A stretch of 64,000 nucleotides of DNA, from contig NC_092350.1 of assembly GCF_963676685.1 (NCBI RefSeq), positions 40,424,001-40,488,000 on the forward strand. The letters run 5' to 3'. The DNA is from Mytilus edulis. Taxonomy: Eukaryota. Both the position numbers and the translations under genes were made by a program. The notes beneath the pieces are model-generated. The model did not search any database. It was given only the letters and a program-made list of their open reading frames with translations, and was not told the DNA's origin. Position 1 is the stretch's first letter. Every line of letters starts with the position of its first letter. Shown in pieces: positions 1 through 64,000 of the stretch.

Positions 1-1619
1 CACAGTTATAGATGCACGCAAAAGTTTCTGAATTCACAGAACGCATTTTGTTTCTTAAACCTTTCTCAGCTTTGTCCAAATTTTCTTCCTACCATAAAAT
101 CTATCAGTTTAAAGGTATTTTTAGTTGCATGAAGAAATTTTTTCTCCTTACTTTTAATATACCCTCAGTAGTGAATAAATAATTGAAGTGTTTTATTATA
201 TTGTATTTGAATAGCATTAGGGTAGTTTATATGCAATCAGCTGTTTCAAAATCAAATATTTTATGCAATTACAAGCCTAAGTTTCAGATTAGGGTGAATA
301 TTGTTTTAGATAAGTGTATAAAGGTTGGTACTCATCAAAATGTTTAAACTCACTGCATTTTTTTGCACCAGTCCTAAGTCAGGAATCTGATGTTCAGTAG
401 TTGTCGTTTGTTGATGTGGTTCATAAGTGTTTCTCGTTAAAGTTAAATCAAATCATACAAAGTAATAACTAATAACATTGTATTTTTCTTTGTAGAAATA
501 ATCACCCTTTTATAAAGAAGATATACAGACAACAGATGATACAGCAGCAAATGGAATTTGAACTTTGACCTCAATCCCATCATCCTTAATACAGGAAAGG
601 CAACATCTGATATCAACAGATCCAAGGTTGTGTTGTAATGACCTTGAAAAAATAACCTCCACCATCAGACAACCATTTGCCATACAGAACTATCATTGAA
701 TAAAAGTGTGCATTTTTTGTATCGTAAAAGATGACAATTTTACATGTAACTTTCGTGTCTGTATCTTCTTTTACTTATATTTGTGCAGGTTAAATGCTGA
801 TGAAGCTGTAATTATATCTCCATGTTTTTATTTTTTACTGAATGTGAATATTTTTTTGACAGAATGTAATGTTGTGAACAATATAGTGATATTATTTATT
901 GTAGTGTGACGATAGCCTTTACATTATAAATTTACTGGCAATTAAAAAGATAAGTATATTGTGTTCATGTCAGTATAACGTTTCGGGAAAGACAATGTAT
1001 CTATATTATTATAAGGTGCTTGACAATATATTGAGATTTTATCCAAATAATATTATAGCCATGTAATGTTGTGATATTCAAAACTTTATTTTTACAAATT
1101 AGGATTATAGTATTTACAGTTATATACAAAAAAAAATGTATTTGTATTTATAAGTCAGTTATTCACAAATCTCTTTCAGGGTATAATAGATCTGAAATCT
1201 TAGTGGCATCTCAAATCTGAGTCAATCATTAAGAAATTTTAAAAATTTTAATTCAATTTTTCTGATTGTTCAGTTTTGTTTTTGTCTTGTTTTTGTAAAT
1301 TTTCTTATTTTATTTTTTCTGTTATATTTACCTCATGTTACCAAAAATTCATTGAGACTAGGAATAAATTTCTCCTTATCTCCCTTTTTTTCCATCTTTT
1401 GTCTCTGTTGACAGTTGGGAGAACATTTCAGCATTAATAATTAACCAATCAGATGAAAACATTGAGGTCAGTCAGAACATAGTTGTTTGTATTTAGATAT
1501 AGAATGTTGTTGTGTCAGAGATATTTATTTAGTTGTAAGCCTGATTAAATCTGTTATCATTTGCAATAAATCTCATTCCTTGCCAAACAAAGAGTTTCAA
1601 TTCATGCCTTTTTAAGTTA

Positions 1620-1820
1620 GGGCTGAGTGGTAGCCTGCCAACAATGGGTTTATGAGTTCAAATCATTAATGTGGCAGTTGTGCTCGACTCTAATCTTAAT
1701 TGAACAGGACTGTCAATTTTCCTACTGACTGTTGGTGGTTCTCTTCATGTACACCAGTTTCATCCAACTGCAAAACAGCCAAATATGCTGAAAATGGCAT
1801 TAAATAACAATCAATCAATC
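1620..1820 (+). mobile_element. Degenerate tRNA-derived SINE
   Basis: A-box-like GGCTGAGTGG, B-box-like GAGTTCAAATC, central GTTGGTGGTTCTCT block and (CAAT)n tail; collinear with the copy at 2126-2376. Confidence 0.55.
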
Positions 1821-2125
1821 ATTGCAGAAAAGGAGTTTCCAGGGGAAAAACATATCTAGAATCTTACTTTCAACAAGATACTTGATTAATATGATAAGAT
1901 GGATTAATATAATAAGATGGACTTCTCTTTATCTTGAGATCATTGCTTCTAATTTCAGGTCTTAGTTACCTAATAGGATGATATTGCAAAAAATGAGGTT
2001 CTAGGTATTAACACCAGCAACCATCTATGGTGACATACAAAGAGATCTCTAGATGCTGAGGTCATCATACTAAAACCTAACTGCAATGAGTGCAGATGTT
2101 ACAGTAGTGTTCAAAACTCAGTTGG

Positions 2126-2376
2126 GCCTCAGTGGCTGAGTGGTCTAAGTAGTCTAAGTACTGTATCACTAGCATGTCAACACTGAGGTTGTGAGTTTGA
2201 TACCTGCATGGTGCAGGTGTGTTCAACTCCAATTGCAATTCAGTAGGTTTGTCAATATCCCTACCCAATGTTGGTGGATCTCTTAGGGCATAACAGTTTC
2301 CTCCACCAATAAAACTGAATGCCACAAAATAGCTAAAAATGCTGAAAGTGACATTAAACACCAAACAATCAATCAA
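2126..2376 (+). mobile_element. tRNA-derived SINE
   Basis: A box TGGCTGAGTGG, degenerate B box GAGTTTGATACC, central GGTGGATCTCTT...GTTTCCTCCACCAATAAAACTG domain, CAATCAATCAA tail. Confidence 0.65.
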
Positions 2377-4302
2377 CATTCGTTTTATTAGTTCTTTTCA
2401 TATAATATATGTCCCCCTTCTGATATAACTTATTTATCAGTTGCAAAGAAAACTATTGCAAGTTGTCTGTTGCCCTTTCCAAACTTTATAAAATAAGAAG
2501 ATGTGATATAATTGCCAATGAGACATCTCCACCAAAGACCAATTGCTGTAAAAGGTTAGTGCACGACTAAAGTTTTATTATGATAAAAAAAAAAATTAGA
2601 ATTTCCTTATTATTGCAAAGTTTTAAAATAGCTTTAAGCAAGACATGATTTTTATTTTATTTAGATTATTACTTCAATTTGTCTGATGGAGAAGAAACAA
2701 AAAAGCAATTAAGTAAAAATCACAAAATTAATTTGGATAAAAATAAAGGAGTAATACCATCCATTCATTTGTCTCAATCAATATCTTTGTCCATAGTCTA
2801 ATATTTATTGCTCTTCAAAACGCAGTTCACCATGAAACAAATGCTTTCATTGTATTTCCTAGGTCATTCAGAATTGTGCCCCTTTGAACTTTTTACCATG
2901 TAAATTTCCAACACAATCTCTTTGGCATTTTTTAATGTTTCTAAAGAAAAGTTGGTGCAATTTGTTTGATTTTAAAACGGATATTTACATATGCTTTGAC
3001 ATTGTAGTTTATAGGATTTTGTTGTAAATCTTTCAATTGAACTTTTAAACCAAAAGGTCTCCTGTGAAGTCCCTTTAAACAAACAAAAATCTCGAGTTAT
3101 TGTGACTAATTGATAGGTAGATTGACTAATTGCCAGTGTTGAATGTCCAGTGGCATATATTTCATGACGTAATATGGTTATGAACCAATCATTTACTAGA
3201 CAAAACGTCTGAACAAAAAGAGAAGTTGCAATGAGTGTGAGGCACTTTAACCCGAATATTTCAGTCGTTATATTCCGCTGATCTACGAAGGCTCTTCGTG
3301 TGGGAGAAAATCGGACACGGAAAGGGCTTGAATTATTCGAGTTAGAGGCACTTATTCATTTTGAGATCACCGGTCAAGGTCAAAGTCATAGTTACTAAAA
3401 TATAATATGAGACAGAAAAGGAGTTTCCAGAAAAAATCTCCAGAACCTTACATGAAATTTCAACAAAACATTCAAACGTGGTTGTAAATAATAAGAGGCA
3501 GGTCTCTTTTGATTTTGAGATCATTGCTTCTAATTTAATGTTCAGACCAGAGACATATAATACAAGATGTCTCCGGTCATAATAGTTGCTAGAAATAAGA
3601 CGAAAGTGCAAAAAATGGAGATATTAACACCAGAAACCATATTTGGTCACACACAGAGATATCGGTTGTCTGAGGTCATAATTTCATAGAGATAACGACA
3701 ATGAGTATAGAATACGGCTTCCCCGAATATATCTTGTCTTGTCTTTTATATCACTTATGTTTTTTTTTTTTATCATTTTACCATTACGAGGTTATGATAA
3801 TTTTTTTATTATCTTGTCACTCTAAGATCCGCAAATAATTCCAAAAAGAAAAAAGGTTAGTTAATGCTGTACATTCTATCTAGCGAAGTTGGTCTAGTTT
3901 GTCTTATGTAGATACGTATGAAATTTAAAACGACCAGCTCTGATGGTGGCATGTAGTAGAACCCGGATTTTCCTAGGGGGGCAGTCTATAATTGTTCTTT
4001 GGTTGAAGATTTCTTTATCTTTTTCTGTTCTACACGATACTGCTTGGAATCTGTTGACGTTTGTGTTTTGTTTTGTGTCTTTATGGCGGTTTCAGAATGT
4101 TTAAACTGCCAACAATGACAATTGAGTTGGCGAGTGTGTACATCATCGTCAGTATCAGTCTCAGTCGATATTTTGGGTTTTTCTATTCAAGTGTGTTATG
4201 AGTAGTAACGAATATTGTTGCTCCTTTTTGTACCATTCCCAGTCTATTGTTAATATTCTGGCAAAATAGCCACCATCTTTCATCTGATACTACAATGTAC
4301 TA

Positions 4303-4748
4303 TATACCTGCCAACCCTCCTGTTCAAAAGATGAATATCGGGAAATCTGCCGCTTGCCGGTACCCTCCCGTGCGGCAGTATAGTTGAATGTTTGAATTGA
4401 ATTATAAGAAAGGTATTGAACAGAAAAGATTGAGTTGCATACTTCAAATGCACCATATTTTATTTACCGTCATGGATAAATACTTGAAACAGAAATACTG
4501 CTCCTGTAAATCTGTATATTTGTGACAAAAATATGAAAGAACATTTTAAAGAAAGGAACCAACATCACCATATTAAAGAAATTAAGTATATTTAGTAACA
4601 CATATATGTGTTTTGTAGATAAATAAATAGAGAGGTCATACATTTCACTTGAAAATGTCGTTCGCGCAAAATCCCCTCCCCCTCAGCTGTCAGCTGTCAT
4701 AGTCGAGTGGGGCATCCTCTTTGAAGTTTTCAGAGGTTGGCAGGCATA
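4303..4748. mobile_element. hAT-like MITE (446 bp)
   Basis: TIRs TATACCTGCCAACC / GGTTGGCAGGCATA; exact 8-bp TSD ATGTACTA at 4295-4302 and 4749-4756. Confidence 0.8.
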
Positions 4749-5432
4749 ATGTACTATAATAACATAGTACATGAAGTTTCAGCTGTCATATGCCCCCTTT
4801 ACCATTAATTACTGACTTGAGAAAATTCACATCTGTAATAAAATAACGCATAATAAACAATATTTTAATTGTATTAACATAAACAGAGATATATAATATT
4901 ATATTTTGACCGCTAGTTAACGTTTTGTTATTGTAGCCCATGCACCAAGCATGCGGAGGGTATAATGTTTATAGTGTTTGTTGACGGAACAGCATCGTCA
5001 TATCATCCTTGAGTTTGTATAAAACCAAAATACATAAGACCCACTGCACGAAAACAGGATATAAAAATATAATGTAAATTTCTTTGAATTGATTCGTCAG
5101 TTCAATTAAGGGTATTTGTCAAGTTTGATTACCCCAGCCTTACACAAAAATAAATTAAATCAACATTAGAAAGTTATAAGTATTTGTGATTATACCACTA
5201 TCATTTGGATACTGGTAGACTTAGGCTTTTAAAACATTTCAAAAAGATGACACGTTCTTCCCTTCAACTTTACTGATTAGAGAGGTTTCCACTGGTAGAT
5301 TATGAACGTCTTTTGGCATTAAAGGTCACATAATACAGGCTTTAATATATTTATTAAAAAAAATAACAAATTCTTGTTGCAACTGAAGCTGTTTATGACA
5401 GTACTGTATCATCATTACTGAATACATTTTAA

Positions 5433-8400
5433 TCAACCAAAGGTGGTAGCAGAATCTGACATTGAAGGTGCAAATGTATATAAAGAAACTGTTCCATCGT
5501 TATATGCGGGTACAACTATGTCTGTATAGCCGTCAGCGTTGACATCAGCAAAAGCAAATTGTCCAACTGTTCCCTTGCCAACGTCTACAAACTTATGTGA
5601 TAGGTAGGACCAGTCGTCTGTGCGAGAACTGGATGGTTCCAATATATACCCCTTGCCATCATCATCCCCGGATACCAGTATGTAAGGTTTCTTATCTCTG
5701 CAGAAAGAAAAAAATATTGCATTCACGGTAGTGTTCACTCAAAGTGCGTTTTCTATAGCATTTCACTATAATTAAACCATTTTAGAAGACTGCTGTTTCA
5801 ATGCTTACGTTGCATACGTTTTAACACGTTTTCCAAAAATATAGTGAGAAAAGGGCATTATTCAAAAGGAATGCATAGTACGTTTTGAGTATATTGCTTT
5901 TAGCACAAAGACTTAATTGTTTGTTTTTATTTTTGGCTTTGCGATTTCAGTTTACTAGTAAGTTTGACTTGGTCAGAATATTTGAAACAACTCTTTTTTC
6001 ATCCTTCTTATTAACAACCGGGAAATCATGTATTCCTTAAACATTGATCATAGTAAAATAACAGCTTCTCATCATGAAAGGAAATAAACTCATCATAGAT
6101 ACCAGGACTAAATTTTGTATAAACGTCTGACGCGCGTTACGTCTACATAAGACTCATCAGTGACGCTCGAATCCCCAAAAGTTAAAAAAGGCCAAATAAA
6201 GTACGAAGTTGAAGAGCATTACGGACCAAAATTGCTAAAAGTTTTGCCAAATACAGCTAAGGTAATATATGACTGAGGTAGAAAAGCCTTAGTTTTTCAG
6301 TAAGGGAGCTACCATTTGATTTTTATGGGGGGGGGGGGCTAGGATGAAAAATTTTGTCCTGCATCTTTAGTTGTAATCTCTGTCCTGCCTTTTTACTTTT
6401 CACTCTATTCGGTCCTGCCTTTTTTTTTATTAGTTTATCCTGACTTTTTTTACCTAAATTGTCATCCTGCCTTTTTTTTTTGCAAAGTGTCTCATCCTGC
6501 CTTTTTTTTTTAATCAAAACTCCTGTCCTGCCTATTTTTTTTCAAATTTCATCCTAGCCCCCCCCCCCCCCCCCCCCCCCGTTGGGAGTCAACATATTAT
6601 ACGTACGTTGTGTTTTGTTTCATTGGGTAAAACCCAAAAGCTGAACCAGGAGCACCTTTTCCTGTCCCTGAAGTAGCTGGTGTAAATCCTGTAGCTAAAG
6701 TGTGACGTTCGAATTTACCAACCCTTTAAAGAAAAGATACCAGTTATGATTAAATTATTTTCAGCCAATATATGTTCTATAATTATACAGATTTACATAG
6801 AAGGCTGTATTGGGTTTTTGATCCGAAAAGGAACTATACTCGTCTTTTTTCCTACAATTCATATATACATGTATATAGCAACGCATTATACTTAATTGGA
6901 TGGATCAGATAAATTATCAGAATTAAAACACAAGACAACCGTGCACCAAACACATACATACAGAGTGGCATGCCAACAGCTATAAAACTAAAATTACGTT
7001 TTACCTAAAATCGTCTGGTATTTCATATGCCAATACGGAACCATTGTTGCCATTGGATACTACAAGTAAATCTTGTTTACCGTCCAGATTAAGATCTCTC
7101 ACTTCTATATCAAATAGGGCTCCTGCATTACTATCAACAACACGAGAATGGATCTGAAAAATACGGTTTTATAAGTATTTTTAAAAGAAACAATGTATAA
7201 GCGTTGATTCTTGAAAAAGAAACTAAGTGTAGAGAACGCCACCTACAGTAGAAACCATACTTTGGAAATATAACTTCATGTCGATTTTTTAATTGATTGC
7301 TTAAATACGTTCTGTTAAATCTTAGAACAATCCCATGATATCAGTTACTCATATGTTGATGGTAATTTCAACTCTTCTTGTGGTCTTCTTTTATAGCACA
7401 AAGCGTTAAAATATGTTGCGACTAAAACTTTCAAATGGGTAATAAAATCATAACTAACATTACTAACGTGATTATTAAAAAAAAACACAAAAAAACACAA
7501 AAAAAAAGCACAGTCGCATAAAAAAAGACCTAAAAAAAGGATTTAAAAACCTTCTTATAAAAATCATGTCAAAAACAAGTAAGTTTTATATCAAATGTGT
7601 TTACTTTGGACTTATCTGTCCATCTGTTCTGGCTGTCGGTCGTCCAATGAATGGATAGTTTACGTGTGAAAAACTCTGTTGTTGCTATAACATCAAGTGT
7701 TCCATCTGGCGTTGCTATTTTCAAATTTCTAAAGTACACATCAGGACCATGTGTGATCACGTGTTCTTGCCATACGGATGTGTATTGGTGGTTGTCAGGA
7801 TTCTCCAACCACAACAACTCGCTGTCCTTTGAGGCTACAATATATAGTAGAAAAGACGTAAGTGAGAGGCTTCAAGCTTAATCTCTTCTGTCAAAATTGA
7901 GTGGACAATTTCCAATTTAAACTTATTGTACATTATAAAGGTAGTCATAGAAATACGCTGAAGAACTAGCTATATATATAGTAGGATAAGAGCATTAGAA
8001 ATTATACAAATGATAAACAAAGCAAGAAAATGATACAAAATTAACAGGTTTATAATTCAAGTACAAACAACGTGTTGCGAACGTACGGTCTCCTACTGAA
8101 GAAACCATACTCGGGCAATATAAATTCAATCATAGTGATTTTATAAATCGTTGCCTTAAAAAAAAACGTTCAGTTTAATTCTTACAACAACCCCATGATA
8201 TCAGTTACACCTATGTTGAAGTTAATTTCAACTATCCTTAGTCTTTTATTAAGAAAACAGAACATTAAAATACGCTGCGAATAAAACGTTGAAATGGATC
8301 TAAACACTGATTTACCAATATCTCGTATTAAAATGTTTTCATTAATGATGTGTTTTAACGAACAATACTTACAGAATATTGTAAAAATAGGTTCTCTGGC

Positions 8401-9691
8401 TCTGCATGTGACTATGTCAAGGTCACCATCCCCATCCATGTCCTTGAACAAAACTCTATGATAAAACCAGTTTCCTTCCTTGGTCCCGGTTATTTTGTAT
8501 GGACCTTGTGGACTACCAGTAGAAATGTCTACCAAATAGATGGCACCTTTTGTATGAAATGGTACCAAAAATCCATCAGGTATGACCACCATTGATTTTC
8601 CAAACACAGAATCTGAAAGGATGTAATTAAATAGTTAGTAAGATAAGTATCTTGGAAAATATGGAATCGAATGAATGCCTTATCGGAGCATCGTAATTTC
8701 TCTAGATTTAAAGCAGTTAGCCAATCAAGATATAAAATCATGAAAATGGAAGACATAAAAAAACAAAGAGATAAATCTATGCGATAACTCTTAGTAAAAA
8801 AACCAAGCACTCAGCACTGAAGCCCTGATATGTTTCTCTACCATGCACATGCACTGTTTTATGGCTAATACTAGTAGTACAAGTCAAAATGTGGAACAAC
8901 TATAATTGCAAGTGTTTTCCGTTGATGTAGTTTCATTTCAAAACATATTGTTGTCATGTCTTTTGTCTCTGTTTTAAATATCTAATCTCGTACCGTTTTC
9001 AAAACAAACTTTTATCAAAATTGTGAAAATTCTTATCAATATTTAACAGGTGGCATCTGTATAGAATTGAAGATATAATGAATATGAGGAAACAGCAATA
9101 AAAAAATGTATTGTTTATTACTTTTATAAGTATATATTTTAAGGTATAATTTTTTTTTTTATAAAATCTCATTTGTACCGGTCTCATTTGTCCACCTCAG
9201 TTAAATCCGTTTTCCCCAATTTTAAATATTTCAATAGAAATAGGATGTCAATAGTCTTTTGATAATCTTTTTCGCTTCCCGTTCAATGCTGAATCAATTG
9301 AATGACAAGAAAGTGCAACACTTATATGAAAATAATTCTATTCGGTCAAAACAAAGTTACCCGAAAGATTCCATACTGACCACTTACCGGGTACACCTGC
9401 AACTTCGTTAGGCCAAGCCAATCCTCCGGCCAATTTAACTGTCCGTGTCTGTTCAAAGTTATCATAATGGTCTCCCACATTTGATATCATTTCTACATTA
9501 CCACCAGAGAATGGCGAACCAGTAAATGTCGAAATTAACAAATCATATTTGTTCGAGTTTGCTGTGTTTGTTCTAAAGTTTAGGAAAGCTGCATTCTTTA
9601 CACTGATTTGTCCAATTTTCCGTGGTAAATCAAAACATTTCAAGTTTGCAATATTTAATGCAAACAATAAAGTGACGAATTTATAATTCAT
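5433..9691 (-). CDS. Secreted FG-GAP/VCBS-repeat (integrin-alpha-like beta-propeller) protein, 6 exons, 434 aa
   Basis: Exons 9691-9388, 8612-8373, 7834-7605, 7153-7005, 6723-6607, 5697-5433. All introns are GT-AG with compatible phases (1,1,0,2,2), total 1305 nt. Hydrophobic N-terminus MNYKFVTLLFALNIANLKC. Ca-binding motifs DMDGDGDLDIV, DLNLDGKQDLLV, DVNADGYTDIVV. Exons 4 and 5 are absent from the ORF track and were read manually. Confidence 0.88.
6087..6302 (-). mobile_element. Penelope-like terminal-repeat fragment with a mutated minimal hammerhead (6123-6166)
   Basis: Minus strand GCGTCA-CTGATGA-GTC-TTATGTA-GAC-GTAA-CGCGCG-TC; the GAAA core is changed to GTAA. Homologous to 32993-33097. 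Confidence 0.65.
6303..6579. mobile_element. Truncated MITE-like foldback element in intron 5
   Basis: Inverted repeats GGGGGGCTAGGATGAAA / TTTCATCCTAGCCCCCC enclosing about 30-bp repeats of TCCTGCCTTTTT. Confidence 0.55.
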
Positions 9692-10384
9692 CTCTAGAAA
9701 CAGAACCTATTAACTAAACGTATTCAAATGTTGAGGACTTGGAATATGACGATTATTTATAGATAACGAGTTCATAAAAGCACATGGCTTTCCATGCGTT
9801 TCTTTTGTAAAGATCAGGTGTTTCTTATCTCATTGAATTATATATACTGGTCAAAGTGAAGTCTTTAAATTTTGACACGGTCAAATTTTAACAGCCCCAG
9901 TTGTCATGTTAACAATGAAAGTATCAACAAATTCTATGTTATACATATTGGTAACTCTCGTATAATTTTGTAATGATCATCGACGAATTACGTGTAGACA
10001 TTTTGTTTGTCCCGTCTTGTTTCGTTATTGAAGCTCATCTCTCATGAATTCACAGTTGCTGTAAAAAATACAGTTGGAATTTCATTGTTACAGTACATAA
10101 TGTACTAGTATTACAGGTTCACAACTAACCTGTTTAAAACCAGTTTTCACATAGGACAAACATGAATGCATATATATGTGATGTATATGCCTTTTTTCGC
10201 AAACATTTTACTGGTTGCATCCAGAAGTACAAACATGTACGTCAAGACGAGGATACTCGCTTGAAGGGTTGAATGAGTAATCCATTTCATAGTGGGAGTA
10301 GACATAGATTGTTGGATATTCATATAGTTTTGAGTGGATTAATAATTATCATGGGATTGAGGTCGTCAAGGCTAATCCGCCTTT

Positions 10385-10700
10385 TATGTTGAGATAAAGA
10401 TTAATAACGGAAATGAGAAATGTGTCATAACGACAACAATTCGACCAAAGAGCAGAAAACAACAGAAGGCCAACAATAGGTCTTCAACACAGCGATCGAG
10501 AAAATCGCACACCCGGAGGCGGAGCTTCAGCTGGCCCCTTAACAGGGATACTAGTTCAATGAAAATGAATGTCACACCAACATTTTAAAATTAAAAAAAA
10601 ACACAAAAGACCCAAAAAGTACAGATGCTCATGACTTCGGCTAGACGCAAAAAGCGGCGGGGTTATACGTTTTTTGTGAGGTAACCCTCCCTTAGATGCC
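10385..10700 (-). mobile_element. Old 3'-end fragment of the Penelope-like family at 13071-16679
   Basis: Degenerate match to 13071-13364 (AGGTCTTCAA...CACCCGGAGGCG...CTTCAGCTGGCCCCT...GCGGCGGGGTTA). Confidence 0.65.
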
Positions 10701-11193
10701 TATCAAAATTTTGTAACCTTCATATATGTGGTTGTCGCTATCTTCTCATGTTTGTATGAGAAAATTTACCACAATTTTTTAATTCGTCAATAGCTTTGTC
10801 TTGATTCCAAGAATTGTATAGCTTGGTGTGTCCGCTTGTTGTTTGTTTCAGCCTGTGTTTTGAACTGTTTTTGTTTTTGGTTGACTTGTATTGTTAACAA
10901 AAAAGAAACAAAGGTACATGTATACATGTATACAGAAATATGTTTGACGGGCGTCTGCAACGTCGAATTTTAATCATGATGCAAAATATTTGTTACTTTT
11001 CTTGCAAACAGTTTTAATAAGAAATTAAGTAAAGAACCTGAGCATACAAAGTATTGTATTTTTTGTGTCTTTAATCCTAATGGAAATACAAAACAGATGC
11101 ATATAGCAAACACAAATATATATAACTAAACTACTTAAACCATTTTACATGTGCCTGATCTTGTTTGAACTTACATGCTATGAATAAAATGTT

Positions 11194-12764
11194 CTAATTT
11201 ATAACTTCATAGACAAACACAGTTTGCTTTGCATTTGCAATCAAAAGCTGATTTCTTTTTCTGTCGAAATGTATCGCAACAGGACTTTCCAATCCATCAT
11301 TCTGAGATAAAACTTGTCTGTTTTGAAGTCCATCAGGAGACAGTACTACTATTCGATGTAATTTTGAACAAGCTACTTTAATACATGTACACGTTTTCGC
11401 TGTTATCTACTGCTATGCCACGAGGGCTCATCAAAATATTCTCATCTTTGAATGTCCAGACTGCTTTGCCTTTCATGTCACAACAACTTACAGTTTTAGC
11501 GTTAGTATAATAAAGATTGTTATCGAGCATCTGAATGTATGCCCCTGAAGATAAATTAAACTGTATTATAGCAGTACTTCTTTCGTCCAGAGGGTTTAAT
11601 TTGATAATACCTTTTGAGCGAACACAAACCAACAGAGAGTTATTGTGTAGAATATACTTAGTTGTCTTCATATCTATATCTATCAAATTGACTCCTTTAT
11701 TTGCATCGCTGTTTGACGTTACAACTACTTTTTTATCATCTAGAAACGCTATATCATATGCGTAGGCAGGCTTTACGGAAATGTTACTAAGTCTTTTCCA
11801 GTCGGTACTGAAGACACATACACTTTCGGCACTAAAGTGAAAGTCACTTAAAGCATAATTTCCGCTCGGCAGAGCAATAATTCCTCTAATTACTTTAAGA
11901 TCAGTTTGGATTTCTTTAGCAAGTCTGAATTTAACATCAGTGATTATTCTAATTCTCGTTCCTTCAAGTTTTAACTGAGCTTGTTTTTTTTGTGTATGAT
12001 CAAAGAAAGTTTACACGGACCTCTCTTTACCTTTACTGAACCAAACGTTTCATACTATTGGTAATGTTGTCTATTTTGTCATCGATGTTGAAGAGTAAAG
12101 TATTTTCATCCACACTGTGGTCTTCAATGAGCGACTGTGTTTAAGACTCAACACTATCTAACTCTGATGAGATTATTCGCAATTCATAGTATGTTTGAAA
12201 ATCCATCGCGTACCTGTCCATATCTTGTAATTGTTGTTCAGCTTTGTTTGTGGTATCAGTCTTCCTTTCGAGGATCTGTAAAGTGTGGTTCATATCAATA
12301 TTTATTTTTTCTGTAATCTCAGATATATAATTTCTGATCTTCCTTTCTAATTTGTCAAAATGGTCATTAATCTTTTTTCCTTGCGTCGCTGATCTGGGAC
12401 AACATAGTTTCTTCTTGCGGTTTTATACTTCCCTGTTGTTTCTTTAACACGTTCTGTAGAGTTTTGATGTTTTCATTATTATCTTTCAAACTTTGTTTTG
12501 TTTCATGGCAAAGTATTGACTTTTTAACGTTTTCTCAGTATCATCTTACTTAGGGGAATTATCCCCTTGCATCCTTCATGCTTTTCAATGCATTTAGGAC
12601 AGATAATTGTATCATGACCTTGGCAAACCATTTGATATTGTTCATTAATATGTTCCATGCACATATTACTGGTTTGTGAAATACATGACGACATCGACAA
12701 GAAGTCCAAACAGTGTTATATGTCGATGGTCACAGATATCACAATGTTACTGAATTGATGCCAT
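11194..12764 (-). pseudogene. TRIM-NHL-like copy 1 (pseudogene)
   Basis: ATG GCA TCA ATT CAG TAA gives a stop at codon 6; most of B-box1 is deleted; several frameshifts. B-box2, coiled-coil and NHL fragments are collinear with intact copies (ORFs 12524-12709, 11378-11686). Confidence 0.85.
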
Positions 12765-12876
12765 TTAATGTTTCCTGCAAAGAAAAGGTGTCTGCATAAT
12801 TGTTTTGCACCATGCAAACAATCTGTATTGAAGCAATTTTCTTGGTTTGTTTAACCCAAAATGTAAACAAGTACGG

Positions 12877-12907
12877 AAATATCGCAAAGTTGTTGAGTTA
12901 CCGCCAT
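12877..12907 (-). pseudogene. 5' remnant (about 10 codons, MAVTQQLCDI) of a further TRIM-NHL-like copy
   Basis: Matches 38567-38596 (start of copy 4); homology continues through the acceptor and intron to 13070. Confidence 0.7.
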
Positions 12908-13359
12908 TTAATGTATTCTGAAAATAAGAAAGACACAACATATTTTCCCAAGCAATCGATAAATCGATAAGAATCAAATTAACTTGTTTTGATAAATCCA
13001 CAACAAATTTTAATCCAGCAGCTAGTAAAAACAGAATTTCCCTAGGTTGTGTGAACGGAGTCTGAACGAAATAAAATTGAGAATGGAAATGGGGAATGTG
13101 CCAAAGAGACAACAACCCGACCATAGAAAAAAACAACAGCAGAAGGTCACCAACAGGTCTTCAATGTAGCGAGAAATTCCCGCACCCGGAGGCGTCCTTC
13201 AACTGACCCCTAAACAAATATATACTAGTTCAGTGATAATGAACGCCATACTAATTTCCAAATTGTACACAAAAAACTAAAATTAAAATAATACAAGACT
13301 AACAAAGGCCAGAGGCTCCTGACTTGGGACAGGCGCAAAAATGCGGCGGGGTTAAACAT

Positions 13360-15443
13360 GTTTGACGTAAATTTTACATTGAGGTTCTGAAAAAGGAAAT
13401 CACCAATTCACCAACATTCCAACTGACTCCATTTTCAGAAAACGGAATCTGTAACAAACATAAACTTTTAGCCACCGCTTTACAAGCAGAGCCAAATACA
13501 ATGAAAGTCCCAACTATGTATTGGCTTCCGAAGCTACACAAAACCCCTTACAAATATAGATTTATTTCGTCTTCAAGCCATTGTTCAACTACTAAATTGT
13601 CTATTCTTCTTACCAGCACACTTGGTACAATTAAAAACCTGATAATAAATTGTTCAAATAAGGCCTTCGAAAATAGTGGAATAAATTACTTTTGGAGTGT
13701 CAAGAACTCGTTGGAAGTACTTGATAAATTGCATGCTTATATTGGTGATTTGAATCTGTTCAAAGTTTTGATTTTTCTACCCTGTATACCACATTGCCTC
13801 ACATTCTCATTAAGAAAAAATTCACACACCTAATTAAATGGGCATTCAAAAAATCAGAATGTGAATATATATGTTCAAACTCTTTTAGGTCATTTTTTAG
13901 TAGCAATAAACAAAAAAACTATGTTAATTGGACATGCTTTGATACTATATATGCCCTTGAATTTTTACTAGATAACATTTTTGTTCGCTTTGGAGATTCC
14001 GTATATCGTCAGATTATCGGAATTCCAATGGGGACTAACTGTGCACCACTTATTGCGGACCTGTTTTTGTATTGTTATGAGTTACAATTTATGACAAAAA
14101 TAAGCAAAGACCCATCGAAACAACATCTGATAAACAAATTTAATAATACTTTTAGATATTTGGATGATATTTTTGCTCTCAATAATGACGACTTCAGTAT
14201 GTATTAATGAAATTTATCCTGTTGAACTTACTTTAAATAAAGCTAATACTAACAATGACCACTGCCCTTTTCTCGATCTTGATATCTATATCACTAACGG
14301 AAAGCTGAATACTAAAATTTATGATAAAAGGGATGATTTTTCATTTCCTATCGTTAATTATCCGTTTTTAGATGGTGACGTTCCGTTGTCACCATCTTAC
14401 GGTGTTTATATATCTCAACTTGTACGATTCGCTCGTGTATGTAACAATGTTTTCGATTTTAACGAGAGAAATTTATGTATTACTGAAAAATTATTACACC
14501 AGGGTTTTCGATATCACAAACTAGTCAAAACATTTACTAAATTTTATCATCGGTATAAAGACATCATTCGTAAATATAGCTCAACATGCAGACTTCTAAT
14601 ACGTTCAGGTATTTCACATCCAATTTTTTATGGTAATATTCTTTATAAAGCACAAAAGTGTCAGTATTCACCTCAAAAACTTACAAAACCTTTGAATAGA
14701 CTTATTAAGAAGGGATATAATTACGATACTGTTGTCAAGTCATTAAAGATTGCATATTTTGGCGTTAATATTGAGTCACTGATAAGGTCTTTGCATCGGA
14801 ACTAAACACATTTATTCTAAAAACAGTTGTTGGCATGACACGGGTTATGTTCTTCTCATATATGTTATGATGGTATGATACTAAACCCCTAACGGGAAGG
14901 ATTGTGCCTGATGTTCATATGATGAAATCATAACCTTTCAGTCAGTTTAATTTAAGTCTGGAGCTGGCATGTCAGTTAACTGCTAGTAGTCTGTTGTTAT
15001 TTATGCATTATTGTCATTTTGTTTATTTTCTTTGGTTACATCTTCTGACATCAGACTCGGATTTCTCTTGAACTGAATTTTAATGTGCGTATTGTTATGC
15101 GTTTACTTTACTACATTGGTTAGAGGTATAGGGGGAGGGTTGAGATCTCACAAACATGTTTAACCCCGCCGCATTTTTGCGCCTGTCCCAAGTCAGGAGC
15201 CTCTGGCCTTTGTTAGTCTTGTATTATTTTAATTTTAGTTTCTTGTGTACAATTTGGAAATTAGTATGGCGTTCATTATCACTGGACTAGTATATATTTG
15301 TTTAGGGGCCAGCTGAAGGACGCCTCCGGGTGCGGGAATTTCTCGCTACATTGAAGACCTGTTGGTGACCCTCTGCTGTTGTTTTTTATTTGGTCGGGTT
15401 GTTGTCTCTTTGACACATTCCCCATTTTCATTCTCAAATTTAT
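13360..15443 (+). mobile_element. 5'-truncated Penelope-like (Naiad-type) retroelement, RT with two frameshifts
   Basis: ORFs 13501-13833, 13794-14207, 14164-14805 join into one RT (YWLPKLHKTPYKYRFI, DFSTLYT region, GIPMG, YLDD). Near-identical to the minus copy; 3' UTR runs to 15443. Confidence 0.9.
14856..14922 (+). promoter_or_regulatory. SECIS element (type II) in the retroelement 3' UTR
   Basis: ATGAT(14867)-GGTATGATACT-AAA-CCC.CTAAC.GGG-A-AGGATTGTGCC-TGAT(14909). Helix II pairs at 10 of 11 positions; helix I is TCATAT/ATATGA. Confidence 0.75.
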
Positions 15444-15673
15444 TGTGAGATCTCAACCCTCCCCCTATACCTCTAGCCAATGTAGAAAAGTAAACGCATA
15501 ACAATACGCACATTAAAATTCAGTTCAAGAGAAGTCCGAGTCTGATGTCAGAAGATGTAACCAGAGAAAATAAACAAAATGACAATAATACATAAATAAC
15601 AACAGACTACTAGCAGTTAACTGACATGCCAGCTCCAGACTTCAATTAAACTGACTGAAAGATTATGATTTCA

Positions 15674-15740
15674 TCATATGAACATCAGGCACAATCCTTC
15701 CCGTTAGGGGTTTAGTATCATACCATCATAACATATATGA
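15674..15740 (-). promoter_or_regulatory. SECIS element (type II), second copy
   Basis: Exact reverse complement of 14856-14922, about 50 nt downstream of the RT stop at 15791. Confidence 0.75.
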
Positions 15741-16778
15741 GAAGAACATAACCCGTGTCATGCCAACAACTGGTTTTTGAATAAATGTGTTTAGTTCCGA
15801 TGCAAAGACCCTATAAGTGAATCAATATTAACGCCAAAATATGCAATCTTTAATGACCTGACAACAGTCTCGTAACTATAACCTTTCTTAATAAGTCTAT
15901 TCAAAGGTTTTTTTAGTTTTTGAGGTGAATGCTGACACCTTTGTGCTTTATAAAGAATATTTCCATAAAAAATTGGATGTGAAATACCTGAACGTATAAG
16001 AAGTCTGCATGTTGAGCTATATTTACGAATGATGTCCTTACACCGATGATAAAATTTAGTAAATGTTTTGACTAGTTTGTGATATCGAAAACCCTGGTGT
16101 AATAATTTTTCAGTAATACATAAATTTCTCTCGTTAAAATCTAAAACATTGTTACATACACGAGCGAATCGTACAAGTTGAGATATATAAAAACCGTAAG
16201 ATGGTGACAAGGGAACGTCACCATCTAAAAATGGATAATTAACGATAGGAAATGAAAAATCATCTCTTTTATCATAAATTTTAGTATTCAGCTTTCCGTT
16301 AGTGATATAGATATCAAGATCGAGGAAATGGCAGTGGTCATTGTTAGTATTAGCTTTATTTAAAGTAAGTTCAACAGGATAAATTTCTTTAATATACATA
16401 CTGAAGTCGTCATTATTGAGAGCCAAAATATCATCCAAATATCTAAAAGTATTATTAAATTTGTTTATAAGATGTTGTTTCGATGGGTCTTTGCTTATTT
16501 TTGTCATAAATTGTAACTCATAGCAATACAAAAACAGGTCCGCAATAAGTGGTGCACAGTTAGTCCCCATTGGAATTCCGATAATCTGACGATATACGGA
16601 ATCCCCAAAGCGAACAAAAATGTTATCCAGTAAAAATTCAAGGGCATATATAGTATCAAAGCATGTCCAATTAACATAGAAGCCCACTTACTTATTCAGT
16701 ATCAAGAGCTGCACCAAAAGCGCATGACACGTCAATCGCCTCTCAAACTCCTTTTGAGGATTTTAAATGAATAAAAAT

Positions 16779-18168
16779 AATCAAAGAGCTGAATAGCTCT
16801 GAGGGGAAAGACGACCCTTGTTTCTATTTAATTAATTTTTTTTGGAAAGGGGGGGGGGGTATCTTTTGATAGTCTTCATATAAAGAATTATAAAAGAGAA
16901 CAGCTAGAACATGCAGAAAAGTTTGACAATATTGAAATCAATTGTTGTTTATGTAATTTCATTTCCTTAGTTTAGGATTCAATTTGGACCAATGGAAGAG
17001 ATCTGCACTTTCTAAATTTAAACATTTGATTAAAGTTGATAGTTAATTATCTAAAATTCAACTGAATTCTGTCATTTCACAACAACTACAATATTTTTTG
17101 AAATCTTGATTGTTTACCACTGAACTGCAGGCTAGGACCATTTTCCATTTTTTGTGACAGTACTCTTGGATTTTTCATTTTTTTCATAAGAAAGTGTGGA
17201 CTGAAAAATCTATTCAGTTTTACATTTCCATTGATAAAGTTCCCAGTTACAACTCTCATCACAGGGAAACAGGTACTAATAAAAAACAATATGATTGATG
17301 TAAATTGTGTGAAGCTTGTTTCCCCAAATACTAAATTTGAAATATTTGTAAATTTCATGAATAAATAGTATAGGTTGAAACTACAAAATGCAACATATTA
17401 ATTTTTTATTTTTTTTTACCATTACAATGATTATGTTGGTACACAAAAATTTAGTTTTAATGGAAGACTACTAATCCAATGAAATGTCACATTTTAAGTG
17501 TTTAAATACATTAACTTTTATTTTAGTGGATAATTACTCATCAGTTGAGGTGCTCCTTTCTGCATGTTCTAGCTGTAGGAAGATTCTCAAAACAGAATTT
17601 TTACAGAAAAAAAATCAATAAAATCGTTTCTCTCCCCTATCTAATGTAACCCCACGATCTTTGTTTACTTTGAAAGTTGCTGACCTACAAATTAAAGTAT
17701 TGCATGTTGATGTTTGAATCATCTACAGCAAACAATATTATGTTTAGATTTAGCAAATACCAATTTGTAATTAGTGCACGATCTCTGGGAATGATTTAAA
17801 TAACCAATGAAGGATATCCTTGCTTCTGCATAGTGTGGCATTCCAAGAATGACGTCACTATAAAATACAATGTAGGTTGGATATATTTAGAATATCTCGT
17901 CATACTGATTTGTCCGGATTGTAAAAGAAACGTAAATAGTGTAAATGAGAGCTCAAGATACGATAATTTCGTCAGAAACAGAAGGGAAATGTGTAAAAAA
18001 GTGTTTAAAGTCAAACTATTCATTTCTGGGTCTCCTTCTCTTCAATCTAAGTAAGATTTGTTGGGGGGTTTTCCACACTATAAAAAACAAAATGAATGAT
18101 GTGAGGGAATGTCACTCTGGTCAACCCCATAGGGGATTGACGGCTTGAAGCCGTCTTTCCCCCAAAAA
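16779..18168 (-). mobile_element. Non-autonomous Helentron-type element (HINE)
   Basis: Asymmetric subTIRs GGGGAAAGACG (16803-16813) / CGTCTTTCCCC (18152-18162); 5' hairpin GACGGCTT-G-AAGCCGTC; 3' hairpin AGAGCT-GAAT-AGCTCT; inserted in an A/T run. Empty site at about 39000-39015. Confidence 0.75.
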
Positions 18169-19899
18169 ACAATCGTACATCAATGGATAAAAACAAATCA
18201 CCAAATTTCATAAAAATTGATGAAATCATTTTTGAGTGGTTATTGTTAGTGTCGATCATCCAGCCGCTTTATTTTTTTTAAAGTATAGCGTCTTGATGAA
18301 AAGTGATATAAAATGGTAATTTATGACATTCAGAATAGTTTCGGATTTTTTAGCTTGTTTTTAAAGATATTGTCCAAGACGAATAACCGAGAAGTTGGTT
18401 ATTAACTTTGGAAGATTTATATTACGATAATAGTATTGAAAAGCCCGAGTGTATCGATTATTGTTTAAATCTATTTATATTTTTTTGGTGACGACTTAAA
18501 AGTCGTGTATAACACCAGACAGCGTAGCTTCCATGACAGCGAAGGAAAATAACAGCCAATCATACCTTTGTAAGATGATACAACAACACAAACTGTTACA
18601 TAATTTTTAAAGCAAACCTGAAACATCGAGTAGTTATATTCTTTCATGCATATCTCTGCTACGCAAGCAAGTTAATAATTATACAATAAATGGCAATTTT
18701 TGTATTGACTGGGACCACTCGAACAGTCGTGTGTACACTATAAATACATTTTGGAGTTGATTTGTAGTATCTTTATCTTTATAAATACTTGATGGAAAAG
18801 TGGTACTTCTGGTTTTCTTTCATATGTTTCATGATAATTGCATTGTCTTTTTAAAAGAATGATATTTACTTGAATATTTCAGGATATTATTTTCAATGAT
18901 AATCTGTGAAATTATTTCCCATTATAATACATTTTTTTTAACAATTTACTTTAATTCCAATACACTATTATTATTGCATAGTATTTGTAAAGATTAAGTT
19001 TTTTTAAAAATTTTTCAATAGTTATACTACCCAGATTGAATTTCACGGCAAAGGAAAAAATATCCTAGGAAAATATTTTCCTCTAGATAAAAAGATAACA
19101 ACACATACAGTAACATTTTTTTTTTAAATTTTGCTTTAAACCATGACGCCGAAATATGAACTTCACCCATAATAAGTTTGTTGTATCTATCTGTAGTGTA
19201 TAAGGGAGTTTGAATCTTGATATGTGTACAAAAAGGGGGAGATGAGAGATGCGCAATGTTGTACACATTTACAGGAGGGAACGCAATCCAAAACTATAAG
19301 CAGAAGAAAAACAAACAAAGTATATCTAGAAGATGCCATTTTGTACATACACCAAACGGTCAAAATGATTTATGCTCGATTTTTTTTTAAAAACAAATGC
19401 ATTTATCTTATACAAACATATAAGAAGTGGGACACATTGTTATGAAGAGTAATTTAAATATACTGTTAGTTAACAAAGTCTGGACTGGTCAACTTAAAAT
19501 AGAAAAATACTTTTTTTGCACTTTTAAAAGACCTTTTTTTTCACACTAAAAAAAGTTCATAACAGAATACAAATGTTGTCAGTGAATATATACCAATTGG
19601 CTATCTTAACCTTGAAATAAAACTATGGCATGAGGAAAACATTTAAAATTCGATTTTATTCAAAACAATAGACAGTAAAACAATAGATCCAGCATCAATG
19701 AAAGGAGGTGTCAATGAGACAGCAACCGGTGAACCCAATGACATACATTACCAAAAGTAGACATCAACATAATTAAGAGGTCATACTGTAGACTAAAACA
19801 AAAATTGAGAATAAAAGTACCAAAAGGTCAACATTATACAAATAAGAAGATGCGGTATGAATACCAATGAGACAATTATAAAACATGATCACACTGAAC

Positions 19900-20220
19900 T
19901 AAATAAAGAAGTTAAAAATATGAAAAAAATCAAACTGATGCTAATAATAATCTACAGGGAATAAAGACTTCATGGACGATTTCAAGGTAAATCACGAAAA
20001 CAACGTAAAAGAAGTAAGATCGGTTAAGTCATCCATTAATAAAGTAGCAAATGATCTTGCAGATAAAACTTTGGAGCTGAGAAATGAAATTAAAACAGTA
20101 GTCAATACCGCAAAACAAGAAAATGAAAATCTACAGAGCACCGTTATTGACCTTCAATGCAGATCAAAGAAGAATAACTTGGTGTTTACTGGTTTGACGG
20201 AAACCGAAGGAGAAAACACT
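19900..20220 (+). mobile_element. Fragment of a LINE ORF1-like coiled-coil protein (second copy 40740-41060)
   Basis: Heptad-rich peptide followed by DLQCRSKKNNLVFTGLTETEGEN, resembling the coiled-coil/RRM junction of L1-type ORF1p; truncated against the TRIM 3' region. Confidence 0.55.
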
Positions 20221-20697
20221 GTACATATGTACTTTTGTATGATATTTTTGTTTTATATCTATGCTACTACATGTAACTTCAAATACACAAATATTTTTTT
20301 TACTTTGATTTCCAATCAAAACACGATTGTTTTTTCTGTCGAAATGTATTCCATAAGGTTGAAACAATCCATCCACACTTGAAATGAAATTAAAACAGTA
20401 GTCAATAACGCAAAACTAGAAAATGAAATCTACAGAGCACCGTTATTGACCTTCAATGCAGATCAATGAACAATAACTTTGTGTTTACTGGTTTGACGGA
20501 AACCGAAGGAGAAAACACTGTACATATGTACTTTTGTATGATATTTTTGTTTTATATCTATGCTACTAGCAAATGGTTCTAATTTATAACTTCAAATACA
20601 CAAACATGTTTTTTGCTTTGATTTCGAATCAAAACACGATTGTTTTTTCTGTCGAAATGTATTCCATAAGGTTTAAACAATCCATCCACACTTGAAA
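20081..20697. repeat. About 300-bp tandem duplication of ORF1 fragment + TRIM 3' end (also 40920-41550)
   Basis: GAAATGAAATTAAAACAGTAGTCAATA...GGAGAAAACACTGTACATATG...CAATCCATCCACACTTGAAA occurs twice in each segmental unit. Confidence 0.85.
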
Positions 20698-22264
20698 GAA
20701 GTTGCCTGTTCTGTTGTCCATCAGGGGATAAAACCACTATTCTATGTAAAGCAGAACAAGCTACATAAACGTTTCCGTAGTTATCTAGCGCTATTCCACG
20801 TGGATATTTTAATATGTTCTCATCTTTAAATGTCCATATTGCCCCGCCGTTCATATCACAACATACAATACTTTTAGGTCCATCGTAAGTAAAATAAATT
20901 TTGTCATTAAAAACTTCAATATATGAAAAAGGGGGCAAATCATACTTCCATATAGCAGTACTTCTTCCGTCCTGAGGGTTAAGTTTACAGACACCATCTC
21001 CTTTTGCGCAAATGAACAATGACCCATTATGATGTTTAATCCCATAGCACTGATACTTCGTTGGTATAAGTGTAACCTTTTCTGTATCGATGTCTATTAT
21101 ACTGACTCCGGTAGACTGTTCGTTGTTTGACGTTGTAGCTACAGTTTTATAATCTATATACGTTATATCAAATGCATTGGCGGGTTTAACTGAGATTTGA
21201 CTCAGTATTTGCCAGTCGGTACTGAAGACAAGTACATTTTTGGTACTATAGTCACTTAAGGCAATGTTTCCATTTGGAAGAACGACAATACCTCTAATGT
21301 CTTGAACGTCTGGTTTTACGGTTTTCACTAGACTTGGTTTGATATCAGTAATTGATCTAATCTTTGACTCTACTAATTGTGCTTGTTTTGTTTTGTGTGT
21401 TACGAGAGACAATTTACAATGAGTCTTCTGTACCTCAAGTGAACCGAATGATTGAATACTTGATGAAAGGTTGTCGATTTTGTCATCAATATTGAATAGT
21501 ATAGTAGGTGCATCCAATATGTGATCTCCAGTGATCGACTGCAGGTACGACTCAGTAGTAGCTGCTTCTAATGAGATTTTCTGTAATCCAAAGTACGTTT
21601 GAAGTTCGGTCGCGTACCTGTCCATATCTTGTAACTGTTGTTCAGCTTTGTTTGTGCTATCAGTCTTATTTTCTAGGATCTGTAGTTTATTTTTAATGCT
21701 ATCTTTCGATTCACTTGTTATCTCGAAAATTTCGTTTTTGATCTTCTTTTCCAATTTATCAAAGTGGTCATCAATCTTCTTCCTTGTGTCTGTAACCTGG
21801 GACAATATTTTCTCTTCTTGCTGCTTTATTCTTCCCTGTTGTTCATTCAGTTCAATCTGTAGAGTTTTTATGTTTTGATCAATATCTTTCAAACTTAGTC
21901 GTGTTTCCTGGAAAAATGACGACTTTTTAACGTTTTCTATCATTTTACGAAGGGATACTATACCTTTGCATCCTTCGTGATTCTCAATACATGAGGGGCA
22001 AATAAGTTTATCGTGAGCTTGGCAAACCATTTGATATTGTTCAGTATGTTCCATGCATATATTACTGGTTTCTGAAATAGATGAAGACATCGACAAGTAG
22101 TCCCGAATCGATACAGTTACGTGATTTTCGGACGACTTTGAAAATCCATGATAATCATTGCAATCTTTACAAAATGCTTGTTTACATTCAGGACACCAGA
22201 CAGTGGATGGTTTTGTAATATGTCGATGGTCACATATATCGCAATGTTGCTGAATTGATGCCAT
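20579..22264 (-). CDS. RING-less TRIM-NHL-like protein, copy 2 (561 aa)
   Basis: B-box1 CDICDHRH..WCPEC...C..C...H, B-box2 CMEH......CQAH...ICPSC...H, coiled coil, NHL-like repeats (YPRGIALDNYGNVYVA, IVVLSPDG). Start placed at MASIQQ because a TTTTCTTTGCAG acceptor lies 10 nt upstream. Confidence 0.9.
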   Translation of the reverse strand: MASIQQHCDICDHRHITKPSTVWCPECKQAFCKDCNDYHGFSKSSENHVTVSIRDYLSMSSSISETSNICMEHTEQYQMVCQAHDKLICPSCIENHEGCKGIVSLRKMIENVKKSSFFQETRLSLKDIDQNIKTLQIELNEQQGRIKQQEEKILSQVTDTRKKIDDHFDKLEKKIKNEIFEITSESKDSIKNKLQILENKTDSTNKAEQQLQDMDRYATELQTYFGLQKISLEAATTESYLQSITGDHILDAPTILFNIDDKIDNLSSSIQSFGSLEVQKTHCKLSLVTHKTKQAQLVESKIRSITDIKPSLVKTVKPDVQDIRGIVVLPNGNIALSDYSTKNVLVFSTDWQILSQISVKPANAFDITYIDYKTVATTSNNEQSTGVSIIDIDTEKVTLIPTKYQCYGIKHHNGSLFICAKGDGVCKLNPQDGRSTAIWKYDLPPFSYIEVFNDKIYFTYDGPKSIVCCDMNGGAIWTFKDENILKYPRGIALDNYGNVYVACSALHRIVVLSPDGQQNRQLLSSVDGLFKPYGIHFDRKNNRVLIRNQSKKHVCVFEVIN

Positions 22265-22435
22265 TTTATCTTTCCTGCAAAGAAAAGTATAAGCATATTG
22301 GTTTTGCACCATGTAAAAAAACCTGTATGGATATAATCAATTAACTTGGTTTGTTTAACACAAAATGTAAACAATTACTGATTCTGTCTGCATTCTATTG
22401 ACCGAAACTTCACTATCACATTTATTTAATTCATG

Positions 22436-25400
22436 ACAATAGACAATATTTTATTGGCACAAACGCATTTACAATAAATGGTAATGACCGAATGGATAAA
22501 CAATTTGCTATACATGGTAGTAAAATACAAACAATTATATATATATGTGTGAATAAACGATTAAAGGTATAATGAAAATCTATTACAATAGATTACTTCT
22601 TGCATTTAAACAATTTGTTACGAAAGAGGAAGATAATTTTAGTGCCGTATAAGGTGTATTATTAAGTATAAGATTTATTTTATTTTTATCGCACAAAGTG
22701 GATATACTTTTTCCTGTAATTTTGAACATTTTTAATACAAAAGTCTCTCTAATACTGGAGTAACCTCTGCAGTGTAGCAGCATGTGCTGTTCATTTTCAA
22801 TTTCGCCACTTTTACAGATTTCACAAATTCTTTGATCTCTGGGCACTTTTAAATATCTTCCTCTTTCAATGGCAAGGTTATGAGCACTAACTCTTAATTT
22901 ACATAATGATGATCGATCTGATCTATTTTTTAAAGCATCAACATAACCTGCCCGTTCACTCATTTTGTAAACACTTTGGAAAAATGTTAATTTTGGAGAT
23001 GCTGAAATATTTGCATGTTGTTCCTGAAAACCCTGTTCAATTAGTCTTTGTTTTATAAAACCAAACAGGGGTTTAATAGTAAGGTTATCATTTGACAAAT
23101 AAGATAAACCTAAGTTTTGAATAATAATATTTAACCTTTTAACCCATGGGTTGCTTTTTTTTGTAGCATTATATATTTGGTGAACTAAACTTCCTTCTGA
23201 AGTGATTAAATGGTCCCAGAATTTAATGCAAGATAACATTATCCTATTTTTCAATGGTAGTCTTGCAATTTCGGAACGACATGCATCATTCGAGGCCTTA
23301 CAGTGTACTCCCAAGATTTCTTTAATAAATTTTATATGCAACTTTTCATAGGCATCACTGTCTTTAAATGTCGAAATAATTCCCCAGATTTCGCTACAAT
23401 AAAGGAGAATAGGGGCTACTAAGGAATCAAAAAGTTTTTCCAGAAGTTTACAAGGGTTATCTAATCCTATTGTTTTCTTTATTTTAAAATATGCTTTCCT
23501 AGCTTTTTCCATAAGCGAAGTGATGGCGACATTAAAACTGCCATTATATCTAATATTAATACCCAAGTAACAATAAGTACTAACTGTCTCTAAGGATTTG
23601 CCATTATAATAAAATTCGTTTAGAAAAGACTGTCCGTTTGAATTAAAAACCATTACTTTTGATTTCTCTATATTGACTTGTAATTTCCAAGAAGAACAAT
23701 AATTACTTAATGTATTGAGACAATTTTGCAAACCCTCTTTGCTATCCGATAATAATACAATATCATCGGCATACAAAAGTGCATTAAATGAAACATCACC
23801 AACTACAACTGGATCTGCATTGATATTTTCCAAGTCTTTTTTAAGTATGTCGTTTATAAAAAAATTAAAGAGAAGAGGACTCAATACATCTCCTTGTTTA
23901 ACACCACAGTTTGATTCAAATGATGGGCTAAGACCATTAGAAAATTTAATTCTACATTTTGTATTAGAGTACATTGAAAATATTATATTAAAAATATGTT
24001 TTTGTACATTACTTTGAAGTAGTTTATGAAATAATCCTATTCTCCAAATTGTTTCAAACGCTTTTCTAAGATCAATGAAAGCAGCAAATATTTTTTTTTT
24101 TTGGATTTATAATTGCTGACAATGGATTTCAAGGAAAAGATGTGGTCTGCAGTTCGACTATCTTCTTTGAAGCCAATCTGGTTATTACTTATTAATTTGT
24201 TTACATTTATATGAGCAAGTAATCGAGAGAGGATTATTTTATTAAACAATTTTCCCAGGTTCGAAATAATGGATATCCCTCTGTAATTACCAGGGTCACT
24301 TTTACTTCCCTTTTTATGTAGAAGTACTAAAAATGATTCATTCCAAACTTTTTGAAAACTTCCATTACTTAAAATAAAGTTAAATAGCTTTTGTAATGGT
24401 TTTGTTAAGACTGATATTCCATTTACAACATTTCATTTGAAATAAGATCAGTAGCTGTGCTTTTCACATTTTTAAGGGACTTAATTGCCTTTACGATCTC
24501 ACTTGTTTTAATGTGTTTCTGAAAGTCATTTGTCCTGTTGTTTTTTTGAAAATCATCAAATAATGTTTCAAAATTTTTGAGAATTTTTTCTTGAAATGGG
24601 TTAAAACTCTCGCCCGTTTTGTTTAGTTTTTTAAAATAGCTGATAAATTCATCTTGTGCAAACTGTACAGAATCTTCATTATTATAAGATTTACTTAGTT
24701 TTTGTAAACGATTCCAAAATGTTTTAGGGTCTTTATTAACATTTGCACTTATTTGAAAACATATTTTATTTTTGTATGATCTTTCTGCCTTTTTACAAGC
24801 TCTTCTATACTTAGAGCGGCAGGAGTAAAAAGATTTTCTGTGAGTGTTATTATATGGAAATTTGTTAACCAGTTTTTCATAACTTTTAACTGTTTTGCGC
24901 AAATAATTACAAGAGTCTGAAAACCATGGCTTTCTTTTAGATTTTTTTTTCTATGGGGCATTTTGTTTACTAATTTGCTGATTTTTTTGCGCTTTCATAT
25001 AAAATTGATGTTAAAGATTGTACAGCTGAATCACTGCTTTTAAAAGAGTTATTTGTAAATAATGCTAATTTAGTTTTATTTTCTTTACTGGTGATATCCT
25101 TCACATATGACTCTATGGCTCCAGGTGACCAAATAAATTTTCCTGGAAGGGGATCCAGTTGTGTTAGGTTAACAAAATTTGTGGAATGGAAAAAAGTTAA
25201 CAATGTACAACTGATTGGATAATGGTTTGATAGTGACGTTAAGTCATGTATTTCAAAATAACCAACTAAGCTAAGTAAAATATAAAATCAAAAGACACAA
25301 GTGTATAATGTGAGGTCTATAATCAACAAGACTGCATCCATTATATTTTATGCATGATTGTTTACCATGTAAATCACCAATCGTTCTTCCATTCAATATT

Positions 25401-25687
25401 GTAAGGCTTGTTTCTTTACAAATATCAAGCAAACATCTACCACTATTATTAATACGTATGGGGTCAAGAATATTTCTTGGCATTATACTGTCTTCTACAT
25501 AATAGTTATCAACTACATATGGTTGTTTAGATTCATCAAATAACACATAGTCTGGTGAGGTATTTGTGTGGGCATTAAAATCCCCTTGCACCATTATATC
25601 TCCTAGTTTACAATATTTTTCAATATCAGACAGTAAATGTGCATATACAGAGTTAAGATCCGGTACATTACAACTGGAGTTTTCATG
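22436..25687 (-). mobile_element. 5'-truncated non-LTR retrotransposon (APE-RT; RTE-X or L2/CR1 group, clade unresolved) in intron 1 of TRIM copy 2
   Basis: APE motif QGDFN; RT motifs NQIGF, GVKQGDVLSPLLF, YADD; C-terminal CxxC...H...C; frameshifted; AATAAA plus ATTGTCT tail; TTCATG duplicated at 22430-22435 and 25682-25687. Empty site at 51075-51085. Confidence 0.9.
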
Positions 25688-25871
25688 TAATAAAAAGGTT
25701 AATATATAGATCGATTTAACACAAGAATGTTAACTAAAATGTAGGAAACATCTCTACGCTATTAGAGCAAGAACAGTGTTGTTTTGTTACAAAATGTGAA
25801 ATAATAAATAATAATAAAATAGTAAAAAGGGTTAATAAAGAAAAATAACATTTACAAAAACAAAAACGTAC

Positions 25872-25970
25872 CTGCAGTTTAAACAACACAAATCAATGTA
25901 TTCGACCAGGAAGTTGAGCACTAAACATTTAGGTGAATTGGATCGACTTGTTCAAGTTATAAAACGCGCC
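25872..25970 (-). promoter_or_regulatory. Putative core promoter and non-coding exon 1 of TRIM copy 2
   Basis: GGCGCG-TTTTATAA (25970-25957), Inr-like TCA 30 nt downstream (25934), CTTCCTGG, donor CTGCAG|GTACGT; conserved at five loci. Confidence 0.65.
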
Positions 25971-26410
25971 AAATTTTAAATGTACTTAATTTTGTAAAAT
26001 GAAATCAAAATGTGCTTTTCTAGAAAACTAGGACACAACGTATATACCATACCATTCATACTAATCGCATTATCAATGATTACTCAATAGTTAATGACCC
26101 CAAAAAAAATCTTCAATACCTTAATAACGTATATCAGTATCTCAAAAGTCAAACCGCCACACGATGTGATGCAACCTAAGCCCTTATTTGAAAATCTAAG
26201 AATTCTACTACCAATATAATCACAAAATATGCGGTTGGTTAAAAAGAACAGATCGTGTTTTTTTATGTCAATTGTTTTATATCAGCAATTTTTATCTTGA
26301 TTATATGAAACACGTGAAGTGCACCTCTAGTATATCCGGTAAAGGTTAAAAGTGAAGGATGGTTGAATGCAAGCGAAAAAATACATGAGTTTGACGTTTT
26401 TGGACTCGAT

Positions 26411-26575
26411 CGTCACTGATGGGTCTTTTGGAGACGAAACGCGCGTTTGGCGAAAATACAAAATTTAATCCTGGTTTCTATAATGAGTTTATTTACAAAC
26501 ACTGAGTCTTTTAGAGACGAAATGTCCGTCTGGCGTAAATACAAAATTTAATCCTGCTATCTATGAAGAGTTTAT
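26411..26575 (+). repeat. Two tandem degenerate minimal-hammerhead repeat units
   Basis: CGTCA-CTGATGG-GTCT-TTTGG-AGAC-GAAA-CGCGCG-TT-TGGCG followed by a partial second copy at 26501-26536. Confidence 0.6.
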
Positions 26576-27884
26576 TAAAACGTTTTAGTATACCTACATC
26601 TATTTATTCATATGTATGGATTCATACCTTGATCGAATATATATAGTAAACCAACATTACGATAAACTATTTATTACTAACTAAATATGAATAATCTAAC
26701 AAATTAAATGTAAACAAACTAACTGCAACTTAGAAAACTAAGGATTTACACCAGTTTGACCATATCAATATAAAAAGAACTTGGGGAAACAGGTATAAAG
26801 GCTTTTGTGTATAATTTGTATCGAATCGACCAAATACAGGTGCAAAGCAGCTGTAGTCCCCAAGTCTGTCTCTGATTATTGTTTTTGAGCAACCTTCTGA
26901 AAATAAGGGTAATTATAAATATGTCTTTTGAGCAATATAAAGACCATCTACCGAGTGTTTGAATTGAATTATCTGCGAGACGGGAATCATCGACAGAAGC
27001 TAGTAGTAGCAGCGATTCGAAAGACTGCCCATTGCATGATTATTCGTTTTTGGACCTCGTTAACCTCATTTTTACTAAGGGTTACTTCAATATCACGCGT
27101 TTTAGATTAAGCTCATGAAAATCCGATAAAGTGACATCAATATCGATATATCTCATATGTTTCAGATTAATTGTCAAGTCCATAGATTTGTTATCAATGT
27201 TATTAGAGCTGTATGTTCATCATCAAGGCAATATATTAATCGTCAGTGCTGTAAATTAATTTCTGATATTGTAGTTTATTTTCGAATCCTTAAAAATAAT
27301 TGCTTATGTTGCAGATTAATCGAAAATTCTCAATATAACGAAACTATTGGTGTTTGTCAAATTGCTATTTAACCAGTGCATTTTATCTGACAAAACGGTT
27401 GGTTCAAAATTTTTTAAATTTTTATCTTTTTATTAAAGTCTCAAAGTAAATACTTTTACAAAATTTCATGAAAATTAAACGAGCCAAATGAATTTTAGTG
27501 AAAGTGATGGGTACCACCTTAAAACTCTAATATTCAATTTTGTCAGTTTGTATGGACTTATCTCTTTTAGAATTTGCCTTTGAGTACTGTATTTTTGTTC
27601 AACTTTCTTTACTATTTCCGGTTCATTAGTGACCTACATAATGACTAGGTCATGTTTATCTCTGACTGTTTATGATGTCTGTACCCTAAATTAATTAGAT
27701 GTTTGATGTGTTCTGATTGATATAAAGTCTTATACCTATGAACTAGCTACCAGTAATTGTGAGTACTCTCAGATCGCTACTTAGTGTCTTTTTGTTGAGA
27801 TGTACAAGTACACGGCCACGTCCACTCTGTGTTTTTGTTAGATGCATCTCTATATGTATCCATCTAATGAGTCTCCCAATTGAA

Positions 27885-28780
27885 ACCATAGTCCAGGGCT
27901 TGTATTTTCTATCACGAGTTCCTTGATAGAGGATTGCCACTCACAAGGAAGTTATTAAACCAATAGTTCCAAAAGGTGAAGTTGAAACCATCCCTTCGAA
28001 AATTTTACGGACGCCATGACAAGTTGGTTGACCGTTACAGAATATCCGTTTAAAAGATGCTATCGGATATGTTCCAAATGTTGAAACTACAATCATTTTC
28101 TCTATCCACGAATGTGATCGTGCGAATAAGACTATGTACTGGGTTTCTAATAACACGAAGAATGCAACATATGGAGCAGGATATGCTTACCCTTCCGGAG
28201 AACATGAGAACACCCCAAGTATTTTGTGGGGTTTGTGTCGCGTATTCTTAAGTTTTCTATGTTGTGTCTTGTGTACAATTATGTTTCAAACATAATTGTC
28301 TTGTTCTTTCTTGGCCATAGCGTTGTCAGTTTATTTTTTATTTATAAGTTTAAATGTCCCTCTAGTATCTTTCGCCACTCTTTTAAGCCCTTATTGAATG
28401 ATATTTTTAGTTTTTTTATGTTTTCCTGTTACACCACTCTCCCAGGTTAAGGGGAGGGTTGTGATCCCGTTAACCAGAATAACCCCACCACATTTGGTAG
28501 GTATGTGCCTGTCCCAAATCAGGAGCCTGTTATTCAGTGGTTCTGGTTGGTTACTTTGTTAGATAGTTGTTTTCCGTTCATTCTTTTAAACATTAAAAAG
28601 TCTACATGTTTTCTAGTTTGCATTGTTTTATATTTGTGATGTTGGGCCCTGACTATACGGTATGAGAATTGCACTTTGCTGATGGCCATACGGTGAAATA
28701 TAGTTGATCATTTCTGTGTCATTTTGTCTCTTGTGAAGGATAGTCTCAATGGCAATCATACCACATCTTTTTCGTTATAT
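27885..28780 (+). mobile_element. Decayed 3' fragment of a second Penelope-like family, carried in the TRIM duplication unit (also 47990-48790, 58480-59240)
   Basis: Plus strand reads DRGLPLTRKLLNQ*FQKVKLKPSLRKFYGRH, matching the C-terminus of ORF 54082-54717. Same position downstream of TRIM copies 3, 6 and 7. Confidence 0.75.
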
Positions 28781-29194
28781 TATATTGGTTAACATGATAC
28801 TCTTTCGAAAACAATCTGTAATTGTACTTTTTTAAAGACACCTCCAAACTATCAATATGTACGCGAAACTGAGTTATTTGTATAAATTATATGTTAATTG
28901 AATAAAATAAACATGTCAATTTTTGATATGCTTTATTGCTTTATTTTTCAACAACCTCAATTTCAATGTTGAAAGTTTAACGTAAATTATTGAAAGTAGC
29001 AATTCAATTATTATTTGTATGCTTAAAATAACTGTTCTAAGGTATTTTCTACGCAACTTACTGATTACACATAATCATAAAATTTTGAGTAGAATTTTCG
29101 AGATGATTTAATAGTGCAAAAAAAGGCTAACGGACGAAGCAGCAAAAAGGTACTACATATTTTATCTAGAATAAACATGTTGCGAATTAAGTTT

Positions 29195-30880
29195 CTAATC
29201 GATAACATCATATATAAAACATTCAGCGTATTTATTTACAACCAATAGATGCTTGCTATTTCTATCGAAATGAATCGCACAAAGCCTTTCAAATCCATCC
29301 TCCTGCGATAAAAGTGTTCTGTTTTGTTTTCCATCAGGTGATAACACCACAACTCGATGTAATGTTGAACAAGCAACGTACACTTTTCCTCTATTATCAA
29401 CTGCTATGCCATGTGGATATTTCAATAAACTCTCATCTTTAAATGCCCAAATTTCCTTCCCGTTTATATCGCAAGATGTGACAGTTCTAGTAAAATCATT
29501 AGTATAATAAATTATGTTATCAAAGATGTCAATATAGGACCATGAAGGTAAATCAGATTTGATGATAAGGATACTGCTGTCGTCTTGGAGGTTAAGTTTG
29601 AAAATACCCTCGCTGGGGGCACAAACAAACAATGACCCATTGTGGTGTATTATTCCAAAGCATTTATAATTTGTTGGAATATACCTTATTACTTTGTGTG
29701 TATCAATATCTATAATGTTGACACCTTTACGTGAATCTATAGTTGAAGTTATAGCTACGGTTTTATCATCTATATATGTTACATCAAATGCATTGGCAGG
29801 CTTTACTGAGTATTTCCGAAGTATTTTTCCGTCGGTACGGAAGATAGCAACATTTCCTTTATTCTGATCACTTATTGCAATATTTCCACTTGGTAGTGCA
29901 ACAACGCCTTTAATGTCTGAAAACTCGTGCTTTATTGTTTTCATTAGCCTTAACTTTAGATCACCGATGGATTTAATCCTTGACTCTACTATCTGAGCTT
30001 CTTTATTTTTGTGTCTAATTAGGGGAAGTTGATATGGAGTTTTCTGCAATTCCACTGACCCGAAAGCTGTAATGTCATCGCTAATCGTGTCTATTTTGTC
30101 ATCAATCGTAAGCAGTAAAGTTATTTCATCCATGCAGTGGTCTCCAACGATCGATTGTAGGTACGAATCAGTGCTAGCTGCCTCTGATGAGATCTTCCGT
30201 AATCCAAGGTACGTTTGAAGGTCAGTCGCGTACCTGTCGATATCTTGTAACTGTTGTTCAGCATGATGTGTATTAGTATTCCTGCTTTCTAGGATCTGAA
30301 GTGTGTGTTTAATACTATCGTTTGATTTACTTGTTATCTCAACGATTTCATTTCTTATCTTCTTTTCCAATTTATCGAAGTGGGAATTAACTTTGTTCCT
30401 TATGTCGCTGATTTGGGATAATATTGTCTTTTCTTGCTGCTTTATACTTTCTTGTTGTTTCTTTAATTCACTAAACATACTTTTTATGTTTTTATCAATG
30501 TCTTTCAAACTTTGTTTTGTTTCTTGGAAAAGTGACGACTTTTTCACGTTTTCTAACACCTTACTAAGAGGAACTATACCTTTGCATTCGTCATGATTTT
30601 CAATACATTTCAGGCAGAGAAGTTCATCGTGAGCTTGGCAAACCATTTGGTATTGATCATTATGTTTGATGCACATATTGCTGGTTTGTGAAATAGATGA
30701 AGACATCGCCGAGTAATCCTGCATCGATACAGTAACGTGATGTTTGGACGACCTTGAAAAACCGTGATAATCATTACAATCTTCACAAAATGCTTGTTCA
30801 CATTCGGGACACCAGACAGTGGACGGTTTTGTTATATGCCGATGGTCACAGATATCGCAATATTGCTGAGTTGATGCCAT
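29195..30880 (-). CDS. RING-less TRIM-NHL-like protein, copy 3 (561 aa)
   Basis: Intact ORF with two B-boxes, coiled coil and NHL-like repeats (YPHGIAVDNRGKVYVA); acceptor TTTTTTGCAG 10 nt upstream of the ATG. Confidence 0.92.
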   Translation of the reverse strand: MASTQQYCDICDHRHITKPSTVWCPECEQAFCEDCNDYHGFSRSSKHHVTVSMQDYSAMSSSISQTSNMCIKHNDQYQMVCQAHDELLCLKCIENHDECKGIVPLSKVLENVKKSSLFQETKQSLKDIDKNIKSMFSELKKQQESIKQQEKTILSQISDIRNKVNSHFDKLEKKIRNEIVEITSKSNDSIKHTLQILESRNTNTHHAEQQLQDIDRYATDLQTYLGLRKISSEAASTDSYLQSIVGDHCMDEITLLLTIDDKIDTISDDITAFGSVELQKTPYQLPLIRHKNKEAQIVESRIKSIGDLKLRLMKTIKHEFSDIKGVVALPSGNIAISDQNKGNVAIFRTDGKILRKYSVKPANAFDVTYIDDKTVAITSTIDSRKGVNIIDIDTHKVIRYIPTNYKCFGIIHHNGSLFVCAPSEGIFKLNLQDDSSILIIKSDLPSWSYIDIFDNIIYYTNDFTRTVTSCDINGKEIWAFKDESLLKYPHGIAVDNRGKVYVACSTLHRVVVLSPDGKQNRTLLSQEDGFERLCAIHFDRNSKHLLVVNKYAECFIYDVID

Positions 30881-31052
30881 TTAATGTTTCCTGCAAAAAA
30901 TGTGTCTGCATAATGGTTTTGCACAATATAAATAAAACCGTATGGAATCATTTAATTTTCTTGATTTGTTCAACACAAAATGTAAACAATTTCTGAGGTT
31001 TACTGCACCCTATTGAACGAAACCTCACTGATTTCATTTTAAAACTTATCAA

Positions 31053-32526
31053 CCGTATCGTATACGTTGACATATCCGCATCTGCAGATTTATCAAAAAA
31101 TATTATGTGATCCCGAGCTTAAGAACACTTTACGTTCGAAACAATCAAACATTCACTTTCAAAATTTGCAATAGTGTTGTTTTGTGAAAATAATAATAAG
31201 GGGGTCTATCAACTACTTTTAAATACCTTTAAAAAAGAGCCAATGTAGGGCAGGTACACGAATATCGTACACAATCCTTTAAAAAAATATTTAATCTAGT
31301 TAAAAAGTATTTCAAGATCTTACATGAATAAACACACACAAAAAGATAAAATGTACTACTTGTATACATGTAAGGAACTTTGAATATTGTTCTTTTGCGA
31401 TGTTATCATAAGAGGTAATATAAACACGAGTTGTCTTCAGATGTAGCATGTTAATCTATTGTAATAAGAAATCATAATATCTAATGAAATTTGTAGATTT
31501 AGCTAACAAAGTCCTTATATTTGTATAAAGTAACATTCGTTTATATTGGAAATTTATTTTAACGTAAAATAAGCTACAATTAAAAATTGCTTGCTAGTCA
31601 CTCTCTGTGACTAATATTAGATAAGTCTGGTTAGTTTCCCAATCAACCTATCATGAAGGGGAGATAAATATATCTGCTTTTATTTATAGTTTTTTTCAAA
31701 CATGATGAACGGTTCTTTATATTGGTATGTAATTATTTCAAACGTTTCAAATTATTGAAATTATATTCGTACATCAATGTCTTTGATACACCAATAACAA
31801 AAACTGAAATATATTGAATTGATACATGTTTTGATTATTCAAAATTAAATTTGAAACCTAACTTTATTATAAAATGGAAGTTAAACCCACTGTAAACATA
31901 TTTCTTTGAAAATTTTCAAAACTTACTCAGAAAAATACTGGAGCCACTTGACTTCATCGCTCATAATTAACGTTTTTACACAATATTTGGATAAAGTAGT
32001 TAAGGATTATTTGCTTCTCAAAGTGTGAGACGCAATGTAAATCGTATGCTTGCATCATCTTACCCAAATACAGATTGAATTAAGTCCTGAACATTTCGAC
32101 ATTTGTGTGTTTAGTTTTATCAATACCGGTTTTAAACAAATCACACATACATGTTAAGATCCGACTAAATACCTATATTACAATATCTTCAGGTAAATAT
32201 GCTATCAGATGTCATATAAATGCATGTACATTTAAATAAAACAATACTGAGTATCACTCTATTTGTCAAAAACAATTTGGTTCTACGTGAGCACAAGTTA
32301 GCAGACAAATAAACGATTTTACCGTATTCACTCCTATCATGCCTGTAAACGGTCCAACTACCCGGAATATCTTCAAAAGTCGTATTACATGTTCCACAAA
32401 AACTCGCATTATAAATTTATCAGTTGCTAATTTGCATTATTGAAAGTACATAAAATTAAAGCTCGAGATCACATACTTATTTTTGATAAATCTGCAGATG
32501 CGTATACGTCAACGTAAACGATACGG
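31053..32526. mobile_element. Non-autonomous TIR DNA transposon (Tc1/mariner-like) in intron 1 of copy 3
   Basis: About 70-bp TIRs CCGTATCGTATACGTTGACATATCCGCATCTGCAGATTTATCAAAAA / TTTTTGATAAATCTGCAGATGCGTATACGTCAACGTAAACGATACGG; TA on the right flank. Confidence 0.75.
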
Positions 32527-32530
32527 TAAA

Positions 32531-33491
32531 AGATTTCCAATAAAATGACATACGTACCTAACTCGACGTACGCACGTAACGGGACCGGTTATTGCTTACC
32601 TATTAATTTTCTCAAATGCGTCACTCAAGATTTAACTAAAAATTCCTGAACTATTAAACCCATTCATAATAAGTTTTATCAATATCTAGTATTTCAAAGA
32701 TGATGAAAAACGAAAGATATCATGATTTCTGTATATCACGTGATTATTGAGATTCCCGCCTCAACTTCACTGCCATAAGACCATGTATGTATACGTATCT
32801 TTACCTATCTTACGATTCATTTGAGTTGTCTTTTATTGTTTTGACAACGACTTTGTTTTCCGATATACTTTGCAAAATTTAATAAACCTCTTATTTGTTG
32901 ACATTTTGTTGATTTTGTTTGTCGTTATCAGATTGGTGTGCCTTCTTTTTATAATGTTTTATAATATCCAATTTCCGAAGGTATTTATTGTATAAACTCA
33001 TCATAGATACTAATTTTAGTATATACGCCAGACGCGCGTTTCGTCTACAAAAGACTCATCAGTGACGCTCGAATCCAAAGAAGTTAAAAAGGCCAATTTT
33101 ATTAGATAGATTTTGTAAGCAATCTCAGAAAAAAAATGAAGTCAAAGTGTTAATCAGAATTTGTCTGTTAAAGTTGATAAATGGGATTGCATCATACTAT
33201 ATTACGCATCATTTCAAACGTTCTCTTCTTCTGCAGTTAATATCCTTTATTTTACAGTCATTATAATATTTGTGTCAATAAAATTACTCAAAACTTAATG
33301 AAATATTTTAAGATTAAAAAAATGTGTTGGGGTTGATTTTTTGACATTAAGTTTATTCAAGCAAAACATGCGTGTTCAAGAGCAAAACATGCGTACAGTG
33401 TATTCTCCCCTACGTCATGCTTCAATGCAATAGGACGAAATACGTTGAGTTAGGTCGGTTATGTCGAGTAAAGTCATTTTATTGGAAATCT
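32531..33491. mobile_element. Second TIR element in intron 1 of copy 3
   Basis: Perfect 19-bp inverted repeat AGATTTCCAATAAAATGAC / GTCATTTTATTGGAAATCT plus inner IR ACCTAACTCGACGTA / TACGTTGAGTTAGGT. Confidence 0.6.
33025..33068 (-). ncRNA. Minimal type I hammerhead ribozyme (intact core)
   Basis: GCGTCA-CTGATGA-GTCT-TTTGT-AGAC-GAAA-CGCGCG-TC/TGGCGT: stem I 6 bp, stem II 4 bp, palindromic stem III ACGCGCGT, GUC cleavage triplet. Confidence 0.8.
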
Positions 33492-33683
33492 CTATTATGA
33501 CCGACCTATTTAAAAAGCGAATATATGGATCGATTTAACACAAGAATGGTGACTAAAATATACGAAACATCTCTACCCTATGAGAGCAAAAACATTTTGT
33601 TTTAAATAATGTGAAATAATATATAATAAAACAGTGAAAAGGGTTAAGAAAGATTAACAACATTTACAAAAGCAAAAATGTAC

Positions 33684-33788
33684 CTGCAGTTCAAACAACA
33701 TCAATCAATACAATGTTTTCCACCAGGAAGTTGAACAGGTAAACAGTTACGTGAATTTGATTAACTTGTTCAAGTTATAAAACGCGCC
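33684..33788 (-). promoter_or_regulatory. Putative core promoter and non-coding exon 1 of TRIM copy 3
   Basis: GGCGCG-TTTTATAA, TCA 30 nt downstream (33752), CTTCCTGG, donor CTGCAG|GTACAT. Confidence 0.65.
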
Positions 33789-36700
33789 CAATTTTAAATC
33801 TCCGTAATTTGATAAAAAAAGAGTGTTTTTTCTAGAAAACAAGGCTACAAAGTATATAATTATCAATCATAACAATTGCATTACCAATGATTACTTAAAA
33901 GTTTATGACAAAAATATCTAAAGCACGAATATCAGTATCACAAAATTACCGGACTCAAATTAAAGGTCATTTCAAAAATGGGAATTTCATAAAAACTGAC
34001 AAAATAAAGGTCGTCAATCAAAAGAATAAATGAAAACAACTTCAATATTACTGACTTGGTACAGACATTTACCAAATAAAAATGATGAGTAATACCTTCT
34101 TTAATATAACCCCCTTTTAAATTCTTTGAAACAAAATTCACGATGTTAAATAAAAGTTTCGTCTGTATATAACTGTAAGGTATAGAACAATATGTATAAT
34201 TCTTAAACATGTAAGAATAGTCAACTCCAAGAAGTCTATACATATTTTGTAGGTTTACTTTATGCAGGAATTCTGTGTTGAATGCAGATCACAACTTATT
34301 AATAGTCGGCGTATTTAGAACATATTGTATGTCATTATGTACCCTTGTTTACCAACCAAATAAAGGCCACAGTAGTATACCGGTGTTCAGAAGTCACAAG
34401 TTCGGGTTACAACCTAAAACCGAGGGAAACACATCAACTATAGGAGGAAAACAAAGGAACAACTGCAACACTGAAGTGCAACAAAAATAAATGCCAACAA
34501 ACATAGAAACGAGCTATTTGATAACAACTGCCTTATTCCTGACATCGTACAAGACATTTTTAGAAAATATGTTGGATTGTACCTAGTTTTATGGCTAGAA
34601 GAACCTCCTACTTATATGACAATGTTAAAAAATATCGCTAAAGTGACAACACTACGTGACAGAAATACAGCACACACACAAGAACACGCATCACAGAGAA
34701 ACATAATGACTAATAATATAATAGACGACAAAACATGCAAACCGCCAAACGATCTAATGCCACCTAAGCCCTTATTCCAAATCAAATAATTCTACTACCA
34801 ATATAATCACAAAACATGCGGTTGATTGAAAAGAACAAATCGAGTTTTTGATGTCAATTGTTTTATATAAGCAATGATTATCTTTATTATCTGAAACACG
34901 CGTAGTACACCTTTAGTATATCCGATAAAGGTTATAAGTGAAGGATAGATGAATGCAAACGACAACATAAATTGAGTTTTATACATTTTAGTATGTATTT
35001 ATAGCAGGCAGATATCAACCATTTTCTGACCTACCTGTTATTGTAGAATCCAAATGCTAGCTGAAGAAATTGCACGCGATTAGAAATAACAATTATACTT
35101 TTCCTTTACATCCCTTCACACGTTTAAAAAAATGGTACAGAAAATCAAACGATTTATTTGTGTTTGTTTATCATTTAGTAAATGCGTTGTAAGCTTACCT
35201 TTGTTATGACAACAAATGAAAATAATCTGAGAATTTGAATACTCATTCTCATGAACTGGAAACAATTCGACAAATAGTTCAAAAAGAAATATAAAAATCG
35301 CTGCTGCCGTGGAATAGTGTTTTGAAAGCGAATTAAGAATTCGTTATAAGTCTATCACAATTGACAATGTTTGAGTTAACTGCGACTGTTTAGTCATCAG
35401 AATCAAATGCTTAAGAAAAAGGAGTATAGTTAACAACAAAATCATTTTCATTTACCTGTGTATAATATGACATAATTTTTTTCAAAGTTGATACTTTTTC
35501 TGAAATTGCGTAGCATTTCACAGTGGTATACACTTTTACTCTAATTATTCATCCCTTATTTTTTTTTATAAACTTTGAATTTACATTGTATCATAGATCA
35601 AATTTATTGAAGCAGTGTATGTTCATTTTTGTTTCTATTTTCGTTTTATTTGAGGTAAGCCATTCCAATTGATATTTTATAGTGTGTCTTTCTATGTTGT
35701 GATGTTACACTATTGTTTCAGATAAGGGAGAAAGTTTTGTACCATTAAAACGTGTAATCTCGCTGCAATTGTGTACAAATACCCTAAGTAAGGAATCTGA
35801 TGTTCAGTAGTTATCGTTTGTTGATGTCGTTCATAAGTGTCTCTCGTTTCTCATTATATATATAGATTAGACCGTTGATTTTCCCGTTTGATTGGTTTTA
35901 CACTAGTCATTTTTTGGGGCTCTTTATATAGCTTGCTGCTCAGTGTGAACCAAGACTCCGTGTTGAAGATCGTACCTTGACCTATAATGGTTTACTTTTA
36001 TAATTGTGACTTGGATGGAGAGTTGTCTCATTGGCACTCATACCACATCTTCCTATATCTACATCTATTGAAAACAAAACATTGAAACTTTACCGAACTA
36101 AATCTCTTAACCAATCAAAGTATTCCATCTCCTGTATAAATAGTAGAAGCCTTGAAATAAGCTCTTCCAATCTTATAATGTATGTTTCTGTTGTATTTTA
36201 TAAACCAGTTGCCAAATTTATACGGATTCTGCTTTATGTAAAAAGAGTATTTACTATTCGCCTATAATTATAATGCATGCTCACTGATGTATACCCATAT
36301 ATATTTATTCATGTGTTTGTGTTTATACCTTGATCGAATAGTTAACCAACTAAAGATAAATGAAACTGTTTATGACTTACTATACATACATTATTTTATC
36401 GGTCGTCCCACTGCCTACAAGTATCAATCTGCTCAGCTCTAAATAAAATTGCATATCATGGCTTTGTGGCGTCAAATACGTTGACCCGGCCTTAATTACT
36501 TTGATCCGGACTTATCAGCGATGTCATAATGTTTGTACCGACGTTGATAAGTTTGACCCGAACTTATCAAGTCATCTTCCAAAATGTCCGTAGAAAACAC
36601 TCCCACAAGACGCAAATACAGCCCGGTAAATCGATTATCATGTTATCTGCACATTAATATTTTAAAATAATCAGCTGCTCGTCACAATATGAAGACTTTT

Positions 36701-37610
36701 TAATCTCGTTCGCTGCGCTCATTTTTGACTGAATAGGTTTACTTCAATATAACGGGTTTTATAGCTTACCTCATGAAAATCCGATAAAGTGACATCATAA
36801 TCGATATACCTCATATGCTTCAGATTAATCGTCAAATTTATAGATTTAATTTGTAATCAATGTTTTTAGAGCTGTACATTTTTCATCAAGGCAATATATA
36901 CATGGTTAGTGATGTGAATTAATTTCCGATATTGTAGTTTATTTGCGATTGCTTAAAAATAGTTATTGAACATAGCTTATGTTGCAGATTAATCGACAAA
37001 TTCTCAATGTAACGAAACTCTAAACCACATTATCATACACGTGGTATTTTTTATTTAGCAATAAATAGGTTTAAACACACTTTTCCTCATAAATGACTGT
37101 ACCAAATTAGGGTATGACAGTTTTTAATTCAATGCGTTCGTTTGGTTGATATTTAATTTTGTCAGTTCTTATGGACTTATCTCTTTAAGAATTTACCTTT
37201 GAGCTCTGTATTTTTGTTAATTGCTTTTGTATGTACGGTTCAATTATGACATACATTATCACAAGGTTATGTTTATCACTGACTGTTTTTGATGTCTGTA
37301 ACCTAAATTCATTGGATGTTGGATGTGTTCTGATTGATATTATGCCTTAGATGCATAATTTTTTTTAATTATTTGTTGTAAGCATTGACCAGCTATCAAT
37401 AACTGCGAATACTCTCAGACTTTTCAAAAATCTGTTCGACGTAACTTACTTATTACACATAATCATAACATTTTGAGTAGTATTTTCGAGAACATGTAAT
37501 CGTGCAGAAAAAGGATTACGGATGAAGCATAAAAAAGGTACTACATTCTTCCAAAAAGTTCTTGATAGTTAGAGTTATCTTGAATAAACATGTTGCGAAT
37601 ATAGAAGTTT

Positions 37611-38596
37611 TTAATCGATAACATCTGTAAACATTTATTCACAACGAATAGATGCTTGCTTTTTATATCGAAATAAATCGAACAAGGTGTTTGCAATCCA
37701 TCTCCTTGCGACAAAAGTGTTCTGCTTTGTTCTCCATCAGGTGATATCACCACCACTCCATGTAATGTTGAACAAGCAACATGCACGTTTCCACTGTTAT
37801 CAACTGCTATGCCATGTGGATGTTGCATTATACTCTCATCTTTAAATGTCCAGATTTCCTTCCCGTCCATGTCACAAGACGTTACATTTCTCGTACCATC
37901 GTTAATATAATAAATGATGTTATCAAAAATTTCAATATAGGACCATGAAGGTAAATAAGATTTGATGATAAATTTACTGCTGCCGTCTTGGAGGTTAATT
38001 TTGAAAATTCCCTCGCTGGAAGCACACACGAACAAAGACCCATTGTGGTGTATTATTCCAAATCATTTATAGTTTGTTGGAATGTACTTTGTGACCTTTT
38101 CTGTATCCATATCTATAATATTGACACCTTTACGAGAATTGAGGAAACGATGATAGTCCGTCGGAAGGGGACGATAAATGGCTGACCCGTGTTAAGAGAG
38201 AACCATATCTTTTTGCACGTTAAAGACACCCTTGTAGATTTTCTAAAAAGTGACGACCTTTTCACGTTTTCTAACACCTTACTAATTGGAACTTTACCTT
38301 TGCATTCGTCATGAACCTCAATACATGACGGACAGAGTAGTTCACCATGAGCTTGGCAAACAATTTGGTATTGTTCATTATGTTCCATTCACATATTACT
38401 GGTTTGTGAAATAGGCGAAGACATTGCCGCGTAATCCTGAATCGATACAGTAACGTGATGTCGAGACGACCTTGAAAAAACGTGATAATCAGTACAATCG
38501 TTACAACATGCTTGCTCACATTCGGAACACCAGACTGGATGGTTTTGTAATATGTGGATGATCACAAATATCGCAAAGTTGTTGAGTTGCCGCCAT
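37611..38596 (-). pseudogene. TRIM-NHL-like copy 4 (internally deleted pseudogene)
   Basis: Frameshifted B-box region; coiled coil and first propeller blades replaced by about 95 bp of unrelated sequence (38145-38240); NHL C-terminal part in ORF 37541-38035. Confidence 0.85.
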
Positions 38597-41432
38597 TTAA
38601 TGTTTTCTGAAAAATAAAAAAGACACAGCACATTTTCCAAGCAATCTATAAATCGATAAGAATCAAAAAATTTCCTTGTTTTGATAAATCCACAACAAAT
38701 CAAGCAGCTAGTAAAAAAGGAATTTCCCTAGGTTGTCTGAACGGAGTCTGAACGATAGCCCATTTACCTATTCAATATCAAGAGCTGCACCAAAAGCGCA
38801 TGACACGTGATCAATCTCCCTTTAAACTCGTTTTGAAGGCTTTAAATGAATTTATGTGATACACAAGATATTTTAAGCACTGCTCAAATAGATCCCTCAC
38901 CTCCCAAAAACATTTATGAACACTCATGTTATCTATTGGCACAAAACATGAATAATTTTACACTTTTAACGCATCCAAAATATCTAAAATTTTAAATGAA
39001 TAAAAATAAAAAACAATTGTACATCAATGGATAAAAACAAATCACCAAATTTCATAAAAATTGATGAAATCATTTTTGATTGGTTATTGTTAGTCTCGAT
39101 CATCCAGCCGCTTTATTTTTTAAAGTATAGCGTCTGGATGACAAGTGATATAAAAATGGTAATTAATGACATTCGGAATAGTATCGGATTTTTTAGCTTG
39201 TTTTTAAAGATAATGTCCAAGACGAATAACCAAGAAGTTGGTTATTAACTTCGGAAGAAATTATATTACGATAATACTATTGAAAAGCCCGAGTGTACCG
39301 ATTGTTGTTTAAATCTATTTATATATTTTTTTGTGACGACATACAAGTCGTGGAAAACACCAGACAGCATGTCTTCCATGACAGCGAAGGAAAATAACAG
39401 CACATCATACCTTGGTAAGATGATATAACAACACAAACTGTTTAATAAACTTTAATGCAACCTGAAACATCGAGTAGTTATATTCTTTCATCCATGTCCG
39501 TCTTACGCAAGCAAGTTAATAATTATTCAAAAAATGGCAATTTTTGTATTGACTGGGACCACTCGAACAGACGTGTGTACGCTATAATTTCATTTTGAGG
39601 TTGATTTGTAGTATCTTTATCTTTATAAATACTTGATGGAAAAGTGGTACTTCTGGTTTTCTTTTATATGTTTCATGATAATTGCATTCTTTTTAAAAGA
39701 ATGATATTATTTTCAAGGATAATCTGTGAAATTATTTCCCATTATAATACATTTTTATTTTAACAATTTAGCTTTAATTCAAATACACTATTATTATTGC
39801 TGAGCATTTGTAAAGATTAAGTTTTATTTAATAACTTTTCAATAGTTTAACAACCCAGATAGAATTTCACGGCAAAGGAAAAATATCCTAGGGAAATATT
39901 TTCCTCCAGATAAAGAAATAACAACACATACTGTGACATTTTTTCCACCGGATTTCACACGGATATTATTTTGCTTTACACCATGACGCCGAAATATGAA
40001 CTTCACCCAAGATAAGTTTGTTTTATCTATCTGTAGTGTATAAGGGAGTTTGCATCTTGATATTTTTTTTTAAAAAAGGGGGGAGAGGAGAGATGCGCAA
40101 TATTGTACACATTTAAAGGAGGGAACGCAATCCAAAACTATAAGCAGAAGAAAAACAAAGTATATCTAGGAAATGTCATTTTGTACATACACCAAACGGT
40201 CAAAATGATTAATGCTCGATTCTTTTTTAAACAAATGCATTTATCTTATACAAACATATAAGAAGTGGGACAAATTGTTATGAAAGATAATTTAAATATA
40301 CTGTTAGTAAACAAAGTCTGGACTGGTCAACTTAAAATAGAAAAATACTTTTTTGCACTTTTGAAAGACATTTTTTTTTCACACTCATAAAAGTTAATAA
40401 AAGAAAACAAATGTTGTCAGTGAATATATACCAATTGGCTATCTTAACCTTGAAATAAAACTATGGCATGGGGAAAACACTGAAAATTCGATTTTATTCA
40501 AACCAATAGACAGTAATACTATAGATGCAGCATCAATGAAAGGAGGTGTCAATGAGACAGCAACCAGTGAACCCAATGACATACATTACTAAAAGTAGAC
40601 ATCAACATGATTAAGAGGTCATACTGTAGACTAAAACAAAAATTGAGAATAAAAGTACCAAAAGGTCAACATTATACAAATAAGAAGATGCGGTATGAAT
40701 ACCAATGAGACAATTATAAAACATGATCACACTGAACTAAATAAAGAAGTTAAAAATATGAAAAAAATCAAACTGATGCTAAGAATAATCTACAGGGAAT
40801 AAAGACTTCATGGACGATTTCAAGGTAAATCACGAAAACAACGTAAAAGATGTAAGATCGGTTAAGTCATCCATTAATAAAGTAGCAAATGATCTTGCAG
40901 ATAAAACTTTGGAGCTGAGAAATGAAATTAAAACAGTAGTCAATACCGCAAAACAAGAAAATGCAAATCTACAGAGCACCGTTATTGACCTTCAATGCAG
41001 ATCAAAGAAGAATAACTTGGTGTTTACTGGTTTGACGGAAACCGAAGGAGAAAACACTGTACATATGTACTTTTGTATGATATTTTTGTTTTATATCTAT
41101 GATATTAGCAAATGGTTCTAATTTATTAACTTCAAATACACAAACATGTTTTTTGCTTTGATTTCAAATCAAAACACGATTGTTTTTTCTGTCGAAATGT
41201 ATTCCATAAGGTTGAAACAATCCATCCACACTTGAAATGAAATTAAAACAGTAGTCAATAACGCAAAACAAGAAAATGAAAATCTACAGAGCACCGTTAT
41301 TGACCTTCAATGTAGATCAATGAAGAATAACTTGGTGTTTACTGGTTTGACGGAAACCGAAGGAGAAAACACTGTACATATGTACTTTTGTATGATATTT
41401 TTGTTTTATATCTATGCTACTAGCAAATGGTT

Positions 41433-43119
41433 CTAATTTATAACTTCAAATACACAAACATGTTTTTTGCTTTCATTTCCAATCAAAACTCGATTGTTTT
41501 TTCTGTCGAAATGTATTCCATAAGGTCGACACAATCCATTCACACTTGAAAGAAGTTGTCTGTTCTGTTGTCCATCAGGGGATAAAACCACTATTTTTTG
41601 TAAAGTGAAACAAGCTACATAAACGTTTCCGTAGTTATCTACCGCTATTCCACGTGGTAATTTTAATATTTTCTCATCTTTAAATGTCCACATTGCCACG
41701 CCGGTCATATCACAACATACAATACTTTTAGGTCCATCGTAGGTACAATAAATTTTGTCATTAAAAACCTCAATATATGAAAAAGGGGGCAAATCATACT
41801 TCCATATAGCAGTACTTCTTCCGTCCTGAGGGTTAAGTTTACAGATACCATCTCCTTCTGCGCAAATGAACAATGACCCATTATGATGTTTAATCCCATA
41901 GCACTCATACTTCGTTGGTATAAGTGTAACCTTTTCTGTATCAATGTCTATTATACTGACTCCGATAGACTCTTCGTTGTTTGACGTTGTAGCTACAGTT
42001 TTATAATCTATATACGTTATATCAAATGCATTGGCGGGTTTAACTGAGATTTTACTCAGTATTTGCCAGTCGGTACTGAAGACAAGTACATTTTTGGTAC
42101 TATAGTCACTTAAGGCAATGTTTCCATTTGGAAGAACGACAATACCTCTAATGTCTTTAACCTCTGGTTTTACGGTTTCCACTAGACTTGATTTGATATC
42201 AGCAATTGATCTAATCTTTGTCTCTACTAATTGTGCTTGTTTTGTTTTGTGTGTTACAAGAGACAGTTTACAATGAGTCTTCTGTACCTCAAGTGAACCG
42301 AATGATTGAATACTTGATGAAAGGTTGTCGATTTTGTCATCAATATTGAATAGTATAGTAGGTGCATCCAATATGTGATCTCCAATGATCGACTGCAGGT
42401 ACGACTCAGTAGTAGCTGCTTCTAATGAGATTTTCTGTAATCCAAAGTACGTTTGAAGGTCGGTCGCGTACCTGTCCATATCTTGTAATTGTTGTTCAGC
42501 TTTGTTTGTGCTATCAGTCTTATTTTCTAGGATCTGTAGTTTATTTTTAATGCTGTCTTTCGATTCACCTGTTATCTCGAAAATTTCGTTTTTGATCTTC
42601 TTTTCCAATTTATCAAAGTGGTCATCAATCTTCTTCCTTATGTCAGTAACCTGGGACAATATTTTCTCTTCTTGCTGTTTTATTCTTCCCTGTTGTTCAT
42701 TTAGTTCAGTCTGTAGAGTTTTTATGTTTTGATCAATATCTTTCAAACTTAGTCGTGTTTCTTGAAAAAAATGACGACTTTTTAACGTTTTCTATCATTT
42801 TACGAAGGGATACTATACCTTTGCATCCTTCGTGATTCTCAATACATGAGGGGCAAATAAGTTTATCGTGAACTTGGCAAACCATTTGATATTGTTCGTT
42901 ATGTTCCATGCACATATTACTGGTTTGTGGAATTGATGACGACATCGACAAGAAGTCCTGAATCGATACAGTCACGTGATTTTGGGACGACTTTGAAAAG
43001 TCATGATAATCATTGCAATCTTCACAAAATCCTTGTTCACATTCGGGACACCAGACGGTGGACGGTTTTGTTATATGCCGATGGTCACAAATATCACAAT
43101 GTTGCTGAGTCGATGCCAT
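41433..43119 (-). pseudogene. TRIM-NHL-like copy 5, one +1 frameshift in an A7 run (may be an intact gene)
   Basis: ORFs 42733-43119 and 41433-42746 join across 42765-42771, one base longer than copy 2; no other lesion seen. Confidence 0.7.
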
Positions 43120-43427
43120 TTAATATTTCCTGCAAAGAAAAGGTGTCTGTATAGGTTTTGCACTATGCCAAAAAATTGTTTGAAAGCATGCAATTTTCAT
43201 GGTTTGTTTAACACAAAATGTAACAATTTTAGAGGTTGTCTGCACCCTATTGAACGAAACCTCACAAACTCTAAAAAAGAAGATGTCTGTTTAATTAATT
43301 TTATGGTGACTTCATTGATGAAAGAAACATCTCCACCATATGAGAGCAAGAACATTTTTTTTTATATAATGTGAAATAATAAATAATAAAACTGTAAAAA
43401 GGGTTAGGAAAGAAAAACAATAAATAC

Positions 43428-43532
43428 CTGCAGTTTACTTTAAACAACATTAATCAATGTATTCGACCAGGAAGTGGAACAGGTAAACATTTGAGTGAAT
43501 TTGATTATCTTGTTCAAGTTATAAAACGCGCC
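43428..43532 (-). promoter_or_regulatory. Putative core promoter and non-coding exon 1 of TRIM copy 5
   Basis: GGCGCG-TTTTATAA, TCACT 30 nt downstream (43496), CTTCCTGG, donor CTGCAG|GTATTT. Confidence 0.65.
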
Positions 43533-45326
43533 AAATTTAAATGTCCTTAATTTGATGAAAAAAATCAAAACGTGCTTCAATATCTTAAACACGTACCATT
43601 ATAGAAAAATACCGAACTCAAAGGTGAATTCAAAAATGGAAAGTTCATAAAACCGTCAAAACAATGGTCGTCCACCAAAGAGATAAGTGAAAACAACTAT
43701 CATATTACTGACTTGGTACAGACATTTTCCAAATAAAAATGATAGGTAATAGCTTGTTTTATACAATCCCCTTTTCAATTTTTTAAAACAAAGTTCATGA
43801 TGTTAAATTAAAGTTTCGACTTTATATAACCTTTTTCATTAGGTTTAAAACATGTATAATTGTATAATTGTAACACATGTTAGTATAGTCAACTTCCAGG
43901 TATATTATATTTTGTAGGTTTTTTATGCTGGAATTCTGTGTTGACTGCAGATAACACCATATTAATAGTCGACATATTTAGAAGATATAGTATGTTATTA
44001 TGGACACTTGTTTAAAAACCGAAAAAAGCAACAGTGGTATACCGGTGTTCAGAAGTCATTAATCGATTGAGAGAAAATAAATTCTGGTTGCAACCTAAAA
44101 CCGAATGAAACACATCAAATATAAGGGGAAACAATGAAACAACCGGAACATTAAAGTGCAACAAAAATAAACGCCAACATACATAGAAACGAACTATTTG
44201 ATAGCAACCGCCATATTCCTTACTTTGTGTAGGACATTTTTAGAAAACATGATGGGTTGAATCTGGTTTCATAGGTAACGAAAGTGATAACACTACGTGC
44301 CAGAAAAACAATACAAACACCCGCAAGAACACTCACCCAAGAGAAACTTAAAACAAAAACATAGTCGACTTAACAGGCAAACCGCCAAACGATGTAATGC
44401 AACCTAAGCCCATTATTTCAAAATCAAAGAATTCTACCACCAACATCATCACAAAACATGCGGTTGATTAAAATGATGTCAATTCTTTTATATCAGCAAT
44501 AAATATCTTGACTATCTGAAACACGTGTAGTACACCTCAAGTATGTACGGTAAAAGTTAAAAGTGAAAGTTCGATGATGAAAATGATAGAATAATAGAAA
44601 TTATTCATTTTAAGTATATATTTATTGCAGGCAGACTGTGATATCAACCATATTCTGAACTACCTGTTATTTTGAAACTCAAATGCTAGCAGGAGAAATT
44701 GCATATAATTAGAAATATCAGTTATACTATTTTATTTTATATCCCTCTACACATTTAAAAAAAAACAGTACACAAAATCAAACGAATTATTTGTGTTTGT
44801 TTATCATTCAATAAATACTTTTTGACTGTAACTGTGGAACTGTGTGAGCATATTTTTGTTATGACAACAGTTGAAAATTATTTGAAATTTTGAATACGCA
44901 TTCTCATGGACTGGAAACAATTCGACAAATAGTTCAAAATCAATATAAAAATCGCTGTCGCTCTTGAAAAGCATTTTGAACGCGAATAAAGAATGCGTTA
45001 CTATACCATTTTATAACAAAAGACAGTGTTTGAGTTAACTGCGACTGTTTAGTCATCTTAATCAAACGAAAATAAAGTTGAGTTATCCCCCTCTTCATAT
45101 CAATATAAAAATAAAAATTTGGCGGATAAGATACAAAAGCTTATGTGCAGAATTGGTAGCGGATCGACCAAATACAGATACAAAGCAGCTGTGGCTCATG
45201 ATTAAATGGGGAAACTTTGTTGCCAGTACAAATTAATACTTAAGCTAAATTCATATCTGTCACATACACAATATTAAAATAGTGTTCATTGCATGATTAT
45301 TCCCCTTTGGATCTCGTTAACCTTGA

Positions 45327-46476
45327 TTTTAGCTCACCTGGCCCGAAGGGGTATCTAGTTTTAAAAATGTGTCCGGTGATCTGGCAAACAAACCAAGATG
45401 GCCGCCATGGCTAAAAATAGAACATAGGGGGTAAAATGCAGTTTTTGGCTTATAACTCAAAAACCAAAGCATTTATAGCAAAACTGGCACGAGGTAAAAT
45501 TGTTAATCAGGTCAAGATCTATCTGCCATGAAATTTTCAGATGAATCGGACAACCTGTTGTTGGGTTGTGCTGCCCCTGAATTGGTAATTTTAAGGAAAT
45601 TTTGCCGTTTTTGGTTATTATCTTAAATATTATTACAGATAGAGATAAACTGTAAACTGCAATAATGTTCAGCAAAGTAAGATTTACAAATAAGGCAACA
45701 TGACCAAAATGATCAGTTGACCCCTTTAGGAGTTATTGCCCTTTATAGTCAATTTTTAACCATTTTTTCGTAAATCTTACTTCTCTTTAACAAAAATCTT
45801 CTCCTCTGAAACAACTGGGCCAAATTAATCCAAACTTTGCCAAAATCATCTTTGGGTATCTAGTTTTAAAAATGTGTATGGTGACCTGGCCATTCAACCA
45901 AGATGGCTGCCACGGCTATAAAGAGAACATAGCGGTAAAATGCAGTTTTTTGCTTATAACTTAAAAATCAAATCATTTAGAGCATATCTGACGGGGTTAA
46001 ATTGTTCATCAGGTCAAGATCTATCTGCCCTGAAATTTTCAGATGGATTGGACAACCGGTTGTTGGGTTGCTGCACCTGAATTGGTAATTTTACAGAAAT
46101 TTTGCCGTTTTTTGTTATTATCTTGAATATTTTTATAGATAGAGATAAACTGTAAACAGCAATAATGTACAGCAAAGTAAGACCTAAATCTAAGTCAACT
46201 GACCAAAAATGGTCAATTGACCCACTAAGGAGTTATTGTCCTTTATAGTCAATTTTTAACAATTTTCATAAAATTTGTAAATTTTTACTAACATTTTCCA
46301 CTGAAACTACTAATAGATAGAGATAATTTTAAGCAGCAAGAATGTTCAGTAAAGTAAGATGTAACAACACATCACCATCACCAAAACACAATTTTGTCAT
46401 GAATCCACCTGCTTCCTTTGTTTAATATTCACATAGACCAAAGTGAGCGACACAGGCTCTTTAGAGCCTCTAGTTT
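45327..46476 (+). mobile_element. Non-autonomous Helentron-type element with about 505-bp internal tandem repeats
   Basis: 5' TTTTAGCTCACC; 3' subTIR GTGAGC then hairpin AGGCTCT-TT-AGAGCCT and TAGTTT. Repeat units start at 45349 and 45854. Empty T-run site at about 27068. Confidence 0.8.
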
Positions 46477-46675
46477 ACAGAATATATTACTTCAATATCA
46501 CGCGTTTTAGATTTAGCTCTTGAAAATCCGATAAAGTGACAACATCATCATCGATATGCCTCATTTGCTTCAGATTTTTTTTATGCGTACAGTTCATTAA
46601 TGACCAACATTATCACTAGGTCATGTTTATCTCTGACTGTTTATGGCGTTTGTATCATAAATCAATTGGATGTTG

Positions 46676-47761
46676 CATACCTGCCAACTTTCACTATTTG
46701 CGGGGGATTTCCCCCATGGAGGCTCCCAATTGGAAATTTTTAAATAGCGACTTTGTCCACAATTTAAAACAAAACAATCAATTTTGTTTTATGTAATGAG
46801 TTAATACTTCAGTTTCATTATGTATATCTGTTATATTCATTTGATAAAATTTACTGTTTGCAATAGCATTAATTGTTCTAAATAATTAGGATGTTCTTAT
46901 CCCAAGCATACAAACTTAGCCGTATTTGAAACAACCTTTTTCAACTTTTGATCTTCAGTGCTGTACAACTATGTACTTTTTTTCGCTTTCGATCTTTCAT
47001 ATCTGGGCGTCACTGGTGGGTCTTGTGTGGACGAGTCGCGTTTTTGGCGTATTAAATTTTAAACCTGATGCTTTTTGTTATTCATTAATCATGTGTTTCT
47101 TTGTCTAATACGTTTTCCTATTTATTTGTATTGTAGTCCTGTAATATTATGTTGTCTTTTCTATGTTATATTTAACATTGCCATAAAAGTGCGAGGTTTG
47201 GCATGCCACAAAACCAGGTTCAACCCACCATTTTTTCCTTTAAAAATGTCCTGTACCAAGTCAGGAATATGGCCATTGTTATATTATAGTTCGTTTCTGT
47301 GTGTGTTACAATTTAACGTTGCGTCGTTTGTTTTCTCTTATTTTTGAGTGTAAATTGACATTGCGATAAGACGTGTCACGGTACTTGTCTATCCCAAATT
47401 CATGTATTTGGTTTTGATGTTATATTTGTTATTCTCGTGGGATTTTGTCTGATGCTTGGTCCGTTTATATGTGTGTTAGTTACATTGTAGTGTTGTGTCG
47501 TTGTTCTCCTCTTATATTTATGCGTTTCCGTCAGTTTTAGTTTGTTACCCCGATTTTTTTTTTGTCCATGGATTTATGAGTTTGAACAGCGGTATACTAC
47601 TGTTGGCTTTATTTACTATTGGTATAACATTTTGAAAGTATGAAGAAGCAAATAAACAGTATAAGAATTAATTTAGAGGCCCCCTTACAGGTTTTGTAGG
47701 ACCATGGCAATCATCTTGCACGTAAAACCCACATGGACATTTTGAAATGTTGGCAGGTATA
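46676..47761. mobile_element. MITE related to 4303-4748, with a nested Penelope-like repeat (about 46800-47610)
   Basis: TIRs ATACCTGCCAAC / GTTGGCAGGTAT; ATGTTG duplicated on both flanks; empty site at 37311-37330. The nested part has a degenerate hammerhead at 47007-47050. Confidence 0.65.
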
Positions 47762-49238
47762 ATGTTGGATGTGGTCTGATTGATATTAAGTCTCAGATGC
47801 ATCATTTTCTTTTTTTTGTTATTGGCTTTGAACTAGCTATCAATAACTGAGAGAAGTCTCATATCTGTACTTTTTTGTCTTTTTGTTGGTGGGATGTACA
47901 AGTATACGGCCACGTTCACTGTATTTTGTTAAATGCATTTCTATTTGTATCTATCTAGTATATATCTTCCAATTGATACGATATTCCAGGGCTTATATTT
48001 CCTTGATAGATGATTGCTACTCAGAAGGAAGCTTTTAAACCAATAGTTCCAAAAGATGAAGATGAAACCATCCCTTCGTAAATTTTACTGACGCCATCAC
48101 GAGTTGGTTGACCGTTACAGAATATCCGTTTCACAGATTACATTGAATATGTTCCGAAGGTCGTAAATACAATCCCGTTTTCTTACCACGAATGTAACTT
48201 TGCGGATAAGACAAGATACCGGGGTTGTAATAACATGAGCAACACGAAGAGTGTCAGATGCGGAACAGGATCTGCATACCCTTCCAGAACACATGAGAAC
48301 AAACACAGTTTTAGTGGGGTTCGTGTTTCTTAGTCTTTCATTTTCTATGTTGTGTTTGTGTACTATTGTCCTTCTGTTTGTCTTTTCATGTTTAGCCATG
48401 GCGTTGTCAGTTTATTTTTGATCTATAAGTTTGAATGTCCCTCTGGTATCTTTCGTCCCTCCTTTAAGCCCTTTATGGCTGATGGTTTTAGTTTGTTTTT
48501 ATGTTTTACTGTTACACCACTGTTACAGGTGAAGGGGAGGGTTGTGATCCCGCTAACATGTTTAACCCTGCCACATCCTATAGGTATGTATCTGTCCCAA
48601 GTCAGGAGCCTGTAATTCAGTAGTTGTCGTTTGTTGCTGTGTTGCATATTTGTTTTTCGTTCATTCTTTTGTACATTAAATAGTCTACTAGTTTTGTACG
48701 GTGAGATAAAGTTGTTTATTTCTGTGTCATTTTGTCTTTTGTCTCTTGTGAAGGATAGTCTCATTGGCAATCATACCACATCTTTTTTTGTTACATTATA
48801 TTAGTTAAAATGATACTTTTTTGGAAACATTCTGTGATTGTGCTTTTTTGAAACACCTTCGCACTATTAATATTTACGTGCTAGTAAAGTATTAATTCTA
48901 TGTCAATTGAATAAAAAATACATGCCAATTTTTGATATTATGCTGTATTGCTTTAGTTTCCAACAACTACAACTTCAATGTTGAAAGTTGAACGTAAAAT
49001 ATTGAATGTATTAATTCAATTATTGTTTGTATGCTTAAAATAACTGTTCTTCGATCTTTTCGACGTAACTAACTGCTTATACATGATCATAAAATTTAAG
49101 TTGTATTTTTGAGAACATTTAATCTTACAGGAAAAAAAGATAACGGACGAAGCTGCAAAAAAGAAACTACACAATTCTAATAATGAATTGCTAGTTCTTG
49201 TTACATCTTGAATATACATGTTGCGAATGTAGAAATTT

Positions 49239-50910
49239 CTAATCGATAACATCATATATAAAATAGTCAGCATAGCTATTAACAACCAATTAATGCTTGC
49301 CTTTTCTATCGAAATGAATCGCGCAAGGTATTTTCAATCCATCCTCTTGCGATAAAAGTATTCTGCTTTGTTTTCCATCAGGTGATATCACCACCACTCG
49401 ATGTAATGTTGAACAAGCAGCATACATGTTTCCACTATTATCAACTGCTATGCCATGTGGATATTTCAATAAACTCTCATCTTTAAATGTCGAAATTTCT
49501 TTTCCGTTTATATCGCAAATTGTGACAGTTCTAGTAAAACCGTTAGTGTAATAAATGATGTTATCAAAAATTTCAATATAGGACCATGAAGGTAAATAAG
49601 ATTTGATGATAAGTTTACTGCTGCCGTCTTGGAGGTTAATTTTGAAAATTCCATCGCTGGAAGCACACACGAACAAAGACCCATTGTGGTGTATTATTCC
49701 AAAGCATTTATAGTTTGTTGGAATGTACTTTGTGACCTTTCCTGTATCAATATCTATAATATTGACACCTTTACGAGAATTTTTTCTTGACGTTGTAGCT
49801 ACGGTTTTATCATCTATATACGTTACATCAAATGCACTGGCAGGCTTTACGCAAACTTTACTAAGTGTCTTCCCGTCGGCACCGAAGAGAGCAACATTTC
49901 CTGTATTCAGATCACTTACTGCAATATTTACGCTGGGTAGTGCAACAATACCTTTAATGTCTGAAAACTCGTGCTGTATTGTTTTCACTAGCCTTAATTT
50001 AATATGACCAATGAATTTAATCCTTGTCTCTACTATCTGAGCTTCTTTATTTTTGTGTCTAATGAGGGGACGTTGATATGGACTTTACTGTATTTTCACT
50101 GACCAAAAAGATGTAATATCATCGCTAATGGTGTCTATTTTGTCATCCATTTTAAGGAGTAACGTGATTTCATCCAAGCTGTGGTCTTTAATGATCGATT
50201 GTAGATACAAATCATTACTAGCTGCTTCTGCAATCCTAAGTACGTTTGAAAGTCAGTCGCGTTCCTGTCAATACCCTGTAACTGTTGTTCAGCATGGTGT
50301 TTAATATTCATCCGGCTTTCTAAAATCTGTAGTGTTTGCTTAATATTTTCGTTTGATTTACTTCTTATCTCAATGATTTCATTTCTTATCGTCTTTTCCA
50401 ATTGATCGAAGTGGGAATTAACTTTGTTCCTTGTATCGATGATCTGGGCTAAAATTGTATTTTCTTGCTGCTTTATACTTCCTCCTTGTTTCTTTAATTC
50501 ACTCAGCAAGTTTTTATGTTTTTATCAATATCTTTCAAACTTAGTCGTGTTTCCTGGAAAAATGACGACTTTTTAACGTTTTCTATCATTTTACGAAGGG
50601 ATACTATACCTTTGCATCCTTCGTGATTCTCAATACATGAGGGGCAAATAAGTTTATCATGAGCTTGGCAAACCATTTGATATTGTTCCGTATGTTCCAT
50701 GCATATACTACTGGTTTGTGAAATTGATGAAGACATCGACAAGTAGTCCTGAATCGATACAGTTACGTGATTTTCGGACGACTTTGAAAATCCATGATAA
50801 TCATTGCAATCTTCACAAAATGCTTGTTTACATTCAGGACACCAGATAGTGGACGGTTTTGTAATATGCCGATGGTCACATATATCGCAATGTTGCTGAA
50901 TTGATGCCAT
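49239..50910 (-). pseudogene. TRIM-NHL-like copy 6 (chimeric pseudogene)
   Basis: ORFs 50503-50958, 50135-50509, 49290-49988; frameshift near 50508, small deletion near 50230, premature stops. Confidence 0.85.
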
Positions 50911-51266
50911 TTTAGCTTTCCTGCAAAGAAAAGTATAAGCATATTGGTTTTGATTCATGTGAAAAAACCTGTATGGATATAATCAATTAACTTGGTTTGT
51001 TTAACACAAAATGTAAACAATTACTGATGTTGTCTGCATTCTATTGACCGAAACTTCACTATCACATTTATTTAATTCATGAAATAAAAAGTTAATTATA
51101 TATAGATCGATTAAATACAAGAATGTAAACTAAAATGTAGGAAACATCTCTACGCTATTAGAGCAATAACAGTGTTGTTTTGTTAAAAAATGTGTATTAT
51201 ATATAATAATAAAATAGTAAAAAGGGTTAATAAAGAAAAATAACATCTACAAAAACAAAAATGTAC

Positions 51267-51364
51267 CTGCAGTTTAAACAACACAAATCAATGTATTCGA
51301 CCAGGAAGTTGAACACTAAACATTTAAGTGAATTGGATTAACTTGTCAAGTTATAAAACGTGCC
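51267..51364 (-). promoter_or_regulatory. Putative core promoter and non-coding exon 1 of TRIM copy 6
   Basis: GGCACG-TTTTATAA, TCACT 29 nt downstream, CTTCCTGG, donor CTGCAG|GTACAT. Confidence 0.6.
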
Positions 51365-51461
51365 AAATTTTAAATGTACTTAATTTGGTAAAATAACATC
51401 AAAATGTGTTTTTCCTGAAAACAAGGACACAACGTTCATACCTTAGCATTGCATTACCAAC

Positions 51462-52561
51462 CAGTCAGGAGTCTACTTCGTCAAAATTATCTCCCCATTA
51501 CGCCAGTTCATTTTCACAATCGTAGAAATGGAAGCCATTGTAGGGATGACGCGCTACCAATATTGCTCTTGGAAACCGATAAATTTATCCACATTGCACC
51601 ATTACGATCCGTATATGTTAGTTGTATTTTAAAAGACAAATGTATCAACTGGCTATAATGAGCATCAGTTAATAATCTTGTCTGCATTGATTCAACTTAA
51701 AACTATTGTCTGATCGGTTGTCAGGTGGAATTTTCGAAAATTCATAAACATTAAAAAAAATTATAAGGAAATATTTCGTGGAAGGGCAGACTAGATTTTT
51801 TTAGTGTATGAAGACTATAAACCCTAGTAATCACACACAAAAAATTAGAATCTTTCGAAGATATGCATTTTCATCATCCAACTTGAAAGACTGTCGTCAA
51901 GTACTTTCAGTAAAAAATAGCTATTCGAACACACCTTCTCTTTTTTGTGACTCATTAGATAGGTATTTCACTTGACCCATATATTTCATCTTTTAGTACT
52001 GTGATTCTTTTGTGTTATAAAGTCAACCTGTAGCTTTAATATATAAAAATGATAGAATCTGAAGCGAGACGATGTATGAAATATTCTTACTTTGTACGAT
52101 ATCAAGACAAAATACTCAACTCAAACACGCCCTAACATAAAAAGGTGCATTCGATTTTCTCTTTTTGTTACCCATTTTTTGGAATTTTTTCTTCAGTCAC
52201 ATAATGGAAGGGCAGACACGAAAATTACTGAACTTATAGATTGATATGTTTTCCGTCCGTGGTAATTTTTTCATAAAAATCGGAGGTCATGCATTTTCTT
52301 CATCCAACTTGAAAGATACCCATGTCGTCGACTTGATATCTAATTGTTCTGTTTAACTATGTACTAGATAAATTGAAAACTTATGCAAATGGTGTTTTTA
52401 AAATAAAACACCTCTTAATTGAGAAGAAAACTGCAATTTTGTTTGTTTCTATTAAGTTTTAAAAATTTGGTCACTATAGTAAACAATACAGTAAACATTT
52501 ATCGCCTTCTCTAACAAAGAGCTTCGATTCTTTTGTTCTATTTCAACCTGGTTTACGACTG
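51462..52561. mobile_element. 1.1-kb insertion with CAGTC...GACTG ends and a 4-bp TSD (non-autonomous DNA transposon, superfamily uncertain)
   Basis: CAAC at 51458-51461 and 52562-52565; flanks rejoin to match 26066-26092. Confidence 0.55.
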
Positions 52562-53629
52562 CAACGATTACTCAATAGTTTATGAACAAAAAAAAATATC
52601 TACAATACCTTAATCACGTTTATCAGTATCTCAAAATTACCGAACTCAAAGACAAAGGTCTTTTCAAAAAGGGGAGGTCCATAAAACAACGGTCGTCAAC
52701 TATAGGAACAAGTGAAAACATATTATTGGCTTGGTGCTGATATTTTCCAAATAAAATGATGGGAAGTACCTTATGTTATATAATCTCCTTATGAATTTTT
52801 TAAACCATGTTCATGATGTTAAATTGGATTTTCGTCTGTATACAACGTTTTTCATTAGTTTTACAACAATATGTATAATTCTTAAACATGTAAGTATAGT
52901 CAACTCCAAGAAGTCTATATATCTAAGACTCAAATCGACGTCCGCTTCTCAAATCGACGTTCAAATGTAACGTCACAATAAAATAGCATTACAAATCAAC
53001 GGTCAATTTTAGGCCTATCTAATCGACGTCCATTTTTTTGGCATTCTCTAATCGACGTCGTCTTCTTAGCTTCTCTATTTAATGTCCGTTTTGGACACAG
53101 AATACAAAATTGAACTGAACCGATAGAAGCTGAAACCTTTAGACCTTTAAACATATGTGTGGCAAAAAAGATCTATTTAAAAAGTAAAATTCTTTTTTTT
53201 AATTTATTACATATTAGACAAAGTATGTAAACAGGTTGTGATATCAATTTTTGAATATACATAAAAAAAAGGAGATGTGGTGTAATTTCCAATGAGACAA
53301 AAATATATACACCAGAGTTCAAATGAAGTGGATGCGACCAATAATGAAAAGTAAAATCACAAAAATAATGGACTCCGGGGAAAATTTTAATTTCAAAACG
53401 GAAAGTCCCGAATCAAATGGCAAAATCAAATGATAAAACACATCAACCGAATGAACAACAGTCATATTCCTGACTTGGTGCAGGCATTTTCAAATGTAGA
53501 AAATGGTGGAATGAACCTGGTTTTATATAAACCATACGGCTTTTAACAATGATAAAAAGCCATACCTCAAACATGGGCTATAAAAGTCCACGACATGAAT
53601 AATGTCAACAATTCAAATAAGAAAGTTAA

Positions 53630-54660
53630 CGGCCTTATTTATAAAAAAAAAAACAATTCCGAAAAACAAATATGACAGACATAACCATTGAAAAACACAG
53701 ATCCATAAAGAATATCGGGTTAAGCATGTGTGTGAGCACTTAACCCAGAACAGTGGTGTAACAGCACAACATAAAAACATAAAAGAGGGACGAAAGATAC
53801 CAAACGGACAGTCAAACTCATAAATCCAAAACAAACTGACAACGCCATGGCTAAAAATGAAAAAGACAAACAGAAAAACAATAGTACACACGACACAACA
53901 TAGAAAACTAAAGAATAAACAACACGAACCCCACCAAAAACTAGGGGTGATCTCAAGTGCTCCGGAAGGGTAAGCAGATCCTGCTCCACATTTGGCACCC
54001 GTCGTGTTGCTTATGTGATTACAAATCCGGTAAATAGTCTAATTCGGTAGGTCATATTCATGAAAGGGAAGGGGATTGTAGTTACGACGTAAGGAACATA
54101 TCCGATATCATTTGTGAAACGGTTATTCCATAACGGTCAACCAACTCGTGATGGCGTCCGTAAAATTTACGAAGGGATGGTTTCAACTTCACCATTTGGA
54201 ACTCTTGGTTTAATAGCTTCCTTGTGAGCAGCAAACCTCTATCAAGAAAATCATGATAGGAAATGCAAGCACGGGAATATCGTATCAATTGGGAGATATA
54301 TACCCCGTATGCAGGTGCTGCTGGAATGTTGCTACTTAGAAATGGAAAGTTCAGAATTGGAAAGCTGAAATCATCTCTTTTGTCGTAAATTTTTGTTTTC
54401 AACCGACCCTCATTGTCAATTTCTAGATGTAAGTCAAGATATGAAGCCGACTTAACTGTATCTGTAGTATCCTTTATCTCTAGTTCGATTGGATAGATGC
54501 GTTCCACATAGTCACCAAATTTTGAATTGTTTAGTGAAAGAACATCATCTATATAGCGGAAAGTAGAGTTAAAGGATATTGCTAACTTCTTATCTTTCTT
54601 CCGACGAAGTTCCTGCATGAAGTCAGCCTCATAATAATAAAGAAACAAGTCGGCGAGTAT
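53630..54660 (-). mobile_element. 5'-truncated Penelope-like retroelement, second family
   Basis: LADLFLY, FRYIDD, SYLDL, YDKRDDFSFPI, YGVYISQLIRY in ORF 54082-54717, followed by a 3' UTR shared with 27885, 47990, 56180 and 58480. Confidence 0.85.
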
Positions 54661-56574
54661 ATTTCTTGCGTATACGTTTCCAGGTGTAAAACTTAGAAAT
54701 TTGTTGAAAAAAACCATACAGAGTCCAAATTATAAAACTCTCAAAACATTAGGCTGTACTTTTCGTCTATTGTTGAAGACTGACTACTGCTCCTAGATGT
54801 CGTTTGGTTTACTTTGTTGTTGAGTTGCTTTCTCATTGACGTACACTTACATGTATGTCATTTTTTTATAAACAGGAATAACACAATATTATGCAGAACA
54901 ATTAAATTAACTTTTTTCAATTTGTCAATGATTCTGCAGCTGCATGGAATTTCATTGCACATTACTGTGGGATTTATTAAAAATTCGGTTTATCTATGGC
55001 ACTACGAACCTAAAACCATTTTATTATCATACTCCAGTCGCTAAATTATATCATAAAAGGTTCTCAGAGCTTTACAAATGGATAGATTATATAATGAAAT
55101 CACATAAACTTATCAAGAGCACTCCAAACTACATAAAGATCCTTTCGACTTTCATCAAACACAAAAATGATGATAATAACAGCATTTCTACACTTAAATA
55201 AAAGGTAATCATTCATAAAGAACAAATAATAATAAGGCAAACATTCGAAATTCTTAATTTAAAATTATTTGTTTTCATCAAGAAAAGAATATACAAGATG
55301 AAGCCTGCCGCCGGATATTCTCGCTGAGTTGTAGATCTATGACCATTGGTGGCCGTAGGTTGGTCTTTGTCCTTTGGTCGGCCATGGCGATTGCAAAAAT
55401 AGACGGATCACCAGATTTACATGTTTATATAGATATTAATATGATTAACTAATCTTGTCATGAATGTTGAAATTATCTAAGAATTCTAATACAAGTTTCC
55501 ATAAATTGTATTCGAAAATCGATAAATGGTTAAATCATAATCTACAAAATTACTGCTTTGAGTAATAAAAGAGTAATTTGAATGCGAATTTAGAATTTGT
55601 GACCATCTTACCATCAAAGACAATGTTGAGAACAGGTTTTTAATTTGGCAATGTTTAAGTATAGTTATCAACATTAGGAACATGTCATCTTCCTTCAGAA
55701 TCTGTTATCTTTCAATTCAAAGGCTAAATTAAATTATGGAAACTTTCACAATACACAAATTACAAATGCTTTAAAAATTAGTTGTCTCCACACCTTATTT
55801 GAATTGTTAACTGAGGTTTATGTACCCTTCTGTAGCCATTTTTGTACGAACTTTTCAAACTTCAATTGTATCAAAACTACAGATATTATGAATAATAGAG
55901 ATAGGCCATTTTGTACATATTCCAAGGGGAAACTTGATGCAAAGCATTATTTTTACTGTTCCATTGCATTTAATAGAAAAAGAGGACTTTGTGGCAAATA
56001 AATCAAGATTTTTATAGAAAATCCACAGCCTTTATCCTTGTACTCTCATATTTGGCAATTTGATGACTGATAGATACAGGATTATTGCATGCAGTGCTAG
56101 CATTGATTTCCTAAAAACAAGTTTATAAACGTAGTTATTGGTTAAGACAAGTATAAATATGGCCAAAATCAAGTACACCTGGGGTTCGTGTTGTTTATTC
56201 TTTAGTTTTCTATGTTGTGTCATGTGTACTATTGTTTTTCTGTTTGTCTTTTTCATTTTTAGCCATGGCGTTGTCAGTTTGTTTTAGATTTATGAGTTTG
56301 ACTGTCCCTTTGGTATCTTTCGTCCCTCTTTTAGGGTGCGCTCGACTTTAGTGACTCAGCACGAGGTGTTTTGGAATTTACAGGTTACTTAGAACTTTTT
56401 GTAAAAAATAAACATATATGATGAGTTTACTTACTAAACCTTTTGGTCTCTAGTGAAGAGTTGTTTCATTGGCAATCAAACCGTATTTTATCTTATATAT
56501 CGTAATAAATATAACTCGTCTAAACATCAGCAAAACTAAGTTATATCTGTAACTTTTTGTTAGGACATTTTTTG

Positions 56575-56675
56575 TTCTTCCTTTGGCGGTACTCGAACTA
56601 ATGCTATTGAGATATCATGGCAACAAATCGCATTGCACTGTGACCGACGCGCTAGACCACTCGACCACCTAGGGT
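56575..56675 (-). mobile_element. tRNA-derived SINE head
   Basis: Minus strand GGTGGTCGAGTGGTCTAGCGCG (A box) ... GTTCGAGTACC (B box); spacing too long and stems too poor for a tRNA. Confidence 0.55.
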
Positions 56676-56798
56676 CTTAAATTGAAATAGCTTTTGGTAT
56701 ATTCTTAAAATTCAAGAGTCTATCTAAAAATGAGGGTACTTTTTTCTAAAAATGAGGGTACTTTTTATATGGCCTTCCAAATACCGTTTCGATCCCTA

Positions 56799-56842
56799 AC
56801 ATCACTGAAGAGACATTTATTGTCGAAATCCGGATCTGGTGT
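56799..56842 (+). ncRNA. Minimal type I hammerhead ribozyme
   Basis: ACATCA-CTGAAGA-GACA-TTTAT-TGTC-GAAA-TCCGGA-TC/TGGTGT; palindromic stem III ATCCGGAT; predicted cut after 56836. Confidence 0.8.
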
Positions 56843-57331
56843 ACTTAAAAAATAGTGACACCGTATGTTTGTGGCATAACATTGTGGCCACAAGTTACAA
56901 AAAAATTCTGTTTAGTATTAAATTTATATTAAGATCCATTTTGTTACATCTTGTGATCAATTTTATTTGGCAATCGCCAATGGCAGTCAGCAGGGTTAAA
57001 GAACATAAGTTTTTCGACCTGTTAGTCAAATGCGTTTTGTTTAAATATACCTTTTCACTTTTTTTGGTTTTTGGGAAATGTTGTTTTTGCTGTTTTTAGA
57101 CCCTTCTACAACATGCACACGTATAAAAATTGCAGTTTTTATCCAACGCAATCATAGGTTTGAACGTAGTTTTCAATTTAGACTTGTTTATATTTTTTCG
57201 TTCGGGCTTGTATCATATCTTCCCTCCGGTTTATATGACCTGTTCATCCTATTGACTCTTGAAATTGAAGAGTCTACCTAAAAATGAGGGTAAACTATAT
57301 ATGGCCTTCCAAATACCGTTTCGATCCCAAC

Positions 57332-57373
57332 CATCACTGAAGAGGCATTTATTGTCGAAATCCGGATCTGGTG
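57332..57373 (+). ncRNA. Minimal type I hammerhead ribozyme
   Basis: CATCA-CTGAAGA-GGCA-TTTAT-TGTC-GAAA-TCCGGA-TC/TGGTG; stem II change A>G keeps pairing (G-U); predicted cut after 57368. Confidence 0.8.
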
Positions 57374-59317
57374 TACAAAAAAAATATTGACATCTTATGT
57401 TTGTGGCATTACATCTTGGCCACTAGTTGATTGTTTTCTGTTTAGTATCAAAGTTATATTAAGATCCATTTTGTTACATCTTGTGATCGATTTCATTTGG
57501 CAATCGCCAATGGCAGTCAGCAGGGTCAAAGAATATCAGTTTAAATATACTTTTTCATTTTTTTGGTCTTTTGGAAAATGTTGTTTGTGCTGTATTTAGA
57601 CCCTTTTATAATGAAATTTGTTTTACATGCACACGTATAAAAATTGCGGTTTGTTTCCAACGCAATCATAGGTTTGAACGTAGTTTTCAATTTAGACTTG
57701 TTTATATTTTTTCGTTCGGGCTTGTATCATATTTTCCCTCCGGTTTATATGATCCGTTCATCCTATTGACTCTTGAAATTCAAGAGTCTATCTAAAAATG
57801 AGACTATATGTGACCCGCCATGACATTTGCAGGCTTATGGAGGTAGAACGTCATTGTTAGAAAAATTATAAACATGATAAATATTGAGATTCAATGAAAT
57901 ACGTATTTGTGAAGAAGAGATAAACACTTTCCTTGGCTTCTTTTTTGCTGACGCCGAACTATACATCATATATAAGTTTTGAAGGAGTTTTACTTTATCG
58001 TTTGAAGTGAAAAATATTTGAATCTACATTTTAAACTGATACACAAAAAATCAAATTTCTGCTCTATAGATTTCCTTTCATAAATGAAATCTGAAATATA
58101 TCCCTAACAAATGCACCGTATAAAATGCATATAAGAGAACACCTACTTATAAACTGTTACGCGTCGCATACTAAGTATAGAGACATGCATAATAAATCTA
58201 ATTTAAAAAAAGGAATTCTTAAAGCTTACTTTGACAAATTTCAAAGTGAAACTAACTTCATTTCAACAAGTTTAAATTACATGTTCTAAAATAGAGCTAA
58301 GAATTGTTTGTATTGTAGTAAATTTAAGTCTTTGAAATTTTATTCAAATACGCTATCGAACATTACTAAGAGCCAATAAATACAATAATTTTTGTATTTT
58401 ATAAATTAGTGCCTTCAATAAATAAAAGCCGTCATAGAACAGTCTCATTTTCATACCGATATTCGAAATCACTCGTTACATTTTTACTGACACCATCACG
58501 AGTTGATTGACCGTAATGGAATATCCGTTTCACAGATTATATTGGATATGTTCCGAATATCGTAACTACATCCCCGTTCTCTTTGGACGAATGTAACCTT
58601 GCGAATAAGACAAATTACAGGGGTTGTAATAACATGAGCAACACGAAGAGTGCCACATGTGGAACAGGATCTGCTTACCCTTCCAGAGCACATGAGAACA
58701 CCTGAGAACAAACCCAGTTTTGGTGGGGTTCGTGTTGCTTAGTCTTTAGTTTTCTATGTTGTGTTTTGTGTACTATTATCCTGCTGTTTGTCTTTTTTTT
58801 TTAGCCATGGCGTTGTCAGTTTATTTTTTATATATAAGTTTGAATGCCCCTCTGGAATCGTTCGCCCCTTCTTTAAGCCCTTTATGGCTGATGGTTTTAG
58901 TTTGTTGTTATGTTTTACTGTTACACCACTGTTACAGGTGAAAGGGAGGGTTGTGATCCCGCTAATATGTTTAATCCCGCCACATTCTATAGGTATGTTT
59001 CTGTCCAAAGTCAGGAGCCTGTAATTCAGTAGTTGTCGTTTATTGCTGTGTTGCATATTAGTTTTTCGTTCATTCTTTTGTACATTAAACAGTCTACTAG
59101 TTTTCTAGTTTGAATTGTTTTACATTTGTCATGTCGGGCAATGGGTTTGCTCATTGTTGAGGGCCGTCCGATGAGATAAAATTGTTTATTTCTGTGTCAT
59201 TTTGTCTTTTGTCTCTTGTGAAGGATAGTCTCATTTTTGTTAAATTATATTGGTTAAAATGATACTTTTTTGGAAACATTCTGTGATTGTGCTTTTGTGA
59301 AACACCTTTTAATTCTT

Positions 59318-60700
59318 GGATCAAGTATAGAATACGTGATTGTAGTACCATCGGACTGATATTTAAGTCAAATGAAGTAAATCGGTTCTGATACAAATTA
59401 CATAATTGTAGTACCATCGGACTTATATTTAAGTCAAATGAAGTAAATCGGTTTTTATACAAGTTAAATTATTTTCCAGGTTTTTTATTTGAAGATTGTA
59501 GTTATGTTTAATCGCCATATTAAGTTGGGATCGACAGGTCGACAGGTCGACAGGCCGACATGTCGATAGGTCGACATGTAGACAGGTTGACAGGTCGACA
59601 GGCCGACAGGCCGACAGGTCGATAGGTCAATGGTGACTGTTTAAAAAAGAAACTAACACCCAACAAGCAGTAACACAATACGATACAGTTCAATTGCTGA
59701 CTTGTCGACTTGCTGACTATTTTTATTGAGTACTCAACTCCCCCCTACACAACATCCTGACTTAATGACAAATAATCTATGGATAACATGAAACATCTGC
59801 TGACCTGTCGACCTGTCGTCCTGCTGACCTGTCGACCTGTCGACTTGCTGACCTGTCGACCTGTCGACTTGCTGACCTGTCGACCTGTTAACCTGTCGAC
59901 CTGCTGACCTGTCAACCTGCTGACATGTCGACCTGTCGTCCTGCTGACATGTCGACCTGCTGACATGTCGACCTGCTGACCTGTCGACCTGCTGACCTGT
60001 CGACCTGTAGACCTGCTGACCTGTTGACCCGTCGACCTGCTGACCTGTCGCCCTGCTGACCTGTCGACCTGCTGACCTGTCGACTTGCTGACTATTTAAC
60101 TGAGTACCAAACCTTCCCTCTACACAACATCCTGACTTAATGACTAATGATATATGGATAACATGAAACATCTTCTGACCTGTTGTCCTGCTGACCTGTC
60201 GACCTGCTGACCTGTCGACCTGACGACCTGCTGACCTGTCGACCTGCTGACCTGTCAACCTGCTGACCTGTCGACTTGCTGACTATTTAACTGAGTACCA
60301 AACCTTCCCTCTACACAACATACTGACTTAATGACTAATAATCTATGGATAACATGAAACATCTTCTGACCTGTTGTCCTGCTGACCTGTCGACCTGCTG
60401 ACCTGTCGACCTGACGACCTGCTGACCTGTCGACCTGCTGACCTGTAAACTTGCTGACTATTTAATTGAGTATCCAACCTCATGCTAGTCCCTATCCACA
60501 TTGACATATTAACAGCTGTTATGTTAACCCCCAAAAACACCGACCCACAAGAACATATTTAATGTTTCAGCGAATGAATATTTCGATTATTGCCGGAACT
60601 AGGCCTTCAGATTGTTGCGCGCCTAAACATATTTAAAGTATTGGCGTATGGATATTTCGAATATTGCCGGAACTACTTAAACGTATTCTATACTTGGGCC
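59318..60700. mobile_element. Non-autonomous DNA transposon (GG termini, 8-bp TSD; Merlin-like) carrying a satellite
   Basis: TIRs GGATCAAGTATAGAATACGT / ACGTATTCTATACTTGGGCC (18/20); TSD TAATTCTT at 59310-59317 and 60701-60708; absent at the paralogous site near 48860. Confidence 0.8.
59531..60480. repeat. 8/16-mer minisatellite (ACCTGTCG/ACCTGCTG) in higher-order repeats
   Basis: Arrays are separated by an about 90-bp spacer repeated at 59710, 60085 and 60276 (partial at 60451); an inverted arm lies at 59531-59628. Confidence 0.9.
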
Positions 60701-61080
60701 TAATTCTTAATATTTACGTGAAAGTAATATGTATTAATTATATGTCAATTGAATAAATAATACATGTCAATTTTTGATATTATGCTGTATTGCTTTAATT
60801 TGCAACAACTACAATTTCAATGTTGAAAGTTGAACGTAAAGTATTGAATGTAGTAATTCAATTATTGTTTGTATGCTTAAAATAACTGTTCTACGATCTT
60901 TTCGACGTAACTAACTGCTTATACATGATCATAAAATTTAAGTAATATTTTTGAGAAAATGTAATCTTACAGGAAAAAAAGATAACGGACGAAGCAGCAA
61001 AAAAGAAACTGCATAATTCCAAAAAATTTATGCTAGTTCTTGTTACATCTTGAATATGCATGTTGCGAATATAGAACTTT

Positions 61081-62763
61081 CTAATCGATACCATCATATA
61101 TAAAATAGTCACCATAGTTATTAATAACCAATAGATGCTTGCCTTTTCTATCGAAATGAATCGCACAAGGATTTCTCAATGCATCATCTTGCGACAAAAG
61201 TATTCTGCAATGTTGTCCATCAGGTGATATCACCACAACGTGATGTGATTTTGAACAAGCAACGTCCACGTTTCCACTATTATCAACTGCTATGCCATGT
61301 GGATATTTCAATATTCTTTCATTTTTAAATGTCCAAATTTCCTTCCCGTTCATGTCACAAGACGTTACAGTTCTCGTACCATCGTTAGTATAATAAATGA
61401 TGTTATCAAAAATTTCAATATAAGACCATGAAGGTAAATCAGATCTGATGATAAGAGTACTGCTGCCGTCTAGGAGGTTAAGTTTGAAAATGCCCTCGGT
61501 GAAAGCACACACGAACAATGACCCATTGTGGTGTGTTATTCCATAGCATTTATATTTTGTTGGAATATACTTTGTTACTTTTTCTAGAGAAATATCTACT
61601 ATATTGACACCTATACGCGAACCAATATCTGACGTTGTAGCCACGGTTATATCGTCTATATATGTTACATCAAATGCATTGGCAGGCTTTACAGAGACTT
61701 TACTTGGTATCTTCCTGTTAGTACTGAAGATAGCAACATTTCCTGTACTCTGACCACTAATTGCAATATTTCCGCTAGGTAGTGCAACAATGCCTTTAAT
61801 GTCTGAAAACTCGTGTTTTATAGTTTTCACTAGCCTTAACTTAATATCACCAATGGATTTAATCCTAGTCTCTACAATTTGAGCTTCTTTATTTTTGTGT
61901 CTAATAAGGGAAAGTTTATAAGGAGTTTTCTGTAATTCCACTGACCCAAAAGTTGTAATATCATCACAAATGGTATCAATTTTGTCATCAATGTTAAGGA
62001 GTAAAGTGGTTTCATCCACGCTGTGGTCTTCAATGATCGACTGCAGGTACGACTCAGTAGTTGCTGCTTCTGACGAGATCTTCCTCAATCCAAGGTACGT
62101 TTGAAGGTCAGTACCGTACCTGTCTATGTCATGTAATTGTTTTTCAGCATGATGTGTATTAGTATTGCTGCTTTCTAGCATCTGTAATGTTTGTTTAATA
62201 CTATGATTTGATTCACTTGTTATCTCGATGATTTCATTTCTTATCTTCTTTTCCAATTTATCGAACTGGTCATTAATCTTTTTCTTTGTTTCTATGATCC
62301 GGGCTAAAATGTTTTCTTCCTGTCTCTCTAAACTTTCTTGTTGCTTCTTTAATTCACTTTGTAGAGTTTTGATGTTTTGATCAATATCTTTCAAGCTTTG
62401 TTTTGTTTCTTGGAATAGTGACGACTTTTTAACGTTTTCTAATACCTTACTAAGGGGTACTATACCTTTGCATTCATCATGATTCTCAATACATTTCAGG
62501 CAGAGAAGTTCATCGTGAGCTTTGCAAATCATTTGGTATTGTTCATTATGTTCATTGCACATATTACTCGTTTGAGAAATCGAAGACATTGCCGAGTAAT
62601 CCTGAATCGATACAGTAACGTGATGTTTGGACGACCTTGAAAAGCCATGATAATCAGTACAGTCGTCACAAAATGCTTGTTCACATTCGGGGCACCAGAC
62701 TGTGGATGGTTTTGTAATATGTCGATGATCACAGATATCACAAAGTTGGTGAGATGCCGCCAT
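61081..62763 (-). CDS. RING-less TRIM-NHL-like protein, copy 7 (560 aa)
   Basis: Intact ORF with two B-boxes, coiled coil and NHL-like repeats; acceptor TTTTTTTTCAG 10 nt upstream of the ATG. Confidence 0.92.
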   Translation of the reverse strand: MAASHQLCDICDHRHITKPSTVWCPECEQAFCDDCTDYHGFSRSSKHHVTVSIQDYSAMSSISQTSNMCNEHNEQYQMICKAHDELLCLKCIENHDECKGIVPLSKVLENVKKSSLFQETKQSLKDIDQNIKTLQSELKKQQESLERQEENILARIIETKKKINDQFDKLEKKIRNEIIEITSESNHSIKQTLQMLESSNTNTHHAEKQLHDIDRYGTDLQTYLGLRKISSEAATTESYLQSIIEDHSVDETTLLLNIDDKIDTICDDITTFGSVELQKTPYKLSLIRHKNKEAQIVETRIKSIGDIKLRLVKTIKHEFSDIKGIVALPSGNIAISGQSTGNVAIFSTNRKIPSKVSVKPANAFDVTYIDDITVATTSDIGSRIGVNIVDISLEKVTKYIPTKYKCYGITHHNGSLFVCAFTEGIFKLNLLDGSSTLIIRSDLPSWSYIEIFDNIIYYTNDGTRTVTSCDMNGKEIWTFKNERILKYPHGIAVDNSGNVDVACSKSHHVVVISPDGQHCRILLSQDDALRNPCAIHFDRKGKHLLVINNYGDYFIYDGID

Positions 62764-63547
62764 TTAAAGTATTCTGAAAAAAAAGACACTGCATATTTTC
62801 ATCACCAAGCGTTATATCGAAAAAAAACTTTAATTCTCCTTGTTTTGATCAATCTCAAAAAAAGCCTTGCAGCGAAATGTAAAATTTCGGCAGGTTTTCT
62901 GTACGGAATCTGAAAGAAACGTATTCAATATAAAAAGTTGTACCAAGGGCGCATATACGCTTTCTCACTTTAACTCGAATTAAAGTTTTGGATTAATTTA
63001 TTTGATTATCAAGAAATATTATGAACATTGCTCAAGTATAAGCCAAACCGAGCGCCCAATGCCCCAAAAAGACATGCTCACACAGTAGTTCCTATTGAAA
63101 CAAAACATGGACAATTTGACACTATTAAAGCTACCAAGTTAAAAATCGGAAACTTAAAATAAATAGTAATCAAATGGGATTAACACAAATAACCAAATTG
63201 CAGACATTGCATGACAATAGTGACAGCATTTTTGAATTATTGTTTGAAGTTTTGACGACAGATAGACGGGCGGACAACTGTATAACATAATATGTCAACA
63301 GGAAACACAAAAACGTAAACATTTCCGAGGTTGTCTGCATCATAGTAAACAAGACCTCACGAATTCATTCATTTGATTCATTTATCAAAAAAGGTTAATA
63401 CATAGATATATATAGATCGATCATTTTACACAAGAATATTGACTAAAGTGTATGAATAATCTCTGTCGTCTTGATCAAGAACAATTTGAAGAAATGTGAA
63501 AGGATAAATATTAAAACAGAAAACAATCATTTAAAAAGCATGTTTAC

Positions 63548-63636
63548 CTGCAGTCTGTTACAACACCAAATGAATGTATTCGACCAGGAAATACACACCA
63601 GGTAAATTTGATAAACTTCAAGTAATAAAACGCGGC
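63548..63636 (-). promoter_or_regulatory. Diverged promoter / non-coding exon 1 of TRIM copy 7
   Basis: CCGCG-TTTTATTA, TTTCCTGGTCGAATACATT, donor CTGCAG|GTAAAC; shortened relative to the other copies. Confidence 0.55.
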
Positions 63637-64000
63637 AGATTTTGAATTCATTGATTGATGTCAATAATCGGATAATCAAATCATACGTTCCTGCTGCAGA
63701 AACAAGGAAAGAAAATAAATACCTTGCCATTCATACCAGTGGAACAAATTAATTATTATAAATTTTCACCCCAAAGATAATTAAAACACGTACATATTTG
63801 GTAAAGTTTTATCTATTTACAAGTTTTTTGTTTACACATATCTATTGTTTAAGTTTGATAAGGTTGCGAATAATACGGTTACCATGTAAGTATAATCCAC
63901 GTTGTTCACCTTACTGTAAATACTCTTACATGGGTCTCTGGTCGGAAACTGTACGACTCTAGGTACGACTAAGGCTAAACAATGAAAACAAAAAACCATA

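What the first reader, a model, noticed from the sequence alone, without database searches (positions are those of the whole stretch)
11194..63636. Birth-and-death array of at least eight RING-less TRIM-NHL-like genes
Seen: eight same-strand copies in 52 kb (three intact, one near-intact, three pseudogenes, one remnant), all lacking RING and with an intronless CDS. Two propeller types are present (copies 2/5 versus 3/4/6/7, with copy 1 more divergent). Knowledge: NHL propellers of TRIM71/Brat bind RNA, and B-box/coiled-coil regions drive oligomerisation. Inference: a rapidly turning-over intracellular sensor or restriction-factor repertoire that may borrow E3 activity through hetero-oligomers.
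Basis: partly seen in the sequence, partly recalled or inferred. Interest (0 to 1): 0.7.

Follow-up and report, generated by a model that had tools for sequence, protein, structure and literature searches.

The report
Mussel RING-less TRIM propeller gene array
This mussel DNA holds a real row of duplicated, partly broken and reshuffled genes for TRIM-like proteins that lack the ubiquitin-ligase finger and change fastest on one predicted face of their propeller head; they are one cluster of a very large mussel family that likely acts as target-binding adaptors inside the cell, with no target yet known.

Summary
Observation confirmed. Seven minus-strand copies lie at 11194-62763 (c2, c3, c7 intact; c5 one frameshift; c1, c4, c6 broken) plus small remnants; the array runs on to at least 12 copies or fragments. 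Each encodes two B-boxes, a coiled coil and a six-bladed NHL-type propeller. The RING is absent: exon 1 is non-coding, and 5 of 7 copies have TAA directly before the ATG. A spliced RNA junction and orthologues in other Mytilus assemblies exclude an artefact. New here: c6 is a c2/c3 chimera; the genome holds at least 150 relatives and an intronless RING-bearing sister family; a modelled cross-family dimer passes (0.65 against 0.00, probably by TRIM likeness). Top-face loops change fastest (44 of 262 against 12 of 184 residues between species), but positive selection is not significant in this array (p 0.09-0.32); it is in three sister clusters, robustly in one. The top face is near neutral in charge, so LIN41-type RNA binding is unsupported. 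The scan already noted this family in oyster, clams and this genome. I found no dedicated paper. Verdict: a typical cluster of an under-described bivalve TRIM-like expansion; sensor role plausible, untested.

The parts
11194..12764 (-). c1, pseudogene: early TAA, about 104-nt deletion, five frameshifts; intact orthologue in M. trossulus (P0009)
12879..13069 (-). remnant of a second, c4-type 5' end (intron end, acceptor, TAA-ATG and 29 coding nt) fused upstream of c1
20081..20384 (-). tandem duplicate of the 3' end of c2 (last propeller blade and 3' flank)
20579..22264 (-). c2, intact 561-aa CDS: B-box1, B-box2, coiled coil, NHL-type propeller (type A)
   Evidence: stranded RNA reads
22275..25871 (-). 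5'-UTR intron of c2 (3,597 nt) holding a non-LTR reverse-transcriptase element
25872..25960 (-). non-coding exon 1 of c2 (donor at 25872 shown by 4 junction reads; 5' end not mapped)
29195..30880 (-). c3, intact 561-aa CDS (type B); TAA directly before the ATG
33684..33780 (-). predicted non-coding exon 1 of c3 (donor by homology; 5' end not mapped)
37630..38596 (-). c4, pseudogene with about 0.7 kb internal deletion, frameshift and stops (type B)
40919..41237 (-). tandem duplicate of the 3' end of c5
41433..43119 (-). c5, near-intact (type A): one 1-nt insertion near 42771 in a run of T; not checked against reads
43428..43520 (-). predicted non-coding exon 1 of c5
49239..50910 (-). c6, chimeric pseudogene: c2-type 5' part to CDS nt 381-388, c3-type coiled coil and propeller; two frameshifts, two stops
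   Evidence: three of the breaks lie in a public contig with no difference
51267..51360 (-). predicted non-coding exon 1 of c6 (91% like c2's)
61081..62763 (-). c7, intact 560-aa CDS (type B); TAA directly before the ATG; orthologues in other M. edulis and M. galloprovincialis assemblies
63548..63640 (-). predicted non-coding exon 1 of c7
18164..22413 (.). segmental duplication unit around c2, 92.8% identical to 39008-43265 around c5

Best explanation
The array is one tandem cluster of a very large Mytilus family of RING-less TRIM-like genes (two B-boxes, coiled coil, six-bladed propeller) that gains, loses and reshuffles copies, and whose proteins likely work as dimeric intracellular adaptors that bind varied, probably pathogen-derived, targets on the predicted top face of the propeller. 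Shown: architecture, RING absence, two-exon structure, low-level transcription of a c2-like gene, pseudogenes, one chimera, faster change in the top-face loops, and a RING-bearing sister family in the same genome. Predicted: propeller fold, antiparallel coiled-coil dimer, compatibility with a RING-bearing sister. Inferred: the variable rim around a partly conserved R/K-F-Y-Y-R centre sets target specificity; the B-boxes assemble dimers on a repetitive target; ubiquitin, if involved, comes from a RING-bearing partner or the B-boxes; the driver is immunity.
For: Domains and fold: (best matches Brat, Mei-P26, Thin, NHL-2, TRIM2; 13-19% identity). RING absence: TAA before ATG in c1, c3, c4, c5, c7; c2 and c6 read open for about 30 codons into exon 1 without a Met. 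Family: 78 scored full-length matches and 150 of 150 scored B-box matches at E<=6e-20 on 11 chromosomes. Chimera: 49 of 54 informative sites c2-like before nt 381-388, 276 of 330 c3-like after, 0 of 10,000 permutations. Rate by face: omega top 0.61, 0.65, 1.10, 1.03 against bottom 0.27-0.46 and core 0.27-0.32 in four clusters; four orthologue pairs differ at 44 of 262 top, 12 of 184 bottom, 47 of 540 core residues, p 0.001; c2 against c5 16 top codons with amino-acid change and none only silent. Sister clusters: M8 against M8a p 0.0025, 7e-19, 1e-7, with 8 of 10, 8 of 9 and 10 of 10 selected sites on the top face. RING-bearing intronless homologues: 15 of 20 fetched match the family profile over nearly its whole length at E<=3e-41. 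Heterodimer model 0.65, best control 0.00, contacts agree at 90% or more, partner pLDDT 76 or more; the mark was reached by 51 of 78 solved and 2 of 108 mismatched pairs. TRIM2/3-like transcripts track Perkinsus tolerance in oyster (PMC9892467, passages).
Against: In this array selection is not significant: M8 against M8a omega_s 1.11 p 0.32 (6 intact copies), 1.19 p 0.19 with c5, 1.41 p 0.088 with broken copies; sites picked in other clusters have omega 0.84 here. With a free synonymous rate only cluster C stays significant (p 0.013; D 0.76; B omega 0.40), and pairwise dN/dS of the whole top class never exceeds 1 (0.58-0.97); gene conversion can inflate site tests. c2 against c5 excess over silent change is marginal (p 0.04-0.07) and c5 may be dead. 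Expression is low (depth 0-7 in 6% of three runs; c3 none in X22) and no challenge data were tested. No ligand. The dimer pass may be memory of solved TRIM dimers (TRIM28 matches the profile), and no homodimer or TRIM-cousin control was run.
Confidence: 0.5

Rival explanations
1. Nearly neutral birth and death: a redundant family multiplies by unequal crossing over, keeps its fold under purifying selection and drifts in its exposed loops, with no repertoire function.
For: No significant omega above 1 in this array; 4 of 7 copies in the window broken; low expression; many transposon pieces and mosaic copies.
Against: Top loops evolve about twice as fast as equally exposed bottom loops; omega_s 5.1 on top-face sites in cluster C survives cross-validation and a free synonymous rate; types persist across Mytilus species.
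Confidence: 0.25
2. Brat-like RNA-binding regulators: RING-less TRIM-NHL proteins that bind host or viral RNA with the propeller and repress translation.
For: Closest solved folds are Brat, Mei-P26 and NHL-2; Brat is itself RING-less (PMC3503706, table passage); a partly conserved centre R324 (30 of 61, K 8), F365 (40), Y408 (27), Y449 (50), R490 (35) is basic and aromatic, and Brat's surface is mixed hydrophobic and basic (PMC5908797, passages).
Against: Net charge of top-face loops is -3 to +1 in the six intact local copies and averages -0.3 in 33 members, unlike the strongly basic LIN41 pocket (PMC5908797, PMC9634614, passages); only one blade scores as a Pfam NHL repeat in c3 and c7; hundreds of variable copies are hard to reconcile with a conserved mRNA target. 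The charge count is from sequence, not a surface calculation.
Confidence: 0.12
3. Decoys or modulators: the RING-less proteins pair with RING-bearing sisters mainly to dampen them, or carry weak B-box ligase activity of their own as reported for TRIM16.
For: Heterodimer model passes; B-box zinc ligands are invariant in 61 of 61 aligned members; TRIM16 lacks a RING, heterodimerises and shows B-box E3 activity (PMC3357404, abstract).
Against: A pure decoy needs no variable propeller face; c3 and the modelled partner are only 21% identical, and TRIM coiled coils mostly prefer self (recalled).
Confidence: 0.1
4. Assembly artefact: haplotypes laid end to end or errors that fake pseudogenes.
For: c5's only break is 1 nt in a T run; outside the window a 2.6-kb tandem pair is 99.7% identical.
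Against: Copies are 70-95% identical at DNA level; c2, c7, c9, c11, c12 have orthologues in other assemblies; three breaks of c6 stand in a public contig without a difference (that run may be of the source animal).
Confidence: 0.03

Closest known systems
TRIM-NHL proteins, class VII / Marin subfamily C (TRIM2, TRIM3, TRIM32/Thin, TRIM56, TRIM71/LIN-41, Mei-P26; RING-less Brat and Wech)
   Same: Two B-boxes, coiled coil and C-terminal six-bladed NHL-type propeller; RING loss also seen in Brat (PMC3503706, passage).
   Different: No RING, no filamin domain, intronless CDS, degenerate NHL signature, at least 150 copies in tandem clusters, near-neutral variable top face rather than a conserved basic pocket.
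Mussel intronless RING-B-box-coiled coil-propeller genes (database label 'TRIM56'-like; L073-L086 here)
   Same: Homologous over the full length from B-box1 to the propeller, single coding exon, tandem clusters.
   Different: Carry an N-terminal RING; about 21% identity to c3; the 25 RING-less genes sampled form one side of a branch, SH-aLRT 97, though they were picked by likeness to c3.
TRIM5alpha and fish finTRIM multigene clusters (recalled; PMC3137616 seen as search listing only)
   Same: Tandem birth-and-death TRIM clusters with a variable C-terminal binding face and gene conversion.
   Different: Those have a RING and a PRY-SPRY (B30.2) domain and shown antiviral roles; here a propeller, no RING, no shown function, and no significant selection in this cluster.
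RING-less TRIM16 (PMC3357404, abstract)
   Same: No RING, two B-boxes, coiled-coil dimers, reported heterodimers with RING-bearing TRIMs.
   Different: Single-copy vertebrate gene with another C-terminal domain (PRY-SPRY, recalled).
Bivalve-expanded B-box orthogroup OG708 (PMC8382680, table passage)
   Same: B-box family expanded in bivalves (135 genes, 8.9 per bivalve against 0.1).
   Different: Not described further in the passage seen; identity with this family not tested.

Membership tests
TRIM (RBCC) E3 ligases | N-terminal RING finger | tested here: not met
TRIM (RBCC) E3 ligases | one or two B-boxes after the RING position | tested here: met
   Pfam B-box hits (over the cut-off in c2 only); 17 Cys/His ligands invariant in 61 of 61
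TRIM (RBCC) E3 ligases | long coiled coil forming an antiparallel dimer | tested here: met
   helix 116-217 and 220-246 in the model; antiparallel pairing in the dimer model; predicted only
TRIM (RBCC) E3 ligases | ubiquitin ligase activity | not testable with these tools
   needs an in vitro assay
TRIM-NHL / TRIM-like subfamily C | C-terminal six-bladed NHL propeller | tested here: met
   Pfam NHL over cut-off in 3 of 3 intact copies; pLDDT about 90 and best fold matches all TRIM-NHL
TRIM-NHL / TRIM-like subfamily C | descent from the TRIM2/3/32/56/71 clade | tested here: inconclusive
   only mussel sequences in the tree; nearest RING-filamin-NHL proteins about 23-26% over part of the length
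LIN41-type RNA-binding NHL | strongly basic top pocket with many conserved arginines | tested here: not met
   net top-loop charge -3 to +1 locally; by sequence count, no residue-level alignment to LIN41
Brat-type RNA-binding NHL | mixed hydrophobic and basic surface binding single-stranded RNA | tested here: inconclusive
   R/K-F-Y-Y-R centre partly conserved; binding untested
TRIM5/finTRIM-type diversifying restriction clusters | positive selection on the binding face | tested here: inconclusive
   not significant in this array; significant in three sister clusters, robust in one
TRIM5/finTRIM-type diversifying restriction clusters | PRY-SPRY (B30.2) domain | tested here: not met
   propeller instead
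TRIM5/finTRIM-type diversifying restriction clusters | induction by virus or interferon-like signals and shown restriction | not tested
   run conditions are not given

The most novel reading that the evidence does not exclude
Mussels run a two-part intracellular receptor system: hundreds of RING-less B-box/coiled-coil/propeller genes form a germline repertoire, diversified on one face by point change and by recombination that swaps heads between scaffolds, and they recruit ubiquitin ligase activity by heterodimerising with a parallel intronless RING-bearing sister family, an invertebrate counterpart of TRIM5/finTRIM built on a propeller with recognition and catalysis split between genes.
Probability: 0.15. 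Interest if true: 0.8.

Novelty: new variant of a known kind. Interest (0 to 1): 0.42.

Why it matters
Bivalve infection transcriptomes list many 'TRIM2/3-like' genes that are read as E3 ligases (PMC9892467, passages). If most belong to this RING-less family, that reading is wrong, and the family is a large candidate repertoire of cytosolic binding proteins in animals without adaptive immunity. The RING-bearing sister family gives a concrete partner to test. This array by itself is an ordinary member cluster and shows weaker selection than its sisters.

Tried and rejected
An eighth full copy at 62.8-64 kb or between copies: none at relaxed tblastn and blastn settings. Upstream RING exon: rejected. 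My first acceptor rule picked an internal AG for c2 and c6; corrected. The rule for in-frame stops in 54 distant members was uninformative (2 of 35 with a scored acceptor), so for them RING absence rests on the invariant first Met and on leaders of unlike length; 6 of 60 fetched loci were dropped (2 not read as intact, 4 where my rule found no Met). No holder was on record as RNA; only raw-read runs X22-X24 count as RNA, and they carry another species label. Site tests for selection in this array: negative. The max-chi scan was significant for all 10 copies, but rate differences can cause that and the best of 36 triplets was taken, so only c6 (and the c2/c5 5' switch near nt 203) is claimed. 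Sequence search of solved structures gave no residue-level alignment to LIN41. Codon models were my own code (F3x4, 6 beta classes, naive Bayes, no recombination), not PAML. Face assignment comes from DSSP strands plus recalled propeller topology, not from coordinates. Seven paper searches aimed at the family listed no paper devoted to it; subscription papers and supplements (for example of PMC7653742, whose main text has no B-box mention) were not seen.
Full report
What is there. The window is G000:C7:40424001-40488000; homolog labels place it in Mytilus, most likely M. edulis. Seven minus-strand copies of one gene lie between 11194 and 62763. c2, c3 and c7 are intact (561, 561, 560 aa). c5 has one inserted base in a T run. 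c1, c4 and c6 carry several breaks. Remnants are a second 5' end above c1 and two 318-bp duplicates of a 3' end. To the right the array goes on with two fragments and three intact genes up to about 99.6 kb in window numbering; 20 kb to the left hold none.

Protein. Pfam finds two B-boxes and an NHL repeat and no RING in 3 of 3 intact copies. The AlphaFold2 model from 61 aligned members (mean pLDDT 85, pTM 0.50) shows B-boxes, a 100-residue helix and a six-bladed propeller. The best fold matches are Brat, Mei-P26, Thin, NHL-2 and TRIM2 at 13-19% identity.

The RING is absent. Every copy has a splice acceptor about 10 nt above the ATG, and c1, c3, c4, c5 and c7 have TAA as the codon before it, so no exon can be spliced in frame at that acceptor. 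A conserved short exon 1 lies 0.3-3.6 kb upstream of c2, c3, c5, c6 and c7. In c2 and c6 the frame is open for about 30 codons into it, without a Met; a further upstream exon is not formally excluded for these two. Four stranded reads in run X22 join the donor at 25872 to the c2 acceptor region, with six more bases than the window predicts, and two contigs in X2 stop aligning at the acceptors of c2 and c3. No RING pattern occurs in 163 kb, and none of 150 scored RING matches lies near.

Transcribed and not an artefact. c2-like reads reach depth 2-7 on the gene's strand in 6% of X22; c3 has none there but is covered by contigs of runs guessed to be RNA. c6 and c7 stay under 1.3 in X23 and X24. 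Reads at 90-92% likeness may come from a paralogue. c2, c7, c9, c11 and c12 have close orthologues in other M. edulis or M. galloprovincialis assemblies. Three breaks of c6 stand in a public contig with no difference.

Turnover and shuffling. c1 is broken here and intact in M. trossulus; types P0004 and P0019 have no match above 77% and 63% in this array. c2 and c5 come from a 4.3-kb duplication (92.8%). c6 is c2-like for exon 1 and the B-boxes and c3-like from CDS nt 381-388 on (49 of 54 and 276 of 330 informative sites; 0 of 10,000 permutations). Trees of the two halves also disagree in the C14 cluster.

One cluster of many. The genome gave 78 scored full-length matches and 150 of 150 scored B-box matches at E<=6e-20 among 1,487 candidates, on 11 chromosomes; 54 of 60 fetched were read as intact single-exon ORFs. 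The Atlas lists many mollusc clusters of the same kind. Earlier scan notes describe the family in oyster, clams and another cluster of this genome.

Where it changes. I assigned loops to the top (b-c, d-a) or bottom (a-b, c-d) face from the model's strands before fitting. Omega is highest on top in all four clusters: 0.61 here, 0.65, 1.10 and 1.03 elsewhere, against 0.27-0.46 on the bottom. Four orthologue pairs differ at 44 of 262 top, 12 of 184 bottom and 47 of 540 core residues (p 0.001). Positive selection is not significant in this array (p 0.32, 0.19, 0.088), whose copies are old and deeply diverged. It is significant in three sister clusters with 26 of 29 selected sites on top, but with a free synonymous rate only one cluster holds, and pooled pairwise dN/dS of the top class stays at or under 0.97. 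So fast change on one face is shown; adaptive change is shown weakly, and for the family rather than this array.

RNA binding. LIN41 uses a strongly basic pocket, Brat a mixed surface (PMC5908797, PMC9634614; passages). Top-loop charge is -3 to +1 in the six intact local copies. A centre of R/K324, F365, Y408, Y449 and R490 is partly conserved. LIN41-type binding is unlikely; Brat-type binding or a small shared moiety is open.

Borrowed E3. The genome holds many intronless RING ORFs of 630-700 aa. Of 20 fetched, 15 match the family profile from B-box1 to the propeller at E<=3e-41, and 4 of 4 scanned carry Pfam RING and B-box. The 25 RING-less genes sampled fall on one side of a branch (SH-aLRT 97), which fits one RING loss, though they were chosen by likeness to c3 and the root is not fixed. 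A model of c3 (1-290) with L083 (100-392; 21% identity) scored 0.65 against 0.00 for the best of three controls, with contact agreement of 90% or more and partner pLDDT 76 or more; the mark was reached by 51 of 78 solved and 2 of 108 mismatched pairs. The interface is the usual antiparallel TRIM coiled coil, so the pass may be from likeness to solved dimers. It shows compatibility, not pairing. TRIM16 is a precedent for a RING-less TRIM that heterodimerises (PMC3357404, abstract).

Comparison and verdict. These are TRIM-like genes, not TRIM E3 ligases: the RING test fails. They resemble TRIM-NHL in build and TRIM5/finTRIM clusters in behaviour (the latter recalled). In print I saw only a bivalve B-box expansion in a table (PMC8382680), TRIM2/3-like transcripts in oyster disease tolerance (PMC9892467) and the general class of TRIM-like genes that lost a RING (PMC3503706); PMC7653742, PMC8195603 and PMC9334734 (passages) did not describe this family. 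Seven searches listed no dedicated paper. The best reading is a diversified intracellular adaptor repertoire (0.5), with drift the main rival (0.25). New variant of a known kind; interest 0.42.

Noticed in passing
window 5433-9706 (-): Multi-exon gene with FG-GAP repeats and a likely signal peptide, directly left of the array.
   Followed up: partly
window 13070-16687 and 53613-54729: Reverse-transcriptase fragments, two of them 96.8% alike in opposite orientation; Penelope-like by recalled motifs, weak Pfam RT score.
   Followed up: no
window 19951-20382 and 40789-41121 (+): Coiled-coil ORF fragments carried in the c2/c5 duplication unit; they look like LINE ORF1 pieces (recalled, no Pfam support).
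   Followed up: no
window 56178-57815: Repeat with strong, strand-biased RNA coverage and a back-joint 57766 to 56703 (365 reads in X23) that also stands in contigs of X15 and X20; probably a tandem element elsewhere in the genome.
   Followed up: no
window 59531-60480: Array of 8/16/24-bp tandem repeats just 3' of c7.
   Followed up: no
L002:5469-9507: Long plus-strand ORFs of 252, 790 and 339 aa between c9 and c10; DIRS-like retrotransposon by recalled motifs, untested.
   Followed up: no
L003:756-5943: 2.6-kb tandem pair 99.7% identical that creates the propeller-only fragment c10: very recent duplication or assembly artefact.
   Followed up: partly
L005:6485-7735 (-): Intronless 417-aa ORF that looks like a GPCR (recalled), right of the array.
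   Followed up: no
L007:7092 to L008:1218 (-): 4-kb array of 75-bp repeats, about 98% alike, open in frame and encoding a PDZ-like 25-residue unit (label recalled).
   Followed up: no
L071, L072, L076: RING-bearing TRIM genes lie within about 50-150 kb of RING-less clusters on C14 (61.39 and 57.20 Mb) and C10 (80.38 Mb); chance level not tested.
   Followed up: partly
Atlas structure row 8: A mollusc cluster of 113 members fuses a similar coiled coil and propeller to a DZIP3-like HEPN domain (48% of members), hinting at swapped N-terminal effectors.
   Followed up: no

Follow-up and report, generated by a model that had tools for sequence, protein, structure and literature searches.

A tandem hammerhead repeat of Mytilus edulis, probably a two-unit retrozyme insertion from a family whose 3' end resembles that of Penelope-like elements

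The array and its surroundings

The window, i.e. the whole 64,000-nt stretch of Mytilus edulis DNA analysed here (NC_092350.1, positions 40,424,001 to 40,488,000, forward strand), holds an insertion of about two units arranged head to tail, delimited by BLAST and motif scan at 56703..57802 (+). A first-pass annotation, made from the sequence alone, had placed a hammerhead array at 56704..57802; its place held, with a BLAST start at 56703 and a possible extension to the TATAT that ends at 57809. The array sits between two tandem minus-strand single-exon genes (49290-50982 and 61081-62763), whose start and end we take to be B-box-like and propeller-like, respectively. These genes are 79-85 % identical as DNA, the former being broken and the latter keeping a 560-aa ORF. 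Inverted arrays of an 8-nt repeat (GACAGGTC / GACCTGTC) with a 191-nt higher-order unit, foldback- or transposon-end-like in aspect, lie at 59531-60480, and remnants of Naiad-like reverse transcriptases (RT) were seen at 13366-14577, 16019-16669 and 54088-54684.

Two same-strand hammerheads were located by motif scan and constrained fold. The first (56799..56842, +) is of type I with a helix I of 6 bp, the core CUGAAGA at 56805-56811, helix II at 56812-56824 (4 bp, GACA/UGUC), then GAAA, a palindrome at 56828-56835 and a predicted cut after 56836. The second (57332..57373, +) has a helix I of 5 bp, its core at 57337-57343, a helix II of 4 bp (GGCA/UGUC, including one G-U pair), its palindrome at 57360-57367 and a predicted cut after 57368. 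Both carry the palindrome AUCCGGAU and an AUC triplet. The scan thus reproduced the positions given earlier for two intact motifs with cuts 532 nt apart. They had been called minimal hammerheads: they are intact, but helix I of about 6 bp, helix II of 4 bp and a short, weak palindromic helix III make a canonical metazoan type I architecture according to the definitions found in the text of PMC4209133, which oppose this form to the minimal one of Penelope-like elements (PLEs). Neither the long helix II nor the extra nucleotide after the core that mark the minimal type occurs in the window hammerheads. Rfam returned 0 matches at the gathering score. On the two strands of the window taken together, the motif scan gave three hammerheads, two in the array and one of another family. 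The latter, at 33062-33031 (minus) in a short fragment, has the core CUGAUGA, the palindrome ACGCGCGU and a GUC triplet.

The predicted cut-to-cut monomer (56837..57368, +, from motif positions) is 532 nt long, with 34 % GC and no conserved ORF. Positions within the unit are given below on a natural reference copy (L002:1501-2046), numbered from the cut; the window insertion spans reference positions 435-546, 1-546 and 1-466, and its monomer matches the reference at 91 % identity and lacks 14 nt of it. The two window units are 92 % identical (459/498 aligned columns) and differ by indels, in agreement with the initial description of conserved cores in diverging units. As its units are 92 % alike, the window copy is older than the active arrays described below, and it is probably a passive, older product. 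A 22-nt tandem duplication revealed by repeat comparison (56723..56766, +) is a frequent length variant of the family, present at many sampled loci. Two internal copies of the family's fixed 3' end signal are recognisable in the sequence, one at 57141..57193 (+; ATCCA ... TAGAC at 57179 ... TATAT) and one at 57655..57707 (+), the first box of which is mutated to TTCCA and the TAGAC of which is at 57693.

The insertion is flanked by TATAT on its 5' junction (56698..56702, +) and on its 3' side (57805-57809), a possible target microhomology; any target-site duplication is obscured by the TA tracts. End comparison showed the 3' end, ACTATAT (57803..57809, +), to be atypical and away from the fixed end of the family, and only 1/151 sampled fragments ends where the window copy does. 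The array begins at reference position 435 after one TATAT, a second TATAT closing it near 466-480, and this odd end may result either from priming at an internal TATAT or from a later deletion between two TATATs. Its 5' end is abutted by a degenerate (77 %) tRNA-related TA-landing repeat (56505..56698, minus strand, by BLAST), a neighbour that lies outside the element.

Copy number, ends and insertion sites of the family

The genome comprises 1.37 Gb and 14 large contigs. The exact 32-nt core of the window hammerheads was matched 533 times against 0 for the reversed control, and this core is therefore not a chance occurrence. Two core variants, i.e. a form with another palindrome (AUCUAGAU) and a form with an AUA triplet, added 191 and 54 exact matches (controls 0). 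The genome-wide count that had been suggested thus yields at least 778 exact cores and a dispersed family; additionally, 1361 exact copies were counted for a 26-mer close to the 3' end. Units are mostly 543-577 nt long, so that the 532-nt monomer holds as the spacing of the window copy, a deletion form, but not as the length of the family. Likewise, the assignment to a long-unit retrozyme family stands for the retrozyme type, while the length falls within the 51-972 bp range of the class and is not unusual. The family has no conserved ORF and no LTR, and its GC content is 0.33-0.34. Our data support a tandem, non-coding retroelement family with one hammerhead per unit, distinct from the other hammerhead family of the window, as first proposed.

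In order to describe its ends, BLAST hits from 170 loci, chosen by exact motifs and mostly on contigs C1 and C2, were merged into 167 fragments, of which 151 of at least 60 nt with both ends in view were kept. The 3' end fell at reference positions 360-376 in 95/151 fragments; TATA was found within 12 nt behind this end in 68/95 and in front of the insertion in 53/95. TATA/ATAT runs occur at nine or more places in the unit, and ends pile up only at the run behind TAGAC. The 5' ends of the 95 fixed-end fragments were spread over the unit in a way indistinguishable from uniform (KS p 0.26). The other 56/151 fragments, the window copy among them, end elsewhere than at the fixed point. Among the apparent ends in general, some result from copies broken by a later insertion. 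The combination of one fixed 3' end with ragged 5' ends is a known mark of target-primed reverse transcription, and the family is dispersed, multi-copy and endowed with the marks of retrotransposition. A linear monomer was considered as template and rejected: 5' ends do not pile up at the cut site (within 3 nt in 2/95), which is crossed by 67/95 fragments. Since 5' ends pass freely through the cut site, the template would have been circular or uncut.

We further examined whether the unit belongs to a larger element. The refuting case raised at the outset, in which some autonomous element would have this unit as its terminal repeat and nothing more, was checked on 150 upstream flanks: none (0/150) runs into an ORF, and in these flanks the unit is not continuous with any ORF coding for RT and GIY-YIG. 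Sequences that some of the flanks share are other repeats, mostly the tRNA-related one, or duplicated loci. In L046, L049/L051 and L054, Penelope-like ORFs next to the array were tried as parents and proved to be separate elements nested in TA tracts. The unit could nonetheless be the pseudo-LTR (pLTR) of an unsampled autonomous PLE, the arrays then being 5'-truncated or tandem debris. Its PLE-like 3' end and its TA targeting would agree with such an origin, as would the homology of Xenopus retrozymes to pLTRs in the accessible part of bioRxiv 10.64898/2026.07.22.740005, and the helpers sampled here amount to five families. Against it, only 1/95 fixed-end fragments has its 5' end at the unit boundary (366-376), and the 52/95 that are longer than one unit all continue in unit sequence. 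Sense matches to RT-GIY proteins were met in 5/150 flanks, 426-954 nt away, with a TA tract, some other repeat or an end of their own lying in between. Moreover, the PLEs sampled carry a different hammerhead core, of the minimal type, and share with the unit no BLAST-detectable stretch over 26 nt. We consider this origin very unlikely.

Ribozyme variants and array structure

Within the same unit type, the palindrome AUCCGGAU is replaced by AUCUAGAU in the 191 cores mentioned above, a double change that preserves the palindrome. Among 166 cores tallied, 144 are palindromic (121 + 17, and 6 from the other family), and a wobble intermediate, AUCUGGAU, was found in 6/166; the triplet is AUC in 154, AUA in 10 and AUU in 2. 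As the palindrome and the NUH triplet survive double changes, the ribozyme appears to be under selection, and the double change of the palindrome is a natural compensatory change that speaks for cleavage by dimeric hammerheads.

In three young arrays of five cores flanked by TA, the units differ at 0-2 positions (L351, L347) or 2-4 positions (L348). An array of 11 cores (L344, G000:C6:52924978-52930735, minus) has an ABAB structure: units at lag 2 differ at 0-2 positions and those at lag 1 at 21-24, and intact palindromes alternate with broken ones (duplex -10.9 vs -0.8 kcal/mol). Such an array is what one expects of a two-unit circle cleaved at its intact ribozyme alone; repeated duplication of two units at the DNA level would give the same picture. 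Indeed, an array of about 30 units of the AUCUAGAU subfamily (G000:C8:56979076-56993325, L345 and L346) is a mosaic with lag-6 duplications, so that expansion at the DNA level also occurs and could explain L344. As a side remark, this C8 array is a retrozyme turning into a satellite.

Predicted circles are 53-60 % paired and hardly exceed shuffles in stability, with z of -0.6 to -1.8 (-0.9 for the 350-nt family described below), and the hammerhead fold of the monomer lies far above the minimum (-1.9 vs -8.1). A conserved hairpin behind the fixed end was looked for, reached a z of -1.9 at best and was discarded. At L191:7190-7218 and 8106-8135, a pair of degenerate sister hammerhead cores spaced by 916 nt possibly belongs to yet another family.

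Transcripts

Raw reads of four RNA runs (X21, X22, X23 and X24), taken from two studies, were mapped at 88 %, then at 96 % to one AUA copy, the strand being assigned as is usual for such libraries. In the 88 % mapping, reads of X21 and X22 came with a strong bias from the ribozyme strand. Six alleles that are rare in the genome (1/155 to 9/219) made up 70-89 % of the sense reads in these two runs, and the rare alleles mark a 573-nt AUA subfamily (14/14 alleles) with 54 cores in about 36 loci. On the AUA copy at 96 %, mean sense depth (means of bins) was about 230 in X21 and about 410 in X22, antisense was almost absent from the half that holds the ribozyme (one bin at 357:1 and 673:3 sense to antisense, respectively), and depth fell below 1 in the 3' flank. 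On the sense strand, 118 and 224 joints led back by 572-574 nt. This young subfamily thus gives sense, head-to-tail RNA in 2/4 runs; in X23 and X24 the dominant subfamily was scarce and antisense more frequent. The dominant AUA haplotypes of X21 and X22 differ (L309; one site 0/403 vs 276/620), so that AUA expression differs by individual. The 14-nt deletion of the window copy is absent among the gaps listed, the RNA coming from other individuals, and the window copy is therefore at most a minor RNA source.

Read ends did not pile up at the predicted cut in X21-X24, joints at the cut site (2 reads each) were too few to count, and flank exit was absent among the listed loose ends of X21 and X22. 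Head-to-tail joints without flank exit are compatible with a circle or with a long uncut multimer. The template might accordingly be a linear, mostly uncut multi-unit transcript, the hammerhead being slow or serving another role, circles being rare and arrays growing also by unequal crossing-over. The lack of read ends at the cut and the weak folding of the circles agree with this explanation, together with the heterogeneous or higher-order arrays (L345, L346, L349 and L350) and the low activity of comparable motifs in the available text of PMC4209133 and bioRxiv 10.64898/2026.07.22.740005. However, reading through some 36 AUA loci should often exit into flanks, which was seen in none of the listed loose ends; the palindrome and the triplet are kept through double changes; and the mussel retrozymes of 350 nt are mostly circular according to the text of PMC7229834. 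A linear template thus seems unlikely to us.

A 3' end signal common to the unit and to Penelope-like elements

The fixed 3' end of the unit reads TTTAGAC, 5 nt, TATAT; shuffles place WTAGRC at this spacing from a given point with a probability of 0.002. All seven common 3' ends of four families coding for RT-CxxC-GIY proteins read WTAGRC, 2-4 nt, TATA, and a fifth family, with RT followed by GIY-YIG, ends likewise; ATCCR..WTAGRC..TATA is thus common to the unit and five families (seen from 150 scored out of 3368 and out of 3175 candidates). The ATCCR box precedes the last YAGRC by about 38-42 nt. A second YAGRC lies 87-94 nt upstream in four of the families and 95-96 nt upstream in the unit, and three families use both such 3' sites.

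A profile built from the four families alone scored up to 5.5 bits on the unit (0/1000 shuffles), and a longer-window profile 6.5 bits (1/1000 shuffles), both TAGAC sites of the unit being matched. In L002 the best match is the upstream TAGAC (244-271) and not the true end, which scores 4.0 bits, a value reached somewhere by at least 5/1000 shuffles; in the AUA subfamily it scores 5.6 bits. The short-window profile found nothing in the 350-nt family, Naiad or the tRNA-related repeat. A degenerate end pattern matched the genome 1747 times against 12 for the control, and the first 100 listed of these 1747 matches comprised 42 copies of the unit, 55 of these PLEs and 3 others; the patterns of both the profile test and the genome search were drawn up after the unit had been seen. 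Anchored alignment of the unit with the four families gave z of only 1.4-3.9.

The proposed helpers have Pfam RVT_1 followed by GIY-YIG, with a CX2-5CxxC linker in 18/18 long ORFs. Judged by this domain order, the helper is likely an RT of the Neptune/Nematis type, a narrower choice than Penelope-like RTs in general. Young families of such elements (L167, L170, L269-L271 and L272-L273) have intact ORFs of 911-959 aa, atypical hammerhead-like cores in their 3' UTR and a choice of two 3' ends spaced by about 90 nt.

The genome also harbours a 350-nt family, represented by an array of four cores (L060:7112-8198, i.e. G000:C1:99726111-99727197, minus), whose hammerhead, with the palindrome AUGCGCAU, is sister to that of the unit: 45 nt are common to both, at 88-92 % identity. 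The body of the 350-nt unit plainly resembles the 5' start of Naiad. The unit might then owe its mobility to Naiad or to another RT, the likeness around TAGAC being chance or a relic. In addition to the sister ribozyme, this is favoured by the abundance of Naiads (8324 candidates in the genome) and by their preference for (TA)n in the part of PMC8557442 consulted. On the other hand, BLAST of the unit against 20 Naiad loci gave nothing beyond the ribozymes that neighbouring repeats carry and a single AT-rich match of 24 nt (E 0.16), and the Naiad hairpin was not found in the unit. The one Naiad family examined, i.e. these 20 loci, ends at TTGCCTTTATTT, in TTTATTT and not (TA)n, and lacks the motif. 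We regard a Naiad-type helper for the unit as highly improbable. Judging from their sequences, the 350-nt family carries a Naiad signal and the 543-577-nt unit a Neptune-type signal, and their helpers apparently differ.

Proposed origin and relation to known systems

The family shares the testable marks of metazoan non-LTR retrozymes as given in the text of PMC7229834, i.e. one hammerhead per unit, a non-coding and dispersed nature, and ribozyme-strand RNA (of the AUA subfamily); it would thus be a hammerhead-bearing non-LTR retrozyme, its cleavage being predicted. We give a probability of about 0.7 to the array of the window being an aged two-unit insertion of such a retrozyme, for which a Penelope-like RT of the Neptune/Nematis type likely used a probably circular RNA as template and (TA)n as target; cleavage, circles and the identity of the helper are what we infer. 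Multi-unit transcripts would be cut by paired hammerheads, with helix III formed between two palindromes, and a host ligase would close the monomer. The GIY-YIG endonuclease of the helper would then nick a TA tract, and its RT would start at the UAUAU just behind WUAGAC and run round the circle, leaving arrays of any length.

On a more tentative note, and with somewhat less than even confidence, we propose that the hammerhead is an exchangeable module, set in nearly identical form on two unrelated RNA bodies of this genome, one with a Naiad and one with a Neptune-type signal, that ATCCR..WUAGRC..UAUA is the long-missing start signal of Penelope RTs, and that the ABAB array is the fossil of a two-unit circle.

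The non-LTR retrozymes of Mytilus galloprovincialis, as the text of PMC7229834 describes them, resemble the family in their type I hammerhead per tandem unit, low GC content, absence of ORF, LTR, PBS and PPT, and abundant RNA. They differ in size, with 350-390 bp there and units of 543-577 nt here. The 350-nt family of our genome, with its sister ribozyme and palindrome AUGCGCAU, fits that published size and differs from the unit by all but about 45 nt, having a Naiad 5' sequence where the unit has a (TA)n end with the Neptune-type signal. By size and by sequence, judged from the text description and from the 350-nt family of this genome, the family is therefore not the published mussel retrozyme.

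According to the accessible part of bioRxiv 10.64898/2026.07.22.740005, in which no molluscs appear among the species sampled, animal retrozymes derive from PLEs and are non-autonomous, and 8/9 dimers tested were uncleaved and 1/9 cleaved. Its tandem hammerhead repeats are tied to PLEs, as here, and their 51-972 bp range includes the unit. The relation differs: homology to pLTRs is reported there for Xenopus, whereas the ribozyme of the mussel unit does not come from the pLTR of its likely helper, with which a short 3' signal is shared. With the Neptune/Nematis EN+ PLEs, as outlined in the portions of PMC8557442 and PMC4209133 consulted, the family has in common a fixed 3' end, 5' truncation, partial tandems, a (TA)n target and a hammerhead and, in this genome, the end signal; it differs by the absence of ORF and by its canonical hammerhead architecture, in contrast to the minimal core with a long helix II and an extra nucleotide.

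The retrozyme class and its general link to PLEs are already in print. What is apparently new is the specific end signal and the sharing of a ribozyme by two bodies whose helpers apparently differ. The literature searched, mostly open-access text, describes no mussel family of 545-575 nt and no such end signal, and PMC10886601 and PMC10294476 add nothing on either; both may still be on record. In a 2020 review (PMC7761336), no conserved motif in animal retrozymes points to the mobilising element. The present family offers a short fixed-end box common to intact helper ORFs (911-959 aa) in the same genome, and a few point mutations would suffice to test both the choice of helper and how Penelope-type reverse transcription starts.

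The tRNA-related repeat, which often lies beside the 543-577-nt family, ends in TTTAGAC..TATA without the ATCCR box. Copies were located at 56505-56698 of the window, L046:5331-6850 and L309:1786-1875, and its tandem form of about 441 nt reached RNA depths near 1000-1400 in three runs.
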